A stretch of DNA of 64,000 nucleotides from NCBI GenBank assembly GCA_965140415.1, contig OZ223209.1, positions 5,088,001 through 5,152,000 of the forward strand. Reading direction: 5' to 3'. Below, one piece after another: positions 1-64,000 of the stretch. Every line of letters begins with the position of its first letter. Position 1 is the stretch's first letter. The translations under genes were made by a program, and so were the position numbers. Source of the stretch: Myxococcota bacterium (lineage in GTDB: Bacteria; Myxococcota_A; SURF-8). The notes under the pieces are model-generated. The model saw nothing but the letters and a program-made list of their open reading frames with translations, was not told where the DNA came from and searched no databases.

Positions 1-2
1 CT

Positions 3-542
3 GAAGGCTTGAAAATCCCGCGCGAAAGCTGCTTCCCGCTATTGCGTGACATCGTTTTTAACGAGGGCGGAAAGTACAATGATATCAAGTTCGATCCGTC
101 CCGCAACGACTTCCCGGTGACCGTACACGACCCCTGCAACCTGACGCGCCTGATGGGCATCATCAAGCCGCAACGCGACGTCTTGCATAAACTCTGTCCA
201 CAGTTCAGAGAGATGACGCCGCACGGGGCGCACAACTACTGTTGTGGCGGCGGCAGCGGCTTTGCCATCATGGGGCGCAACAACATTCACGACTGGCGCT
301 TCAAGGTTGCCGGTCGCAAGAAACTGGAACAGATTCTGAATGCCTTCTCCGATTGTCGTGGTCCTGAAACTAAGAAGTACGTATGTGCTCCATGCTCAAA
401 CTGCAAAGGACAGATTCGCGATATCTTCGAAAATTACGGACTGTTCGAAAAGGAAAGTCTGATTTACGCCGGTTTGGTCGAACTCATCGTCAATGCGATG
501 GTCGATGTCAATCCGGGCTTTATCAAATGGGAGCAGATGTAG
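3..542 (+). CDS. (Fe-S)-binding protein with CCG domain, HdrD/DsrK/TmcB-like; 5'-truncated by window edge
   Basis: Motifs VTVHDPCN, NYCCGGGSG and CAPCSNCKGQ; reading frame is open from the window start. Confidence 0.85.
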   Translation, partial: EGLKIPRESCFPLLRDIVFNEGGKYNDIKFDPSRNDFPVTVHDPCNLTRLMGIIKPQRDVLHKLCPQFREMTPHGAHNYCCGGGSGFAIMGRNNIHDWRFKVAGRKKLEQILNAFSDCRGPETKKYVCAPCSNCKGQIRDIFENYGLFEKESLIYAGLVELIVNAMVDVNPGFIKWEQM

Positions 543-617
543 CTGCCCTTCGAGGCATCGAAGTGCAGCTTGACGCTCCCCGAAGCAGCGAAAACCTTTG
601 GATACAAGGAGGCAGTG

Positions 618-1136
618 ATGGCAACGGCGGCGGAAAAAAACATTCTGGTGGTCGAGGATGAGCCGGATGTGCAACTGGTGCTTTCCACGGCCTTACAGGA
701 CGCGGGATTCTCCGTTCGCACGGCGAGTAACGGTCACGAGGCGTACAATCAGGTCAAGTTTGAAGTTCCCGATCTGATTACGCTGGATCTGGTGATGCCC
801 GGCATGAGTGGTGCGTTGTTTTACAGCAAACTGCGCAAAAATACCAATTGGGGCAACATCCCCGTGATCGTCATTTCTGCTCACGCAAAAGATGAGTTCG
901 GGCGCAAGGATTTCGAAGACATGATGCGCGGACGCGAATTCGAGCCACCGCAGGCGTTTCTGGAAAAACCGGTGGATACCGCCGACCTGATTCGGAAAGT
1001 GGCCGAGCTGTTGGAAGTGGAAGCCACCGAAATTCTGGCCGGACCCGAAGCGCAAACACGCGAAGAAATCCTCTCGAAACTCAATGGAGTGGATCTGGAT
1101 ACGCTCAAAAAGGTGCGCGAAGTACTAAACCGCTGA
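618..1136 (+). CDS. Response regulator (receiver domain with short C-terminal extension)
   Basis: ILVVEDE, PDLITLDLVMPGMSG, VISA and LEKP motifs; AGGAGG RBS precedes ATG 618. Confidence 0.9.
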   Translation: MATAAEKNILVVEDEPDVQLVLSTALQDAGFSVRTASNGHEAYNQVKFEVPDLITLDLVMPGMSGALFYSKLRKNTNWGNIPVIVISAHAKDEFGRKDFEDMMRGREFEPPQAFLEKPVDTADLIRKVAELLEVEATEILAGPEAQTREEILSKLNGVDLDTLKKVREVLNR

Positions 1137-1199
1137 CTTGTTTAATACTTCCCTGCCCGATCCGTGACGGCAAGAACCGACCTGGGAGTGATTGCCCAT

Positions 1200-1231
1200 G
1201 CCTGCGCCCCCGTATTTTCGGAGGCGCAGGC
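1200..1231 (+). terminator. GC-rich hairpin downstream of response regulator, possible terminator
   Basis: GCCTGCGCC-CCCG TATTTT CGG-AGGCGCAGGC inverted repeat; no strong U-tract. Confidence 0.45.
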
Positions 1232-1491
1232 GCCGTCTATTCTTCAAGTAACGTTTTACAGGTCTATAAAGAATCCTTACATTTCTTCGAGTAACCCCGC
1301 ATTTTTCCTTGCCCCATAACCAGTGCTACGAGTAGAATCCTCTCTGGCTTGGTGTCAACACTGCAACGATGTAAAATGAAAACGATTCTTTTCTATATTT
1401 GCCGCCGGGCCGATCATCTTCCGAATGCCAATGGGAAAAATGATTTGCCGCCTCGTTTTTCTCTCTCCTTCTTTATTTGAAAGGATCACCT

Positions 1492-4422
1492 ATGTTTTCA
1501 CATCGCCTACCTCTGATCGTTTGCGCACTGACATTGTTCTGGTTTTTAGCGCTGCCCGGTTGCAGCAGTGACAGCGATCCGGGAATCCTGTTTTCTGGAG
1601 ACATTGAACAGGCGGACACGTCCGTGGATGGCGATACGACCGATGCGGAAGCGGAACTTCCTGTAGAAGACGGTGACACTCAAGAAGGCGAGCAAGCTGC
1701 CGACGGCGACAGCACCGACGGGGATAGCGTCGTCGATGGAGATCTTCCCATTGATGGCGACACGGCAGATGGAGACGCGAGCGACGGCGACCTGATCTGG
1801 ATCGACGGTGATTTCTGGCCGGACGGCGATGATGTCGATGGAGATGATACCGATGGCGATGAAGAATTACAACGCCCCCGCCGTGGCTGGGTAGAGGAAC
1901 TGCCGGCCGAAAGCGCAAGTTGTGAAGATGCCTGCAAAACCATGGCGGATTGCGGTCACTTCGAAGGTCGTCACAGCGCAATCGATGACGAGGCGGATTG
2001 TTTACAGCGTTGCCAAAACGCAGATAGCCTTCCTTTCGGCGGTCCGACCTATTCAGACGACTATTTCAAGCGTTGCGCCTCGCAGACCGACTGCAACGAC
2101 AACCAGTATTGCAGCGACTGGCTGGCCGATCCGCGTGTGGATTATTCCTGCGAAGTCGTTTGTCTGTGCATGGAAGGCTATATGAACGAAACCGGAATAC
2201 GCACCGATTTCAGCATGTTAAACGACACTGCGTATACTCCGCAGGGCTTGACTCCAGCGACCGACGTGCAGGTCTTCGACAACCGCTCTTCGTTGGATAT
2301 CGAAGCGGCGCTGGACGCCTTCGACGTTCCCGCTCGCCTGTACGCCAAAGGGCATTTCGTTCAGATCCGCGCCACGCAACTGGCCGATCCGCAAGGCATA
2401 TTGGCCCTAGCCCAGAACATGGAACCGCTGCCGACCTTCCGCGACGCCAACGGACGCATTCTGGCTGCCACCGACCGCCTGATCGTGACCCCCAAGACCG
2501 GACGTCATACGTTACAAGCTAGCAGCTTTGCTGCACTGGGTCTGCAAAAAGCCAAGCAACTGAGCTGGTCGCCCTCCGGTATGTGGATCGCTCAGGCCGA
2601 CTCTCCGCGCGAAGCACTGCGCATCGCCGCCCAGCTTAACCAACGCAACGACATCACGGCGGAAATCGACTACGTCCGGTTCTACAAACGGCACTATATT
2701 CCCAACGATCCGCTTTTCGATTACCAGTGGCATCTGCGCAATACCGGCATGACGCAGCAGGTCGCCCACAATGATGCACGCGTGTGGGAAGCCTGGGATC
2801 TGGAAAAAGGCGAGCAGAGCGTGGTATTGGGCATCAACGACGATGGCTGCGACCTGAACCACCCGGATCTCGTCGGAAATATGGAACCGGCACTGGACTT
2901 CCCCGATGACTGGGAAGCGCAAGCACTGGCGGGAAGTTTTGGCTGGCACGGTTCGAGCGTAGCCGGTGTGACTGCCGCAAAGGGTGACAACTCTATAGGT
3001 GTCAGCGGTGTCTGTCCCAATTGCCGCCTGCGTTGCAGTAACGCCTTTGAATACCCTTCGGAAGACGATCCCATCGGCTCCAGCGACAGCATCACCGCCA
3101 GCAAATTCGTGTTACAGGCCGACGCAGGAACGGCAGCGGTCAACAATAGCTGGGGCTACGACATGGGCGATCCGCTCGTCTGGGGTGACGCCCCTGCTTT
3201 GATTCCCTTGGCCGGTGTCATTCGCGACGCCTTCGCCTATGCTGAAAGCGACGGCCGAGATGGCAAAGGCATGGTGATTCTTTTCTCCGCCGGAAATGAG
3301 AATACGGATCTGGCCGGAAATGAAATGCTGAATGTCGACACCATTGTGACCGTCGGCGCAACCGACGATCAGGGCTTGAAGAGCTACTATTCCAGCTTCG
3401 GCGCGACCGTGGATATAACCGCTCCCAGTAACGGCGGCATTACGGGTATCGTCACCACCGCCGCACGCGGCAGCGGCGATAACGGCCAGGACGACTACAC
3501 CTTCTCCTTCGGCGGCACCAGTTCCAGTTGTCCCTTCACCACCGGCGTGGTCGGTTTGATCCTTTCCGCCAACCCCGATTTGACCGCAGCCCAGGTACGC
3601 GACATTCTGAAAAAGAGCGCGCGCAAAATCGATCCGGCTCATGGCAAGTGGGATGAAAACGGCCACAGCAAGTATTACGGCTACGGCATGGTGGATGCCT
3701 ATGTCGCCGTCAGCATGGCACTGGATGCACAAAGCTGCACCGAACGTGAAGACTGCCTCTCCCCCACCGACCGCTGCACGAGCATTGGCCGGGACGGCGC
3801 CTGCGAGCGGGCGGCCTGTGATGAATGCACCGACAACAGCCAGTGCGCCTCCGGCGCGTGTCAGGCGTTACCGGAATTGCAGAAACAGCTTTGCGTGGAA
3901 AGCATGACCGAACAGGGAGCCTGCCCGGCAGAGCATTACGAAGTCAACGGCTATTGCCTGCCGCAACGCGGTGCTTGCGGTTCCTGCGACAGCACGGAAG
4001 ACGAAGTCTGCAACGGTCGCGACGACGACTGCAACGGCGTCGTCGATGACGGCGGCGTATGTGGCGATTACGAGCAGTTATGCCACGACGACCGCGATTG
4101 CCCCAGCGGCACGATCTGTCTGGCCTTGCAATGCTATCCCACCTGTACGAACGATGCGGATTGCGCTTCGGATCAATATGAAATGGACTGCCTGTATCCC
4201 TCCGGTCGTTTCGGTGGCGAGTTGCCAAGCTCTCAGGTGTGTATGCGTGTCGGCTTCGGGATGGAATGCGATGCCATGTGCGGCTTGATGCTTTCGGATA
4301 ACGACGATCAGAACATGCTGGATATCCAAGCCTGCATCGAGGATCAGGTCATCAACAACCAGGTCAACTGCATGGGATTGTTCCAGCAATGCATGTCCCT
4401 GCTCGGTGGGCGCAGCGAGTAG
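1492..4422 (+). CDS. S8 (subtilisin-like) serine protease lipoprotein with DGD tract and Cys-rich domains
   Basis: Lipobox LPGC; catalytic motifs INDDG, WHGSSVAG, SAGN, FGGTSSSCP; PNDPLF..QWHL mature start; Cys-rich flanks including EVCNGRDDDCNGVVD. Confidence 0.92.
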   Translation: MFSHRLPLIVCALTLFWFLALPGCSSDSDPGILFSGDIEQADTSVDGDTTDAEAELPVEDGDTQEGEQAADGDSTDGDSVVDGDLPIDGDTADGDASDGDLIWIDGDFWPDGDDVDGDDTDGDEELQRPRRGWVEELPAESASCEDACKTMADCGHFEGRHSAIDDEADCLQRCQNADSLPFGGPTYSDDYFKRCASQTDCNDNQYCSDWLADPRVDYSCEVVCLCMEGYMNETGIRTDFSMLNDTAYTPQGLTPATDVQVFDNRSSLDIEAALDAFDVPARLYAKGHFVQIRATQLADPQGILALAQNMEPLPTFRDANGRILAATDRLIVTPKTGRHTLQASSFAALGLQKAKQLSWSPSGMWIAQADSPREALRIAAQLNQRNDITAEIDYVRFYKRHYIPNDPLFDYQWHLRNTGMTQQVAHNDARVWEAWDLEKGEQSVVLGINDDGCDLNHPDLVGNMEPALDFPDDWEAQALAGSFGWHGSSVAGVTAAKGDNSIGVSGVCPNCRLRCSNAFEYPSEDDPIGSSDSITASKFVLQADAGTAAVNNSWGYDMGDPLVWGDAPALIPLAGVIRDAFAYAESDGRDGKGMVILFSAGNENTDLAGNEMLNVDTIVTVGATDDQGLKSYYSSFGATVDITAPSNGGITGIVTTAARGSGDNGQDDYTFSFGGTSSSCPFTTGVVGLILSANPDLTAAQVRDILKKSARKIDPAHGKWDENGHSKYYGYGMVDAYVAVSMALDAQSCTEREDCLSPTDRCTSIGRDGACERAACDECTDNSQCASGACQALPELQKQLCVESMTEQGACPAEHYEVNGYCLPQRGACGSCDSTEDEVCNGRDDDCNGVVDDGGVCGDYEQLCHDDRDCPSGTICLALQCYPTCTNDADCASDQYEMDCLYPSGRFGGELPSSQVCMRVGFGMECDAMCGLMLSDNDDQNMLDIQACIEDQVINNQVNCMGLFQQCMSLLGGRSE

Positions 4423-4439
4423 ACGACAACCTTTCGATG

Positions 4440-4478
4440 AATGGGTGGTAAGGGCTAAGCCACAGGCTTGCCCTTGTT
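4440..4478. repeat. REP-like palindrome, family B (TGGGTG...AAGC...GCTTGCCC)
   Basis: AAGGGCTAAGCC-ACA-GGCTTGCCCTT hairpin; related copies at 11161-11257. Confidence 0.55.
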
Positions 4479-4500
4479 CGAAAACCCCTTTAATGTACCT

Positions 4501-4568
4501 GTAGCGGCGGAGCGTAAGCCCGCCGTTTTTTAATGACGTTTCTCGGCGGGCTCACGCCTCGCCGTTAC
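4501..4568. repeat. GTAG-type REP doublet (REPIN-like), copy 1
   Basis: GTAGCGGCGGAGCGTAAGCCCGCCG...CGGCGGGCTCACGCCTCGCCGTTAC inverted pair; near-identical copy at 27132-27193. Confidence 0.7.
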
Positions 4569-4697
4569 GAAGAAGCATCAGTAGTATATGGGTGAAAACT
4601 CTTATAGGAACCCGCATATCCGGAAAAGGGCACTCCATTTGCGGCATATCGACGATATACGCAATGGAAGAGAGGGGAAGTGTAACGTTTGAGGATG

Positions 4698-5291
4698 TCA
4701 GTTGTAGAGTATCGCCAATATCAACCCGATCACAACCAGCAGTCCTATCGCTAAAATCGCAATCGACCACCAGCCGCTATCCCCCCAATGAAGCAGGTTC
4801 AGCAGACGTCCGCCATTGTCCGAGATGTTTTCATCCTGGAGAAAGCGAATCGCTTTGGAACTCTCAAAGTCCTTCGCCGCCTTGCTTCCCTCTTTGAAAG
4901 GTGACCATTTGTCTTTGATCGTATTTACCTTTCCGTTAAAGGCCTGTTTTGACTTCGATAAATAGCGATGCACCTCACCACCCAACTGCTTAGGGGTTCT
5001 TTTCGCAAGATGATCGCCGTTCCCTTTCTTGAAATCGGGACGCTCTTGAATCGGCACCTTGGGAAGGGGGAGGGTCAACGTTGATGAGAAGGTATGTTCG
5101 CTTCGAGCAGCAAATAGCAAGTGTAACCCGGTAAAGTGAATGGCTGCGCTCCACTTTCCCATTGTCCGATCATATACTTCATCATCGGGTCACAGGCCAC
5201 CGTCTGAAACCAGTTTCTTCAAGGCTTTCAGGGTTTTAGCCCCGTAGTACTCTCCCCCGCGACGAATGATGTAGTTCCATCGTTGTATCAT
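4698..5291 (-). pseudogene. GYF_2 (DUF4339)-like domain membrane protein interrupted by an in-frame TGA at 5190-5192
   Basis: ORFs 5190..5405 and 4698..5162 share a frame; joined translation MIQRWNYIIRRGGEYYGAKTLKALKKLVSDGGL*PDDEVYDRTMGKWSAAIHFTGL fits the GYF_2 pattern; C-terminal TM helix. Confidence 0.6.
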
Positions 5292-5724
5292 CTTGTTTGC
5301 CTTGAAGCGGTTCAGTTTATAAAGAACGGTGACGTATTTAAAAGAGGCGAAAATCGAATAAAATATTTCATGGCATGTCAATTCTCCGCCGATACGAAGA
5401 ATCACTACTAATACTTAACATAGCTTATCAGAATTAAAATCGAATGTCACCCAATTTCTTACAAAGAGTAAAATTTCGTACGAATTTCAAACGGTCACGA
5501 CGATAAGCCATAGACCGAGATAACATTCAATCCTGCACTTCCCGTTGATCTTAATGGCCAAGACAAAAGCCGAAAAAGATCTTAAAAAAAATCAAACAGA
5601 TTTTCAATTTCCTGTGATGCCCCCGGCTTCTCTTTTTCAATCTCTTGGACATTTGCTGACAATCGGGTATCATGACCGCACGAATTCGTAAAAATCTAAC
5701 AAGATGACCGGCAGGAGAAGCGAT

Positions 5725-8436
5725 ATGAGCGCAAAACTGGCGTGGTGTATCGGGTGGCTCGTGGTGATACTTGTGCTGTGTATAGCCTGCGGCGATGGAA
5801 ACGACGCCGAAAGCGACGGTGATTTCAGCGGCGATGGCGATCAGGAAGTCGATGGCGACACCGAGGGCGAAACCACCGCCTGCACGCAGGATTTCGACTG
5901 CAAGGATGGTGAACTCTGCGAGGAAGGCTATTGCATCCAGGCAGCGGATCTACGCTACAATCTGGACGCAGGCACCAGCCTGCTCGTCTATCGCAACGAC
6001 ACAGGCCGGGTGAATCTCTACACAACAGACGGTAGCTGGATCGTGCAGGCTGCCGACGCGCGCATGCTGCTCGATGCTACCGATGAAACCGCTACGGTGC
6101 TTACGGTTGCCTCCAGTTCCCAGCGCACGGTCGAGCGAGTCGAGGCGGAGCAGGACAGTCTTGGACTGGCCGACCGGCTCATCATTCGGGCAAGCGGACA
6201 ACAGGAAGGCGTCACGCTCATCTGGACGCTGAGCGCTTATGCGGAACAGGGCTTCTATACGGCACAACTGGAATTGCAGAACGACAGCAGCCAGACCGTA
6301 CAACTGGCCAAGGGTTCGGCCTTTGAAGTTCGCGCCGAAAAGCAGGGCGGCGTCTTTTTGGGCGAACATCCCACCACGCACCGCATCCTGGAGAATGGCT
6401 CCTATACCTACCTGGATTTTTACGTCGCCATCGAACCGGGCGACGTGCAGGCAAATCCGCTCACCTCCGTCGGTATTCCCGGTAACTTCGAGGGCTACTC
6501 GGTGTCGAACCTGGATCACGGCGTGATGGATCTGCAAAGCGATGCCATCTGGGTGGCGGGCGCATTGAGCTTCGAGCATTCGCTGCCGGTTATCAATCTA
6601 TCCTACGACGCAGGCGCGGCGCTCGTTTCTCCCGATGGACGCACCGGTTTCAGCTACTTCTCGGCGGAAGCGGCCTATGAACCGCTGAACAAACCGATTG
6701 AAAGTGGAGCAAGCTTTGCAACGGAAACCTTTTACCTGCATCCTTCGGAAAGCAATTTCTTCCAAGGCATGGAAAACTGGGCAAGCGCCGTCAAGCATTT
6801 CAACGATATCGTATTATGGACGGAAAAAGACGAAAACAACCGCGTCCCAAACGGCTGGAACTCCTGGTCCACCTCGGGCAGCACCGGCGGCTACGGTACG
6901 GATATCAATGAAACGGTGATTCTGGAAAACCTGCAAATTATGGCCGACGAATTCCGCGACTGGGGCATGGACTGGTTCCAGATCGACGACGGCTACGAGC
7001 CGGCCTACGGCGACTGGTGGTGGCGCGAAGACCGCTTCCCGCATGGCGCAGCCTGGATGGCGCAGCAGATCCGCGACAAGGGTTTCCGTCCCGGCTTGTG
7101 GATGGCTCCCATGACGCACGACGATCGCTCGCAAACGCTGGCCGAACATCCGGACTGGTTCGCCGGACCCGATTTCTTCCCGCCCGCCTATAACGTGCTC
7201 GATCTCACCAACCCGGAAGTCAAAGACTACCTGGCCGATCTGTTCAACACCTTCCGCAATGAATGGGGCTTCGAGTGGTTCAAAATGGACTTTTCCTATC
7301 ATGCCCTGTTCGGCGGCGAATTTCACGATCCCTCGCAAACCCGCGAAGAGGCATACCGGGGAGCCTGTCGCATCATCCGCGAAGCCATCGGCGACGACAC
7401 CTTCTTCCTGGCCGTCTCCGCACTGGGACCGCACATGGGCCTGATTGACGCCAACCGCCTGACGCTGGACAACATGCCGGTGTGGGACATGGAACCGGAT
7501 CAGACCGACTCGGGCAAGGGCGGGCAGCAGGGTTTCAAACCGACGGTGCGCTCCGCCGCGCGCCGCTATTACCTGCACGAACGGGTATGGATCAACCACT
7601 CCGACTTGATCGTGTTCCGCAGCAACACGCGCGACGAAACCTGGCCTCGGGTGACCTTGGATGAATCGCAGGCATTCTGCTCCTATGTAGGCATGACCGG
7701 CGGCATCGTCAAACTGGGTGACCGCCTGGTGGATTTGCAAGGCGATCACATCAACTCGGTTAGAAAGCTGTTGCCGATTTACAGTAAGGGCGGGCGACCG
7801 CTGGACATGATACAACTGGAGGTACCGGAGTTCTGGCATCTGCGCGTCGATCAAACCGATGGCGGATTCGAGCAGGGCTACGATCTGGTGGCGTTATTCC
7901 ATTGGGGCAAGAACTGGGATCAGACAGTCAGTCCCTACGCTCTGATTCCGGACACCGACACGCCGCGCCATCACGCATTCAAGCTTTCCGACATCGGTAT
8001 GGATGCAAGTAAAACCTATCTGGCCTACGAATTCTGGACCGGCGAATTCCTGGGCGAAGTCGACGATGAATTTGAATTGGACGTTCCCTCGCATACGGGG
8101 CGCGTGGTGGCGTTACGCGAAAAGCTGGACCGACCGCAGTTCCTTGGTTGGAACCGACACCTGACCATGGGCGCGGTGTTACTGGGCGCAGTGGATTGGG
8201 ACGAAAACGCACAAACCTTGACATTGCACGCTCCCATCGTTCCGGGAACGGAGAAAGCCCCATTTACCTACGAACTGGCGTTTTATCTCCCGGAAGGAAC
8301 CAGCTACGCCGACTATACCGCCAGTGGCGACAGCGACGCCTCGGTTCAGGCCGAGCAGCAAGGACGTGTACTGCGCGTTCAATATGAACCGAGCAAAATC
8401 CACGATCTGGAGTTGGAACTGTCTTTTACAAAATGA
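5725..8436 (+). CDS. Alpha-galactosidase-like glycoside hydrolase (GH36/clan D) lipoprotein with DGD tract
   Basis: Lipobox IAC; GWNSW, FQIDDGY, RFPHG, GLWMAP and FKMDF motifs; AGGAGA RBS before ATG 5725. Confidence 0.88.
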   Translation: MSAKLAWCIGWLVVILVLCIACGDGNDAESDGDFSGDGDQEVDGDTEGETTACTQDFDCKDGELCEEGYCIQAADLRYNLDAGTSLLVYRNDTGRVNLYTTDGSWIVQAADARMLLDATDETATVLTVASSSQRTVERVEAEQDSLGLADRLIIRASGQQEGVTLIWTLSAYAEQGFYTAQLELQNDSSQTVQLAKGSAFEVRAEKQGGVFLGEHPTTHRILENGSYTYLDFYVAIEPGDVQANPLTSVGIPGNFEGYSVSNLDHGVMDLQSDAIWVAGALSFEHSLPVINLSYDAGAALVSPDGRTGFSYFSAEAAYEPLNKPIESGASFATETFYLHPSESNFFQGMENWASAVKHFNDIVLWTEKDENNRVPNGWNSWSTSGSTGGYGTDINETVILENLQIMADEFRDWGMDWFQIDDGYEPAYGDWWWREDRFPHGAAWMAQQIRDKGFRPGLWMAPMTHDDRSQTLAEHPDWFAGPDFFPPAYNVLDLTNPEVKDYLADLFNTFRNEWGFEWFKMDFSYHALFGGEFHDPSQTREEAYRGACRIIREAIGDDTFFLAVSALGPHMGLIDANRLTLDNMPVWDMEPDQTDSGKGGQQGFKPTVRSAARRYYLHERVWINHSDLIVFRSNTRDETWPRVTLDESQAFCSYVGMTGGIVKLGDRLVDLQGDHINSVRKLLPIYSKGGRPLDMIQLEVPEFWHLRVDQTDGGFEQGYDLVALFHWGKNWDQTVSPYALIPDTDTPRHHAFKLSDIGMDASKTYLAYEFWTGEFLGEVDDEFELDVPSHTGRVVALREKLDRPQFLGWNRHLTMGAVLLGAVDWDENAQTLTLHAPIVPGTEKAPFTYELAFYLPEGTSYADYTASGDSDASVQAEQQGRVLRVQYEPSKIHDLELELSFTK

Positions 8437-8521
8437 ACAATCCAAAGGTTGCGTCTTTTTTCATGGAACCCTATACTTTGCAGCGATTTAGTATTCAGAT
8501 ACTTGCAGCATAGAGGTTCTC

Positions 8522-9217
8522 ATGACGCATTCTCGGCAGTACCCGATTCAGGGTGTAATCTTCGATCTGGACGGCACCCTGATCGACAGCGAACCCAATT
8601 ATTACGAAGCCGACCGGCAGTGGTTCGAAAGCTTCGGTGTAACGCTTACCCCCGAAATGAAGCGCCCTTACGTGGGCATGGGCAATCAAGCCATGGTGCG
8701 GATGGTGCGCGAGCAGTACGGATTGGAAGAGCCGGAAGCGGAACTTCTGAAATGGAAACGAAAGCGCTATCTTGAGCTGGCCAGAAAGAATACCGTTGCC
8801 TTTCCCGAAATGGTCAAACTGGTGCGCAGCCTGCAACAGCAAGAACTCCCCCTGGCGGTTGCCAGCGGCTCGGCTTTGGAAATCATCGAAGAACTGTTGA
8901 CCCTTACCGACCTGCGCGATGCCTTCGGCGTGCTGCTTTCCGCCGAACAGGTTCCGCGTCACAAACCGCAACCGGATATTTTTTTAAAGAGCGCCCGTCG
9001 CATGGGCATCGAGCCGAAGCATCTGGCAGTTGTAGAGGATTCAAAACCGGGCGTTCAAGCGGGTCTACGTGCGGGCATGCGCGTGCTGGCGGTTCCTAGT
9101 TTTCCCGAGCCGCCGCTCGATCCCGCCTTTTTCAAGGCGGACTGGCTGGTGGAGGGAGGCATGTCCGATTTCAAGGCCGAATCAGCCCTTGGTTGGTTGT
9201 GCAACATGAAACCCTAA
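8522..9217 (+). CDS. HAD family phosphatase (beta-PGM/Gph-like)
   Basis: FDLDGTLIDS, ASGS, KPQPDIF and VEDSKPG motifs. Confidence 0.92.
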   Translation: MTHSRQYPIQGVIFDLDGTLIDSEPNYYEADRQWFESFGVTLTPEMKRPYVGMGNQAMVRMVREQYGLEEPEAELLKWKRKRYLELARKNTVAFPEMVKLVRSLQQQELPLAVASGSALEIIEELLTLTDLRDAFGVLLSAEQVPRHKPQPDIFLKSARRMGIEPKHLAVVEDSKPGVQAGLRAGMRVLAVPSFPEPPLDPAFFKADWLVEGGMSDFKAESALGWLCNMKP

Positions 9218-9376
9218 ATTGCGCCATGCTGCGAAAAGCTGTAAAAGCGGTCTTTACGCAGCGGAAGAACGTGCTAGAATACAAATATTCACCTACGTTT
9301 CACAACAGGCAGACATACAGGGTTGGGCATGATGCCAATCTGTAAACTTGATTGTTTAAGAAAGAAAGGCAGAAAA

Positions 9377-9976
9377 ATGCATATAACAAAAGGATTGCTG
9401 CTACTGGCTTTGCTGCTAACCTTCGGTTTTTCAAGCGGTTGCGGCACGTTGTACTATTATTCAACCAAAGTGCAGGAAACAAAAGATCAGGCTGCCTTGC
9501 AGAAGGCTCCAGTTTATTACGTGAAACACATCAGCTTCGATCAGATTCCCAAACCGGAGGATTACGAGTCGGAACAACAGTGGCGCGAGGAAATCGATCA
9601 CTTGATGCCGGAATACGAAGAGGAAGTGAGCGCCTGGGCCAAAGAAGCGAACCTGGTTGGTAAAGTGATTCCCTTGAAAAAGGATCAGAAAGCGGACAAA
9701 GGTGTCCTGGTGGAAGCCGAAGTCAAAAACATTCGTCGCGAATGGAGCGGATTTTCAGGCGGATTCGATTATCTGACTTCCGACATTCGTTTTACCGACG
9801 TTCAAAGCGGCGAAGTGCTCTTTACCGCCGAAGTGGAAACGACCTCGCTTCGCTATGGTCCGATCGGTTGGCGTGCGAATGCGTTTTCAGGAAGGTTGGC
9901 TTTCAATACCTGGAATGTCGTAAGAGCGATTTTCAGCGCGATTCAAAACGGCAAGATCGATCCGTTACAGTATTAG
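9377..9976 (+). CDS. Hypothetical lipoprotein (no DGD tract)
   Basis: Hydrophobic signal ending in SSGC; start placed at the ATG following AAAGG. Confidence 0.7.
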   Translation: MHITKGLLLLALLLTFGFSSGCGTLYYYSTKVQETKDQAALQKAPVYYVKHISFDQIPKPEDYESEQQWREEIDHLMPEYEEEVSAWAKEANLVGKVIPLKKDQKADKGVLVEAEVKNIRREWSGFSGGFDYLTSDIRFTDVQSGEVLFTAEVETTSLRYGPIGWRANAFSGRLAFNTWNVVRAIFSAIQNGKIDPLQY

Positions 9977-10059
9977 GCGACCTTCTTTCGGACATACTTG
10001 TTTCGGCCAATTCCGGTTTCATAGAAAACCAGTTCAGTGACAACGATAATAAAGAAAGA

Positions 10060-11115
10060 ATGCAGATGACCACTCTATTGGAAACTCCCGAACGACTGGT
10101 GCAGAACGGACAAATCGTGAGCTACGGTCTGTTCAAAGAACCCTTTCACGATTTGAATATTCTGGATACGCAGATTTTTCCGGGTAAAACGCTTCCGCAG
10201 TTTCTGCGCAAGCTGCGCATCAAGGAGTGGCAGCACATCGCGGTAATCACTCCCGATGTCTTCGTGGGCTTCGTCATCAGCACCACGCATTACATGGGCA
10301 TGAGCTTCTGCTACGTGGTGGATCGCCACAGCGGCGAGATCGTGGAGCATCACCGCGAAACGGCCCCCTGGAAGGCCAAGGTGTCGCGTGAACTGTGGCA
10401 GGACGACTGCCGCTTCCATGTGAGTGGCTACAACCTGGACATCCGCAACCGCCTGGAGTTGGGGCGTCACCGGGTGGAAATCGACATTCCGGCGGCCAAG
10501 GGCAAACCCGCTATCCGTGCCGAAATCGAGATGTCCGAAGATATCACTAGCCGTCAACCCCTGATCGTCGTGCTGCCGATTTCGGAAAACCGCCCATTGC
10601 ACACGCACAAGATGGTCTGCCCGGTTTCCGGCTGGGTGGAGTTGGGCGAGCGTCGCTGGGACTTGCAACCGGAACGTGATCTGGCCATGCTGGACGTGCA
10701 GAAAACCTACTATCCCTACTCTACGCTCTGGTGCTGGGCCACCTTTGCCGGTTACGATCAGCAGGGCCACCAGTTGGCCATCAACCTGGTGCAGAACATG
10801 ATCGAAAACGACGACACCTACAACGAAAACGTCATGTGGGTAGACGGGCAACTTTCCCAGTTCGGTGGCGCGCGCTTTACGGTGGACAAGCAGAAAATGA
10901 TGGACCCCTGGCACATCATCACGACCGACGAACGCTGCCAGTTGACCTTCACACCCCAGGGCAGCCGCTCCGAAAAGATCAACATGGGTCTGATCCTGAG
11001 CGACTATCACCAGCCCTACGGCACGTTTACCGGTCATATCATCGACGATGATGGCGTCCGCTACGAGGTGGAAGATCTCTTCGGCGTTACCGAGTATCAC
11101 ATCGCCAAGTTCTGA
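10060..11115 (+). CDS. DUF2804 family protein
   Basis: RIKEWQH, HTHK, YYPYSTLWCWA, NENVMWVDG and SDYHQPYGTFTG...GVTEYHIAKF pattern; start moved off the overlap with the upstream gene. Confidence 0.8.
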   Translation: MQMTTLLETPERLVQNGQIVSYGLFKEPFHDLNILDTQIFPGKTLPQFLRKLRIKEWQHIAVITPDVFVGFVISTTHYMGMSFCYVVDRHSGEIVEHHRETAPWKAKVSRELWQDDCRFHVSGYNLDIRNRLELGRHRVEIDIPAAKGKPAIRAEIEMSEDITSRQPLIVVLPISENRPLHTHKMVCPVSGWVELGERRWDLQPERDLAMLDVQKTYYPYSTLWCWATFAGYDQQGHQLAINLVQNMIENDDTYNENVMWVDGQLSQFGGARFTVDKQKMMDPWHIITTDERCQLTFTPQGSRSEKINMGLILSDYHQPYGTFTGHIIDDDGVRYEVEDLFGVTEYHIAKF

Positions 11116-11160
11116 GTCATCACATTTGGGATCGTTCAAGGCTCTTGCCTTGAGCTATCG

Positions 11161-11257
11161 ACTGGGTGGCATCATGGACCAAGCCATAGGCTTGCCCGTG
11201 TTTAAGGGCTACATGGGCAAGCTTCGTTTCTCTTCGCTTCGCCCATATCACCCATCC
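11161..11257. repeat. Inverted doublet of REP-like family B
   Basis: TGGGTGGCATCATGGACCAAGCCATAGGCTTGCCCGTGT followed by an inverted related unit (ACATGGGCAAGC...GCTTCGCCCATATCACCCA). Confidence 0.55.
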
Positions 11258-11283
11258 GTTCTGAAAATTCCGTTCTGAAAATT
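11256..11283. repeat. 14-bp perfect tandem direct repeat upstream of M15 peptidase gene
   Basis: CCGTTCTGAAAATT x2, followed by TTGACC at 11289. Confidence 0.7.
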
Positions 11284-11368
11284 CACCCTTGACCTGAGAC
11301 AGCACCATATGGTAAGCATCATACATACTTATGAGTGCTTGATTTTGCCATAAATGGGAGGGACTGTC

Positions 11369-12091
11369 ATGGCACAGAAACAGGTTTCATTGTCCGATTC
11401 CGTTGGTGAAGGCGGCGCGAACAAGCGCGCGGACGTGCGCAAGGTGCAGCAATATCTCAACCGGGCGGGCGTAACGCCGAAACTGGAAGAGGACGGCTAC
11501 ATCGGTCCGATGACGCTGGCAGCGATTCGTCAGTTCCAGGCTGGATTCATGAAAAAGCCGGATGGGCGCGTCGACGTCGGTGGCAAAAGCTGGTCGCGTC
11601 TGATTCAGGCAAGCCAGCCGCAACAGGAAACCTCATCCCCCGTTTCCCAGCAATGGAGCGGCGACAGCGCACGTTGGAGCCAGCAGAAGAAACTAGACAG
11701 CCTGCATCCCGAATTCAGGCTGAAGGTGGAAAACATGCTGGCGGCGCTTAAAGAACAGGGCTTCAAGCCCAAGGTGTTTTACGGCTGGCGCTCGCAGAAA
11801 GTGCAGGCCAGGCTGCTTAAAGAAGGTAAATCTCGCGTGAGTTTCTCCTTTCATAACGCCCAGTTACCCACAGGCCGACCCAACAGCTACGCCGTAGATA
11901 TCATCGATAGCCGCTGGGGCTGGAACGAAGAAGCCGAGCAAAACGGCTTCTGGGATGCCATGGGGCGCGTGGCGAAACAGCAGGGCTTGTATTGGGGTGG
12001 AAACTGGAAAAGCTTCAAGGATGTCGCGCACGTACAGTACGTCGCCAACAGCCGCCTGAAAGAGATCAAAAAAGAATCCGGGCTGGCTTGA
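11369..12091 (+). CDS. Peptidoglycan-binding domain + M15 family metallopeptidase (endolysin-like)
   Basis: N-terminal DVRKVQQYLN..DGYIGPMTLAAIRQFQ..DGRVD; C-terminal GWRS..Q, SFHN..AVD, WGGNWKSFKDVAHVQ. Confidence 0.87.
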   Translation: MAQKQVSLSDSVGEGGANKRADVRKVQQYLNRAGVTPKLEEDGYIGPMTLAAIRQFQAGFMKKPDGRVDVGGKSWSRLIQASQPQQETSSPVSQQWSGDSARWSQQKKLDSLHPEFRLKVENMLAALKEQGFKPKVFYGWRSQKVQARLLKEGKSRVSFSFHNAQLPTGRPNSYAVDIIDSRWGWNEEAEQNGFWDAMGRVAKQQGLYWGGNWKSFKDVAHVQYVANSRLKEIKKESGLA

Positions 12092-12142
12092 ACCAACCCG
12101 GACTTCATTTCGATACAATAACTTTCGTCGAAGCCTGTTGTA

Positions 12143-13735
12143 TCAGGCTTCGGCGGCTTCTTCTTCGCCATTGGCCTTAGGATCGCCACCCGAATTCAAC
12201 TTGAACAGTTTCCTAAACACCAGTAGACCAAGCGGCGTTGCCAGCGCCATGCCGCCAATCCAGATCCAAATCAAGGAATGATCCGGGTAAGAAGTCATTG
12301 CCTTACCCGCCTCATCAAGCGGCGTGTAAGCCTTCAATAGCAGTCCAGACATCGGCCCGACGACGAATTTCGCTGCAAACCAGGGCAAAACCGACAGCGC
12401 GATATATGTTCCCTCTTTGCCCTTGGGCGCGATTTCCGCCGTGAACTGCATCAGGCGCGGCGACCAGATCGCCTCGCCGACGGTGAATACCATAATGAAA
12501 ACAATCAACGGCCAGTATTCCGGTACCGGAGGATTGGCGGCCAGTTCCGTCATATTATCGGCCATACCCAGCCACTTGACGAAGACCAGCTCGCCCCAGA
12601 CCGACTGCGTCAGGTGTTCGAACTTCGAACTGGGAATGACAGCCAGGAAACAGGAAAGCGACGACACCAGCGAACCGATAATCAGCATCTTGTAGGAACT
12701 GACCTTCTTGGTTATGGAAGCCACCAGCGGCACCAGAAAGACGATCAGAACTGGGTTCAACACACCGTAAATCGAACCGATTTTCGCCCCTTCGCCCAAC
12801 ACGCGGATACCGTATTTGGGGAAGGTATAGTGGAAGTGGAAGAAAATGAAACGCACGAACAGGGTCGTGGTCAACATGCCCAAAAAGATCCAGAAATACT
12901 TTTCTCGGGCGACATTGGAGATCATCTTGCCGGTATCGATGGCCGCCTGTTTGATGGCCTGCATGCCACTGCCGTAATCGGGCGTGGGCTTGACGACCGG
13001 GCCTTCTTCCGTCATCTCCACACCGTCGCGGATAAAGAGAATCACGAACAGGCTACCCAGCGTAAAAACAAAGCCGAAAACGAAAAAGAGCTGGTAGGTC
13101 GAGAAATGCATACCGAACAGTTCGGTACCGAAGTTCTCGTTGATGATCTTGCCCATGGCGTCGCGCTCGGCAAAGGTATCACGGACCCAGTCGAAGAAGA
13201 CGCCACCGATGGCGTACGCGATATTCATGACCACATAGAACAGGCCGAAGCCCAGCGCCGCGCCCTCTTTGGTGGTGTAACGCTTGATGGCCACCGAAAC
13301 CAGCGGGCCGACGATGGCGAAACCGATGGCCAGCGGAATGAAGCCCAGCCCGAAGATCAGCCAGGGATTCGTCACGAATGACATGAAGAAGCGCGAAATC
13401 AGTAGGAATATGATACTGATAAACAGTGTGCGCTTGATGCCGATGGTGTCCACCAGCGCGCCTGCGACCATGGCCATGACCGAGAGCAGAATCGACCAGG
13501 CCGAAATATAACTGCCTGCGGCCACATCTCCCAGGCCGCAATCGCGCGAAAGCCACAGGATGATCGCCATGTTCATGGCGGCATACGCGGTGTATTCGAT
13601 CACCTTGTACAGGAACAGGAACCACATGTCGCGCGGGGATTCCTTCAATCCGCGTGCGTATTTCCAAATGATGTAGATCAGGGCGAGGCCGCCGCCGATT
13701 AACAGGGTGTAAGTAATAAAATCCGCCGTACTCAT
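12143..13735 (-). CDS. MFS transporter, POT/oligopeptide:H+ symporter-like
   Basis: Multiple TM helices; GFGLFYVVMNI, LNPVLIVFLVP, FTVGEAIWSPRL and APKGKEGTY motifs. Confidence 0.85.
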   Translation of the reverse strand: MSTADFITYTLLIGGGLALIYIIWKYARGLKESPRDMWFLFLYKVIEYTAYAAMNMAIILWLSRDCGLGDVAAGSYISAWSILLSVMAMVAGALVDTIGIKRTLFISIIFLLISRFFMSFVTNPWLIFGLGFIPLAIGFAIVGPLVSVAIKRYTTKEGAALGFGLFYVVMNIAYAIGGVFFDWVRDTFAERDAMGKIINENFGTELFGMHFSTYQLFFVFGFVFTLGSLFVILFIRDGVEMTEEGPVVKPTPDYGSGMQAIKQAAIDTGKMISNVAREKYFWIFLGMLTTTLFVRFIFFHFHYTFPKYGIRVLGEGAKIGSIYGVLNPVLIVFLVPLVASITKKVSSYKMLIIGSLVSSLSCFLAVIPSSKFEHLTQSVWGELVFVKWLGMADNMTELAANPPVPEYWPLIVFIMVFTVGEAIWSPRLMQFTAEIAPKGKEGTYIALSVLPWFAAKFVVGPMSGLLLKAYTPLDEAGKAMTSYPDHSLIWIWIGGMALATPLGLLVFRKLFKLNSGGDPKANGEEEAAEA

Positions 13736-13992
13736 GAATGCTCCTTTTCCGGTTTCCGTTGTTGTCGAACGTGGAATAACAGAGGCTTAACAATTTCGTT
13801 CATATCTTGGTAGTAGAAAACCGTCCAGGATGCAAGATTTTCTTTTCGGGGGGTGGGGGGTGGCAACTTCCATCCACCAATTTCCTCAATAAAAAAACGA
13901 GCTTGACCGGATTGTGGCGGCGTGATAAACGGAGTGTTTAACGTCATGTATCGTTAAATAGATAACAGTCTGTTAGAAGGAAGGAATCTATC

Positions 13993-14958
13993 GTGACTTT
14001 TCAGGAACTTGTTTTGGCCCTTCAGAATTACTGGGCCGAGCACGGCTGCTTGATCTTGCAGCCGCACGACGTGGAAACAGGCGCGGGCACCTTCAACCCG
14101 CACACCCTGATGCGTTGTCTGGGACCGGAACCGTGGAACGCGGCATACGTCGAACCCTGCCGCCGTCCCACCGATGGCCGCTACGGCGAAAACCCCAACC
14201 GGCTGCAACGCTACTACCAGTTTCAGGTGGTGCTCAAACCCAACCCGGAAAACGTGCAGGATCTGTACCTACAGAGCCTGAAAGCCTTCGGCATCGATCC
14301 GCGTCACCACGATATCCGCTTCGTGGAGGACGACTGGGAGTCGCCGACCTTGGGCGCGTGGGGTCTGGGCTGGGAAGTCTGGATCGACGGCATGGAAATC
14401 ACGCAGTTCACCTACTTCCAGCAGGCGGGCAGCATCGATGTCAAACCGGTGACGGCGGAGTTGACCTACGGCATCGAGCGCATCGCGATGTACCTGCAAA
14501 ACGTGGACAACGTTTACGATCTGGAATGGAGCAACGGCATCAGCTACGGCGACGTGCACCATCAGGACGAAGTGGACTGGAGCAAGTACAACTTCGAGTC
14601 CTCCGACCCCGCCCTGCACTTCTCGCTGTTCGATCAGTTCGAAGCCGAGGCAACGCGGCTGTGCGATCAGGGTCTGCCGGTTCCGGCATACGACTACTGC
14701 CTGAAATGCTCGCACGCCTTCAACATGCTCGACGCCAAGGGCGCGATTTCCGTGACCGAGCGGCAGCACTACATCGCCCGCGTACGCAAACTGGCGCGGC
14801 TGTGCGCCGAAGGCTACGTCGTGCAGCGGCACAAGATGGGCTATCCATTGTTAAAACACGTGCAGGACTACGACACCAACCCGTTGGTGCACCATTGGAC
14901 GCGCGTGGTCGAAACCATCGAAAAGCGCCGCAACCGGTCGCAGAAGAAAAACAAATAA
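13993..14958 (+). CDS. glyQ: Glycine--tRNA ligase alpha subunit
   Basis: [61 protein letters not shown]. Confidence 0.98.
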
Positions 14959-14979
14959 TACGCTGTCAGTGAGGATATT

Positions 14980-17043
14980 ATGGCGGAATTGATATTTGAA
15001 ATCGGATGCGAGGAACTCCCGGCGGGAGCGATTGCACCGGCCTTAAACGCAATGGCTTCTTTTCTCGCGGATGAACTGAACGCCGCCGGGCTGCATCACG
15101 GCGACCCGCAGATGTTCGGCACTCCGCGCAGACTGGGCGCGGTGATCCGCTCGCTGGATGAAAGACAGGAAGACCGCGAGGAACAGGTGGTCGGACCCAA
15201 GGAAGCCATCGCCTTCGACGAGCAGGGTCAGCCGACCAAAGTAGCGCAGGGTTTTGCGCGCGGTCATGGCTTGGATGTAGCAGAACTGGAAATCGTCGAT
15301 ACCCCCAAAGGGCGCTGCATCGGCGGCACCAAGCAGATCAAAGGCAAGCCGACGGCGGCCCTGCTTGAGGAGTTGCTGCCTAAACTGCTGCCGCGCATTC
15401 CCTTCCGTAAATCGATGCGCTGGAATATCCACGACGAAACCTTCGCACGGCCCATCCACTGGATTCTGGCGGTGCTGGACGGCAAGGTGATCCCGATTCA
15501 TTATGCCGGTGTGGATAGCGGGAACAAAAGCTACGGGCATCGTTTCCTGGCCCCGGAAGCCTTCAAGGTGCACGACGCCGAGTTGTTCTTCCGGCATCTG
15601 GATCAAGCCTATGTGGTCGCCGATATCAACGACCGCCGGGATCTGATCGAGAAAATGGCCAGCAAATTGGCAACCGAAGCGGGCGGGAAGCTCATCGAAG
15701 ACGACAGTCTGCTGGATGAAATCGCCAATATCGTAGAGTATCCGACCGGCTTGATCGGCACCTTCGACGAAGACTACCTGCAATTACCGAAGGAAATTCC
15801 GGTTCTGTCGATGCGCAGCCACCAGAAGTACTTTGCACTGCAAGACGAAAAGGGTCGGCTTTTACCCAAATTCATCGTTTTCCAGAACGGCAAAACCGAA
15901 GATCCCAAAATGGTGGTGGCCGGAAACGAGCGCGTGCTGGCGGCAAGATTGTCGGATGCGCGCTTCTTCTTCAACGAAGATCGCAAGCAACCGCTTGAAA
16001 GCTTTGTGGAAGGATTGAAAAAGGTCACGTTCCAGGAAAAACTGGGCAGCATCCATGAAAAGGTGGAACGCATCGGCGAACACGTGCGCTTCCTGGCTCC
16101 GTTCATCAAAGCCGAAGCGTTGGAAAACGCATTGCGTGCCGCACACTTGTGCAAAGCCGATCTGCAAAGCGCAGTGGTGGTGGAATTCCCGGATTTGCAG
16201 GGAGTGATGGGTCGCGTGTATGGCCTGCTCGATTCGGAAGACCAGTCGGTCGCGGAAGCGCTGGAGCAGCATTACTGGCCGCGCTTCGCCGATGACGAAC
16301 TGCCCACCAGGCATGTGGCGGCCATCGTGGCGCTGGCGGACAAGCTGGACACCATCGCCGGTTGCTTCGGCGTGGGCCTGATTCCCAGCGGTGCAGCGGA
16401 CCCTTACGCTTTGCGACGCCTGGCGCTGGGTATCATCCGTATTCTGAGCGATCGCGGTTATAACGTGCCACTGGCAAGCTGGATCGATTTCGCCGTCAAC
16501 GCCTATGGCGACAAACTGAACCGCGATACGGCTCAGACCAAGAGCGACATTCGGGAGTTCATCCTGGGACGCTATCGCAACCTGCGTAACCGCAACGTTC
16601 CCACCGATTTGGTAGACTGCGTCCTTTCCGCCAATTTCGAAATGCTGCCCGAACTGGACGGCAAACTGGCGGCCCTGCAACAGTTCAGCAAACAGCCGGA
16701 AAGCCGCGCTTGTGCGGCGGCATTCAAGCGCGTGATGAACATCCTGAAAGAGCGTCCCGATAGCGTCGTCGATCCGGATCTGTTCGGTTTCGATGCCGAG
16801 CATGAATTGTGGAACGCGGCACAGGACGTAAGCCAGCGTGTCGGCTCCGCCCTGAAAAAAGGCGAATATCTTTCCGCGTTGGAAATCCTGGCCGAGTTGA
16901 AACAGCCGGTGGATCGCTTTTTCGATGACGTACTGGTAATGGACAAGGACGAGGCGGTGCGCAACAATCGTCTCTCCCTGCTCGGATACCTGGCGGATCT
17001 CTTTACAGGCATTGCGGATTTCCGCAAGATTCAAACGGACTAG
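14980..17043 (+). CDS. glyS: Glycine--tRNA ligase beta subunit
   Basis: EIGCEELP, TPRRL, SMRW, GNERVLAARLSDARFF, EFPDLQGVMG, DPYALRR; follows glyQ. Confidence 0.98.
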   Translation: MAELIFEIGCEELPAGAIAPALNAMASFLADELNAAGLHHGDPQMFGTPRRLGAVIRSLDERQEDREEQVVGPKEAIAFDEQGQPTKVAQGFARGHGLDVAELEIVDTPKGRCIGGTKQIKGKPTAALLEELLPKLLPRIPFRKSMRWNIHDETFARPIHWILAVLDGKVIPIHYAGVDSGNKSYGHRFLAPEAFKVHDAELFFRHLDQAYVVADINDRRDLIEKMASKLATEAGGKLIEDDSLLDEIANIVEYPTGLIGTFDEDYLQLPKEIPVLSMRSHQKYFALQDEKGRLLPKFIVFQNGKTEDPKMVVAGNERVLAARLSDARFFFNEDRKQPLESFVEGLKKVTFQEKLGSIHEKVERIGEHVRFLAPFIKAEALENALRAAHLCKADLQSAVVVEFPDLQGVMGRVYGLLDSEDQSVAEALEQHYWPRFADDELPTRHVAAIVALADKLDTIAGCFGVGLIPSGAADPYALRRLALGIIRILSDRGYNVPLASWIDFAVNAYGDKLNRDTAQTKSDIREFILGRYRNLRNRNVPTDLVDCVLSANFEMLPELDGKLAALQQFSKQPESRACAAAFKRVMNILKERPDSVVDPDLFGFDAEHELWNAAQDVSQRVGSALKKGEYLSALEILAELKQPVDRFFDDVLVMDKDEAVRNNRLSLLGYLADLFTGIADFRKIQTD

Positions 17044-17055
17044 ATTTGAACAACC

Positions 17056-17091
17056 AGCCTGCCTGTCACCGGGCAGGCTTTTTAATTTTTT
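17056..17091 (+). terminator. Rho-independent terminator after glyS
   Basis: AGCCTGCCTG-TCAC-CGGGCAGGCT followed by TTTTAATTTTTT. Confidence 0.8.
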
Positions 17092-17122
17092 GACAAGACG
17101 CATTATTTACGAGGAGTAACCC

Positions 17123-19279
17123 ATGAAACGCTGGCAGGCATGGATGATCGGTGTTATTGCGATTTCGTTGTTCGCAATCGGCTGTTCGGAAGGCGACGAC
17201 GAGACCATCACGCCCGACGGCGATCTGGACGCCTCGGAAAATGTGGAGTTGGAAACCGACGGCGATGGTGAAGCGGAAGAGGATGTCGTTAACGACACGC
17301 CCGAACCGGACAATCGCGTCGTGTACGAGATTCACGGTCCGACCTCAGCCAATCGTCCCAGACCGGCCAATCGGCTCCCCTTCCCATACAATTTCTTCAC
17401 CGAGCCTAACCCACAGCGTCTAACCGGCTTGCAGGTCAAACTCAGTCCGCCGCCGACCGCCGCGATTATGGAGATCAACACCAACCTGATCGACACCGGC
17501 CTGTACTTCATGAACGCCACCACCTACACCGACGGCATGAACGCGCTGGACGGCTTTTCGACCTTCGCCTACTTGATGTTCGAAGTCACGCCGGAACTGG
17601 ATACCAGCCTGCTGCCGCAGACGCCGGAGGAGTCCGTTACCGACGATAGCCTGATCTGGCTCGTCAATCTGCAAGCCGACTCGGATGATTTCGGTCAGCG
17701 GATTCCCGTCTGGGTGGAACAGGCGGAAGGTTTTGAATTCGACAAGGACGACCACGACATCCACGAGCATCTGTTCTGGTACGTGCGCATGCGCCCAACG
17801 CAGCCACTGATGGACCAGACCCGCTATGCGCTGGTGGTACGCAAAGGCTTGAAGACGACGCAGGGCGACCTACTGGAACCGGCGCGACACTTCCTGTTCG
17901 TTTCCGATCAGGCACCTATCGCCAATGTAACCGAACTGCAACAACCGTTATTGGAAAACGAGCGCACGCGCATGGCGGAAGTCTTTACAACGTTGGAATC
18001 GGACGACATCGGCATCGATCGCGAAGACCTGCTTTTGGCGGTGGATTTCACCACGCAGACGGTGGTGCACGATCTGGAAAACATCCGCGACCGCATGGCG
18101 GCAGGAGAATTCGTCACTCCCGTACCGGATTTCGATGTCGATGACGACGGCAGCCCGGATCTCTACGACAACTCGACCTATCCCTCCGAGTTTCCCGGCG
18201 CGACGGTGGATATGACCGATATCGGCGCGTATCTGCACGGCACCATCCAGGCGCCCGACTTCCGCCTGCCACGCATTGTGGAATGGAACGAGTCGCGCCA
18301 GCGCGCTTTCGATTACGATGAAAACCAGAATCCGAAAGTTCAAGATACGCTGGAGATCCCATTCGTTCTGTATTTGCCGAAAGAACCGTCGGCGCAACCC
18401 TGCCCGGTAATCATCGTGCAACACGGAATTAGTAGCAAAAAGGAAGACCTGCGCCGCATTTCCACGATCTTCGCCAAGTATGGCTGGGCCACCTTGACGG
18501 CGGACTTCGTTTATCACGGCGAACGCAGCGATGGCAACATGGCAGCACTCTCCTTTATCGACATCGTTTATCCGCTTAAAGCCCGTTCCAGTTGGATGCA
18601 GGCGACCAGCGATCACCTGCAAATCATTACCATGCTGCGCAACTGGGATCTGGATCTGTACCCGCAAGGCGGCGACGGCACGGTGGATCTGGACAGCAGC
18701 CGGGTGGCCTATATCGGGCAATCGTTGGGCGGCATCGTCGGTGGTATCACCTCGGCGGTTTCCAAGGATCTGGGTGCCTCGATCATCAACGTCGGCGGCG
18801 GCGGTTTGATGGATTTTGTGGCACAGTTCTTGTCCGACTACGGCATCAACACCTACTATCCCGACTATTACATGACCCAGTATTCCACGGTGGCACAGAC
18901 CATTCTGGATGCGGGCGACTCGGTAAACTATGCGCGTTTCCATGTAAATCCGCCGCAGGATTACGCCTCCAAGTGGGTTTTATTACAGGAATCGATCGAC
19001 GACGAAACGGTGCCCAATCCGGTGTCGGAAAACTACGCCCGCGCCGCGAACATGCTGCAACTGAACCCCGCAGTGCGCCCGGTCTACGGACTGACACCGG
19101 CAGACGGTCCCACAACGAATAACGCCTTTATCCAGTTCGACCCGGCCAATCACAATTCGCTATTGGGTCATACCTACCCCGAAACCACCGCGCGCATCCA
19201 GGCGCAGATCGTGCATTTCTTCCAGACCTTTTTCGACAACGGGCAGGCGGAAGTCATCGTACCGGAAACGACGGAGTGA
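17123..19279 (+). CDS. Alpha/beta-hydrolase (extracellular lipase-like) lipoprotein with DGD tract
   Basis: Lipobox AIGC; NALDGFST, QHGI, HGER, GQSLGG nucleophile elbow, DETVPN, NHNSL. Confidence 0.85.
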   Translation: MKRWQAWMIGVIAISLFAIGCSEGDDETITPDGDLDASENVELETDGDGEAEEDVVNDTPEPDNRVVYEIHGPTSANRPRPANRLPFPYNFFTEPNPQRLTGLQVKLSPPPTAAIMEINTNLIDTGLYFMNATTYTDGMNALDGFSTFAYLMFEVTPELDTSLLPQTPEESVTDDSLIWLVNLQADSDDFGQRIPVWVEQAEGFEFDKDDHDIHEHLFWYVRMRPTQPLMDQTRYALVVRKGLKTTQGDLLEPARHFLFVSDQAPIANVTELQQPLLENERTRMAEVFTTLESDDIGIDREDLLLAVDFTTQTVVHDLENIRDRMAAGEFVTPVPDFDVDDDGSPDLYDNSTYPSEFPGATVDMTDIGAYLHGTIQAPDFRLPRIVEWNESRQRAFDYDENQNPKVQDTLEIPFVLYLPKEPSAQPCPVIIVQHGISSKKEDLRRISTIFAKYGWATLTADFVYHGERSDGNMAALSFIDIVYPLKARSSWMQATSDHLQIITMLRNWDLDLYPQGGDGTVDLDSSRVAYIGQSLGGIVGGITSAVSKDLGASIINVGGGGLMDFVAQFLSDYGINTYYPDYYMTQYSTVAQTILDAGDSVNYARFHVNPPQDYASKWVLLQESIDDETVPNPVSENYARAANMLQLNPAVRPVYGLTPADGPTTNNAFIQFDPANHNSLLGHTYPETTARIQAQIVHFFQTFFDNGQAEVIVPETTE

Positions 19280-19577
19280 AGAAAGCGCTCGAATATCTGA
19301 TAACGTAAAAAGTTGGGAAGGGGAATGGTCCACCGTGATTTTTTCAATCGCGTTCAGGTATCCTTTTGAGCCAGAACATGAAAATCCGTTGACTCCTTCC
19401 GGCCCAATTGATATACACAATTAAATACAATTGTACTCAAATCAATGTCTCGTGAACATACCAAAACAATCTCATCGAATGATTTTTATGTACAATCGGC
19501 GAATTCACATCCGGCAAGAGCATCAAGCCATACGGACAACGAAAACATGTTCATGTGACAGGAAAGAAGAGAACTCC

Positions 19578-20483
19578 ATGCTAAAAAACAGTTGTTTTCT
19601 GCTTGCTTTAATGATTTTTCTACCAATTCTCTTTTCCTGCAACGATGGTGGTGATACAGCCGATGGCGATGTGACAGATGATGATTTAGAACCAGACAAA
19701 GATGTTGAAATGGACAGTTCTGAATTAGATATTGATTCGGATATGGATGTCAACTCCGATATTGCTGAAGAGGAAAAAGAACAATATCGGATGACTTATA
19801 CTGGGCATTTGGATTACAAAGGTGAAGCTTCATTCTTTATACCGGAAATCAGATTTGATGATATGCCAATCATCCAGGGGTTAGTCTATTCGGAAAATTA
19901 CGCAGTCACAGGTTATGTCGAGATTGGAAACATTGTCCCGAACGAGGGTGAATTTCAATTTTCCTCTGGTGTTTCTAATGCCAATTCGGAATTCATCCTG
20001 GTAATTAGCAAAAATCCATCAAGAAAAACTTACCATGGAACACTTGATGGTAATGGGGAAGCATCAGTTTTAGTTTCAGAAATTAACCAGATAGACATGC
20101 CAACCATTCAAGGCTATGTGTACTCGGAAAACTACTCCACAGCTGGTTACGTGACAATCGGCAACATCGTGCCGGGTAATGGTGAATTTCGGTTCTTCGC
20201 TGGTATTTCAAATGCAAATTCCGATTACATTCTTGTAGTCGACGATTCGGAGATGCGGTCCATCTACACAGGAAACCTTGATGGTAACGGGGACGCAAAT
20301 ATCCATGTGCCAGAAATTCGTCTTGATAACATGCCTATTGTTCAAGGGTTTGTGTGGACTGAAAACTACTCTGTTCCAGGATATGTCACTTTAGGAAGCA
20401 TCATACCTTCCGATAATAATTTCAGATTCTCGGCAGGCGGTGTTAACTCAAACGTTGCTTATATCCTCGTCATCAATCCATAG
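19578..20483 (+). CDS. Lipoprotein with three tandem ~77-aa repeats of unknown family, AT-rich
   Basis: Lipobox LFSC, acidic DGD leader; three repeats Y.G.LD..G.A....EI..D.MP.IQG.V.SENY...GYV.IG.IVP....F.F..G..N.N...ILV. Confidence 0.75.
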   Translation: MLKNSCFLLALMIFLPILFSCNDGGDTADGDVTDDDLEPDKDVEMDSSELDIDSDMDVNSDIAEEEKEQYRMTYTGHLDYKGEASFFIPEIRFDDMPIIQGLVYSENYAVTGYVEIGNIVPNEGEFQFSSGVSNANSEFILVISKNPSRKTYHGTLDGNGEASVLVSEINQIDMPTIQGYVYSENYSTAGYVTIGNIVPGNGEFRFFAGISNANSDYILVVDDSEMRSIYTGNLDGNGDANIHVPEIRLDNMPIVQGFVWTENYSVPGYVTLGSIIPSDNNFRFSAGGVNSNVAYILVINP

Positions 20484-20727
20484 ATCATTCAATTACTACA
20501 ACTTCTCTGTTGAAACCGACCCGACGAATCAAGTTGGTCTACCCGAACTAAAATTGTCGCCTAACATATTGACATCGAATCCATATCACATTTCAGCACA
20601 TCCAGCAACTTAATCATCTGACCCATGTGTTTGAGTAGCGTTTTCTGGCCAGCTACGACGATAAGAATCATTGCAGCTTAAATCAAGACACTTTAGACAA
20701 CCAACGTTTCTTCCTTCTTCCCCTATC

Positions 20728-22149
20728 CTACTTCTTTCTGCGTTGTCCGCTACGTCCCTTGCGGGGTGGACGGCGTCGGCGCGTGGAGGCTTCCAATATC
20801 GCCTCGTGGTCGTCGTTCTTGCCACTCTTGCGGCAGAACAGCTTGATGGGCGTGCCTTCGAAACCGTATGCTTCGCGCAGGCGATTGACAAGATAACGCT
20901 CGTAAGAAAAGTACAGTCGCTGCGGATCGTTGACGGAAAGCATAAAGGTCGGCGGCTGTGCATCGACCTGGCTGATGTAATATACCTTCAACGCCTTGCC
21001 CTTGATGATCGGCGGCGGCGTTCGGCGTAACGTCGGTTCCAGCCAGCGGTTCAACTCACCGGTGGAGATGCGGCGTTTATGCTGCTCCACCACCAGATCG
21101 ACACGCTTCAAAATGGTTTCCACGCGCTGGCCTTCCTTGGCGGAAACGAAAATGATCGGCGCATAGGGGATGAACTTGAGCCGGTCGCGAATGTCCTTGG
21201 CCATTTCACCGGCGGTGTAAGTGTCTTTTTCCACCAGATCCCATTTGTTGACCACAACCACCGAGGCCAGCCCCTTGTTATGGGCAAAACCGGCGATCTT
21301 GGTATCCTGATCGGTCACACCCTCGCGGGCATCCAGCATGATCAACGCCACGTCCGCGCGATCCATGGCCTTCAACGCCTTGACGATCGTGCGTTTTTCC
21401 TGCACCTGGTTGATGTTCTTCTTGCGCCGGATTCCGGCGGTGTCGATCAGGCGATAGTCCTTGCCGTCTCTCGTGATGACCGAGTCGATGGCATCGCGGG
21501 TCGTGCCGGGAATGTTGGTGACGATGTGCCGGTTTTTACCGGTGAAGCGATTGATCAGGGTGGATTTTCCGACGTTGGGCTTGCCGATGACGGCGATGCG
21601 GGCATGATCGGTATTGGGAGCGGAATCGATGGGAATGCTGGGATGCTCCCGTTCCACATCCGCTTCCAGATCGCCCACGCCCAGGCCATGCTCGGCGGAA
21701 ATCGGCAGAATCGGCTCTACGCCCATCCGGTAGAAGTCGGCCACATTATCCTGCTGCCGGGGACCATCGACCTTATTGACAAGGTAATACACCGGCTTGG
21801 CCGTCTTGCGCAGATGATGCACCAGTTCCTCATCCGCATGCACCAGCCCCTCGCGACCATCCATCACGGCGAAAATAATGTCCGCCTCTTCAATGGCCAG
21901 CAGGCTCTGCTCGCGCATGGATACCAGCAGATCGTCGCTGGTTTCCGGCTCGAAGCCGCCCGTGTCGATGACCGTGTATTCGTAATCGTAGAACTTCGCC
22001 CGGCCATAATGACGGTCCACCGTCATGCCGGGTTGATCGTCCACAATGGCCTGTCGTCGCCTGACCAGGCGGTTAAACAACGTGGACTTACCCACATTGG
22101 GGCGACCCACCAGGGCAATAGAAAGATGTCGTACTTGTATAGCCGTCAT
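20728..22149 (-). CDS. der: Ribosome biogenesis GTPase Der (EngA)
   Basis: Two G domains (GRPNVGKS/DTGG/NKVD; GKPNVGKS/DTAG/NKWD) and KH-like C-terminus. Confidence 0.97.
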   Translation of the reverse strand: MTAIQVRHLSIALVGRPNVGKSTLFNRLVRRRQAIVDDQPGMTVDRHYGRAKFYDYEYTVIDTGGFEPETSDDLLVSMREQSLLAIEEADIIFAVMDGREGLVHADEELVHHLRKTAKPVYYLVNKVDGPRQQDNVADFYRMGVEPILPISAEHGLGVGDLEADVEREHPSIPIDSAPNTDHARIAVIGKPNVGKSTLINRFTGKNRHIVTNIPGTTRDAIDSVITRDGKDYRLIDTAGIRRKKNINQVQEKRTIVKALKAMDRADVALIMLDAREGVTDQDTKIAGFAHNKGLASVVVVNKWDLVEKDTYTAGEMAKDIRDRLKFIPYAPIIFVSAKEGQRVETILKRVDLVVEQHKRRISTGELNRWLEPTLRRTPPPIIKGKALKVYYISQVDAQPPTFMLSVNDPQRLYFSYERYLVNRLREAYGFEGTPIKLFCRKSGKNDDHEAILEASTRRRRPPRKGRSGQRRKK

Positions 22150-22155
22150 GGTTGC

Positions 22156-23082
22156 CTACTTGTATCCTAGTTCGTCCAGAGAATGCGGATCGTCCGTCCA
22201 GTTCTTGCGCACACGCACAAACAATTTAAGCCCGACTTCGGACTCGAAAAAGCGCTCCAGATCCTTGCGCGCCTTCTCGCCAATCTTCTTCAGCGTCGCT
22301 CCGCCCTTGCCGATAACGATGCCCTTCTGGCTTTCGCGTTCGATCACCAGATCCGCATCGATATGATAGCGCGTGCCGCCGTCCAATTCCAAAAACCGCT
22401 GAATGAATACGCCCAGCGAATACGGAACTTCGTCGCGCAGCACCAGCATCGTTTTCTCGCGCACGATCTCACTGGCCAGAAAACGCATGGTGCGATCTGT
22501 GACCATATCTTCCGGGTAATAGGGCGGCCCCTCCGGCATCAACTCGCGCGTGGATGTCACCAACTGCTCGACCCCGTCGCCGGTGCGCGCCGAAACCAGG
22601 TGTATCTGGTCGAATTCGAACATGTTGCGCTGCCGGTCGATAAACGGCAGCAACGCCTCTTTGCTCTCCAGATCGACTTTGTTGATCACCAGGAAAACGG
22701 GACGTCCAGCCTTGGCCAGTTCTTCCAGAATTCGCCGGTTGCCCTCGCCCATATCCTCGCGTTTCGTGAACTTGGGACCGACTTCCATCATGAAATAAAC
22801 GACATCGCCTTCCTGCATGGTTGCAATGGCGGTGTCGATCATGTAACGGTTCAGCTTTCCCTTGGCCTGATGAATGCCGGGGGTGTCGAGGTAAACGATC
22901 TGGCCGTCGTCGAAGTGGCGCACGCCCACAATGCGCTGGCGCGTGGTCTGCGGCTTATGCGTGGTAATGGCGATCCGCTCCCCCAGAATACGGTTCATCA
23001 AGGTGCTTTTTCCCACGTTGGGCCGCCCGATGATGGCCACAAAGCCCGAGCGGTAGTGGATGGGTTCTGCGTTTTCTGTCAT
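22156..23082 (-). CDS. era: GTPase Era
   Basis: GRPNVGKSTL, PQTTR, DTPG, NKVD, EVPYS, KGIVIGKGG; start set at MTENAEP after AAAGGA. Confidence 0.97.
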   Translation of the reverse strand: MTENAEPIHYRSGFVAIIGRPNVGKSTLMNRILGERIAITTHKPQTTRQRIVGVRHFDDGQIVYLDTPGIHQAKGKLNRYMIDTAIATMQEGDVVYFMMEVGPKFTKREDMGEGNRRILEELAKAGRPVFLVINKVDLESKEALLPFIDRQRNMFEFDQIHLVSARTGDGVEQLVTSTRELMPEGPPYYPEDMVTDRTMRFLASEIVREKTMLVLRDEVPYSLGVFIQRFLELDGGTRYHIDADLVIERESQKGIVIGKGGATLKKIGEKARKDLERFFESEVGLKLFVRVRKNWTDDPHSLDELGYK

Positions 23083-23305
23083 ATCCGTTTCCTTTAACTG
23101 GCCACGACTGCAACAACGGACTCCGTCCGTTGGTCGCCGCCTATGAAAGTCGTTTACGGTTGTAGCCGCACCGGCCCGAATTTGCAAGCAATGGATTGGG
23201 AAAAACGTCCTGATTTGACTTTCCATTTTGCACACCTCATGCTATAAGGCTAGCCTTACGGAAGCCGAATAGGGAAGACAACCTCTTGACAGTACAGAAC
23301 AAACG

Positions 23306-24229
23306 ATGGCGCTTGAACGAACGGAAATAAACGCGAAACGGCTGTTGGCCGCCGCCTTGGCGCTGGTATTATTGGCACTGGTTTTGTGGTCGATACTGTT
23401 CTATCGCAACCTGAATGCCGCCACCCCCGAATTCGAGGAATGGCAGGCGGCGGCGCAAGCGATTCAGCAGGAAATGCAAGCAGGCGACGCAGTAGCCATT
23501 ACTCCCTTCTGGGCGACGATGGGTGAGCGGGCTTTCGTCGAAGCGGGGCTGTCCTATCAGTATCTCCGCTGGATTGCCCAGGAAGACTGGCCCGGCGTGA
23601 AACGATTGTGGGTGGTGGAAGGCTACGACCGCTTCGTGGATCGGGACGAACTGCTGGCTAAAGGGGCGGTTTTACAGGAAACCAGAAGTATCGGTCCATT
23701 GAACGTACAGCGTTTCGAATTGCCCTCGCCGGGCGGACCGGTGTTCGACTTTTACGATCACCTGAGCGAAGCCCAGGTCTATACCAAACGCAACGGAAAG
23801 CGGGACGAGTGCTCCTCCTGGAACGAAAAGGAACGGAAATTTTCCTGTTCGTTGCGGCAGCAGTGGCACTATGTCGGCCAACTCACCCAGGAAATCGGCG
23901 ACGCCGTGCGCCACACCATCTGGTGTCATCCGGTGCGCGGAAAAGAGATTCACATCCGTTTCGAGCAGGTGCCGATCAGGCAAAAGCTGGTCATTCACAG
24001 CGGCTTGACCGATTACGCCGTCGCCGATAAAAACGGCGGCAAGGTATTTATCGACGCATGGGTGGACGGCAAACGCATCGGGCAGGCCGTGCAGGAAAAC
24101 GTGGACGGCTGGCATCGACACGCCTTCGAGTTGAAAAATCCGACTGGGAAGCCGCATACGGTGGAATTCGTCGTCACCACCCCGCGCGACGGGCGACGGC
24201 ATTTTTCCTTTAACGCCTACGGGCAATAA
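23306..24229 (+). CDS. Membrane-anchored hypothetical protein with C-terminal beta-sandwich domain
   Basis: Single N-terminal TM helix; 307-aa ORF immediately upstream of the GT-C gene. Confidence 0.75.
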   Translation: MALERTEINAKRLLAAALALVLLALVLWSILFYRNLNAATPEFEEWQAAAQAIQQEMQAGDAVAITPFWATMGERAFVEAGLSYQYLRWIAQEDWPGVKRLWVVEGYDRFVDRDELLAKGAVLQETRSIGPLNVQRFELPSPGGPVFDFYDHLSEAQVYTKRNGKRDECSSWNEKERKFSCSLRQQWHYVGQLTQEIGDAVRHTIWCHPVRGKEIHIRFEQVPIRQKLVIHSGLTDYAVADKNGGKVFIDAWVDGKRIGQAVQENVDGWHRHAFELKNPTGKPHTVEFVVTTPRDGRRHFSFNAYGQ

Positions 24230-24261
24230 TCGACCGAGTGACACGGGACGCGAAACACGCG

Positions 24262-26322
24262 ATGACAGAATATTACAAGGACAAACCGAAACGCCTGCTG
24301 CTACTGATCGTAGCGCTGCTGCTGTTGGCGGGGCACTTTACCTGGATCGCCTCGACCTGGCAGGGTATGGGCTACACCAAGGACGAAGGCTACTACTTCA
24401 GCGCCTCCAAGGACAATTTCGGCTGGTACCGCAACTTCGCCGCCTCCATCGTAGACGGCGAACCGCTACGCGCCTTCGAGCCCAGAGTCATCGACCGCTA
24501 CTGGCGTAACAACCACGAACACCCCCCGTTCTGCAAAGCGGTGCAGGGTTTCCACCATATGATCTGGTACGAAAAGCTTGGCTGGTTGAATTTCGGCAAC
24601 AGCCATCGCATGGCGACCTGGAGTTTCTCCGCATTGCTGGTGGTATTCATGCTGCTGCTGGCAACCGAATGGATGAGCTTGGGCTGGGCGATCTTCTCGC
24701 TGATGCTGCTATTCACCCTGCCGCGTGTCTTTTTCCACAATCATTTGAACACCTTCGACATGCCGGTCACAGCCATGTGGTTTGTCATTGCCTATGCCTT
24801 CCGGCGTTCGATGGAGTCCGTTCGCTGGGGCTGGATTACGGGTGTATTGCTGGGAGTGGGTCTGGCGACGAAAAACAATGCCTACTTCCTGCCGGTGCTC
24901 TTTGCCATCATGTATCTGTATTCCGATTACCGGAAGGAATTCTTCCGTTCGCTATGGAATGCTCCACGCAGCCTGATCCGCGCCCGCTGGTATACCCTGC
25001 TGATCGGCGCGATTCTGCTTTTCGCGCCACTTGCCGCCTGGCTGATCGATGCGGATTCGTTTAACACGGTGCTGCTGCTGGATCTAATCGCCGTCAACCT
25101 GTTGATCGCCTATCACTATCTCAGGCCAAATCCGACCATCCCCCGACACCTGGCTCCGATCTGGCCTTCGATCTTTACTGCACCGTTCACCTTTTTCCTG
25201 CTGTGGCCCTGGATCTGGCATTCGACCTGGCCGCGATTGGGCGTTTATTTCAATCGCCACCTGCATCCCCCGGCATGGGAAACCTATTACCTGCACGACA
25301 TCATCGTCAATCCGCCGCCCTTCCCCTGGCATTATCCCTTTGTGATGTCGGCCTATACGATTCCGGCGGCTGTCTTGTTCCTGATCCTGGTCGGCTTCGT
25401 ATTGCTATTGGCCAATGGACGTGTAGCGGATGTCAAACACAACCTGTGGCGGCAGATGACCGGACGCGAGCCTTTAAAGGAGCGCAGTCCCTTATTGACC
25501 CGCTACGAAGCGAAAACGCAGCCAGCCGTCATCGATGCCAAGTGGGACCAGTTGTTCATTCTCGTAAACATCCTGCTGCCGATCTTGATCATCGCCAATC
25601 CCAAAACGCCGATTTACGGTGGCACCAAGCACTGGATGAACGCCGCGCCATATTATTGTATCGCCGCTACGTTGGCATTGCGCTGGATCGTCAACACGCT
25701 GGCCAATGGCATGCAACTGAAGACCAACGCCAAAACGGCCCTGACCGTCGTTCTAGCGGCGCTCTGCCTGATTCCCGGCCTGCTTGGAATTCGCAACACG
25801 CATCCCAATACCCTGTCGTATTACAACGAAATCATGGGTGGAAGCATCGCCGCTCCGGAAGTCGGCGTGCAGCGCACTTTCTGGGCCGTTTCCACAAGAC
25901 AGACGCTGGAGTATATCAACAAGCACACCCCGGAAAACGGCAGCTTGTGGTTCAACAACACACCGTGGGACAGCTTCAGGGCTTATCAGACGGACGGCTT
26001 CCTGCGGCAGGATATCCGCCGCGCGAGAAACGAGCGGGAAGCCGATTTCGCGGTGATGAATCACTGGCGTTACTACACCGACGGCCTGTACAAAATCCGC
26101 GATGACTACAACGCCAAATATGGAGCTGCGTTTAGTGAAATCAACGGCTTACCGTTAACGGTCGTAGTCAAGAACAACAATAAGATCAGCCGACAGGATC
26201 GCAGGAACCAGCGAAAGAGCAGGAAGAGCGATCCCGCCGAAAAACGAAACAGCAAACCGACTTCGCCACCCAAACCGGAAGGTAAACGCGCTCCCACCGT
26301 TCCGCTGACACCGCGCCCATAG
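24262..26322 (+). CDS. GT-C fold glycosyltransferase (GT39/ArnT/PMT-like)
   Basis: Polytopic membrane protein; KDEGYY loop motif, EHPPF, FDMP, GLATK, LSYYNE. Confidence 0.8.
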   Translation: MTEYYKDKPKRLLLLIVALLLLAGHFTWIASTWQGMGYTKDEGYYFSASKDNFGWYRNFAASIVDGEPLRAFEPRVIDRYWRNNHEHPPFCKAVQGFHHMIWYEKLGWLNFGNSHRMATWSFSALLVVFMLLLATEWMSLGWAIFSLMLLFTLPRVFFHNHLNTFDMPVTAMWFVIAYAFRRSMESVRWGWITGVLLGVGLATKNNAYFLPVLFAIMYLYSDYRKEFFRSLWNAPRSLIRARWYTLLIGAILLFAPLAAWLIDADSFNTVLLLDLIAVNLLIAYHYLRPNPTIPRHLAPIWPSIFTAPFTFFLLWPWIWHSTWPRLGVYFNRHLHPPAWETYYLHDIIVNPPPFPWHYPFVMSAYTIPAAVLFLILVGFVLLLANGRVADVKHNLWRQMTGREPLKERSPLLTRYEAKTQPAVIDAKWDQLFILVNILLPILIIANPKTPIYGGTKHWMNAAPYYCIAATLALRWIVNTLANGMQLKTNAKTALTVVLAALCLIPGLLGIRNTHPNTLSYYNEIMGGSIAAPEVGVQRTFWAVSTRQTLEYINKHTPENGSLWFNNTPWDSFRAYQTDGFLRQDIRRARNEREADFAVMNHWRYYTDGLYKIRDDYNAKYGAAFSEINGLPLTVVVKNNNKISRQDRRNQRKSRKSDPAEKRNSKPTSPPKPEGKRAPTVPLTPRP

Positions 26323-26378
26323 AAAAGGCCAACGTCACACGCAACAAGCCGTTATCATAAAGTATTACAGGATTTCCT

Positions 26379-27086
26379 ATGCCCAGACGCCCTCGTGTAA
26401 AACCCAGCCAGCCCCGGCGCCCCTTTTACGATGAAGAAGGATACGACAAAACCAACCCGTACCTGGACCGTGTGCTGGAACGTTACCCCGAACGTCTGAT
26501 CCATCCCACCCAAGCGCTGGCCAGAAAAGGTCACTGGCGCGAGTGGAGCGAGGGACGTCCGATTCATGTCGAGATCGGTCCCGGAAAAGGCCGGTTTATA
26601 ACAGAGTACGCACTCGCACACCCGGAAGCGGCGGTCATCGGAATCGAAATTCGCTTTCAACGCTTCTATCGGGTAAGCAAACGCCTGCATGAAGCCGGTG
26701 CGTTCAACGGATACATGATGCGCTTCGACGCCAATTACCTGGATTTCATCTTCGCCCCCGGTGAACTGGATCACGTATTCCTGCAATTCCCCGATCCCTG
26801 GGCGGGAAAGAACCGCCATCGCTACCTGAAGATGCTGGATGATACCTTTGCCGCCAAGCTGCACCACCTGCTTGCACCGGGCGGGGTATTCGAAGTCAAA
26901 ACGGATCATCAAGAACGCTTTGGGGAGTATGTGAAAACCATGCAGAACAGCGCTTTCGATCTGGTTTGCCACACGCGCGATCTGGTCCACTCCGATATCG
27001 CTCACGATAATATCGAAACGATCTTCGAAGAAAAGTTCCGCGAACGCGGTCTGCCTGCCTGTTACTTGAAAGCGGTAAAACCGTAA
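26379..27086 (+). CDS. trmB: tRNA (guanine-N7)-methyltransferase
   Basis: VEIGPGKGRF, IGIEIR, QFPDPW, KTDH, ETIFEEKF. Confidence 0.92.
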   Translation: MPRRPRVKPSQPRRPFYDEEGYDKTNPYLDRVLERYPERLIHPTQALARKGHWREWSEGRPIHVEIGPGKGRFITEYALAHPEAAVIGIEIRFQRFYRVSKRLHEAGAFNGYMMRFDANYLDFIFAPGELDHVFLQFPDPWAGKNRHRYLKMLDDTFAAKLHHLLAPGGVFEVKTDHQERFGEYVKTMQNSAFDLVCHTRDLVHSDIAHDNIETIFEEKFRERGLPACYLKAVKP

Positions 27087-27131
27087 CGTTTCCCCTGCTG
27101 TCGGTCTATGCAGAGTCTATTTTAGTTTTTA

Positions 27132-27193
27132 TAGCGGCGGAGCGTAAGTCCGCCGTTTTCAAGATGTTTTTCGGCGGGTTTATGCCTCGCTGT
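27132..27193. repeat. GTAG-type REP doublet, copy 2
   Basis: TAGCGGCGGAGCGTAAGTCCGCCG...CGGCGGGTTTATGCCTCGCTG, homologous to 4501-4568. Confidence 0.7.
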
Positions 27194-27471
27194 CTGTTTT
27201 CTACATTGATGAAATCAAGCGAAAACGGTTATAGACGGTCCCTCGCAGCTAATAGAAATAACAGAAGAAACCCGAAAATCTGTCAGTCCAAGCTATGCAG
27301 AAAAGTTTCCATTGCAGCCGCTGCTGTGCAAGTTCTGCATATTATTTTCATGCTTTTGCAGATCCTGAATAGCCATTCAACTAGACACTTGTGTTCAGCA
27401 AGAAGATATATACTTGATATTTCTATGGATTCCACCGATCCACGTTAAACCTCATCAAAACAAACCTACAC

Positions 27472-27488
27472 TTGGCACAATGCTTGCT
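27472..27488 (+). promoter_or_regulatory. Sigma54 (-24/-12) promoter
   Basis: TTGGCAC-AATGC-TTGCT is an exact match to TGGCAC-N5-TTGC(A/T), 40 bp upstream of ATG 27529. Confidence 0.75.
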
Positions 27489-27528
27489 ACTTTATTTACT
27501 CAATCTCGCTGCTATTGTGGAGGCACAA

Positions 27529-27717
27529 ATGGCCCAGAACACCAGTTGTGAAGCACAGAAGAAAGAGCATAGCCAATTTGTTCCGGGCTTGAACACTGAA
27601 GTTGAAAAGGTGGTATGCATTGAATGCCAGCGCAAAGTCGATCCGAAACACACGGTAATCGTTTCCGCCAAAGGCGGCGTGCGCTACCATTTGTGTATGA
27701 AGCATGTAGCTAAGTAG
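27529..27717 (+). CDS. Small (62 aa) putative Zn-finger protein, CxxC...CxxH
   Basis: GGAGG RBS; CIEC and CMKH motifs; preceded by a sigma54 consensus. Confidence 0.65.
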   Translation: MAQNTSCEAQKKEHSQFVPGLNTEVEKVVCIECQRKVDPKHTVIVSAKGGVRYHLCMKHVAK

Positions 27718-27752
27718 ACACTCACTAGAGACTCTCCATCAAGCGCAATAGC

Positions 27753-27781
27753 TTGACTTGGTTCCTGCCCTCTGCTATTAT
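27753..27781 (+). promoter_or_regulatory. Sigma70-type promoter for lipoprotein operon
   Basis: TTGACT-17 bp-TATTAT with extended -10 TG. Confidence 0.6.
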
Positions 27782-27835
27782 GACGGCCCAAGCAGAGGGT
27801 AGGGGCCCCCTCCCTCATTGGGGAGGAAAATCAAG

Positions 27836-28462
27836 ATGTTACAACAAATTTCAGTTACAATTTTAGCGGTTTTGCTGGGTGGAATCCTGTTGCTGTCCTG
27901 TAGCAGAGTTCAGCCCCAGGCATCGCGTGCGTTCACCTACGATCCGCAGGTTCAGGCCAAGGTGTATTTTCCTCACCAGGTCGGTAACAGTTGGACCTAC
28001 GATGTGGAAGAATTTACGCCCAACAGCGATGAGCCGATGCGTAGCGCGTTGATTACGCGCGTAGAATCGGAAGACGGCGAATCCTTTACGCTGAGCACCG
28101 GCGATCAGCAGGTGCGGCATTGCGTCGCCGCCGACGGCATCCTTCGACTGCCCAGCAACAACTACTTGATTCATCAACCGATCGAACCGGGACAATCCTG
28201 GGAGATTCTAAATAATGGCATCTCCGGAACGGCCAGCATTCTATCCGTCGATGAAAAAGCCATCACCAACGCGGGCGTCTTTTCCGATTGCCTGCTGATC
28301 GAGGAACGCTATCCCGAAGCCGCCATGACCATTCGCTATACCTTCGCTCCGAATATTGGTCTGGTGCGTGTGGAGAACTTCGCCGAGTTGGAGGGAGAGT
28401 CCTTTATGCTGCTGCGTCTCGCCTTGCGGATCTATCGCGTGCAGCGCCCTGACAAGAGGTAA
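27836..28462 (+). CDS. Hypothetical lipoprotein (no DGD tract)
   Basis: Lipobox LLSC; YFPHQVGNSWTY, NAGVFSDC, YTFAPNIGLVR; GGAGG RBS. Confidence 0.8.
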   Translation: MLQQISVTILAVLLGGILLLSCSRVQPQASRAFTYDPQVQAKVYFPHQVGNSWTYDVEEFTPNSDEPMRSALITRVESEDGESFTLSTGDQQVRHCVAADGILRLPSNNYLIHQPIEPGQSWEILNNGISGTASILSVDEKAITNAGVFSDCLLIEERYPEAAMTIRYTFAPNIGLVRVENFAELEGESFMLLRLALRIYRVQRPDKR

Positions 28463-28464
28463 TC

Positions 28465-31400
28465 ATGAGCCGTATTCCGAATCGCCTCGCCGCGTTGCTG
28501 TTTCTTCTAACTCTATTCTGTTTGAATGGCTGCGGGATGTTTCTGGAAAACGACTGTCCCCCCGGCTGGTTGATGAACGCTACCGGCGACTGCATCGATC
28601 CAAGCTCGCTGATTCCCGATGGTGACGGCCCGGAAACCTTGCATCCCTGCCCCGAAGGCTATTTCTTAAACGGCATGGGCTACTGCCAACAAAAACCGGA
28701 TCTCGATAAAGACAATGCAGACCTCCCCGACCGGGATCCATCCGAGTTTCCAGACGGCGACGAAGACTTCGGTCATGACGAGCCGGTGATAGACGGCGAC
28801 AGCCCGGTGCATACCACCCCCTGCGATTCTGATGCCGATTGTCCCTTCGGCAATTTGTGTCATACAGACATCGATGGCGGCATCTGCTGGCCCTCCTGCC
28901 GGGAAAACTGGGAATGCAAAGTCTGGCTGAACGACGGCTTCTGCAATTCCGAACAGCGCTGCATTCACAAACCTGCGGATGGTCCCTGCGATGATGACGC
29001 GCAATGCCCCTTCGGCGAAGTCTGCCACGACCAGGTCGAAGGCGGTCTATGCCATCCGCTCTGTTATCGTGAAGGCGACTGCGACCAGATCGCCATCGAA
29101 TACTTCTGCAACAGCGAAAACCGCTGCGCGCCCGATCCCGGCGAAGAACCCTGCGAGCGCGACTCCGACTGCGGCCTGGATGAAGTCTGCCACCTACAGA
29201 TCGGCGAAGGCGAATGCCACCCGGAATGCTTTGTAAGCTATGAGTGCAACAACTACGGAGTGGATGAATACATCTGCAACGCGGCTCAGCAATGCATTCC
29301 CGATCCTGGCGACGACGGCTGCGAAGACGATTACGTGTGCGAGTTCGGCAATGTCTGCCATCCCGAAGTAGACGGCGGCGCAGGCCGTTGCCTGGCAACC
29401 TGCACCGACCGGGCCTTTTGTCAGGCCATCGAATCCAGCCTGTTCTGCAATGCCTACGCACGCTGTACCTATCCTCCCGCCGGAGCAGGCTGCGTGGAAA
29501 CAGCGGACTGTCCCATCAATTCCGTCTGCCATCCCGAAGCCGGTACGGACGGCACCTGCGCGCCTCCCTGCGACAGCCACTCGGATTGTGAACTGATCGA
29601 TTCGAATCTCGCCTGTAACGCGTTAGGGCGCTGCATACCGGATCTGGTAACCGATGGCGATATCGTGGTCGACGGCGACCATCAACCCGACGGCGATCTG
29701 GACGACGTTCCCGATGGCGATCTGGATCTGGAACCGGAGCAGGAAGAAGATACGACTTCCGGCTGCGTCCGGCTGGGTCAGGGTTCGGTGTATACCATCA
29801 ATATCAAAACGGCCTGGCTAACGGTTTTGGCCACCAAGGATGGGCAGAATTACATCGATCCCACCGGCCAGAGCGGCATTTACATTCGCGACAACACCAG
29901 CGGCATGCAGGTCAAGGTGATTTCCAATTTCAGCGACGGCGGCACCCTGCCACCGGTGGAAATCGTACAAGGCGACTACAACCTGATCGCGCAGAACCGC
30001 TACAGTCAACGGCAAACGGTGGTGAACAACACCATCATCAACCGCGACCGCACGATCGAAGTCCCCTTCCCCTTCCACACCATTACGCTGCATTTAAAGA
30101 AAAACGGGCAGCCTTTCCCGCTGCTGGATCAAGCCTATCGCGGCTCGCTGTATATGGTCGACCGCTCGACCCGGCGAAAGCATTTCATTGCCGAAACAGG
30201 TGGCGACACTCGCGATTTCAATATCGATGTCTTCAGCGGCAGCTATGACATCCTGTTCGAAGGTTACCTGGCCAATCAACCGAACTCCTTCCAGATCGAC
30301 ACCCTGATCGATAACGAAAGCGTTACCGAAGACCGCGAATTGATCCTGGATCTGGAAACGGTCACGCTGTCCGGGTCGATCACCATCAACGGTCAGGCAC
30401 CACCCGCCGATGAAGACGGACGCGGCGAAGTCTGGCTGATCAACGCCGTCAAAGGGAACCGTTTCCCCTTCTGGCCGCTGGGAACCACCGGATCGGTGCT
30501 GTTCGAACGCGAACTACTGGCAGACACCTATTTCATCGCTTATTCCCCGCAAGGTAACGACGGCGAATCCTACCTCTGGCGCGAGCAGCAACCCAAGTCC
30601 TGGTTGAGCAACGCGACCTCGGTGCTTATGGATATCCCGCGCGTACACGTACAGGGACAGATCCTCGCCGCCGGGCAACCGCTCTCGAACATGGATCACG
30701 TCAACCTGGATCGCGGACAGGTTTATTTAGTCGATCAAACCAGCAGCGAACAACTGCTGCTGGCGGATCTGGGACGACAGGGGGATATCGATTTCGATCT
30801 GGATATCGGCCCGGGTCTGTACAGCTACCGCTTCGAGGGCCGCCTGCTGGACAACGAATACTTCGTAGGCCGTAGCTATCCGCCTATTACGCACAAGGTC
30901 GTCTGGAAAACCGACGTGGAGATCAATGAAGACGCCACTCTCTCCGTCGATCTCCCCCTGTTGCGCATTCATGGCCAGCTCACCAAAAACGGAGAAGCCT
31001 TGAGCAACGGTCCGTACGCCGCAGGAGAGTACGTCACGGTGCGCAGACAAAGCACCTATGAAGACCTCCCGATTCTGCATTTCGGCGATTTCACCGGTCC
31101 CAGCTATGAAGCCTTGCTGTTCCCCGCAACCTACGACATGCGCTACGCGGGATCGAGCCTGATGGGCTCCTTCCAGAATTTCTACGTGTACGACGAGTTC
31201 ATGCTCACCGACACCCAGCTTGAATTCGACATCGATTTCACCTCGAAGCTATTGGGACTGACCATCGAGCAGGGGGAAGCGGAAGGCACTTTAAGCGACC
31301 TGATCGACGACGGCGTTTTCAGCTACGCCGAAGTTCAAGTCGTGGACCACACCATCAACAACCGCACCACTGGGTCAACGCTGTTGCAGAACGGACGTTT

Positions 31401-31797
31401 CCAGATGGAGCGTGCGCCGGGAGACTATTCGTTCATATTGCGGGTGATGAAAGACGCCAGTTATCAAGACATCCCGGTCATCAAGCACTACGAATTGACC
31501 GACCACGACGAACTGTCCACCGAACTCGATTTCGTCAGCTTTGCGGTGCACGTGCTGAAAAACGGAGAACCGCTGCCCGATGCGGAAAACAACATGTCCA
31601 GAGGCGACATCGTGCTGCGCGTAACCAACGACTATCTGTTCGTGACCAATTTCGACCTGGGAAAAACGGGGGATGTCAACGAGCTTCTGACCACCGTTCC
31701 GGGCGAATACAGTGCGAACGTCTCCATCGGCTACAGCGACGCCTTCCAGTTCCCACAGTGGGTGTACCTGGAATGCGTGGAGGTTGTCGGTCCCTAA
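28465..31797 (+). CDS. Large lipoprotein: five 8-Cys repeats, DGD linker, tandem beta-sandwich repeats
   Basis: Lipobox LNGC; repeats C..D.DC....VCH....G.C...C....C......CN...RC; C-terminal repeated KNG.P.P....RG motif. Confidence 0.85.
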   Translation: MSRIPNRLAALLFLLTLFCLNGCGMFLENDCPPGWLMNATGDCIDPSSLIPDGDGPETLHPCPEGYFLNGMGYCQQKPDLDKDNADLPDRDPSEFPDGDEDFGHDEPVIDGDSPVHTTPCDSDADCPFGNLCHTDIDGGICWPSCRENWECKVWLNDGFCNSEQRCIHKPADGPCDDDAQCPFGEVCHDQVEGGLCHPLCYREGDCDQIAIEYFCNSENRCAPDPGEEPCERDSDCGLDEVCHLQIGEGECHPECFVSYECNNYGVDEYICNAAQQCIPDPGDDGCEDDYVCEFGNVCHPEVDGGAGRCLATCTDRAFCQAIESSLFCNAYARCTYPPAGAGCVETADCPINSVCHPEAGTDGTCAPPCDSHSDCELIDSNLACNALGRCIPDLVTDGDIVVDGDHQPDGDLDDVPDGDLDLEPEQEEDTTSGCVRLGQGSVYTINIKTAWLTVLATKDGQNYIDPTGQSGIYIRDNTSGMQVKVISNFSDGGTLPPVEIVQGDYNLIAQNRYSQRQTVVNNTIINRDRTIEVPFPFHTITLHLKKNGQPFPLLDQAYRGSLYMVDRSTRRKHFIAETGGDTRDFNIDVFSGSYDILFEGYLANQPNSFQIDTLIDNESVTEDRELILDLETVTLSGSITINGQAPPADEDGRGEVWLINAVKGNRFPFWPLGTTGSVLFERELLADTYFIAYSPQGNDGESYLWREQQPKSWLSNATSVLMDIPRVHVQGQILAAGQPLSNMDHVNLDRGQVYLVDQTSSEQLLLADLGRQGDIDFDLDIGPGLYSYRFEGRLLDNEYFVGRSYPPITHKVVWKTDVEINEDATLSVDLPLLRIHGQLTKNGEALSNGPYAAGEYVTVRRQSTYEDLPILHFGDFTGPSYEALLFPATYDMRYAGSSLMGSFQNFYVYDEFMLTDTQLEFDIDFTSKLLGLTIEQGEAEGTLSDLIDDGVFSYAEVQVVDHTINNRTTGSTLLQNGRFQMERAPGDYSFILRVMKDASYQDIPVIKHYELTDHDELSTELDFVSFAVHVLKNGEPLPDAENNMSRGDIVLRVTNDYLFVTNFDLGKTGDVNELLTTVPGEYSANVSIGYSDAFQFPQWVYLECVEVVGP

Positions 31798-31829
31798 TGG
31801 CGGTGTAAGAAAAGCGGGAGACAAACATC

Positions 31830-32021
31830 ATGCCCGAAAACGCGGAACGCATCGAAGAGTTGCAACAGAAAATCTCGCAGTTGCGGGTGGAATTGCAGGA
31901 TCAGCAGAAAAGCCTGCCCGCGCATTCAATCCGCCCTCATCAACTGATGGCCATCGAGGAAATGGAAGACGAGTTACGGGAGTTGGAAGCGGAGCTTGTA
32001 AAACTTCAAAGCGAAGGATAG
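31830..32021 (+). CDS. Small helix-hairpin/coiled-coil hypothetical protein (63 aa)
   Basis: GGGAG RBS; two heptad helices around LPAHSIRP. Confidence 0.7.
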   Translation: MPENAERIEELQQKISQLRVELQDQQKSLPAHSIRPHQLMAIEEMEDELRELEAELVKLQSEG

Positions 32022-32033
32022 AGCAGATTTCAT

Positions 32034-32158
32034 TCATTTCTGACCATCGAGTAATCGAGATGTGCCATGGTCTCACGGAATGGAAATTCCGGGAGGCCGT
32101 GTCTAACTTATTGAAGACACACAGCCTTCCACTATCTTCGATCGCGTAAGACTATGGC
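32034..32158 (+). repeat. ~125-bp structured dispersed repeat, copy 1
   Basis: CCATCGAGTAATCGAGATGTGCCATGGTCTCACGGAATGGAAATTCCGGGAG...CACACAGCCTTCCAC.ATCTTCGATCGCGTAAG; homologous to 40018-40146 and 58603-58737. Confidence 0.9.
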
Positions 32159-32197
32159 CGGAACCTGTGGCTAAAAATGATTAATAGAGCTTCTATC

Positions 32198-32797
32198 TCA
32201 CAGCACATTCCAGCGACGCTGAATCACCCGCGATACCAGATACAGCAGCAGTCCCACCACCACCACCAATAACAACGAATACGGGTGCTGGGGAAGATAA
32301 CCCAGCGGCATCAATAGCGGTGCAAAGGAAACCAGCGAAGCCACCGCCACCGCCATGGCAATCAGGCGCGAAGCAAGTGCGGAATCGCGAATGTGCGCCA
32401 GGGCGATCGTCCCGGAGATCAGCGCCAGCGTAATGCAGAACAGGTTGCCGCGCTGCTGCCAGGGATCGAACTCCGAAATGGGAACGTTATGGTAGGCGGC
32501 ATACGCCCGCAGACTGGCAAAGCGATACACGAACGCCGCCGATGAAAGCAATAACGCCAGCATCAGCTTCCAACTGAAACGGCGTCCCTGGATCAGCGGA
32601 TAGCGTTTCCCGCGCAAGGTCACGGTAGGCGGATGCTCCATCGTGCGCATAAAAATCCCCAACGCGCAGAACAGAAAAATGGCCAGAGTCGCTTCCTGCG
32701 CCTGCAACAGCCACTGCCAGTATGGAGCGGGAAGACGCTTGGCCAACCCCAGCATCAAGAATGTGGCGGTTGCGCTTCCCAACATGACATACAGCAT
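32198..32797 (-). CDS. Hypothetical integral membrane protein
   Basis: About 6 hydrophobic segments; GGAGA RBS. Confidence 0.7.
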   Translation of the reverse strand: MLYVMLGSATATFLMLGLAKRLPAPYWQWLLQAQEATLAIFLFCALGIFMRTMEHPPTVTLRGKRYPLIQGRRFSWKLMLALLLSSAAFVYRFASLRAYAAYHNVPISEFDPWQQRGNLFCITLALISGTIALAHIRDSALASRLIAMAVAVASLVSFAPLLMPLGYLPQHPYSLLLVVVVGLLLYLVSRVIQRRWNVL

Positions 32798-32867
32798 ACA
32801 CTTCTCCGTGGGCCATCTACCCGGTTCTTCAAGTACGGTGACCTCTTCTCGTCACCGCCTGCGTTTC

Positions 32868-35015
32868 TTACATCCGGCTGAACACCGTCACCCGGTTTCG
32901 GCCCGTTCGTTTAGAGTGATACAAGGCGCTGTCCGCCTTTTCGAGCAGCTCATCCTCGTTTCTCGAATCGTAGGGGAATAAGGCGATACCGATGGAAATC
33001 GACACCTGAAATTCTCCCATCTCCGTATCGAATACGAGTTCCGAAACTTTCTCGCGCAGTTCCTCGCCCTTGGCCACCGCCGCACTCTCGCCGGTCGCAT
33101 CCAGCAGCACCACGAACTCTTCGCCGCCGTAACGCGCCACCAGATCGATTTTACGCATGGACTCCCGCAACGTACGCGCCACCTGCTTCAACACCAGATC
33201 CCCAACCGGATGGCCATAGGTATCGTTGACCCGCTTGAAATGGTCGATGTCCATCATCAACAGCGACATGGCGTCGTCGTGCCGCTCGGCGCGCGAGAGC
33301 AGTTCGTCGATACGCTGCTGGAAGTGGCGCTTGTTGTACAGATTCGTCAAACCGTCGGTAATGGCCATGCGCTCGACCTTCTGATAGTTCTGCGCATTCT
33401 CCATACTGACGGCGATCTGGTTGGAGAGAATCTCGTAAATGTGCCGAAGATCGGTGGTAAAGAAATCCTGCTCCGAACTGATCAGCGCCAACGCGCCTAC
33501 GGTCTGTGCAGCCACGTTCAACGGCACGATCAACAGCGAAGCGACTTCGGCCAGTTTTTCCTCGCGCGTGAAGATGGTGGGGCGGCGCGGCAGGGAGTTG
33601 AAATCCTGGTAAACCAGCGTTTGGTTTTTACGCACGACCCAGTTGATCAGGTTGTTACCGGCGTCGAAAGTCACTCCCAATAGCCCGTTATTTTCCGGCC
33701 AACTGGCCACCACTTCATATTCCTGCTCGCTTTGCCCGACCATCACGATCGTACCCATATCGTACGGCGCAATATCGTGGGTGGTTTTCAGCGCGACTTT
33801 GAGTACGTCGGCGGCGTCCAGGGTTTTCGACAACGCCTTGGAGGCGGCGGCCAGGTGGAAATATTCGTTCTGACTCTTCTCCAGACCGCGCAGAATGTTT
33901 TCGTTGATCATGGCGCGCCGGATCTGCTGCGAACCGATGCGGATCGTCTCCGCTTCCGTTTCGCTGAATTCCCGCTCGACCTGTCGATCCACGGCCAATA
34001 CGCCCAGCAGCTTGTCATCGTGGCGGATCGGCACCCCGCAGAAGGCGTACAAGTCCTGCTGCGTGCGATAGTAGCCGATCTGGTTGCGCGTCCATTCCGA
34101 GCAGGTCAGACGCACCGGCACGGTGGAAGTCAATACACCATGCAGCACCCCGGAACCAGCATCGAACTCATCGTGATTGATCGTGCGCGAACTGGCCGTG
34201 TAGGCTTCCACCACACGCAAGGTGTTGCGCTTGGCGTCGTACCACAGCGCCACGGCGGTATGAGCTTCGTGCGAGATCCCCAGAAAGCGCAGCAGATCCT
34301 GCAACACATCGTGGATTTCGAAATAGGCGGACAGATCGTGCCTGCGCTCGCTTTCCGGGTTGGACTGTCCCAGGCTTTCGATGCCCAACTGACGAAAGTG
34401 GCGCGCTTCGCGCTCGATATCGCCCAGCATGTAAGCCACCTGCTGGCGTGCCTTTTCGGTTGCGGCTCCACCTCCAAAGCGCGTAAGCACCCGGCTGAGC
34501 GAAGCGAAAAGCAACAGAAAGAACACATGGGAAACAATCACCGCCAGGTTCTGCATCAACAGATCGGTGAATAGCGGCACCGTCACTTCAAATAACAACG
34601 CCAGCGCCAAATAAATCAGCGCCGCTTTGCGCGTGTGAATGGTGCACAACACCGCCATGGCCAGATAGACCAGCGGTACAAAGGGAGAAGTGGGACCGCC
34701 GGTGATCGTAACCTGCAAATACAGAAACGCAATCGCCAGCACACCGCTTTCGATGGATCGCAGCGGTCCCAGTTGCTGTTTGCGTTCGTGAATGTAGGCG
34801 TAACCCAAATAGGCCAGCCGTCCGACGAAATAGAATGTCAGCGCCAATGCCAGCAGCAGGCTGACATAGCCCGTTTGCAGCGGCGTGCTGATCGCTCCGG
34901 TGGCCAGCAAGACGTACAGAACCAGCACCAGTACGAAAGAAGCGGTGCGCTCCGCCCATATCAATGCTTTTCTTGCCGGGGGGACAGACTCGTTTCGACT
35001 CATCGCGGCGCTCAT
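32868..35015 (-). CDS. Membrane-bound diguanylate cyclase with two GAF domains
   Basis: N-terminal TM region, two GAF-like segments, DGLTNLYN, DIDHFKRVNDTYGHPVGD, RKID I-site, RYGGEEF; ATG overlaps upstream TGA (ATGA). Confidence 0.93.
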   Translation of the reverse strand: MSAAMSRNESVPPARKALIWAERTASFVLVLVLYVLLATGAISTPLQTGYVSLLLALALTFYFVGRLAYLGYAYIHERKQQLGPLRSIESGVLAIAFLYLQVTITGGPTSPFVPLVYLAMAVLCTIHTRKAALIYLALALLFEVTVPLFTDLLMQNLAVIVSHVFFLLLFASLSRVLTRFGGGAATEKARQQVAYMLGDIEREARHFRQLGIESLGQSNPESERRHDLSAYFEIHDVLQDLLRFLGISHEAHTAVALWYDAKRNTLRVVEAYTASSRTINHDEFDAGSGVLHGVLTSTVPVRLTCSEWTRNQIGYYRTQQDLYAFCGVPIRHDDKLLGVLAVDRQVEREFSETEAETIRIGSQQIRRAMINENILRGLEKSQNEYFHLAAASKALSKTLDAADVLKVALKTTHDIAPYDMGTIVMVGQSEQEYEVVASWPENNGLLGVTFDAGNNLINWVVRKNQTLVYQDFNSLPRRPTIFTREEKLAEVASLLIVPLNVAAQTVGALALISSEQDFFTTDLRHIYEILSNQIAVSMENAQNYQKVERMAITDGLTNLYNKRHFQQRIDELLSRAERHDDAMSLLMMDIDHFKRVNDTYGHPVGDLVLKQVARTLRESMRKIDLVARYGGEEFVVLLDATGESAAVAKGEELREKVSELVFDTEMGEFQVSISIGIALFPYDSRNEDELLEKADSALYHSKRTGRNRVTVFSRM

Positions 35016-35821
35016 CGAACGAAACGTGCCGCCAGATATCCAACGACGTAATCGGTGCGCCCCGAAACTTCGGCACTGGTCGTATAGCCAACCTGTTCGG
35101 CGCGACTGGCTCCCAATAGCTTGGCGGTCTCGATGGCCACAGCGGTCGGGATATAACCGCACATGGTGATACTATGCTGCTGTACCGCCTGATACAACCC
35201 TTCCGCATTCATCCCCAATACCTGTTCGCGCGCCAGCGTGTCGTTGGTGCGCACCCGCTCCGGGTCGGATTCGTGGCTCATATCGGTACTGGCGACAATC
35301 AGGGTTTTGCGTGAGTCCGTGCGGATGGCCTCTGCCAATGTCTTGGAGAATTCGCGCGCCTCCTCAAGCGACAGGTGCCCCAGTCGAATAGGTACCAGTT
35401 CGGCGTTGGGATTGCGGAACTGAATGAAAGGCAATTGGATTTCGATGGCGTGCTCCAGACTGTGACCCTCGTAGTCCTCCTGCAAGAATTCACTTTTCTC
35501 AAGAAGACTCTTACAGAACGCGCTATCCACCGGCATGTCTCCAAGCGGCGTCGTCCAGTGGCCTTCGGCCCAGATTCCGGCCTTGCCTCCTCCCGCATGA
35601 TGCGTCGGGCAAAGCACTACCACCCGCGGTGGAACCTCGACTTCGCCGTACAGTTTTCCCGCCGTCGCTCCCGAAAAGACCCAGCCTGCATGCGGAACGA
35701 TCACCGCCAGAGCATCCTTTGGCAACCGATCCGACTCGATGTATCGCTCAAGCGACCGAGTCACCTGCTCTTTACTGCTAGGATACCATCCCTGGAAAGC
35801 AAATATGGGTTCACGCTTCAT
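35012..35821 (-). CDS. MEMO1 family protein (AmmeMemoRadiSam system protein B)
   Basis: PHAGWVFSG, PTHH, WTTPLG, EHAIEIQLPF, ASTDMSH, TMCG, VVGY. Confidence 0.92.
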   Translation of the reverse strand: MKREPIFAFQGWYPSSKEQVTRSLERYIESDRLPKDALAVIVPHAGWVFSGATAGKLYGEVEVPPRVVVLCPTHHAGGGKAGIWAEGHWTTPLGDMPVDSAFCKSLLEKSEFLQEDYEGHSLEHAIEIQLPFIQFRNPNAELVPIRLGHLSLEEAREFSKTLAEAIRTDSRKTLIVASTDMSHESDPERVRTNDTLAREQVLGMNAEGLYQAVQQHSITMCGYIPTAVAIETAKLLGASRAEQVGYTTSAEVSGRTDYVVGYLAARFVR

Positions 35822-35837
35822 GATCACCAGCCTCCGA

Positions 35838-36248
35838 TCAATTCTCTTGTGTCGCAATCGCCAGTTTGGAAAAACCGGCGTTTTTTGCAATATCCATCAC
35901 TTTTACCACCAATCCGTGAAAGACCTCCTGGTCCGCCTGGACGATAACGGTGGCATTGGGGTTATCGGCTTGCGCCGCCTCAAGTAATGCAGACAATTCC
36001 TGCTCGCTGACTTTTTTGTGCCGGAATACGATCTCGCCCTCTTCGTCAACTGCAATCGTAACATCCGAAGGCTGCGCCTGGGTGTCGCTGCTACTGGCCT
36101 TGGGCAGATCCACTTCCAAACCGGGACTGTTGACAAAAGTTGTTGTAATCATAAAGAATATCAACAGCAAAAAAACCACGTCGATCAGCGGCGTCACATC
36201 CACAATCACGTCGATTCGGCGACGATTCTGTTCGGGATGAAAGTTCAC
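35838..36248 (-). CDS. exbD: ExbD/TolR family biopolymer transport protein
   Basis: VTPLIDVVFLLLIFFM, VDLPKA, QAD..V.HG.VVKVMD. Confidence 0.92.
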   Translation of the reverse strand: MNFHPEQNRRRIDVIVDVTPLIDVVFLLLIFFMITTTFVNSPGLEVDLPKASSSDTQAQPSDVTIAVDEEGEIVFRHKKVSEQELSALLEAAQADNPNATVIVQADQEVFHGLVVKVMDIAKNAGFSKLAIATQEN

Positions 36249-36252
36249 GTCA

Positions 36253-36855
36253 TCACTCCTTGGCCATCTCGTCGGCGGCCTGAAGCGAGATTTCCTCCAT
36301 CTCCAACACCAAACGATCCACCCGCCCCAGCAGGTAACGATACCCGACGTAGGCCGGAATCGCTACCACCAATCCGGCGGCGGTGGTGATCAACGCTTCC
36401 CAGATACCCGAAGCCAATACGCGCGGATCGCCCACGCCTTCGGTGGTGACTTTCTGGAAAACCTCGATCATACCGGTCACGGTGCCCAGCAGGCCCATCA
36501 ACGGACTGATCGCCGCGATGGTGCCCATGGCATTGACATAGCGCTCCAAACTCGCGGTAACGCTTTTGCCGGTTTCCTCCATCAATTCCTTGATCTGCTC
36601 GCGAGTTTTACCCGCATTGCGCACCCCGGTCAACAGCACCACTGAAATAGCCGAGCGACTCTGTTCGCACAGCACCGCTGCTTCGGAGTATTTGTGATTG
36701 GAAATCTGCTCGCGTACGGCATTGAGCAAGCGCTGCGGTACAACCTTTTCCCGGCGCAGGGATACCAATCGTTCCAGAAAAATCGCCAGCGCCAGAACGC
36801 CCGCCGCCGCGATAAACGCCATCAACGGGCCACCCTTCATTAAAATCTCCAACAT
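36253..36855 (-). CDS. exbB: MotA/TolQ/ExbB proton channel family protein
   Basis: GGPLM, SPLMGLLGTVTGMI, GIWEALITTAAGLVVAIP. Confidence 0.92.
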   Translation of the reverse strand: MLEILMKGGPLMAFIAAAGVLALAIFLERLVSLRREKVVPQRLLNAVREQISNHKYSEAAVLCEQSRSAISVVLLTGVRNAGKTREQIKELMEETGKSVTASLERYVNAMGTIAAISPLMGLLGTVTGMIEVFQKVTTEGVGDPRVLASGIWEALITTAAGLVVAIPAYVGYRYLLGRVDRLVLEMEEISLQAADEMAKE

Positions 36856-36879
36856 ACGGCTACTCCTGTTTGCCGAACG

Positions 36880-37500
36880 TTACGGCTTTGGCAGAGTCTT
36901 GTCCAGTTTCTTATTCAATTCCTTGAAATCCACGTTTCCGGAATAAGCTTCAACCAGGCGACCTTTGGGATCGATTAGTAATTTTGCAGGAATTTCAGTT
37001 ATATACCCCCAAGGAGTTTTACTTTCCCGCGTTTCTCCCGCCGCCAGGTACACATCGTAATCCAAGTCGAAACTCTCTACAAACGCTTCGGTCATCAATC
37101 GTCCCTGCATATCCAGTGAAACCCCGACAACCGTGAACCCACGCGACTTGTACTGATCGTACAACTCCTTTAGCTGCGGCGCATGATAGGCACTTAAGTC
37201 CGCGTAAGTCGTAAAGAAATCAATTAATAACCACTGTCCCTGATAACGACTGAGGTTCACAGGGCGACCTTTCAGGGTCATGACATCCAGTCGGGACGGT
37301 TCGTACACGCGGGGCAGATCGGATTCTTGCCCGCGATTCAGGCGACTGCTGTCTTCCGTCAATCCCAGCCGCGCCGCAAGTTGCTCGGAAGTAGGCGGCG
37401 GCGTCCGTCTGGAACGCTTCGACGGCGCACTTTGACATGCAGAAACTCCCAGCGCCAGTAAAAACACCACCATTGTGCAAACGATCCACATCCGCTGCAT
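36880..37500 (-). CDS. TlpA/ResA-like thioredoxin-fold lipoprotein lacking the CxxC motif
   Basis: Lipobox VSAC; LSRYQGQWLLIDFFTTYADLS..P.LKELY..Y..RGFTVVGVSLD, IP..LLIDPKGR. Confidence 0.8.
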   Translation of the reverse strand: MQRMWIVCTMVVFLLALGVSACQSAPSKRSRRTPPPTSEQLAARLGLTEDSSRLNRGQESDLPRVYEPSRLDVMTLKGRPVNLSRYQGQWLLIDFFTTYADLSAYHAPQLKELYDQYKSRGFTVVGVSLDMQGRLMTEAFVESFDLDYDVYLAAGETRESKTPWGYITEIPAKLLIDPKGRLVEAYSGNVDFKELNKKLDKTLPKP

Positions 37501-37691
37501 TCAGCGCCTCCCTCATCAATGTCGACGGATTTTAACATAATCCTTCTCGGATGCACGAAAAATCCTGTATGCATTCAAGCCACACGATGAATGCCGCTTT
37601 TGATGCCACCAATCGTTCTTGCCTGAAACGGATAAATATCCATTGATTACATTGGCAACTAGTTCATATTATTATGCTTACAGTATTCTCC

Positions 37692-37721
37692 TTGACATAA
37701 ACCGAACACTTCCCTTAAGAT
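37692..37721 (+). promoter_or_regulatory. Sigma70-type promoter
   Basis: TTGACA-18 bp-TAAGAT upstream of ATG 37801. Confidence 0.5.
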
Positions 37722-37800
37722 AGTATGTTATTGGGAGGCCACGTATACCCTTGAAATTCGATCATGCGGTGCGTCATTTCCGGAAGCTGGAGGATTTGTA

Positions 37801-39858
37801 ATGAAAACGAGAGAAGTAGGGATTTCTTTGCTGATCGCCTTGTTGCTGCTGGCTCTGATGGTGAGCTGTAGCGACTCCGAGTCCGATATCCCCGACGGGG
37901 ACGGAAGCGGCGATTGTACGATTACCGGCTGCGATCAAGGTTACACCTGTCGCGATGGAATTTGCATCCAGAGCAGCTGCAACCTGACCGGCTGCGATTT
38001 TGGATACGTCTGCCAGAACAACGTATGCGTTGTAGGTTCCAGCACCGATGGCGACGGCACCGTAGATGGCGACCAGATTATCTGGCCGGATGACGATTCC
38101 ATTGTAGATGGTGACGGCACCGTAGATGGCGATGGCACGGTAGATGGCGACGGCACGGTCGACGGCGATGGCACCGTAGACGGCGACAACGTCGTGGTGG
38201 ATGGCGACATCGACTATGCGGAACCGGATATCGACTTCGGCTACGACATGAAACCCTGCGATAGTAACGCTTCGCTGCAAACCCCGGCAATCGGCGTTAC
38301 GCCAAACCGCGCGGATTTCGGAGCGGTTCCCTTTGGTGAATCCCATACCATCGATTTGTGGGTCTGTAACTCCGGTGGTGTCGACTTGCATATTTCCAGC
38401 TTGCAGTTCTCCGACGGTACCAGCCATGAGTTCTATAAATTCCACGACACGCTTCCTTTAACGATTCCGGGCGGTTATGCTGCGCCGATCCACCTGATGT
38501 ACATTCCCGCCGACTTCGTTGAAGACAGCGGCGAACTGATAATCTTAAGCGACGACCCCAACTCCGCCCATGTGGAAATCCCCTTGATTACGCGCATCAA
38601 ACCGACGCCGCTGATCGAGGTCAATCCACACGTGATGCAGTTTGCCGGTGCCTTGCCCGGCCAGACCGTCACCCGGCTGTTGGAAGTGAAAAACGTTGGC
38701 CTGGCACAGACTTCCGTGCTGGATCTGCAATTCGCCCTGGGAGATCAATCTCCGTTTACGGTAGAAAGTGTCACCAAAGCAGGCGGACAGCCTTCCAGTG
38801 CGCCCTGGGTTTTGCAATCCGAGGAATTTCTAACAGTGACCATCGTCATGCTGATGGGAGATGAACCAGCAGACGATGTCCTAACCGTGCCCTGGACCAC
38901 CGATACCGGAGTTAAGGAAACACGTGTGGATCTGAGTCCCAGTGGAATCGCAATCTGTGCAGTGGCCATTGCGGAACCGGATCAGACCGTGCGTCCTTTG
39001 GATACGGTCTATCTGGATGGTTCGCAATCCTACGATGACAACGGCACAATCGTCGCGTACAAATGGGAATGGGAAACCAAACCCGAAGACGCCTATCGCG
39101 CCATCATCATGGACAGCAACAACAACAACATTCAAGGTCAGTGGACCGACGAAATGCACCCGCATTTCTATGCGGAACTGGCCGGAACCTATGTCGTGCG
39201 CCTGACGGTGCAGGATGAAGACGGCGAAAACTGCACCGGTTTGTACGCCGATACGGTCACGATTGTTGCGGTGCCGGATGAAACCATTCACGTTCAGTTG
39301 ATGTGGTCCACCGGCAATAACGACCACGACCTTCACTTGGTCAAGCCGGGCGGTTTCCACTCCCGTAACTGCTCCGACGGCAACCAGACCGACTGTCACT
39401 GGTGCAACTGCGCCTCTGAAGAATATGCCACCACCAACTGCCCACCGCGTGGCTGTCCGGGTCCGAGCGACGCTCCCGACTGGGGCATCATCGGCCTGCG
39501 CGACGACGACCCGACCCTGGACATCGACGACATCCCCGGTCGCGGACCGGAGAACACCAACTTGTCGATGCCCGAACTGGGCCGCTATCTCGTGTCGGTG
39601 GAGAACTACTCCGGCGGCAGCAGCGTTTCGGTAACGGTGCGTATCTGGCTGTTCGGTGTACTGATGGGCACCTTCCGTTACGGACCTCCGTACACGCCTT
39701 CCGGCTTCCCTTCCGGCAACCACTGGAATGTGTGTAACCTGGTGGTCAACGATCCGACCGATATTACCATCGAGCCGCTGGGCACGGTGGAAGTTTCCTC
39801 CTCGCGCGGCGGTGGCGGCGGCGGTTCGTTCATGGAAGAAGAATTCTACCAGAAGTAA
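37801..39858 (+). CDS. Surface lipoprotein: Cys-rich repeats, DGDGTV tract, two ASH/Ig-like domains, PKD-like domain, C-terminal DUF2135/YfaP-like domain
   Basis: Lipobox VSC; DFGAV..G...V.NSG, LDGSQSYD..G.IVAYKW, QLMW...DHDLHL..P, LDIDD..GRGPEN. Confidence 0.85.
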   Translation: MKTREVGISLLIALLLLALMVSCSDSESDIPDGDGSGDCTITGCDQGYTCRDGICIQSSCNLTGCDFGYVCQNNVCVVGSSTDGDGTVDGDQIIWPDDDSIVDGDGTVDGDGTVDGDGTVDGDGTVDGDNVVVDGDIDYAEPDIDFGYDMKPCDSNASLQTPAIGVTPNRADFGAVPFGESHTIDLWVCNSGGVDLHISSLQFSDGTSHEFYKFHDTLPLTIPGGYAAPIHLMYIPADFVEDSGELIILSDDPNSAHVEIPLITRIKPTPLIEVNPHVMQFAGALPGQTVTRLLEVKNVGLAQTSVLDLQFALGDQSPFTVESVTKAGGQPSSAPWVLQSEEFLTVTIVMLMGDEPADDVLTVPWTTDTGVKETRVDLSPSGIAICAVAIAEPDQTVRPLDTVYLDGSQSYDDNGTIVAYKWEWETKPEDAYRAIIMDSNNNNIQGQWTDEMHPHFYAELAGTYVVRLTVQDEDGENCTGLYADTVTIVAVPDETIHVQLMWSTGNNDHDLHLVKPGGFHSRNCSDGNQTDCHWCNCASEEYATTNCPPRGCPGPSDAPDWGIIGLRDDDPTLDIDDIPGRGPENTNLSMPELGRYLVSVENYSGGSSVSVTVRIWLFGVLMGTFRYGPPYTPSGFPSGNHWNVCNLVVNDPTDITIEPLGTVEVSSSRGGGGGGSFMEEEFYQK

Positions 39859-39880
39859 CCGGTACCATTGCTAACATGGC

Positions 39881-39911
39881 ACGGCCCGTCGAATTCGACG
39901 GGCCGTTTTTT
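39881..39911 (+). terminator. Rho-independent terminator
   Basis: Perfect palindrome ACGGCCCGTCGAATTCGACGGGCCGT followed by TTTTT. Confidence 0.85.
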
Positions 39912-40017
39912 GTGATGCAAGAACTCCGCGCGATGTAACAATGTCGGACAGATATTCTATCCTACATGAATTGGATTGTCGGTCAGAAAACCTGACCGAC
40001 CTACAGCTACTAATTTG

Positions 40018-40146
40018 AAGAATGTCTGCCACAGTCTTACGCGATCGAAGATCGTGGAAGGCTGTGTGATTTCTTGTGGTTAGACACGGTCTCCCGGAAT
40101 TTCCATTCCGTGAAACCATGGCACATCTTGATTACTCGATGGACAG
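40018..40146 (-). repeat. ~125-bp structured dispersed repeat, copy 2 (inverted)
   Basis: Reverse complement CTGTCCATCGAGTAATCAAGATGTGCCATGGTTTCACGGAATGGAAATTCCGGGAGACCGTGTCTAACC...GCCTTCCACGATCTTCGATCGCGTAAGACTGTGGCAGACATTCTT. Confidence 0.9.
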
Positions 40147-40175
40147 GCCGGGTAGGGTACAGTGTACCCGACATT

Positions 40176-40514
40176 CTATTCGCCCATGTAAATGTTGTCC
40201 TGGCAATAGGTCGATTCACAGTTCTCGAACTGATGGCAGTTCATGGCATCATAAGCGGCCTCTGCGCATTGCAGGCAAGACTCCGAACGGGTTTTAGGGC
40301 GCACGGAGCCTTTGCCGTGGGCGCATAACAGTACCTGCTCGGTTAGTTCTTCCGGCGTCATGTCGCTGTAGATTTCTTCCAGATCCTCGGACAGTCCGCA
40401 TTCGTCGATCAGCATAAAGCAGTATTTTTCCAGGGGGGTGGGACCGGAAGAGCCACAGGCAACAAAAACGCTGCATAGTATCAGGGTAAGGAGCGACAAC
40501 TGCAATACTCTCAT
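40176..40514 (-). CDS. Small Cys-rich lipoprotein (no DGD tract)
   Basis: GGAGA RBS; lipobox VAC; 8 further Cys. Confidence 0.75.
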   Translation of the reverse strand: MRVLQLSLLTLILCSVFVACGSSGPTPLEKYCFMLIDECGLSEDLEEIYSDMTPEELTEQVLLCAHGKGSVRPKTRSESCLQCAEAAYDAMNCHQFENCESTYCQDNIYMGE

Positions 40515-40671
40515 TGGGTAGTCTCCGCGTGAGGGTCCAGGTTCGTTGCGCCATCATACGCGCTGGCAGATTTCAGTCAAGCGGCGAGAATCTAAAAGCG
40601 AAAAAACACGAACAACACAAAGAATTACCCAACGTGGTTCGGTGATGTTTTGTAAGCAATGATGGGAATGA

Positions 40672-40701
40672 TTGACGGTTCTAGGAGCAGGATGCTAAAA
40701 T
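40672..40701 (+). promoter_or_regulatory. Sigma70-type promoter
   Basis: TTGACG-18 bp-TAAAAT with extended TG. Confidence 0.5.
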
Positions 40702-40772
40702 AACAGAATGTGTTCAAAGCAGGAAACCCTGTTTCATAACAGTGTGGCTGACACCTCGTTCAGGAGAGACAA

Positions 40773-43700
40773 ATGACAACGTTGACGAACCGGCCAGTAT
40801 GTTTGCGCCGAATGGTTCTTCCTTTTCTTTTGCTGTTAGTATTTGCCGCTACAACATTGCTTGCTGGCTGTGACGACAGCGGAGACGATGCCGCCGATGG
40901 CGACGGCGTGGATGGCGATCAGAGCGGCACGCAGGACGGCTTCGATTTGAAAACGGATTTCGGTCCGGCCAAGCGGGTGGCGATTTACTACGAGCACGAC
41001 GACACCGACCAGTGGAGCCAGGGCAAGCAGTATGCGGTTGAAGTGTACAACCTGGTGGGGCACTTCAACACCTCGGCGCGCATCATCAATGTCGATGATT
41101 ATTCCGAAGGCGATTTGGATAATTACGATGCGGTGATTTACCTGGGTACGCAATACGACTATCCGCTCTCCAATTCCTTCCTGCGCGATGCCTACAACAA
41201 CGAAGACGTTCCCTTCTTCTGGATCAATTCCAACATCTGGCAGTTCTTCTACACCGATGGCTGGGACGCGGAATCGCGTTTCGGCTTCAATTTCATCGAG
41301 ATTGCAGAGGAAGAACCTTTTAATCGCATCGACTATAAAGATGAAACCCTGCGCCGTCACGACGATGATATGTATGTCAACGTCATCGACGTGACCGACA
41401 GCAAATGCAAAACCTGGGCGACCATTAAAAAAAGCAGCGAATCGGGCAGCGACATTCCCTATGCCGTCCAATGCGACAATTTCTTTTATCTGGCGGACAA
41501 TCCCTTTACCTACCTGTTCACCGGCTATCTGGTGTTTGCGGATCTCTTGCACGAACTGTTGGACACCGACACAAAAACCAGTTTGCGGGCGGTCATACGT
41601 TTCGAGGATCTGGCGCCGGGTAACGTGGATAACGACAAGTTGCGCGAGCAGGCGGACAAGTTGCACGAACGCGGGATTCCCTTTTCGATGGGTGTGATTC
41701 CCGTGCACACCGATCCGGAAGGCGTGTGGGGCGATCCGGGCAAGACCGTCAAACTACATGAGGATCAAGATTTTATCGATACGATCAATTACATGATCGA
41801 CAAGGGCGGTGTGGTCAGTCTGCACGGCTACACGCATCAGTATGAAGGCATTACCGGGGTCGATTACGAATTCTGGGACGAAGTGGAAGACGCGCCGGTA
41901 CCGGATGATTCCTACGACTGGGCCTTGCAGCGCGTGGATGATGCCATCAGCGAATACGTTCAGGCCATGGGCGAGGAACCGATGGTCTGGGAGACGCCGC
42001 ACTATTCGGCCTCGCCTTCCGACTACTTCGCCATTGCTTCCCGCTTCAACCTGGTTTTCGAACGGGTGATGACCTTCGATAGCCTGCAAGTCGTCGAGCC
42101 GGGAGAAGCTCCCGATTTCAGCGATGTCACCTACAGTACGCAGGATTTCCCCTATCAGGTGTTCAATTCCTTCTACGGTTTCCGCATTCTACCGGAAAAC
42201 ATGGGTTATCTGGACGATCAGGACGACGTCGGCGAATACGGCATTCTGCCGAACCCGGAAGGTATCGAAACGTACGGCAGAATGTACAGCGTTGTGCGCG
42301 ATTCGGTGGTCTCCTTCTTCTACCATCACTGGCAGCCCTTCGACGATTGCCTGGATGCCATCGACCGACTGGAAGCGCTGGGTTATGAATTCGTGGACAT
42401 TCGCGAAATCGCCAACGAATACCCACCGGGCAGCGATCCGCAAACCAGCACGGATGGTGACACGGACGGGGACACGACAGATGGCGATACGACCGACGGC
42501 GACTTTACCAAGCCGGATGGCGACACCGTCGATGGCGACAGCACAGTCACGGATGGCGATCTTATTTTTCCGACGATTCCGAACAATTACGGCAATGGTA
42601 TAGGCGAAGCCTGTCCCAACGGACCGATCGATTGCCAGTGGACGCTTGGCTGTCATCTGGGTGTTTGCGGGAATTGCACCACTGCGGATGAGTGCCGAGA
42701 ATACGAAGGCTGCCTGGATAGCGGAGCCTGCGGTCGCTGCACCGCGAACAGTCAATGCCCCAGCGATCAAAGCTGCCGCGAAGGTTTCTGCACCGTATCC
42801 GTTCTGCCGCGCTGGGATATCGAAATCGCCCCGGAGGATCTCTCCACGATGCTGAACGACATCTGGGAAGACACCTATTTCCCAATCGTGCTGACGGTTG
42901 ACGGCAAACGCTACGACAACGGCGAGGAAATCCGTCCCTATGGGAATTCCTCGCGCATCTACCCGAAGAAATCATTCCGCATCAAGTTCCCTGAAGATGT
43001 GGATCAGCCCGGCTACTCGCGCAAGATCAATCTGCGCGCCGACTATAACGATCCGAGTTTTATGCGCACCTTCCTGGCGTATGAAACCTATCGACGCTTG
43101 ACCAACGTTCCCGCTCCGCGAGCGCGCTTCATCAAGTTGTACATCAACGGCGACTACCACGGGGTGATGATCGAAACGCAGCGCATCGGACCCAGTTTCC
43201 TGGAGGAGCATGGCCGCAACCGGAGCATGTCGTTGTACGAGGCGGAGGAAATCTACGATCCGGGCGCGATGCTGCCCTTGGACTCTACCGCCGAGTACAT
43301 GACGATCTACAACAAGAAAGCAGGCAACGACGAAGACTACAGCGACGTCAAGAGCCTGGTGGAGGATGTCATCTGGGCGGATTACGAGGATTCGAACTAC
43401 AGTTCGGAGGAAACCGTAACCACGCGCATTCGCAAGAACATCGACGTGCAGATGAAGATCGATTACCTGGCGTTACAGGCGGTAATTCAGAACATCGACC
43501 ACGTCTCGGCGGGTTTCCATTTCTCCTATCAATATGGTCCTCAGCAGACGATGCGCTGGGAATTCTACCCGCACGACGCGGATATCTCCTTTGGCTGTCA
43601 GTATGACGAAGAGGAGTTGAATGGAATCTGCGATGATATGTACGACGACGAATTCTACCTGCCGGGGATCATCCCGGAGGATATGGTGGCTGGTGAGGAA

Positions 43701-43988
43701 AGCGAATTGTGGATCAATCTGCTGATTCACCTGATCTTCCGCGATTCGGAATTGCGGTCTATTTACGATCGTCGTATCTGCGAAATGCTCGACAGCGACT
43801 ACTGGAATGTGGATCTACCCAAGATGATCGATGCCTTTGTGGAAACGCTGGCGGATTCCGTGGTGCTGGATGAAAACGATATGAACGATTCGCGCGCCGA
43901 TTTCGAAGCCGCCGCAGAGGAAATCAAAACCTTCCTTGGCGACCGCAAGGATTTCTTGCAAAACAACTCTTACATCACCTGCCCGTAA
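40773..43988 (+). CDS. Lipoprotein fusion: DUF2334/polysaccharide deacetylase-like domain + DGD linker + Cys-rich + CotH kinase domain
   Basis: Lipobox LAGC; IRFEDL, LHGYTHQY, WETPHY, FFYH; then GNSS..PKKSFRIKF, LRADYNDPSFMR, PAPRA..LYINGDY.GV, HDADISFG. Confidence 0.87.
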   Translation: MTTLTNRPVCLRRMVLPFLLLLVFAATTLLAGCDDSGDDAADGDGVDGDQSGTQDGFDLKTDFGPAKRVAIYYEHDDTDQWSQGKQYAVEVYNLVGHFNTSARIINVDDYSEGDLDNYDAVIYLGTQYDYPLSNSFLRDAYNNEDVPFFWINSNIWQFFYTDGWDAESRFGFNFIEIAEEEPFNRIDYKDETLRRHDDDMYVNVIDVTDSKCKTWATIKKSSESGSDIPYAVQCDNFFYLADNPFTYLFTGYLVFADLLHELLDTDTKTSLRAVIRFEDLAPGNVDNDKLREQADKLHERGIPFSMGVIPVHTDPEGVWGDPGKTVKLHEDQDFIDTINYMIDKGGVVSLHGYTHQYEGITGVDYEFWDEVEDAPVPDDSYDWALQRVDDAISEYVQAMGEEPMVWETPHYSASPSDYFAIASRFNLVFERVMTFDSLQVVEPGEAPDFSDVTYSTQDFPYQVFNSFYGFRILPENMGYLDDQDDVGEYGILPNPEGIETYGRMYSVVRDSVVSFFYHHWQPFDDCLDAIDRLEALGYEFVDIREIANEYPPGSDPQTSTDGDTDGDTTDGDTTDGDFTKPDGDTVDGDSTVTDGDLIFPTIPNNYGNGIGEACPNGPIDCQWTLGCHLGVCGNCTTADECREYEGCLDSGACGRCTANSQCPSDQSCREGFCTVSVLPRWDIEIAPEDLSTMLNDIWEDTYFPIVLTVDGKRYDNGEEIRPYGNSSRIYPKKSFRIKFPEDVDQPGYSRKINLRADYNDPSFMRTFLAYETYRRLTNVPAPRARFIKLYINGDYHGVMIETQRIGPSFLEEHGRNRSMSLYEAEEIYDPGAMLPLDSTAEYMTIYNKKAGNDEDYSDVKSLVEDVIWADYEDSNYSSEETVTTRIRKNIDVQMKIDYLALQAVIQNIDHVSAGFHFSYQYGPQQTMRWEFYPHDADISFGCQYDEEELNGICDDMYDDEFYLPGIIPEDMVAGEESELWINLLIHLIFRDSELRSIYDRRICEMLDSDYWNVDLPKMIDAFVETLADSVVLDENDMNDSRADFEAAAEEIKTFLGDRKDFLQNNSYITCP

Positions 43989-44018
43989 GGGTAAGGGGTG
44001 GGGGATTCTTGAACGTGA

Positions 44019-44046
44019 GACGGGCCGGTCATTTGACCGGCCCGTT
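44019..44046. terminator. Hairpin between convergent genes
   Basis: GACGGGCCGGTCA-TT-TGACCGGCCCGTT. Confidence 0.7.
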
Positions 44047-44164
44047 GTGTTGTAACCCATTGTGATTTTGGCGATTTATCGGATCATGTTGTAGGTTGGG
44101 CAAATGTCTTGCCCGACATTTCCGATCAGCGTCGGGCAAAACTTTGCCCGACCTTTGCCTACCC

Positions 44165-45487
44165 CTATTCGCCTTTATTCTGGTTGCGCTCGATGCGCTT
44201 GGTGATGTTCATCGCGCAGAATTTCGGCCCACACATCGAACAGTATTCCGACGATCCGTGCTCTTTCATCTCCAGGCTCTGCTCGCGGAAGTCACGCGCG
44301 CGTTCGGGGTCCATGGCCAGACGGAACTGCTCGGGCCAGTCGAAGCGATAGCGTGCCGCCGAGAGTTTATCGTCCCAGTCGCGAGCACCGGGGCGGCCAT
44401 TGGCGATATCCGCAGCATGCGCCGCGATACGGTAGGCCATAATGCCCTCGCGCACGTCGTTGGGGTCGGGCAGTCCAAGGTGTTCCTTGGGAGTGACGTA
44501 GCAGAGATAGCTTGCCCCGCTCCATGCCGCGATCGAAGCGCCGATGGCGCTGGTGATATGATCGTAACCCGGCGCAACGTCGGTGACGAGCGGTCCCAGT
44601 ACGTAAAAAGGCGCACCCTTGCAGATTTCCTGCTGCATCTGAACGTTGCGCTGAACGTCGTTCATCGGCACGTGGCCCGGTCCTTCGACCATTACCTGAA
44701 CGTCTTTCTTCCAGCAGCGCTGGGTCAGTTCTCCCAGAATTTCCAGCTCTGCAATCTGCGCCTGGTCGGTAGCATCGGCCAGACAGCCGGGGCGCAGGCC
44801 ATCGCCTAACGACATGGTCACATCGTAGCGCGCCGCGATATCCAGGATCTTGTCGAAATGGACGTACAGGGGATTTTCCTGCTTGTGATGCGTCATCCAT
44901 TCGGCCATCAGCGAGCCGCCACGGCTGACGATGCCGGTCACGCGCTGGGCGGCCAACGGCACGAAATCCTTCAACAATCCGCAGTGAATGGTCATGAAAT
45001 CCACGCCCTGCTTGGCCTGCTCTTCAATCACATTCAGCATATGCTCGATGGTCAGTTCTTCGGTTTTATCAACCATTTCAATGGCTTGGTACAGGGGCAC
45101 GGTACCAACCGGCAGCGGGCTATCCTTGATGATCGCCTTGCGGATTTCATTGATGCTCGGACCGGTGGAAAGATCCATTACGGTGTCGGCGCCGTAGCGG
45201 ATGCAGTTGTCTAACTTCGCCAATTCACAGGTGATATCCGAACAGAGCGCACTGTTTCCGATATTGGCGTTGATCTTGACGGTGCAGCAGCGGCCAATGC
45301 CAATCGGTTTCAGGCTTTTATGGTTGATATTGGCGGGGATCACCATCCTTCCGGCGGCTAGTTCCTCGCGGATCTTTTCTGGCGGGAGATTCTCGATCTC
45401 GGCCACGGCGCGCATTTCATCGGTAATGATCCCTTTACGGGCATAGGATAAAAGGGTGTTGTTTTCGCCATTATAACTTCTGGTCAT
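44165..45487 (-). CDS. thiC: Phosphomethylpyrimidine synthase ThiC (short form)
   Basis: [73 protein letters not shown] before ATG 45487. Confidence 0.96.
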
Positions 45488-45797
45488 CGATCTTCTCCTT
45501 TGTTCCTGTGGCACGCCCAGTAGCGGCCCGGACCTTGTTGTAACGCCAGCGATTCTGCTTGTAAAGGGATTTTGGCAACGGAAATCACATGAAAAAAACC
45601 AACATGTTGAAATCATCGCCTTTCTTGGTGAAATAAGGTATACTAAAAAGGCGATTTTGAATACTCACGTGGAAGAAGCAGTAGGTGAATTTACGGTTGT
45701 GTAAGCAGCACTCTTCCATGTTGGGCCGTCATAAAATTACCGGGTGTGCTTTGCCGAGATCTAGGGCCGGATCTCAGCGAACATATGGGAGGATGTG

Positions 45798-48700
45798 ATG
45801 AAGGGCAGTTTTGTTTGGAAATCGTTTGTATGTTGCGTGCTGATCATCGGATGGACGGCCTCGGCTCAGGCTGTGGATGTGTGCAACACCGACGCGGATT
45901 GCGAAAGCGATCTGTATTGTACCGAAACCTGCGATCCGAGCAATCCGGAAGCAGATGCAAAAGGCTGTGTGTTGGCCGATAGCTGCGACGACAGCATCGA
46001 CTGCACCTACGATTACTGCATCGATGCTTCGATGACCTGTCAGAATCTGCCGGTCGATGCCAACTGCCAGGACGGTCAGTACTGCAACGGCGCAGAGATT
46101 TGCAGCGCGACGCTGGGTTGTATCGATGGTCCCGACCCCTGCTCGGATGCTTATGCCTGCACCGACGATTGCGACGAGGATACCGACACCTGCCCCTATA
46201 CACCCAATGATTCTCTATGCGACGACAGCAACACCTGCACCGCTCCCGATAGCTGCTCGCCCGGTTCGCCCGGCACGGATGCGGATGGCTGCCTGTTTAC
46301 TGCCGTGGAAGATGGCACGAACTGCGAACTCGATGGCGGCGGTTCGGGAGCCTGTTTAGGCGGTGAATGCTTCGATGGCTGTATTAGCGATGCCAACTGC
46401 GACGACGGCATTCCCTGCACGGAAGATCTGTGCAACCTGAATACGTTGACCTGCTACTTTGTAAACTCCGATGCAGCTTGCGATGACGATGTATTCTGTA
46501 ATGGTGCGGAAAGTTGCGAGCCGAGCAATCCCGGTGCGGATGGAAACGGCTGTGTGGCGGGAAGCGATCCCTGCGACGACGGCGCAAGCTGCACGAGCGA
46601 CTCTTGCGAGGAATCGACGGACAGTTGCACCAACACTCCCGACGATGGCGAGTGCGATAACGAAATCTTCTGCGACGGTGAAGAAACCTGCGATCCGACG
46701 AATCCGTCATCGGGTGGTGATGGTTGCGTGGCGGGAAGCAATCCCTGTCTCGATAGCTACGCCTGCACCGTCGATGAGTGCGATGAGGGCAACGATAGTT
46801 GCAGCAACACTCCCAGCGATGCTTACTGTGACAACGAACAAGCCTGCGATGGCGAAGAAACCTGCGATCCGAGCGATCCCAGTGCCGGAGTGGATGGCTG
46901 CCTGGACGGATCGTCACTGAATTGTAACGATGGAATCTCATGCACCGTCGATAGCTGTGACGATGCTTCGGGCTGCATCAATGCGCCCGATCATGCCTTC
47001 TGCGATGATTTGGACCCTTGTACAACGGACTCCTGCGATACCGTGTTGAACTGCGTGAATACACCGCTTGCAGATGGCTCACGCTGCGAAGCGCCGGAGC
47101 AGTCGCCCAAGGTCTGCCAGGACGGCGTGTGCGTGGCGGCCTGTACAACCAATCAGGATTGCGATGACGGCATCGCCTGCACCACCGATATCTGCGATGG
47201 AGAAACGCTGCTTTGCTCGCATACCCCAAACAACAATGTCTGTAACAACAGCGATCCCTGCGACGGCGTGGAAGTCTGCAACCCGGACGATCCTGGTTCC
47301 GATGGCAACGGCTGTGTGGCCGGTCAGGATCTGGATTGCGACGATGGCGTGGATTGTACAACGGACAGTTGTACTCCCGGAGTCGGTTGTTCAAACGAAG
47401 CGGACGATTCTTACTGCGACGACAACAACGTGTGCAACGGATCGGAAACCTGCGATGCCGTGCAGGGCTGCCTGGCCGGAACGCCGTTGAATTGTGCCGA
47501 TGCGTTCGATTGCACTGCGGATAGTTGCGATATGGCGTTGGGCTGTCAGCATACGCCAAACGATGCCGTTTGTGACGACCACACGTTCTGCAATGGAGTG
47601 GAAACCTGTAGCGTTTCCCTGGGTTGTGTGAATGGCACTCCCCCGAGCTGCGACGATGGCGTGGCCTGTACCGTGGATAGCTGCAATACTTCCAGCGATA
47701 GCTGCGACAACGAGCCGTCGAATACGTATTGTAACGACGATGCCTATTGCAACGGCGTGGAAACCTGTTCTCCCGAATCGCCGGGAGCCAATGCGCAGGG
47801 TTGTTTGGCGGGCACAGCACCCGATTGCAGCGACAGCATAAGCTGCACCGTCGATAGCTGCGATGAACCCAGTGATACCTGCGTGCATGAGGCGGATCAC
47901 TCCGCCTGCGATAACGGCCTGTATTGCGATGGCTATGAGACCTGCGACGAAACGCTTGGCTGCCAGGACGGCATCGCCGTGTTCTGCTCGGACGATGGTT
48001 TCTCCTGCACCCAGGAGACTTGCGACGAAGAAAGCGACAGATGTATCTCGACGCCTATCGACAGCAGGTGCAACAACAATCAATATTGCGATGGCGAAGA
48101 AACCTGTGATCCAACGAATCCGGCGCATGCCACGAATGGTTGTGTGGCGGGAGAGGACATCGATTGTGCCGACGAGTACAGTTGCACCATCGATGGTTGC
48201 GACGAGCAACTCGATAGCTGCGTACATGCGCCGGACAATAGCGTCTGCAACAACAACCTGTTCTGTGACGGCGTGGAAGTCTGTAACCCGGATGATGGCT
48301 CCGCCGATGGAAACGGGTGCGTAGAGGGCACACCGCCCGATTGCGACGACGGTATCGATTGTACGCTGGATGAATGCAACAACAACATCGGTTTCTGCGT
48401 GTATACGGGGCGAAACGAACTCTGCGACAACGGGCTGGATTGCGATGGCGCGGAAATCTGCGATACCGAATTGGGTTGCGTCGATGGCATCGCGGTGAAC
48501 TGCAATGATGATGTCGGATGTACGCGGGATAGCTGCCAGGAATCGGCCCTGGGACCGAACTGCGTAAACGAGCCCTTCGACTCGGATTGCAGCGACGGGC
48601 AGTACTGCAATGGTCAGGAAACCTGCGATCCGGTGAGGGATTGTCAGGACGGCGAGAGCATTGTCTGCACGGATGGCGTTGCCTGCACGGTGGATGAATG

Positions 48701-51700
48701 CGACGAAGAGCAGGATCAGTGCACGTATACACCCGATGACGGCTTGTGCACGGAAGATCCGGGTGTCTGCCGCACACTGGTCGGCTGCGACCCGGATGAC
48801 GGCTGCATGTTCGCCAATCGCCCGGACGGAGAAACCTGCGATGTAAATCCGGAAGAGCCGGAAATCTGTCAGAACGGAGTGTGCGTGCCCGGCTGTCAGG
48901 CGGCTGAAGACTGCGACGACGGTATCGAATGTACGCTCAATACCTGTGTGGATAACTGGTGCGTGTTCGTGCCGCAGAACGAGTTATGCCAGGATGATAG
49001 CTACTGCAATGGCGCGGAAGTCTGTAGCGCGGTGTCGGGTTGTATCGCCGGTTCGGAGCCGGACTGCGATGACGAATTGGTATGTACGCGCGATCAGTGC
49101 AACGAAGCGATCGATGGATGCGAGCACATTCCCGAAAACAGTTGGTGCAACGACGGGCTGTACTGTAACGGTGTGGAAATCTGCGATCCCCAGGACGTGG
49201 AGCACGATGAAAACGGTTGCGTGCCCGGTACGGCGATCGTGTGCGAAGATGACGGCATCGATTGCACCGAGGAAGAATGCTCCGAAGATTCCCATGCCTG
49301 CGAGCATATTGCAAACGATGAGCTCTGTTCCGACAACCAGTTCTGCACCGGCGTGGAAATCTGCCATCCGGTCGATGGCTGCCAGCCGGGAGCCTTGCCT
49401 AATTGCAGTGATGACGTGGATTGCACGGTGGACAGTTGCGATTCGCAGAGCGATAGCTGCGTACATGAGGCGAGCGATGCCTTGTGCAGCGATAATGTGT
49501 TCTGTAACGGAGTTGAAATCTGCGACGAGCAGACCGGTTGCCAGGACGGACCCGACCCAAGCTGTGAAGACGGTGTGGATTGCACCGTGGATCGCTGCGA
49601 TACGGAAAGCGACACCTGTGCCAATGAACCGGACGACAGCGCCTGTGACGATCTGGATTACTGCACCGGCGTGGAAACCTGCGATGTATCGCAAGGTTGC
49701 GTGAGCGGCACGGCGGTGACTTGTGACGACGGTTTCTCCTGTACGACCGATACCTGTAGCACGGAGCTGGCGCGTTGCGTGTATACCCCGGAAAATAGCG
49801 CCTGCGATAACGACGCGTATTGCGACGGTGTGGAAACCTGCGATCCCGAGAATCCCGGTCACGATGACAATGGCTGCGTTCCCGGTACGGATGTCGTTTG
49901 CGAAGATGCCTTTACCTGTACACAAGATCGCTGCGATGAAGACACGGATCAGTGCGCGTTCGATCCGGTAGACGCCAACTGCGCCAACGCTTTCTATTGC
50001 GATGGTGCGGAAACCTGCGATCCGCAGAATCCCGCTGCGGCGGCTGATGGCTGCGTACCGGGAACGGATCCCTGCGACGATGGCTTCGCTTGTACCGCAG
50101 ACAGTTGCGACGAACCGACGGACGTCTGCACGAATACGCCGCAGGACAGCGCCTGCGACGATACCCTGTATTGCACCGGCGCGGAGAGCTGCGACCCGCA
50201 GAATGGAAGCGCCGACGAATTCGGTTGCGTGGCGGGTACGCCGCCAGATTGCGCCGACGGCATCGCCTGCACAGTGGATGACTGCTCCAACGAATCGTCG
50301 TCTTGTACGCATACACCCGACGATTCCGCCTGCGCGGACGAGTTCTACTGCAACGGCGTTGAAATCTGCGATGCGCAGACCGGCTGTCAGGACGGCCCCG
50401 ACCCGGATTGCTCGGATGCGTTTAGCTGCACCGTGGATAGCTGCGATGAGGCGAACGATGAGTGCGTACATGAGCCGGTCAATTCCTCCTGCGATGACGG
50501 CGTATACTGCAACGGCGATGAAGTCTGCTCGACGACGCAGGGCTGTGTCACCATCCAACGCAACTGCTCCGACGGTGTGGATTGTACCGAGGATAGCTGT
50601 GTAGAGAATGAGCAGCGTTGCGAACACACGCCGCAGGATTCCGAATGCGACGACGACAATCCCTGTACCGCGCCGGATGTCTGCGATTTACAGGAAGATT
50701 GTCAGACGACCGTGTTACAAGATGGCACCACCTGTGACATCGATCCGACGAAGGTTGAAACCTGCCAGCAGGGTGAGTGCGTCCCCAACTGCGTTGAACA
50801 CATCGACTGCGACGATGGTCAGGACTGCACCACGGATACCTGCAATTCCTCCGGCGTGTGCGAGTACCAGCGCAATGATGATCTCTGCAACGAAGGACGC
50901 GCCTTCTGCGATCCGATCTACGAATGTAAGCCCTTTACCGGCTGCGTGGCGGGCGATCCGCCGGACTGCAACGATGACATCGCCTGCACCATCGATGAGT
51001 GCGATACGCAGCAGCAGGCTTGCGTACATACACCAGACGATACCGCCTGTGATGACGGCAAGGTCTGCACCGTGGACAGCTGCGATGACGTCGATGACTG
51101 CCAGCATGATCCGGTTGCGGACGATACCCCCTGCGATGTCGATCCCACCCGCGTGGAAAGCTGTCAGAACGGTCTATGCGTGGCGGATTGCCTGGAAGAT
51201 GAGGATTGCGACGACGAGCAGGAATGCACCACGGATAGCTGCTCGGCGCAAGGCGTTTGCGAATTCGAACCGGATCACGATTCGTGTAACGAAGGCTTGA
51301 CCGCCTGCGATACGCCGTATGTCTGCATTGCGTTTGAGGGCTGCGTGGAAAGCGATCCGATCGATTGCGACGACGATGAACCCTGCACCACCGATACCTG
51401 CGACGATACGCTGGGCTGTCAGTACGAGGCGCTGCCGGATGGCACCATCTGTGATGATGGCTGGGTATGCGATGCGGGCGTGTGCGTGGAAGCCTCGCTA
51501 GACGGCGACCTGGAAATGGATATCGACTTGCCACCGGATGGCGATATGGAACGCGATTCGGAAGGCGAACAACCACCGGATGGCGACGAAGATCTGGATC
51601 ATGATACAGAACTTGATATCCAGCCGGATGGCGATGCGGATGCCATTGAAGAACCGGAAAAGGATGTGGTCGTTGTCGACGGTGACGAGGAGCAAGCGGG

Positions 51701-51944
51701 CGATATCGATGCGGTTGTCGATGGCGATGAAATCCCCGCCGATAGCGATTTTACAATCGACGGCGATGAAGATGCGTCCATCGATGGCGATACGGAAAGC
51801 ACCGTGGACGGCGATGACAATGGCGATGGTGGCGGTTGCAGTTGCAACGGCTCGGCCTCGACGCCGCAGGGCTTATTGCTTATGGCATTGGCCTTACTGG
51901 CAGCCTGGATGCGTCGCCGAATGCACGGACGCTTAGGTGAATAA
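45798..51944 (+). CDS. Giant secreted Cys-rich repeat protein with DGD tract and MYXO-CTERM sorting signal
   Basis: Sec signal (ASAQA); roughly 30-35 CDDG..CT.D.C units alternating with CNG.ETCD; C-terminal GGGCSC + TM + RRR. Confidence 0.9.
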
Positions 51945-52000
51945 GGTTGCAATTTCGGGGTAAGAATTACCCCAAGCTGTTTCCGCGAAACGATACTCAC

Positions 52001-52035
52001 GCAAGAGCAGGGCTTTCGTCCTGCTCTTGCCTTTT
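52001..52035. terminator. Rho-independent terminator between convergent genes
   Basis: GCAAGAGCAGG-GCTTTCGT-CCTGCTCTTGC followed by CTTTT. Confidence 0.75.
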
Positions 52036-52094
52036 GTCTTCAAAGGATTCACTTTTTTATTTCCCCTTACTCGCCCTTTTCCCACACCACGAAC

Positions 52095-53954
52095 TTACGG
52101 TCGCACGCAGCGTACCTGCGAAAGCGCTTCGTCCTTTTTATCCGAATCGATGGCCCCGGCGTAAAAACCGACGAACCAGGCGTTCTCCGTCGTCGTGTTG
52201 ACTTCGGAATTCGACCAGGTATTGTCGTTGCAGCCGCCTAGCAACATCGGATCCCAGTAGCAGTGGTTCTGGCTGTCGTCGCAACCTTCGCAGGCGGAGT
52301 TCATACAGGTATCCGCCAAACAGCCATCGCGCACGTTGCAGGCCCCGGCGCTTTCCGTATTCGAACAATCACGAATCAGGCTGCGCAGTTCGGTCAGGCT
52401 CGGCAAGCGCCAGTCGCTGAAACCCGCCCAGCTTAAGGTATTGCAATAACTCTGCGCGGAACTGAAGCCGCGCGTCGCGGCGAGTGTCGGATCCTGCCAG
52501 GTCAGGTTGGTATTGGCATCCGTGCAGGCGCGTTCGCTGGGCACACCGGTACAGCTCATGCTGCTCTGCATCGCTTCCTCTTCCAGCTCCATCAGGTCAG
52601 CATCCAAATCGCCATCGGGTGCAGGAAGATCGTCGTCGCCGGGGAGTTCGCCATCGCCATCGGGAGGCAACTCCGCATCCTGATCGCCATCTGCGGCCAG
52701 ACAACGCATGCAACGCGCCAGGAATGCACTATCTTTCGACGAAGAATTGATCGCCCCGGCGTAGAAGCCAACGAACCAGGCGTTTTCATTTGTCGTACTG
52801 ACTTCGGAATCCGACCAGGTATTCTCGTTGCAGCCACCTTGCAAAGCCTCGTCCCAATAGCAGCTTCCCGTACCGGCAGTACAGCCGTCGCAGTCGCCAC
52901 TGTCGAAACAGGTATCTGCCAAACAGGCATCGTGAACGCCGCAGGCGCCGCCGCTTTCGGTTTCCGAGCAATTCACGATCAGGCTGCGCAACTGCGAAAT
53001 CGTCGGCAGGCACCAGTCGTCGTAACCGTTCCAGCTTAAATTCTCGCAGTAGCTCTGCGCCTGGGCAAAGGAACGCTCGGTTTCGGCTGGTGGGTCTTGC
53101 CACACGTAGCCGGTCGCCAGATCTTCACAAACGCGCTCGCTGATCGTCCCCTGGCAGTGCATGGTGGCGCTGGAATCCGGGTCGCTATCGCCATCGGGAA
53201 CATCACCGTCAACGCTGTCACCATCGGGGGCATCTCCGTCGCTGCTATCGCCATCAACATTGTCGCCATCGGTAATATCGCCATCCGATGCATCGCCATC
53301 CGGCACGTCGCCGTCACCCGTGTCGCCATCGGCGGGCGTATCGTCATCGCCATCGGGAGTGGAAGATTCACCAACCACACAACGCACGCGCAGTTCGCTT
53401 TCCTTGGGATTGCTGTTCAAGCCGGCAGAGTAAAAACCGATGAACCAGGCGGTGGTGGGAGCGTCCGTCACTTCCGAAGCGGACCACAGATCGATTTCGC
53501 AATCGCTGCCCAGCGCTTCGTCCCAATAGCAGCGTCCCGCCGAGCAGCCGGAGCAGTCGTTGCTCAAGCAGGAGGCGGTCAGGCAACCGTCGGTGATGCC
53601 ACACTCGCCGCCGGTGGCGGTGTGGTCGCAATCGCGCACCATCGAACGCAACTCGGAGATCGTCGGCAGCCGCCAGTCGTCGCGACCACCATAGCTGAAT
53701 TGCTCGCAGTAATCGATAGCCGCCTGCCAGTTGTACCGTTGCTCCGATATCGGCTGCGCCCAGCGCAAGTCGCTTTCAGAATCGCTGCACAGCGAGTCCC
53801 CGTTGACATCCTCGCATAGTACTTCGCCGTTGCCGGACGTGTCGCCATCGGTCGAGGAATCGCCGCTATCGTCGGAGCAGCCGAGCTGCACCAGCAGACC
53901 GGCGAGTAGTGACAGCAACACTGGTCCTATATTCAGACAACGCTTGCGCTTCAT
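52095..53954 (-). CDS. Lipoprotein with three DUF1566 (Lcl C-terminal, CLec-like) domains joined by DGD linkers
   Basis: Lipobox QLGC; three copies of L.WQ...A..YC..L...G..DWRLPT..EL..WS.S.....AWF.GF..G.......VRCV. Confidence 0.88.
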   Translation of the reverse strand: MKRKRCLNIGPVLLSLLAGLLVQLGCSDDSGDSSTDGDTSGNGEVLCEDVNGDSLCSDSESDLRWAQPISEQRYNWQAAIDYCEQFSYGGRDDWRLPTISELRSMVRDCDHTATGGECGITDGCLTASCLSNDCSGCSAGRCYWDEALGSDCEIDLWSASEVTDAPTTAWFIGFYSAGLNSNPKESELRVRCVVGESSTPDGDDDTPADGDTGDGDVPDGDASDGDITDGDNVDGDSSDGDAPDGDSVDGDVPDGDSDPDSSATMHCQGTISERVCEDLATGYVWQDPPAETERSFAQAQSYCENLSWNGYDDWCLPTISQLRSLIVNCSETESGGACGVHDACLADTCFDSGDCDGCTAGTGSCYWDEALQGGCNENTWSDSEVSTTNENAWFVGFYAGAINSSSKDSAFLARCMRCLAADGDQDAELPPDGDGELPGDDDLPAPDGDLDADLMELEEEAMQSSMSCTGVPSERACTDANTNLTWQDPTLAATRGFSSAQSYCNTLSWAGFSDWRLPSLTELRSLIRDCSNTESAGACNVRDGCLADTCMNSACEGCDDSQNHCYWDPMLLGGCNDNTWSNSEVNTTTENAWFVGFYAGAIDSDKKDEALSQVRCVRP

Positions 53955-54185
53955 GACGCCCTCCTGTCGGTTGTGAAACGTTCTGATGCCCTAGACTACC
54001 CCATGTCGCGACATGGAGCAACGAGGAAATGAAGACCCAGGCCGGAAACCGTACATCACTACCCACAGCCTTACACTTTTCAAAAGCGACAAAACGACTT
54101 GATCTTTTCTCGTTGCGGATGATACTAAATAGGGTGGTCAATGGGGGACACATCAACCGGATATCGCTCGAATGGAGTTCAGTAC

Positions 54186-55979
54186 ATGCACCCCGCGTTA
54201 AAACAACAGTACACACTTATTGGGCTGCTTTTTGCTCTGCTGCTTGTTCTGCCCTCTGGTTGCGGAGACCAGAACGATTCTCAAGACAATCTGACGGATA
54301 CCGATCTCGCGGTTACAGACGGCGATTCAGAAACAGACGGCGACAACGTCGTTGCAGATGGCGATGCGGATGCGGATCGCGACAAAGACAGCGACACCGA
54401 GCAGGAAACGTCTTCGGAAGTTCGCTTTACGATTCTGCACACGAACGACGTGCACGCCCATATCGAAGAATTCGACTCCTACGGCGGCTCCTGCGACGAG
54501 GCGGAATCGCAGGCGGGGGAATGCTTTGGCGGAGTGGCGCGACACGCCACCTACATCGCAAACGTGCGCGCTCAGGCAGACGATGTGCTGCTACTGGATG
54601 CGGGTGACCGTTTTCAGGGTTCGCTGTACTACAGCCTGTATAAAGGCGAGGAAACCTACACCTTCATGAACATGCAGGCTTTCGATGCGATGGTGCTTGG
54701 CAATCACGAATTCGATAATGGCCTGGACGTGCTGGCGAGTTTCCTTGGGCATGTAAGCTTTCCCGTGATCAGCGCCAATGTCGCGTTTACGCAAAACCCG
54801 GCGATGGACGAACAGGTGCTTCCCTACGTGCTGAAAAACATTCAGGGAAGGCAGGTTGCCATTATCGGATTGACTTCCGAATCCACCCCGACCTTATCCA
54901 GTCCGGGAGACACGGTGCGCTTCGACGACCTCGTCACGTCGGCTCAGTCTGTCATCGATAGCCTGCAAACGCAGGGCGTACATATTGTCGTGTTGCTCAC
55001 CCACATCGGCTTGAATCACGACGAGCAACTCGCCACAGCGCTCTCCGACGTCGATGTCATTATCGGGGGACATTCGCACAGCCTGCTTTCCAATTCGGAT
55101 TCCGCCGATGGCGTAAGCGGTCCTTATCCGCTGATCACGCACGATGTGCAGGGCGATCCGGTGTTGATCGCCACGGTCGGGCAATACGGAGAATACGTCG
55201 GTCGCTTGAATCTGCTTTTCGACACACAGGGAAAGGTGCAGGTTGATTCCTCCAATGGCGAAGCGGTGCATATGGATGCGACGATCGCCCAGGAGCCCCG
55301 AACGTTAGCGCGTGTTACGGAAATGTCGACGGCCTTGGATTCGTATACGTCAACGGTGATCGGGCAGAATTCTGTCGAATTAAATGGCGATGCGGGCGTC
55401 TGCCGCTTTTACGAATGCACCATGGGCGATCTGGTATCCGACGCCATGCAGTGGCAAACCTCCGACGACGAGGTGGAAATCGCCGTCTTCAATGCGGGAG
55501 GCATTCGCGCCAGTATCGATCCGGGAGACATCGATTTGGCCGAAGTGTATAACGCCCTGCCCTTCGGCAATTCCATTTCCACCTTTCAACTAAGCGGGCA
55601 ATCACTGTTGAAGATGCTGGAGCATTCCGTCAGTGTGGCGGAAGATCCAGAAAACGACGGCACCGGGCGCTTTCTGCAAGTCTCCGGCCTGCGTTTGATC
55701 TGGAATCCCGCAAAGCCAGTGGGCGAGCGGCTGGAAACCGTGGAGATCGGTTCGCATGATACTGGTTTTACGCCGCTGAATGCGTCCACCCTGTATCGCA
55801 TCGCCACCAACAATTACATCCGCCAGGGCGGCGACGGCTACAATATGCTTGCCGAAGAGGCCGTCGCACCTTACGATTACGGCATGCTTATCACGGAAGC
55901 CGTTACAGCCTATGTAAGCGCCTACTCGCCCGTCACGGTACTGCTTGAAAACCGCATCCTACGAAGCGGGGAAGAGTGA
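54186..55979 (+). CDS. Bifunctional metallophosphatase/5'-nucleotidase lipoprotein with DGD tract
   Basis: Lipobox PSGC; HTNDVH, DAGD, GNHEFD, LLTHIG, GGHSH, NAGGIR, LPFGN, FLQVSG, GGDGY. Confidence 0.93.
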   Translation: MHPALKQQYTLIGLLFALLLVLPSGCGDQNDSQDNLTDTDLAVTDGDSETDGDNVVADGDADADRDKDSDTEQETSSEVRFTILHTNDVHAHIEEFDSYGGSCDEAESQAGECFGGVARHATYIANVRAQADDVLLLDAGDRFQGSLYYSLYKGEETYTFMNMQAFDAMVLGNHEFDNGLDVLASFLGHVSFPVISANVAFTQNPAMDEQVLPYVLKNIQGRQVAIIGLTSESTPTLSSPGDTVRFDDLVTSAQSVIDSLQTQGVHIVVLLTHIGLNHDEQLATALSDVDVIIGGHSHSLLSNSDSADGVSGPYPLITHDVQGDPVLIATVGQYGEYVGRLNLLFDTQGKVQVDSSNGEAVHMDATIAQEPRTLARVTEMSTALDSYTSTVIGQNSVELNGDAGVCRFYECTMGDLVSDAMQWQTSDDEVEIAVFNAGGIRASIDPGDIDLAEVYNALPFGNSISTFQLSGQSLLKMLEHSVSVAEDPENDGTGRFLQVSGLRLIWNPAKPVGERLETVEIGSHDTGFTPLNASTLYRIATNNYIRQGGDGYNMLAEEAVAPYDYGMLITEAVTAYVSAYSPVTVLLENRILRSGEE

Positions 55980-56086
55980 ATCAATTTTGATCGGGAATGA
56001 ATTCCCTTCGGTCAGACTGCTTTGAACTTGCAAAAAACGCCATAGATCGAAAAATTTGCCGACCGAATTCTATGGGTTATTAAATA

Positions 56087-57256
56087 CTAGCCTTCTCCGA
56101 TTTCTGAATCGGAATCATTCAAGTTGTCTGTTTCAATCTCTTTTGGCTCAAGCCAATCACTATCTGGTCGACATACAAGACGAGCATTACTATATGCCCA
56201 GTCAAGAGTCAAAACAGTATGCCCTAAATAGTTGCCAGAACACGTTTTTTCAACCGCTAAGGCTAGATCAACATGATTGTCATCCACTAAACATAACGGG
56301 AGTAACAACTGAAGCTTCTTTACTCGTGGATAGTATTGTGGCACTGCCGTTTTAAAGTTCCATGACACACGTTTAATTGACAATTCAACGGCGTCCTTAA
56401 CTCGGTTCATTATTCGCCGATATACTCGAGGATCATCCTCAACAGCTTTTCCTAACTCTTTTGAATATTTCTCTTTCTCATCACTATTTAAGTTTCGAGG
56501 GTCTTTCAAAGAAAAATCTCTAGGACTATTATCTTCAAGAAATTCCATTGGATATCTATCTAGCCGATCGATAATTATGTGTTTGAAATCGAGCTCGGGA
56601 TCTCCTTGGCGAACGTCGTATATAAGGTCCGTTGGTTCGTCAAAGTAGTGAGCAGATTCAGGCAATGGATTAAAGTAGCGAACCAAATCCTGCCCAGCAG
56701 CTTTTTCACCAGCAATACAAAACTCAATAATTTTCCATTGAGGTTGATCGTAAGTGTTTCTATTGAAAATAGCGTAGATTGTTTCATACCTAGAATCAAC
56801 AAGTCCGGTATTGAATGCGGCAAATTGACCGTCATCACTGTATTTAATTTTATCTTCCAACATTAACCTAGTGAAGGTTTGAAGAAGGTAACTGTATAGG
56901 ATCGGGAATGGTTTTTCAGGATCAATGCCTTGATTCTTGAACTCCCAGCGTTCATCTATCGCAATATCTTCAAGTTGTCGAATTGTATCAGGAATTTGCC
57001 CGAGATACGCCCATCCTAAAAGCTTGGAGACCTTTTTAGCTGAATTCTTAGAATTAGTGAGGTTGATCCTCGTAATCTGTTTCGCACAAGGTCCTCTTTG
57101 ATTTTCCCCAATCTCAAAATCTATAAGATCTCCTTCTTGTATCAATGAATCTTGACGATCCGTTACATCTGAAATGTGAAAAAACAAATTGCTTTCCAGC
57201 TGTTCAGAAGAAATAAAACCATATCCATCACCAAATTTTAAAATCTTACCTTGCAT
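56087..57256 (-). CDS. Cold-shock (OB) domain fused to DUF3825 domain, AT-rich gene
   Basis: N-terminal GYGFI..LFFHISD..G.RGPCA; C-terminal FNTGL.D..YE.IYA.F, TAVPQYY, LQLLLPLCL, HTVLTLDWAYSNARL..PDSDWL. Confidence 0.82.
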   Translation of the reverse strand: MQGKILKFGDGYGFISSEQLESNLFFHISDVTDRQDSLIQEGDLIDFEIGENQRGPCAKQITRINLTNSKNSAKKVSKLLGWAYLGQIPDTIRQLEDIAIDERWEFKNQGIDPEKPFPILYSYLLQTFTRLMLEDKIKYSDDGQFAAFNTGLVDSRYETIYAIFNRNTYDQPQWKIIEFCIAGEKAAGQDLVRYFNPLPESAHYFDEPTDLIYDVRQGDPELDFKHIIIDRLDRYPMEFLEDNSPRDFSLKDPRNLNSDEKEKYSKELGKAVEDDPRVYRRIMNRVKDAVELSIKRVSWNFKTAVPQYYPRVKKLQLLLPLCLVDDNHVDLALAVEKTCSGNYLGHTVLTLDWAYSNARLVCRPDSDWLEPKEIETDNLNDSDSEIGEG

Positions 57257-57316
57257 ATTATATCCTTATTTGTATTTATTGTAGCTCAACTCCACAATAC
57301 TCCTTCGGAGTAACAA

Positions 57317-57538
57317 TTACGCTTTCGAGTATAACCAGTGATTATCAGATTTCTTTCTTGATTGCAACTTGTATTTCTTTAAAGCTATAAGATGAAATTC
57401 CTTACCCATTGTCAGTTTTTCCTTTTTCGTCAGTAGTTTCCATTCCTCTCTCCCAAAAATTTCAGCTAAAAGTTTCTCTTCTCCTTGCTTCATGTCTTGA
57501 ACCCCATTAGATATTCTCTCTAATTGCATATTTGTCAT
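57317..57538 (-). CDS. Small DUF1413-like protein (73 aa), AT-rich
   Basis: GGAGA RBS; L.EIFG.EEW..L.......GK.F.......K..N...Y.K pattern. Confidence 0.6.
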   Translation of the reverse strand: MTNMQLERISNGVQDMKQGEEKLLAEIFGREEWKLLTKKEKLTMGKEFHLIALKKYKLQSRKKSDNHWLYSKA

Positions 57539-57987
57539 TTTAAAATCTCCATATTGTCTTCTCAATCTCATTGCTCAAATTCTATCGTTCGAGTCTCGCC
57601 ACTTTGGTATTTTATCTTGATCAACATAATTAGGCAAGACCAATTCAGACGACAGGACGGAAATCCGGCTCAATCGAGAGGTGCCTTGTTCGTATAATTT
57701 CTTGCTCGCTCCAGGCCACAAAATCGACTTTTTCGGGGAGACGTTTACACTTGCTGCCGGACGGCTTTTCGCCGCGATTCGGCAGATTCGGCCGCAAACG
57801 CCCGTAAACGAGCACGATCTGACCGCATTAGACACGTAAACCCACACTACAAATGACAGAAAAATCGAAATTCGAGCCACTTTGAGCCTTCATGGGCCCC
57901 TATGCATACCTAATTGAGGCATACCTTATAGATGGTACTGCTCGTTTACGGTCATCTAGTGTCGTTTTAGTGTACGTCTGCGGTCCG

Positions 57988-58530
57988 TTACTGTCCGACC
58001 TTTTCCTCGGATAGAAGATCCAACCCGTCTTTTTCCGCCAATTTGCGTATCGCCGTCTCATCGAAACGAAACAGCGTCCATTCCGATAACGGCTCGGCTC
58101 CCAGTTTGCGATACAGGCGAGTGGCATTCTCGTTCCAATTCAAAGCCGCCAGATCCAGGCGTGGGCACTCGCGTTGATAGGCAATTCGGGCGAGTTCAGT
58201 TAAGATCGCGCGCCCATAACCTCGCCCGCGCTGTTCGGGATTCAGATAAATATCTTCCAAATACAATCCCGGCTTTCCGGTAAAGGTACTGAAATTCATG
58301 AAGTAAACGGCAAAGCCGGCCGGTTTTCCATCGATCTCGGCCAATAACGCCTCGGCACTGGGATGCTCGGAAAAAAGAGCTTGTTGCAGGCTGTTTTCGG
58401 TGGCCTGCACCTGATCGGCCAGGTCTTCGAAGGCGGCAATCTCACGAATAAACTGAATAATCCTGGGCACATCGGATTCAACAGCCTTGCGCAGATGCAA
58501 TGCAGAAGAGTTAGAATGAGGGGATTTCAT
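57988..58530 (-). CDS. GNAT N-acetyltransferase (spermidine/diamine acetyltransferase-like)
   Basis: FSTFTGKPGLYLEDIY..PEQRGRGYG, WNENA..LY.KLGA. Confidence 0.9.
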   Translation of the reverse strand: MKSPHSNSSALHLRKAVESDVPRIIQFIREIAAFEDLADQVQATENSLQQALFSEHPSAEALLAEIDGKPAGFAVYFMNFSTFTGKPGLYLEDIYLNPEQRGRGYGRAILTELARIAYQRECPRLDLAALNWNENATRLYRKLGAEPLSEWTLFRFDETAIRKLAEKDGLDLLSEEKVGQ

Positions 58531-58602
58531 AAAGTTTCCTTGGCGGCACATGGTTAATGGAATTCACGCATTTTGCTTTCTGGCTAGTATAGGCACTATT
58601 AC

Positions 58603-58737
58603 TCATTTCTGTCCATCGAGTAATCGAAATGTGCCATGGTCTCACGGAATGAAAATCCTGGGAGAACGTGTATAACCTATTGATTTCACACAGCCTTCCA
58701 CGATCTTCGATCGCGTAAGTCGATGGCACACATTCTT
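58603..58737 (+). repeat. ~125-bp structured dispersed repeat, copy 3 (contains IHF consensus)
   Basis: Homologous to 32034-32158 and 40018-40146; TAACCTATTGATT (58673-58685) is the reverse complement of WATCAANNNNTTR. Confidence 0.9.
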
Positions 58738-58826
58738 GGAATCGGCGGCTAAATATAACGAATACTCCACGAAGAAAGAAGCAAGGGGGAGCCAGTGCAA
58801 AAACCAAAAACGGTAGAAAAAAAGGC

Positions 58827-58854
58827 TTGACATATAGTTTAGCTACTATACAAT
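58827..58854 (+). promoter_or_regulatory. Sigma70 promoter of marR with embedded operator GTTTAG-N3-CTATAC
   Basis: TTGACA-16 bp-TACAAT; near-palindrome at 58837-58851 matches 59375-59391. Confidence 0.7.
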
Positions 58855-58860
58855 AACACC

Positions 58861-59358
58861 ATGACTGACGAACAGAAAAAATTCGATTACCTTTTGGACC
58901 TCATTTCAACGACGATGAATCGTATGGATTCGCTGGAATCCTTTCCTTACGATTTCGGAACGGGCGTCAAGATGTACCGCACCGAAATCCATACGCTGTC
59001 TGCCATCGCTCGCGATCCGGGAATCAATCTCACCCGTTTGGCAGAGGTAATGGGTGTCACCAAAGGCGCGGCCAGCCAGACGGTCAGCAAGCTGGTGAAA
59101 AAGGGAATGTTGGAAAAGGCGCACTCCAGCAGTAACGACAAAGAAATCCGGCTGCTTTTAACGGAACTCGGTAAAAAAGCGGATCGGGGTCATACGTACA
59201 TGCATCGTTATATGAGCACCGTGGTGCGTGAAGTCTTTGCCGAGAAGTTCGAAGAGAAGACGGCGAATCTTTTACAGGTCATGCAGGATATGAATCGAGT
59301 GTTCGACCATTTCGAGCGAAGTATGCCCGAAGTGATGAAGAAGATCGAGGAGCTTTGA
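58861..59358 (+). CDS. MarR family transcriptional regulator
   Basis: EIHTL..I...PGIN.T.LAEVMGVTKGAASQTVSKLVKKG...DKEI.L.LTELG. Confidence 0.92.
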   Translation: MTDEQKKFDYLLDLISTTMNRMDSLESFPYDFGTGVKMYRTEIHTLSAIARDPGINLTRLAEVMGVTKGAASQTVSKLVKKGMLEKAHSSSNDKEIRLLLTELGKKADRGHTYMHRYMSTVVREVFAEKFEEKTANLLQVMQDMNRVFDHFERSMPEVMKKIEEL

Positions 59359-59374
59359 TTTTTTTTACACAAAC

Positions 59375-59391
59375 GGTTTAGCACCTAAACC
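59375..59391. promoter_or_regulatory. Putative MarR operator
   Basis: Perfect palindrome GGTTTAG-CAC-CTAAACC, 18 bp upstream of the methyltransferase start. Confidence 0.65.
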
Positions 59392-59409
59392 ACCCGCAAG
59401 GAGGATTCC

Positions 59410-59997
59410 ATGTCTGAAGTCATCGCCAAAACCCAATTCGACGAAAACGAAAATCATGTCTGCCCGCCGGGAATGATTCGCAGGTTCGATAATTTCCTGC
59501 GCCCGCTGGTTCATCCTCCACACAAGGTCTTCGGCCCGCACGTCAAAAATGGCATGTGCGTTTTGGATGTTGGCTGCGGCGGCGGTTTTTCAACGGTGAA
59601 TATGGCGCAACTGGTCGGCGAAAACGGCGAAATCGTGGCAGTGGATCTGCAACAGGAAATGTTGGATATGACGGCGGCTAGAGCTGAAAAGCTGGGCCTG
59701 AGCGAGCGCATCCATTTTCATCGTTGCCAACAAGATCGGCTCGGTGTTATCGGCTTGTTCGATTTCGCCCTGGCCTTCTGGATGCTTCATGAAACGCCGG
59801 ACCCGCAAGCTTTTTTAAAAGAAGTTTACAGCCTTTTGAAGCCGGGAGGACGGATACTGATCGTGGAACCGAAGTTTCATGTAAGTCGTGCCTTGTTGAA
59901 TCAGGAAGTCGATAGAGCGGCTGGATTCGGCTTCAGGTTGGTCGAGCGCCCCAAAATTCGCCTGTCTCATACGGCACTGCTGGAGAAAACGGCCTAG
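59410..59997 (+). CDS. Class I SAM-dependent methyltransferase
   Basis: VLDVGCGGG, AVDLQ.EML, LKPGG; GAGGA RBS. Confidence 0.92.
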   Translation: MSEVIAKTQFDENENHVCPPGMIRRFDNFLRPLVHPPHKVFGPHVKNGMCVLDVGCGGGFSTVNMAQLVGENGEIVAVDLQQEMLDMTAARAEKLGLSERIHFHRCQQDRLGVIGLFDFALAFWMLHETPDPQAFLKEVYSLLKPGGRILIVEPKFHVSRALLNQEVDRAAGFGFRLVERPKIRLSHTALLEKTA

Positions 59998-60049
59998 CAA
60001 ATGGGCAAAGGAATAGATTCTCTGTATTTAGCAAGCAATCTTGAAACTT

Positions 60050-60117
60050 GTCATGCCCGACTTGATGCGGGATCTCTTTACGATCGTATCGAGATCCTGC
60101 TTCAAGTGCGGGATGAC
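60050..60117. repeat. GTCAT/CGTC-type REP-like palindromic doublet
   Basis: GTCATGCCCGACTTGATGCGGGATCTC...GAGATCCTGCTTCAAGTGCGGGATGAC long imperfect inverted repeat. Confidence 0.7.
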
Positions 60118-60288
60118 GGATAAAACCATCACCAAAATCACATAAGAACCAAGTAGCGCCTGCACTTAATCCCGCCCATCTTAACCTGATTTTACTATTT
60201 TCTTAACAAACCGGCGCAGCTTGACTATGATGGGCTCCGGCATGGGCCAACGTTAATAACTGCTCGATAGCTGTACAAAGGTGATGTG

Positions 60289-61275
60289 ATGAAATCGACT
60301 TACTGTCTTAAAATGATTGTCGTTTTGCTCTTACTGATTCTCGCTGCCTGGGGCTGCTCGGATGATTCGAATGATCCCATTGTAGACGGCGATGGCGAAA
60401 ACGGCGACGGGGATGTGGATGGTGATTTCGACTTGGAAGCAGATGCGCTGCCTTCCGAAACGACATTGAACATCATGACCTACAACGTGCTTTGCTCCTT
60501 CTGCAACGCCACTTACGAGCCCTGGGAAGATCGTTTGCCGCATTTTACGGATATCTTCACCCGGCATGAAGTCGATATCGTCGGCACACAGGAATTATTC
60601 ACCGCAGATGAAGTGAATGAAATTCTGGCGCTCAATCCCAATTTCGAGGCGCTGTATTACATCGACGATCCCGACGATGGCCTGGGCTATCTGGAAGCCT
60701 ACCCGGACGAGGCGATTCTATACCGCACGGATCGCTTCGAAGTAATCGAACACGGCAACTACTGGCTTAGCGAAACCCCGGACGTTCCCTGGGCCGGTGG
60801 CTGGGCGCAAAACAATTTCTGGCGCCTGGTCGGCTGGGCGCATTTCCGGCAGATTTCCGATGGCCGCGAGTTCGTCTTTGTCAACACACACTTCGACAAC
60901 AACGTGCCCAACCAGGAAAACAGCGCGCCCTTATTCATCAGTCGCATCGAGCCCTGGGCGGAAACACTGCCGGTCATCGCCGTCGGCGATTTCAATTCCA
61001 AGCCGGACAGCCCCGCCTATGCCATTTTAACCGAAGGCATCGATGGCGAAGGCTTTGCGCTGGTCAACTCCTTCGATATCGCCGAGAACTGGCGCGTACA
61101 ACACAACCAGGCGCAGGAACCCGACTACGACCCGATTCATCGCATCGACCACATTTTCCTGGCCGGTCCGGTGGAATGGACCGTGTCCGACTGGGTGGTC
61201 GATCTAACGGTTTACGGGCCGCAGGATCAATATCCTTCCGACCATTATCCCATCGCCACAACACTGACCTTCTGA
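60289..61275 (+). CDS. Endonuclease/exonuclease/phosphatase (EEP) family lipoprotein with DGD tract
   Basis: Lipobox AWGC; MTYNV, GTQE, YWLSETP, NTHFD, GDFNS, RIDHIF, SDHYP. Confidence 0.92.
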   Translation: MKSTYCLKMIVVLLLLILAAWGCSDDSNDPIVDGDGENGDGDVDGDFDLEADALPSETTLNIMTYNVLCSFCNATYEPWEDRLPHFTDIFTRHEVDIVGTQELFTADEVNEILALNPNFEALYYIDDPDDGLGYLEAYPDEAILYRTDRFEVIEHGNYWLSETPDVPWAGGWAQNNFWRLVGWAHFRQISDGREFVFVNTHFDNNVPNQENSAPLFISRIEPWAETLPVIAVGDFNSKPDSPAYAILTEGIDGEGFALVNSFDIAENWRVQHNQAQEPDYDPIHRIDHIFLAGPVEWTVSDWVVDLTVYGPQDQYPSDHYPIATTLTF

Positions 61276-61295
61276 TTTTCTGTTGAACGCAAACA

Positions 61296-61326
61296 AAAGG
61301 CGCGAGGCCAAAAGCCCCGCGCCTTT
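61296..61326. terminator. Bidirectional terminator; duplicated at 62029-62055
   Basis: AAAGGCGCGAGGC-CAAAA-GCCCCGCGCCTTT. Confidence 0.75.
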
Positions 61327-61388
61327 ATCTTTTCCGCAAACCGTTTCGATGCGCCTAAAATAAAGCGCAATCGAAAAAGAGACTCGAC

Positions 61389-61661
61389 CTACAGGTCGCC
61401 GTCAGTGGCCATATCGCCATCAACCGTGATGTCGCCGTCTACGGTGATGTCGCCATCAACCGTGATGTCGCCGTCCACGGTCACATCGCCGTCCACGGTC
61501 ACGTCGCCATCTACTGTCACATCGCCGTCGGTGGTGCCGTCGCCGTCCACGGTGACGTCGCCATCGGTGGTGGTGTCATCATCGTCATCGCAGCCAACCA
61601 TAACCAACTGCAAACTGAACACGATTACCAGAACTAAGAAAAACAGGTGCTTGGCTTTCAT
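61389..61661 (-). CDS. DGD-repeat-only lipoprotein A (90 aa, 10 x 6-aa units)
   Basis: GGAGGAG RBS; signal MKAKHLFFLVLVIVFSLQLVMVG-C; CDDDDD then (xTxDGD)10. Confidence 0.8.
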   Translation of the reverse strand: MKAKHLFFLVLVIVFSLQLVMVGCDDDDDTTTDGDVTVDGDGTTDGDVTVDGDVTVDGDVTVDGDITVDGDITVDGDITVDGDMATDGDL

Positions 61662-61913
61662 CTCGCTCTCCTCCACGATTAAAATCTCACAACAAAATAC
61701 GCACAACGCGTAAAACAACTTCAGGGCGGTGATTGTGTATTGGAATTGCCGACATGTTTTAAAAAACGGAAGATTGCTGGGGATGTCATGGTTTGCGGAA
61801 TACGGATTTCATCTCAGCAGATTCCAGACGGCCAACTCCAACACGCTGTTTCCGAATGCGACAGACATTCGCTTCGCCCATAAAACCCCATGAAACAACA
61901 AATACGGGGCGCG

Positions 61914-61941
61914 ATTATACGGAAACTCGAAAAAGAATCAA
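61914..61941 (-). promoter_or_regulatory. Sigma70-type promoter for DGD lipoprotein A
   Basis: Minus strand TTGATT-16 bp-TATAAT. Confidence 0.5.
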
Positions 61942-62028
61942 CAAAAGAATTGTATAGACTGCTGATTTTCTTAATTTACAACAGGATGTAGCCTACGATC
62001 ACCCACTCATTGTACGCCTGAAAACGAC

Positions 62029-62055
62029 AGGCGCGAGGCGAAATGCCCCGCGCCT
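62029..62055 (-). terminator. Terminator of DGD lipoprotein B, paralogous to 61296-61326
   Basis: AGGCGCGAGGC-GAAAT-GCCCCGCGCCT; on the minus strand followed by GTCGTTTT. Confidence 0.7.
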
Positions 62056-62081
62056 TGTAAAACGTTTGACTATCGTTGGGA

Positions 62082-62645
62082 TTATTTACCCATTTCGACC
62101 AAGTCAACTTCCGCCAGATCGAATTCAGCCAGGTCAATTTCGAACATGTCGAAATCGCCGTCTGTGACCGCATCACCGTCAACAACTACATCGCCGTCAA
62201 CCACATCGCCGTCAACCACATCGCCGTCAACAACGACATCGCCGTCAACCGCATCACCATCAACAACGACATCGCCGTCAACCATGTCGCCGTCAACCAT
62301 GTCGCCGTCGGTCATGTCGCCGTCGGTCATGTCGCCGTCAACCATGTCACCGTCGGTGGTGTCGCCATCAGTGGTGTCGCCATCAACCGTGTCGCCGTCA
62401 ACCGTGTCGCCGTCAACCGTGTCGCCGTCAACCGTGTCGCCGTCAACCGTGTCGCCGTCGGTGGTGTCGCCGTCTGTGGTGTCGCCGTCTGTGGTGTCGC
62501 CATCAGCGTTGTCGCCATCAGCCATGTCGCCATCAGCCGTGTCACCGTCGACCGGGTCGTCGTCGTCATCACAGCCGACCATCGCCAACTGCATGCTGAA
62601 GACCAGAATCAGAACCAGGAAAAACAGGTGTTTACTTCTTTTCAT
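62082..62645 (-). CDS. DGD-repeat-only lipoprotein B (187 aa, 26 DGD units, mostly 5-aa period)
   Basis: GGAGGAG RBS; signal MKRSKHLFFLVLILVFSMQLAMVG-C; (xxDGD)n then FDMFE-IDLAE-FDLAE-VDLVE tail. Confidence 0.85.
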   Translation of the reverse strand: MKRSKHLFFLVLILVFSMQLAMVGCDDDDDPVDGDTADGDMADGDNADGDTTDGDTTDGDTTDGDTVDGDTVDGDTVDGDTVDGDTVDGDTTDGDTTDGDMVDGDMTDGDMTDGDMVDGDMVDGDVVVDGDAVDGDVVVDGDVVDGDVVDGDVVVDGDAVTDGDFDMFEIDLAEFDLAEVDLVEMGK

Positions 62646-62924
62646 CTCAATCTCCTCCCGTGTTGTGTTGGATGAAATCAGGTTACGCAGAATGCGCAAG
62701 GTATGCCCAGTAAATCGGAATCAAGCAAAGGATAGCCCGGTCCCCGAAGGAAGAGGCTTCTTCCTTTTGTATTTTCTGCACCGTCGCCAGGTGCATTCTC
62801 GATTGTAAGTCGATACGCAACATCACGTTCTCGTATACGTCCTTGGTTATAAAGGAACTATGTCGCCAGTTTTGTCCACGTCACCCTCCCAAGCACATAA
62901 GGCTTTAGGTGAGCAGTTTACTTC

Positions 62925-62941
62925 TGCAAATGTAATGCCAA
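62925..62941 (-). promoter_or_regulatory. Putative sigma54 promoter for DGD lipoprotein B
   Basis: Minus strand TTGGCAT-TACAT-TTGCA with correct GG-N10-GC spacing. Confidence 0.5.
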
Positions 62942-63275
62942 CCATCCTGTTACAATTTAATTATTCAGAATAATTAGATATTTTTCCATTTTCGGAACAC
63001 GAATAACAACAACCTGTGTACCCTGAGATTGAAAACCCGATCCGAATCTCGGACAAATATGTCAGGCTGTCAGGCAAACTTGCCCCCCAATTTGGAATGC
63101 CTCAAAAGAAAAGCAGATCGGAGGCTTCGGCAAGCAGCTTGCTCTTGACGACCACACATACAATGGAATATACTTAATAAATTGAATAGGTTCAGCGAAC
63201 TTTCGTTGAAAGCATCAGACGATCAGGGTTGTGGGTTAGGCTTTTTTTTCGACCCGTCAGGAAAAGAGCAGGCGC

Positions 63276-64000
63276 GTGACGACAAGCATTCATATCCCGC
63301 TTTCCCGCCCCTTCATGGGAGAGGAAGAAGTGGAAGCGGTTCGGCAAACTCTGCAATCCGGCTGGATTGCCGGGCAAGGTCCGGCCTGCGCGCGCGTGGA
63401 ACGCAAAATTCAAGACGATATGAAAACCCCCTATGCGGCGGTGATATCCAGTTGCACGGCAGCCTTGCATCTGGCGTTGCAAGTTTCCGGAATCGGCAAA
63501 GGCGACGAGGTCTTGGTCAGCGACTATTCCTTCCCCGCCACCGGTCACGCCGTGTTGTACGTGGGAGCGACTCCGGTTTTCGTTGATGTAGATCCCGCCA
63601 CGGGAAACGCTTCCGTTGAAACCTTGCAAGCCGCCCTGACAGAACGAACACGCGCAATCCTGCTCGTGCATACGTTCGGTCTGATGGCCGATATGGAGCC
63701 TATCGCCGAATTCGCCCGCGAACACGGCCTGCTGCTCATCGAAGACGCCGCCTGCGCCTACGGTGCGCTGGATGCACAGCAACAACCGCCAGGCAGGCAT
63801 TCCGATATCGCCTGCTTCTCTTTTCATGCGCGAAAGAATGCGACTTCCGGCGAAGGCGGCGGCCTGATTACGACACAACAGACCATTTACGACAAGGTGA
63901 AATCTCTTACTTTCTTCGGTGTGCGCTCCGCCTTGCAGCGCCGCGACGCCGAAAGCTTCCAGCTACCGGAGTTTGGCGAGCTTGGATATAATTACAAGCT
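63276..64000 (+). CDS. DegT/DnrJ/EryC1/StrS sugar aminotransferase, 3'-truncated by window edge (absent from ORF track)
   Basis: Manual translation from GTG 63276: IPLSRPFMGEEE..SGW..QGP, SSCTAALHLAL, GDEV, IEDAACAYG, CFSFHARKNATSGEGG. Confidence 0.92.
   Translation, partial: MTTSIHIPLSRPFMGEEEVEAVRQTLQSGWIAGQGPACARVERKIQDDMKTPYAAVISSCTAALHLALQVSGIGKGDEVLVSDYSFPATGHAVLYVGATPVFVDVDPATGNASVETLQAALTERTRAILLVHTFGLMADMEPIAEFAREHGLLLIEDAACAYGALDAQQQPPGRHSDIACFSFHARKNATSGEGGGLITTQQTIYDKVKSLTFFGVRSALQRRDAESFQLPEFGELGYNYK

Follow-up and report, generated by a model that had tools for sequence, protein, structure and literature searches.

Asp-Gly-Asp repeat tracts in lipid-anchored proteins of a Myxococcota bacterium look like acidic spacers rather than export tags

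In the staphylococcal Clf/Sdr adhesins, Ser-Asp repeats form a spacer between the surface anchor and the functional domains. Gram-negative lipoproteins with intrinsically disordered N-terminal linkers are described in the cited sections of El Rayes et al. (10.1101/2021.01.05.425367), according to which such linkers are needed in E. coli for normal Lol trafficking. For Bacteroidota, the cited sections of Lauber et al. (PMC5080379) describe a lipoprotein export signal that surface hydrolases and binding proteins carry and report the signals SDDDD and SDDFE as functional. In TraA of M. xanthus, a disordered region adjoins MYXO-CTERM (PMC11980579).

The window analyzed here is a stretch of 64,000 nucleotides from a Myxococcota bacterium (contig OZ223209.1). 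Each of the 13 exported-protein genes that an earlier note had picked out for Asp-Gly-Asp (DGD) units is present at the start given for it and contains such units, 109 in total (12, 3, 2, 1, 7, 9, 9, 9, 15, 3, 3, 10, and 26, following the gene order of Table 1). Counts of DGD in the six reading frames across the window were uneven (35, 2, 23, 1, 7, and 54), and the motif therefore clusters in the frames in which these genes are read. The carriers comprise 12 of the 16 lipobox proteins and the sole MYXO-CTERM-like protein of the window; together with related loci, they represent unrelated families (i.e. S8, C11, GH, 5'-nucleotidase, EEP, PI-PLC, FGE-sulfatase, PKD/Ig, Lcl_C, and CotH). Two window genes encode only a signal peptide and a DGD array, and in one mini-lipoprotein (61389-61718) the VTVDGD array makes up nearly the entire mature part. 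The only carrier without a lipobox, protein 45795-51944, is Cys-rich, 2049 aa long, and has a type-I signal peptide. Its tail scored 14.8 bits against TIGR03901, under the cutoff of 20, and its best matches were C-termini of myxosortase-dependent families.

The placement of the tracts agreed with what had been noted before. Twelve carriers have a lipobox and the thirteenth a MYXO-CTERM-like tail; the tract is indeed a mark of exported proteins with a lipid anchor, and it adjoins the predicted lipidated Cys at the N- or the C-terminal end of the protein. In 20 of 28 lipobox proteins from the window and related loci, the first DGD follows the lipobox Cys at a distance of 8-15 residues, and all four MYXO-CTERM-like proteins carry 2-13 DGD units at most 100 aa upstream of the Cys. 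Reuse as an inter-domain linker was likewise found, in three genes (40773, 52095, and 28465); in the first of these, the linker sits between DUF2334 (aa 272-521) and CotH (aa 720-1062).

Table 1. DGD tracts, associated elements, and comparator lipoproteins of the window (nucleotide positions within the window; aa, residues of the protein)
Feature	Position	Strand	Gene or protein
N-terminal tract, 12 units, aa 51-128	1627..1860	+	subtilase lipoprotein 1477-4422
Sub-motif DGDLIWIDGDFWPDGDD	within 1627..1860	+	subtilase lipoprotein 1477-4422
N-terminal tract, 3 units	5815..5859	+	melibiase/GH31-like lipoprotein 5704-8436
N-terminal tract, 2 units	17216..17266	+	lipoprotein 17123-19279, weak VolA/Pla-1 lipase family match
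Single DGD, acidic N-terminus	19662..19670	+	lipoprotein 19578-20483
Internal tract, 4 units, aa 397-419, end DGDLDLEPEQEE	29653..29721	+	Cys-rich lipoprotein 28465-31797
Extra DGD units	28618-28626, 28753-28800		lipoprotein 28465-31797
N-terminal tract, 8 units, aa 83-136	38047..38208	+	PKD/Ig-like lipoprotein 37801-39858
One extra DGD unit	37894-37902		lipoprotein 37801-39858
N-terminal tether, 2 units	40896..40919	+	lipoprotein 40773-43988
Inter-domain linker, 7 units, aa 561-596	42453..42560	+	DUF2334/CotH junction, 40773-43988
C-terminal tract, 9 units, aa 1903-2007, shortly before sorting tail	51501..51815	+	protein 45795-51944
MYXO-CTERM-like tail: GGGCSC, hydrophobic helix, Arg-rich end	51828..51920	+	protein 45795-51944
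Linker 1, 11 units, aa 201-256, between Lcl_C domains	53187..53354	-	lipoprotein 52095-53954
Linker 2, 3 units, aa 422-449, end DGDLDADLMELEEE	52608..52691	-	lipoprotein 52095-53954
One N-terminal DGD unit	53841-53849		lipoprotein 52095-53954
N-terminal tract, 3 units	54318..54365	+	5'-nucleotidase lipoprotein 54141-55979
N-terminal tract, 3 units, end DGDFDLEAD	60385..60426	+	EEP-family lipoprotein 60286-61275
Hexapeptide array VTVDGD, 10 units	61395..61565	-	mini-lipoprotein 61389-61718
26-unit DGD array, then FDMFEIDLAEFDLAEVDLVEMGK	62154..62549	-	mini-lipoprotein 62082-62699
Comparator without DGD, SSGC-GTLYYY	9377..9976	+	lipoprotein
Comparator without DGD, LLSC-SRVQPQ	27836..28462	+	lipoprotein
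Comparator without DGD, VSAC-QSAPSKRSRR	36880..37500	-	TlpA/ResA-like thioredoxin lipoprotein
Comparator without DGD, 112 aa	40176..40514	-	Cys-rich lipoprotein

Whole-protein shuffles gave 0.2-5.1 expected DGD for each of the 13 proteins, compared with 1-26 observed. When residues were shuffled within the tracts, none of 1000 shuffles reached the observed count for seven long tracts; for six shorter ones, 1-45 of 1000 did. This makes DGD a unit and not merely a result of Asp/Gly-rich composition. As to whether such composition would account for the motif, a question raised earlier, the excess thus holds for proteins and tracts, but not for single units and the 8-residue tract of 40773 (130-340 of 1000 shuffles, not significant). 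The 28 other window genes (8,790 aa) contain no DGD, with 1.87 expected (P(0) = 0.15), so that the absence from cytoplasmic and other proteins stands as an observation but does not amount to a depletion. The unit has the consensus [V/T/P/A]-D-G-D, with V 43, T 25, P 17, and A 10 times at position -1 (n = 109). Successive units are 5 residues apart in 39 and 6 residues apart in 26 of 96 spacings, and distances from 4 to 8 are mixed inside single tracts. The tract ending described before, DGD[L/F/I]D followed by a Glu-rich stretch, is present at the five quoted places but is mostly a feature of this window; the broader DGD[L/F/I/M/V]D was found at 6 of 42 tract ends compared with 6 of 195 inner units (window and related loci). 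A Trp sub-motif (DFDWWLPDGD and relatives) recurs in six proteins from three genomes. No family model or paper describing the DGD tract was found.

Taken together, the tracts look less like an export tag than like a negatively charged spacer that is specific to the lineage and under selection, and we consider it fairly probable that they are expandable, polyanionic, probably disordered tethers and linkers. A module (x2-3-D-G-D)n would be placed where extracytoplasmic proteins need a flexible connection: it would tie the first folded domain to the lipidated Cys (of an N-terminal lipobox or a C-terminal MYXO-CTERM-like tag) and would also join folded domains to each other. Carrying about -0.4 charge per residue and hardly any Lys or Arg, the tract is expected to be extended and mostly disordered. 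It may keep hydrolases and adhesin-like domains off the membrane surface, would leave the cell's own secreted proteases few places to cut, and probably binds divalent cations. Any sorting information would more probably reside in the short acidic segment right after the Cys than in the repeats. The tethering that the earlier note had suggested among other roles fits all findings. In 10 of 10 tracts tested, net charge per residue was -0.35 to -0.47 with 0-2 Lys plus Arg, and all ten were classed as natively unfolded by the charge-hydropathy line. For the 26-unit array, which is mostly of period 5, an AlphaFold2 model built without alignment displayed no secondary structure (pLDDT about 50).

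The DGD architecture recurs in related Myxococcota MAGs, with arrays at matching architectural positions in several genomes. Among DUF2334+CotH orthologues of 40773 (36-41% identity), the lipobox Cys and the linker position are retained and DGD-x-DGD is invariant, but copy number is 2-3 versus 9 DGD units. A 5'-nucleotidase orthologue from a related MAG (57% identity) has a shorter, different linker. As read from the N-termini of the relatives listed, rather than counted, a spacer precedes the conserved domain start TILHTNDVH in the lipobox forms of this enzyme that were inspected, whereas most type-I signal-peptide forms run almost straight into it. Conservation of the exact DGD at 36% identity, along with the preference for V, T, or P at -1, suggests something more specific than a spacer, with metal binding, a turn structure, or a modification as candidates. 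Some observations sit less easily with a pure spacer: a generic disordered linker needs no exact tripeptide, nor does it require the rather regular distance from Cys to first DGD. Genes for a signal peptide and array alone are odd for a pure linker, the prediction for the perfect hexapeptide repeats of 61389 is a beta-strand ladder, and the recurrent Trp sub-motif is not accounted for by a spacer.

The tract itself had been proposed as a sorting or surface-display signal, against which internal copies, free copy number, and two GH lipoproteins without DGD all speak. In a wider form, which we regard as unlikely, the acidic N-terminus (C-[S/G/D]-D/S-D..., then DGD units) would be a lineage-specific surface-export signal setting surface-exposed apart from periplasm-facing classes, or would act in the manner of the +2 Asp through which pullulanase avoids Lol ahead of its type II secretion. 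Net charge over +2 to +7 is indeed -2 or lower in 11 of 12 DGD lipoproteins of the window, compared with +1, +1, 0, and 0 in the four without DGD (9377, 27836, 37500, and 40514), whose N-termini are neutral or basic, as stated before. This two-class split is looser in related MAG loci, and three lipoproteins without DGD are nonetheless acidic; the sample as a whole is small and the lipobox classifier crude. Sequences such as CSDDSGD, CDDSGDD, CDDDDD, and CSDSESD resemble the SDDDD and SDDFE signals (PMC5080379), and the position of the first DGD at +8 to +15 would also suit a signal. Carriers are typical extracellular enzymes; non-carriers include a TlpA/ResA-like periplasmic redox protein and a PIG-L enzyme, but also GH5 and GH114 lipoproteins of related loci. 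MYXO-CTERM proteins reach the surface via type II secretion (PMC11980579). Against a signal, DGD arrays are also found at C-termini and 400-600 residues into proteins, and orthologues differ freely in copy number. Of the 12 DGD lipoproteins, one has the +7 Ala of the M. xanthus matrix-export signal; in that species, Asp at +7 blocked export of FibA (PMC3222651). A related locus also encodes a 112-aa lipoprotein without DGD, whose likeness to 40176..40514 consists in size and Cys-richness.

It seems improbable that the arrays fold with Ca2+ into a rigid beta-solenoid stalk, with V, T, and I inward and DGD at the corners (cf. left-handed beta-helix, bactofilin, RTX beta-roll). Beta-branched residues flank DGD, and V-D-G-D-V-T presumably fits the hexapeptide-repeat pattern, as judged by eye. 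In Pfam, Bactofilin (E 1.6e-5) and TrAA12 matched weakly, both under their cutoffs, and a search of the carriers for Hexapep, HemolysinCabind, and TSP_3 yielded no matches. Foldseek gave 0 matches at E <= 0.001; its top, non-significant ones were beta-helices. The mixed spacing, Pro at -1 in 17 of 109 units, and the unstructured model of the 26-unit array oppose a regular solenoid. Most units do not match the Ca2+ motif cited before, the period of 4 needed by DxDxDG occurring in 2 of 96 spacings only. For the perfect VTVDGD array of 61389, AlphaFold2, again without alignment, predicted a regular ladder of 4-residue beta-strands (mean pLDDT 76, pTM 0.50), but it is reported to yield confident but unrealistic beta-solenoids from perfect repeats (PMC11795689).

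It is very improbable that the tracts arose neutrally, as by-products of slippage during replication and of Asp/Gly-rich composition that only exported proteins tolerate. In the DNA the arrays do form tandem repeats, copy number differs between orthologues, and other kinds of short-period arrays are present in many phyla. Yet DNA-level repeats inside the arrays match only 65-87%, and Asp codons in DGD are used like background (GAC/GAT 55/54 and 57/52); the peptide therefore looks selected and not like a fresh slippage product. With synonymous sites scrambled and the peptide kept, selection appears to act on DGD itself, and the excess over tract-internal shuffles, the invariant DGD-x-DGD, and the matching array positions likewise argue against neutrality. 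We give scarcely any credence to DGD as a recognition site for modification (O-glycosylation of flanking Thr, or deliberate Asp-Gly isoaspartate) with a secondary spacer role: Asp-Gly is prone to isomerise, Thr is common around the unit (25 at -1, 35 at -2, 22 at +1; n = 109), and membrane protein 24238-26322 has a weak, sub-cutoff PMT_2 match (E 2.9e-5), but no transferase was linked to the tracts, and at -1 T does not stand out from V and P.

Read as an acidic spacer, the DGD tract can be set beside several known systems. It shares Asp-Gly-Asp content and extracellular setting with DxDxDG/EF-hand loops, thrombospondin type 3 repeats, and RTX, but differs in its period and in lacking Pfam TSP_3 and HemolysinCabind matches. 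Like the SD repeats of Clf/Sdr, it is a short acidic repeat of variable copy number between anchor and domain; those proteins, however, are Gram-positive and wall-anchored, their unit is SD, and they are not homologous (the NCBIfam match to ClfA residues 591-652 is weak, 18.8 bits versus a cutoff of 1150). The Bacteroidota signal, as described in the cited sections (PMC5080379), comprises 4-5 residues at a critical position, whereas DGD is a repeat of 15-130 residues in another phylum. As in TraA, the C-terminal sorting tag has an invariant, presumably lipidated Cys with a spacer immediately upstream, although the cited sections on TraA report no DGD composition (PMC11980579) and the window tail is under the TIGR03901 cutoff. 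Like the linkers described by El Rayes et al. (10.1101/2021.01.05.425367), the DGD tract stands directly past the lipidated Cys, is predicted unstructured, and varies in length; unlike those linkers, as the cited sections present them, it consists of a defined, selected, strongly acidic tripeptide that serves at C-terminal anchors and as a domain linker as well.

The window has a G+C content of about 54% and combines housekeeping genes (glyQ/glyS, der, era, thiC, exbB/exbD and a gene for a GGDEF protein) with strikingly many genes for exported proteins, as judged by ORF calling and comparison with Pfam and NCBIfam. All 13 genes that the earlier note had listed as carriers of Asp-Gly-Asp (DGD) units were recovered, each with DGD and with 109 units in total. 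A lipobox is present in 12 of the 13 products. The exception, Cys-rich protein 45795, starts with a type-I signal peptide and ends in GGGCSC, a hydrophobic helix and an Arg-rich tail. Apart from DGD, the carriers belong to unrelated families, and include (i) an S8 subtilase; (ii) a melibiase-like glycosidase; (iii) a protein weakly matching the VolA/Pla-1 lipases; (iv) a PKD/Ig protein; (v) a DUF2334+CotH protein; (vi) a protein with three Lcl_C domains; (vii) a 5'-nucleotidase; and (viii) an EEP-family enzyme.

Several further features of the window were noted. Proteins 45795 and 28465 are very large and built of many short Cys-spaced modules, with almost no family match; the sole one is weak, to the Dictyostelium CTDC repeat. 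G+C dips to 0.447 at 56-60 kb, against about 0.54-0.58 elsewhere, and this segment, which may be an acquired island, encodes a DUF3825+cold-shock-domain protein, a GNAT acetyltransferase, a MarR regulator and a methyltransferase. A lipoprotein ORF and the long ORF for a DUF2804 protein overlap; since that domain covers only aa 115-457, the true start of the DUF2804 gene probably lies near 10084. A membrane protein with a weak sub-threshold PMT_2 (protein mannosyltransferase-like) match adjoins a second membrane protein, and could matter if Thr-rich tracts are glycosylated. Finally, a Cys-rich lipoprotein without DGD, which matched no family, resembles in size (112 aa) and kind a lipoprotein at 16496-16834 of L041, a related locus from the CAXXQS01 MAG.

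DGD carriers and other features of the window. Carriers are listed by start, with the ORF in brackets where it differs or extends the designation.
Feature	Strand	DGD units	Observation
1492 (1477-4422)		12	Trp sub-motif at aa 100-120
5725 (5704-8436)		3	
17123		2	
19578		1	
28465 (28465-31797)	+	7	1110 aa, Cys-rich; internal tract at aa 397-419
37801 (37801-39858)		9	Trp sub-motif at aa 90-100
40773		9	Tract at aa 561-596, between DUF2334 and CotH
45798 (45795-51944)	+	9	2049 aa, Cys-rich; MYXO-CTERM-like tail
53954 (52095-53954)		15	Two tracts between Lcl_C domains
54186 (54141-55979)		3	
60289 (60286-61275)		3	
61661 (61389-61718)	-	10	Array only
62645 (62082-62699)	-	26	Array only
9323-9976	+		Lipoprotein ORF
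9742-11115	+		DUF2804 ORF
23306-24229	+		Membrane protein without family
24238-26322	+		694-aa membrane protein, PMT_2-like
40176-40514	-		112-aa Cys-rich lipoprotein
56001-60000			Segment of low G+C
62146-62808	+		ORF with SPSTT repeats

The DGD observation is confirmed and clearly non-random. Shuffling of whole proteins gave 0.2-5.1 expected units compared with 1-26 observed. With shuffling confined to the residues of the tract, none of 1000 trials matched the observed count in any of seven long tracts; taken individually, single units and the shortest tracts were non-significant. For the long tracts, the shuffles thus overturn the possibility, raised in the earlier note, that DGD is no more common than Asp/Gly-rich composition predicts, and chance or composition is ruled out as their source. 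The unit is (V/T/P/A)-D-G-D, with a spacing of 5 residues in 39 and of 6 residues in 26 of the 96 adjacent pairs. At the two Asp positions of DGD, the ratio of the alternative codons is 55:54 and 57:52, in line with the background, and the DNA repeats under the tracts match only 65-87% (Tandem Repeats Finder). The peptide has therefore been maintained as synonymous sites drifted, which rules out recent DNA slippage alone and argues for selection on the DGD peptide. The signal is an enrichment among the exported set, not a depletion elsewhere: 28 other curated genes (8,790 aa) contain 0 DGD with 1.87 expected (P = 0.15). Using a crude lipobox classifier, DGD was detected in 9 of 12 lipobox proteins of the window versus 1 of 23 proteins that lack a hydrophobic segment at the N-terminus (p = 3e-5). 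For the related loci, none of which overlaps the window, the same crude classifier gave 4 of 9 versus 5 of 90 (p = 0.003) after removal of the ORFs that had seeded the search.

Many tracts occupy the position of a lipoprotein N-terminal linker, between the lipobox Cys, which they follow directly, and the first folded domain. Over the window and related loci, the first DGD lies 8-15 residues past this Cys in 20 of 28 DGD-carrying lipobox proteins, and all four MYXO-CTERM-like tails are preceded by 2-13 DGD units at most 100 aa upstream. In 45795, the 9-unit tract stops a few residues before the GGGC motif. Its tail has the tripartite MYXO-CTERM layout (Gly/Cys motif, hydrophobic helix, Arg-rich end) and scores 14.8 bits (E 0.029) on TIGR03901, the MYXO-CTERM model, below the curated cutoff of 20 bits; its best NCBIfam matches are C-termini of myxosortase-dependent families. 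Among related loci, L020 (25.3 bits) and L048 (23.4 bits) pass this cutoff, and L023 reaches 16.5 bits. Tracts also occur far from any anchor, between folded domains, as in 28465, 40773 and 52095.

Orthologues reveal which properties of the tract are kept. Self aside, the 5'-nucleotidase is closest, at 57% identity, to a protein from a related Myxococcota MAG, of which the window's organism appears, judged by this sequence, to be a fairly distant relative. From the Cys to the domain start, the window protein has about 60 residues with 3 DGD units, the orthologue about 35 residues with 1 unit. In a few lipoprotein forms at greater distance, the spacer is DGD-like or rich in Ser/Thr, and most 5'-nucleotidases with a type-I signal peptide go almost straight into the domain; among the matches listed, 6 of 120 have DGD in their first 130 aa. 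Three relatives of the DUF2334+CotH protein with the same architecture (36-41% identity) retain the lipobox Cys, the acidic N-terminal tether and a linker at the identical inter-domain position. In this linker, DGD-x-DGD is invariant in all four proteins, two of which have 2-3 units there and two have 9. Fixed position and fixed motif combined with free copy number are expected of an expandable spacer, not of a fixed-register signal.

We lean towards reading the DGD tract as a selected, polyanionic, mostly disordered spacer, which would tether surface and extracellular proteins of the lineage to their anchor, connect domains within them and possibly bind divalent cations. The proposal that the DGD repeats themselves are a sorting or display tag gains no support, given their free copy number in orthologues. 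A sorting role might instead reside in the short acidic segment after the Cys, although we consider this improbable. Net charge over positions +2..+7 is -2 or lower in 11 of the 12 DGD lipoproteins of the window, and 0 or +1 in the four lipoproteins without DGD. The suggested division into acidic and neutral or basic lipoproteins is clean in the window, but it is blurred in the related loci by GH5 and GH114 lipoproteins devoid of DGD. An extended version takes the acidic start (the Cys, a Ser/Gly/Asp-rich pentapeptide and the first DGD at a near-fixed distance) as a surface-export signal of one Myxococcota lineage, separate in origin from the Bacteroidota lipoprotein export signal but similar in action, the array as a cargo stalk, and the two array-only products as a lipid-anchored, cation-binding anionic surface brush; this combination is, in our estimate, equally doubtful.

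Physical predictions for the tracts are mixed as to disorder. In all 10 tracts examined, the net charge per residue lies between -0.35 and -0.47, with 0-2 Lys+Arg, which places them among unfolded chains in a charge-hydropathy comparison. Modeled by AlphaFold2 without alignment, the 26-unit array has no secondary structure (pLDDT about 50), whereas the perfect VTVDGD array of 61389 is predicted as a beta-strand ladder (pLDDT 76, pTM 0.50), and hexapeptide arrays might accordingly fold as a beta-solenoid. The top weak Foldseek matches of the ladder model are beta-helices, but none of its 66 PDB matches at E <= 10 attains E <= 0.001. Since AlphaFold2 is reported (PMC11795689) to over-predict beta-solenoids for perfect repeats, we regard the solenoid as a minority possibility. 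Ca2+ loops of the DxDxDG or EF-hand type, to which the tracts had been likened, have Asp at positions 1, 3 and 5 and Gly at 6, placing DGD units 4 residues apart; such spacing occurs in only 2 of the 96 adjacent pairs, and the likeness is thus not borne out for the window. In orthologues, linkers of the DGDADGD type match DxDxDG. None of the 13 proteins matched thrombospondin type 3, RTX or hexapeptide-repeat Pfam families at E <= 0.01, and Pfam and NCBIfam contain no model for the tract, which gave only sub-threshold matches (Bactofilin, TrAA12 and the ClfA Ser-Asp region).

The spacer reading leaves over the exactness of the tripeptide, a recurrent Trp sub-motif and two array-only genes. The latter are adjacent paralogues encoding a signal peptide, CDDDDD and a DGD array only; the product of 62082 ends in FDMFEIDLAEFDLAEVDLVEMGK. 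The opposite-strand ORF with SPSTT repeats is probably an artefact of this array. A search for relatives of 62082 among proteins of 103-329 aa gave 16 matches, and none of the 15 inspected is array-only, which lends no support to these mini-lipoproteins as a conserved gene type. Eight of the 15 combine a lipobox and a DGD array with a further domain, two of them on the window's own contig (5.98 Mb), and seven form an unrelated group without signal peptide. In the ESM Atlas, the best score of the 62082 protein was 0.80, without family. The seven unnamed ORFs without signal peptide (P0124-P0126, P0128, P0131, P0132 and P0135) have DGDVTDGDVV arrays, share conserved flanks (LPGREKFLA.PGCRSY), are unrelated to the DGD lipoproteins and could be spurious reading frames across a DNA repeat. 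The Trp sub-motif was noted within tracts of six unrelated proteins from three genomes (1477, 37801 and proteins of loci L011, L031, L048 and L019), in the forms DFDWWLPDGD, DFDWSLPGDGD, DFIWPDGDD, DGDLIWIDGDFWPDGDD and DGDQIIWPDDD. It may be a short linear motif with a partner of its own.

Four DGD units at period 5 were found in at least 117 stretches in a scan of 185,579 species genomes, at least 36 of them from Myxococcota taxa and at least 10 from the single MAG CAXXQS01; these taxon counts are lower bounds and non-quantitative. Many listed matches from Actinomycetota, haloarchaea and Planctomycetota are other repeats (DGDRR, DDGD, DGDER) or short, probably non-coding reading frames. The window's layout of lipobox, short Ser/Gly/Asp segment and PDGD/TDGD arrays recurs in CAXXQS01, CAXXPQ01 and a SURF_8 MAG, and the carrier families there include Peptidase_C11, PI-PLC, DUF4397, EEP, FGE-sulfatase, PKD/Ig and metallophosphatase. 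Lipoproteins of Enhygromyxa, Nannocystaceae and other Myxococcales have a related but different acidic array past the lipobox, (GDGD)n or GDGDPGDGD (loci L004, L009, L044, L046, L073 and L074). Asp-Gly-rich tethers thus seem widespread in marine Myxococcota, with lineage-specific units.

If the spacer reading holds, the cell-surface proteome of the lineage has its own named, recognizable linker unit, akin to the Pro/Thr linkers of cellulases and the Ser-Asp repeats of staphylococcal adhesins, and DGD would be an inexpensive sequence marker by which to spot surface-anchored enzymes in the genomes of uncultured Myxococcota. Masked low-complexity sequence would then carry information, which is a warning to annotators. 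The results also raise the question of whether an acidic post-Cys segment steers lipoproteins to the surface beyond Bacteroidota.

To our knowledge, lipoprotein export in Myxococcota is understood only in part, and the limited literature collection covered by our search yielded no account of DGD repeats from exported proteins of bacteria. For M. xanthus, one report assigns lipoproteins with Ala at +7 to the matrix and those with Lys at +2 to the inner membrane, and states that Asp at +7 blocked export of FibA (PMC3222651). Among the 12 DGD lipoproteins, Ala at +7 occurs only in 5704 (CGDGNDA). The Bacteroidota lipoprotein export signal is described as a polar or basic residue with at least two Asp/Glu after it, within +2..+6, e.g. 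SDDDD or SDDFE (PMC5080379). The DGD lipoproteins show this pattern, given the acidic charge of 11 of the 12, and post-Cys segments such as CSDDSGD, CDDSGDD and CDDDDD resemble it in sequence only; unlike the Bacteroidota signal, they belong to an organism whose closest genomes are Myxococcota. Disordered N-terminal linkers are reported to be common in outer-membrane lipoproteins of E. coli and required for normal Lol sorting (10.1101/2021.01.05.425367). In M. xanthus TraA, a disordered region adjoins MYXO-CTERM; lipidation of the invariant Cys of this tag is presumed to precede transport to the surface by type II secretion (PMC11980579).

Follow-up and report, generated by a model that had tools for sequence, protein, structure and literature searches.

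A tandem pair of lipoprotein genes encoding little besides an acidic DGD-repeat tether

This locus raises the question of whether two neighboring genes whose products are lipoproteins made of almost nothing but a DGD tract are maintained genes, and of what such a tract could do on a lipid anchor with nothing attached to it. The two genes, A and B, lie in the window (the whole 64-kb stretch of DNA that was analyzed), which holds nine more DGD open reading frames (ORFs), and their features are collected in Table 1. In a pattern test both products have a lipoprotein signal consisting of a basic n-region, a hydrophobic h-region, and a lipobox ending in G/A/S-Cys, and neither has a match above cut-off in Pfam or NCBIfam. 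Mature A has 67 aa, including 25 Asp, and a net charge of -25, and mature B has 163 aa, with 65 Asp/Glu, one Lys, and a net charge of -64; Asp and Glu account for 37-40% of the mature chains, the Lys of B is the only one in both together, and there are 13 Thr in mature A and 19 in mature B. The longest stretch outside the tract is 9 aa in A and 23 aa in B, ranks 1 and 3 among the 384 ORFs of the genome with at least three DGD.

Table 1. Positions of the features of genes A and B in the window
Feature	Position	Strand	Details and basis
Gene A, tract-only lipoprotein	61389..61661	(-)	90 aa; translation; run X1 contig backs sequence and TAG stop
Signal peptide II of A, residues 1-23	61593..61661	(-)	sequence, lipobox pattern
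Lipobox Cys24 of A, then five Asp	61590-61592	(-)	sequence, lipobox pattern
DGD tract of A, 10 units, 6-residue period	61395..61565	(-)	sequence
RBS GGAGGAG of A, 6 nt before ATG	61668..61674	(-)	sequence
Short palindrome ~50 nt upstream of ATG of A	61698..61713	(-)	common to B in sequence and position
Candidate sigma-70-like promoter of A	61914..61941	(-)	10/12 consensus matches; not significant alone
Intrinsic terminator of A, between A and convergent EEP gene	61296..61326	(-)	terminator prediction and blastn
Gene B, tract-only lipoprotein	62082..62645	(-)	187 aa; translation; run X1 contigs back start and TAA stop
Signal peptide II of B, residues 1-24	62574..62645	(-)	sequence, lipobox pattern
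Lipobox Cys25 of B, then five Asp	62571-62573	(-)	sequence, lipobox pattern
DGD tract of B, 26 units, mostly 5-residue period	62154..62549	(-)	sequence
Tail of B, four hydrophobic-D-hydrophobic-x-E pentads	62094..62153	(-)	sequence
RBS GGAGGAG of B, 6 nt before ATG	62652..62658	(-)	sequence
Upstream palindrome of B, homologous to that of A	62684..62699	(-)	sequence comparison
Intrinsic terminator of B	62029..62055	(-)	terminator prediction and blastn

The two tracts were found to be built as a preliminary description of this DNA had reported, with a strict period in A and a looser one, drifting spacers, and a fourfold pentad tail in B. All nine spacers of A are 3 aa long and seven read VTV or ITV, the exceptions being GTT and MAT. 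The [VI]TV spacer occurs seven times among the DGD ORFs of the genome, every time in A, which is also free of Pro; Pro is present in 37 of 45 six-period tracts of the genome. Spacers of 2 aa make up 21 of the 25 in B and spacers of 3 aa the other four, with a drift from polar to hydrophobic that leaves the last third of the tract nearly devoid of Thr, and 23 residues follow the last DGD unit. No other ORF in the genome contains at least three consecutive pentads of the tail type. Five identical 15-nt units within B suggest recent slippage. An assembly artefact was considered and rejected: Logan contigs of run X1, possibly the source sample, match positions 59400-62412 and 62430-63300 with 0 differences and confirm the start and the stop of either gene and the whole of A; the unit count of the perfect 15-nt run of B lies where no long contig bridges it. 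No size or phase variant of A or B was listed in contigs of two runs, such contigs being of a kind that drops rare variants.

The genome, a single contig of 5.98 Mb, places the tract in a wider setting. Six-frame ORFs of 40 aa or more contain 5067 DGD, which is not due to chance, seven comparable tripeptides numbering only 596-1456 each; the overlapping tripeptide GDG is found 2317 times in the same set. Of the 384 ORFs mentioned above, 333 have their tract behind a lipobox pattern. Spacings of 5 and 6 residues dominate (1179 and 771 of 2308), so the periods of B and A are the two standard ones of the genome. Tracts of four or more units number 236: 145 lie inside the protein, 78 at the N-terminus, and 11 at the C-terminus, the last being free tails that link nothing, and only two, those of A and B, run from the anchor to the end and fill the whole mature protein. 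The family's five other genomes and genome G008 all show a paired-DGD pattern frequently; in three more genomes of the order it is rare. Judged by these sequence patterns, the DGD tract, (x2-3 DGD)n, is the common acidic tether of the lineage, carried by hundreds of exported proteins, and what is special about A and B is that the tether is encoded alone on a lipid anchor. That the tract serves as a general-purpose linker, present in 384 ORFs, had been missed by the preliminary description, whose proposal that the tract has a function by itself is borne out in part only, by the 11 free C-terminal tails and by one independent tract-only lipoprotein of a relative (see below).

A and B arose by tandem duplication, as had been proposed from their signal peptides, shared RBS, C-D5 start, and terminators. 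The signal peptides agree at 17 of 21 positions up to the lipobox Cys; when the 332 DGD lipoproteins of the genome were all compared pairwise, a single pair outscored these two, and the next best match of either is 8-9 of 21. The two terminators, which sit 26 and 62 nt past the stops of the two genes, are identical at 31 of 35 nt and are each other's only strong blastn match in 5.98 Mb (E about 2e-6). Because these homologous terminators closely follow both stops, the duplicated unit was, most simply, already without a domain. The shared upstream palindrome is a candidate operator, promoter part, or 5′ hairpin; the pattern was derived from the A and B copies themselves, which makes its uniqueness partly circular, and a loose form has 35 strand-counted matches in the genome, mostly within coding regions, with no regulon seen. 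Sites resembling sigma-70 promoters at the level of the candidate upstream of A were found four times against 3.7 expected, and across the 249 nt upstream of A the predicted structure is unremarkable (z 0.26) and no Rfam family comes close to its gathering score. Transcribed divergently from B is a nucleotide-sugar operon encoding a DegT aminotransferase, identified by profile scan, and an NAD-dependent epimerase, a hexapeptide acetyltransferase, and an oxidoreductase, which were read from their own sequences.

Divergence between the two copies bears on whether they are maintained. Over the 26 codons of the signal peptide and C-D5, pS is 0.73 and pN 0.072 (Fisher p 6e-8), and over 21 codons pS is 0.67 and pN 0.09; all signal-peptide replacements are conservative hydrophobic swaps, and the five Asp after the Cys are kept in both proteins through silent changes. 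With silent sites differing by 73% and replacement sites by 7%, the sequences describe an old duplication whose signal peptide is under purifying selection. In nine of nine control paralogue pairs that had reached a pS of 0.45 or more, pN was 0.25-0.66, and gapped alignment still gave those pairs just 3-12 identities in 21; the controls were 12 pairs defined by their mature domains, of which three younger ones are not comparable, some N-termini are perhaps not homologous, and the Cys of one pair is perhaps misplaced, and the comparison is biased by the A/B pair having been noticed partly through its signal-peptide likeness. The tracts behave differently from the signal peptides: spacer pN/pS is 0.60 in A and 0.88 in B around a genome tract median of 0.68, an average or weak constraint, and pS at DGD codons is 0.66 in A and 0.69 in B, with a median of 0.90 over 108 tracts of the genome. 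Synonymous GGC/GGT variation between units, previously put forward as a sign of selection on the protein, is present in B (22 GGC, 4 GGT) and absent from A (GGC in 10 of 10), and as an argument it fails, such codon variation being typical of all tracts of the genome and nothing particular to A or B.

A and B could nevertheless be remnants of a tethered lipoprotein that shed its domain, near-neutral stubs whose tract drifts by slippage. Their architecture is that of the N-terminus of 78 other tract-bearing proteins of the genome, loss of a domain is an easy mutation that happened independently in a relative, the spacers drift as fast as those of linkers, and orthologues were not found in the genomes and collections searched. 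Against this stand the signal-peptide pN/pS of about 0.1 at silent sites near saturation, the kept RBS, palindrome, and terminator, and the timing, since the loss must either predate the old duplication or have occurred twice beside homologous terminators. The flanks hold no leftover domain sequence; six-frame tblastn of the flanks of A and B found nothing elsewhere at E<0.01. Unlike A and B, a third short DGD ORF of the genome, at G000:4152732, behaves like a broken gene and continues into coding-like sequence in a different frame. We therefore regard decay from a larger protein as rather improbable, in agreement with the preliminary description, and A and B as real and probably functional genes that look kept up by selection.

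A search of relatives with the signal peptide, suggested earlier, was carried out with an outcome of limited reach. Protein searches with the signal peptide and DNA searches of the nine other genomes of the order gave weak matches only and no orthologue of A or B, and the seven matches read carry domains; the source genome (G000) is the only one of its genus among those compared. Full-protein searches of the relatives, from which the best 150 matches were taken, had 123 and 39 further ones. From them came 51 loci, chosen mostly for short frames, in which, among the matches listed, 50 ORFs combining a lipobox with three or more DGD were found: 42 carry a domain, seven run off the end, and one, L076 of genome G003, is tract-only. 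L076 has 48 mature residues and a signal peptide unrelated to those of A and B, and is immediately followed by a secreted protein that has a signal of its own; it could be a stub or could have been invented in parallel. A tandem pair in genome G002 was considered as an orthologue and rejected on account of its Cys-rich domains. In the genome collection there was no orthologue and one spurious locus, and among the matches listed from a metagenome scan no orthologue and one unrelated secreted protein. Protein searches gave 8, 5, and 1 matches, of which only P0016 looks tract-only, a 96-aa product on a 573-bp contig that is perhaps cut by the contig end. One tract-bearing match, P0007, is labelled Myxococcales bacterium by its source, in line with a probable Myxococcota host. 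The exact A and B sequences were absent from the protein collection searched, and from the best 150 of 1377 matches to 1.84 billion representatives all 16 proteins of at most 283 aa and three of 316-318 aa were read, none of them a tract-only DGD lipoprotein. The best ESM Atlas scores, 0.80-0.81 for unnamed clusters, are within the range of shuffled proteins. Literature searches covering mainly open-access papers found no description of DGD tracts; DDxP proteins are a subject of PMC7730722.

The reading that we favor, at slightly less than an even chance, takes A and B for functioning genes whose abundant products form a polyanionic brush on the cell envelope, anchored by lipid and binding cations. 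A unit of signal peptide, CDDDDD, tract, and terminator, without a domain, was duplicated long ago, and while signal peptide, RBS, palindrome, and terminator were kept, the two tracts were rebuilt with different periods; A would be a short form of the brush and B a long form. By established lipoprotein biology the precursors would be lipidated at the Cys and anchored in the membrane, and then, most likely, transported by Lol to the outer membrane. LolA, LpxC, and LpxK are present, the last two in nine of ten genomes, so the cell is an ordinary diderm with lipopolysaccharide (LPS); by the same distribution of LpxC and LpxK the tracts were rejected as a replacement for LPS. The mature chains would be mostly disordered polyanions condensing Ca2+/Mg2+, and the brushes would fill or cross-link the layer that other lipoproteins build with their own DGD tracts, shielding the surface as well. 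Structure prediction, which had also been suggested, gave a mixed result: AlphaFold2 in single-sequence mode predicts no stable structure for B (pLDDT 52, pTM 0.12) and a β-helix model for A. We read the unusual signal-peptide constraint as a possible sign of high abundance; the codon-bias signal for high expression is weak, with B at the 95th percentile and A at the 69th. Among the five functions listed by the preliminary description, the polyanionic cation-binding brush is the most plausible, and glycosylation, biomineral nucleation, and isoAsp roles are without specific support. Against the brush, a key part of the envelope might be expected to be conserved, yet no orthologue was found in the searches above, and the domain-bearing ORFs predominate among those of relatives (42 of the 50 listed). 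Low-complexity acidic lipoprotein tethers are commonly written off as spacers, and A and B offer a natural experiment in which the tether's own job (cation binding, shielding, sorting, or Ca2+-induced folding) is directly testable with two small proteins; the outcome would bear on about 330 proteins of the genome and on similar tracts across the family.

A surface location of the brush is not given, since Asp at +2 and +3 is a retention signal in the inner membrane of E. coli. A and B may stay in the inner membrane and line the periplasm with a brush that acts as a buffer for divalent cations or supplies fixed negative charge, in the manner of periplasmic glucans. Both mature proteins begin with C-D-D, the strongest inner-membrane retention signal of E. 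coli (bioRxiv 10.1101/2021.01.05.425367), a start shared by only 19 of the 333 DGD lipoproteins and conserved with all five Asp through silent changes. Sorting rules vary among bacteria, however: in Myxococcus xanthus Lys at +2 marks inner-membrane lipoproteins, and sorting uses Lys+2 and Ala+7 (PMC3222651), both of which A and B lack. We consider such retention unlikely. Improbable, too, in our judgment, is a model-based reading in which A is a folded, Ca2+-dependent right-handed β-helix, a minimal lipid-anchored solenoid stacking or templating ions, with G-D-hydrophobic-T-hydrophobic-D hexads placing V/I inside and ladders of Thr and Asp outside; the hydrophobic end and tail of B could behave likewise. 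The best AlphaFold2 single-sequence model of A has ten strands of period 6 (pLDDT 78.8, pTM 0.54), and its low-rmsd matches are right-handed, among them bactofilin 6ria (Z 5.8, rmsd 2.6, 60 aligned) and MinC 4v02 (Z 6.1, rmsd 2.5, 62 aligned). Residues 30-83 of A score 23.7 bits with the Pfam bactofilin model, the [VI]TV spacer is confined to a Pro-free A, and only V and I point inside, unlike the artefacts shown in PMC11795689. That source describes how AlphaFold2 builds confident yet unrealistic β-solenoids from repeats, a bias of which the model of A may be an artefact. The five AlphaFold2 models of A span pLDDT 78.8 to 41.3, all Z are below 8, Foldseek returned nothing at E<=0.001, and the bactofilin score falls short of the 27.9 cut-off, with other tracts and even antisense frames scoring as high. 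Seven hexads similar to those of A occur in L057, a multi-domain protein of a relative, and the helix would have about three turns only, with six Asp per turn. A complex prediction with three mature A and four Ca scored 0.00 in two runs, in which the controls were not folded either, and so speaks neither for nor against binding. An extension of the idea, also improbable, makes the DGD tract a Ca2+-switchable structural polymer of the envelope in this lineage, with A as a stand-alone three-turn β-helix on its lipid anchor and B as a long, graded counterpart with a hydrophobic capping tail; if true, the two would nucleate or cross-link a polyanionic proteinaceous coat made of the DGD tracts that some 330 other lipoproteins carry.

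Two further readings shift the function away from the polyanionic chain as such. Enterococcus pheromones derive from lipoprotein signal peptides, and the selected product of A and B could be the N-terminus, either the signal peptide released by cleavage or an acylated Cys-D5 lipopeptide acting as a signal or membrane modulator, with the tract as dispensable filler. Signal peptide and C-D5 are the sole conserved coding parts and are constrained beyond other signal peptides, which fits; the changes are conservative hydrophobic swaps that high expression would explain too, neither a processing nor a receptor gene is adjacent to A or B, and we know of no precedent in diderm bacteria, so that we hold this to be very unlikely. 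The tracts may alternatively be scaffolds for modification by O-glycosylation of Thr, Asp hydroxylation, or isoAsp formation, as the divergent nucleotide-sugar operon, the number of Thr in both mature chains, and a PCMT gene in the genome would allow. The listed ORFs of that operon include no recognizable glycosyltransferase, however, PCMT was found in 14 of 14 control genomes and is not specific, and the scarcity of Thr in the last third of the B tract counts against such a role; Asp β-hydroxylase (PF05118) was found in 0 of 10 genomes, with a control that matched nowhere either. This is the most improbable of the explanations considered.

Comparison with known systems shows that A and B belong to none of Lip/H.8, the Mycoplasma shield lipoproteins, the bactofilins, and the Sdr adhesins. 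The G-x-hydrophobic-x-hydrophobic-x hexads of A and the right-handed fold of its model recall bactofilins (PF04519), which are cytoplasmic proteins of about 100 aa without a lipobox, whereas A and B carry a lipoprotein signal; A scores 23.7-24.2 bits, below the family cut-off, B gives no match, and a true bactofilin of the genome is encoded at G000:154064. Staphylococcal Sdr/Clf adhesins, which are surface proteins, share an acidic low-complexity repeat and give weak NCBIfam matches for A, at 12-20 bits against cut-offs of 999-2500, but their repeat has the period of an SD dipeptide and comes with a sortase anchor and ligand-binding domains, and A and B have neither a domain nor a C-terminal anchor. 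In the E. coli outer-membrane lipoproteins RcsF, NlpD, and Pal, a disordered low-complexity segment after the lipid anchor aids Lol sorting (bioRxiv 10.1101/2021.01.05.425367), a role that fits the 78 N-terminal tracts of the genome; those linkers are non-periodic and always reach a domain, whereas nothing follows the tracts of A and B.

By analogy, A and B would work like Neisseria Lip/H.8 and, loosely, like the Mycoplasma shield lipoproteins. Mycoplasma Vsa/Vlp proteins combine a conserved N-terminus with variable tandem repeats that shield the cell (PMC6080569), and A and B share this outline, a conserved N-terminus with a paralogue-specific repeat, without any sequence relationship. The N-terminal part of Vsa is 242 aa long, its units are 10-19 aa, and its silent cassettes recombine; A and B, unlike Vsa, are each equipped with a separate start, RBS, and terminator, and their host is a diderm that has LPS genes. 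Neisseria Lip consists almost entirely of the AAEAP repeat. In Neisseria, as in the genome studied here, one short repeat makes up both the N-terminal region of domain-bearing lipoproteins and a repeat lipoprotein, and A and B share with Lip a mature chain that is nearly all repeat and a repeat that is a linker elsewhere in the organism. The AAEAP repeat is found in Lip/H.8 and in the N-terminal regions of Laz and AniA (PMC3916388, PMC3302066, PMC5542605), and Lip is an abundant lipoprotein (PMC12829745). By this likeness A and B would add to the repeat-only lipoprotein design, as a lineage-restricted case with a conceptual precedent in Neisseria Lip. The motif is DGD rather than AAEAP, about 330 proteins carry it against three repeat proteins in Neisseria, and A and B are far more acidic than Lip and come in two period variants, in what is seemingly an environmental bacterium.

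The acidic Asp-Gly-Asp (DGD) tract is the end of the protein, with nothing behind it, in 11 lipoproteins of G000, the genome holding the window, where these free terminal tracts reach about 30 units; the tract is therefore more than a mere spacer. An independent tract-only lipoprotein gene is found in G003, another genome of the order, where it is flanked by a sigma-factor-like gene and by a gene whose secreted DGD product bears a sorting-like tail at its C-terminus; the tract-only gene is in frame with the downstream gene, with a single TAA between them.

Small lipoproteins of one family combine a DGD tract with one conserved Cys-rich domain of ~90 aa, and in G002, also of this order, such a lipoprotein is tandemly duplicated. 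In other short lipoproteins a DGD tract is accompanied by a conserved stretch of ~50 aa at the C-terminus, whose last residues are beta-strand-like; this tail may direct sorting to the outer membrane or complete a barrel. Some short DGD lipoprotein frames look frameshifted or decayed and provide a helpful contrast for the tandem paralogous tract-only genes A and B. The antisense frames opposite the tracts of A and B are Ser/Pro/Thr-rich or Val/Ala/Asn-rich, and gene callers could take them for genes.

The operon divergent from gene B encodes a DegT aminotransferase, the only member examined by family scan, together with what we take from sequence to be an NAD-dependent epimerase, a hexapeptide acetyltransferase, and a Gfo/Idh/MocA-like oxidoreductase, a set resembling a diacetamido-sugar pathway. 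The nearest homologs of the EEP-family lipoprotein belong to a different family of the order, and because their identity (75–76%) exceeds that within its own family (50–62%), the comparison suggests transfer of the gene. A low-GC island (window 56001-58000; GC 0.40 versus about 0.55), containing a gene with a cold-shock domain and DUF3825, was probably acquired.

Coordinates of the features (L numbers, individual loci with their own coordinates; C numbers, contigs)
Feature	Location	Strand	Note
EEP-family lipoprotein	window 60286-61275	+	short DGD tether
Operon divergent from gene B	window 63276-64000; L054 816-4553	+	DegT by family scan
Tract-only lipoprotein gene	L076:1129-1335, G003:C65	+	69 aa
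Short DGD frames	G000:C1:4152732-4152962	-	
Short DGD frames	L074		
Long open antisense frames opposite DGD tracts	window 62076-62675, 62146-62808, 61405-61713	+	
Cys-rich DGD family	L039:5522-6688, G002:C12	-	
Cys-rich DGD family	L073; G000:C1:38458-39048		
Short DGD lipoproteins, ~50-aa segment	G000:C1 1071684, 2041877, 3321063, 5229589; L041		
Free terminal DGD tract	G000:C1 468841, 584193, 593568, 188428, 1732024, 1870379, 2627627, 3212179, 3693895, 3751152, 5745290		11 lipoproteins
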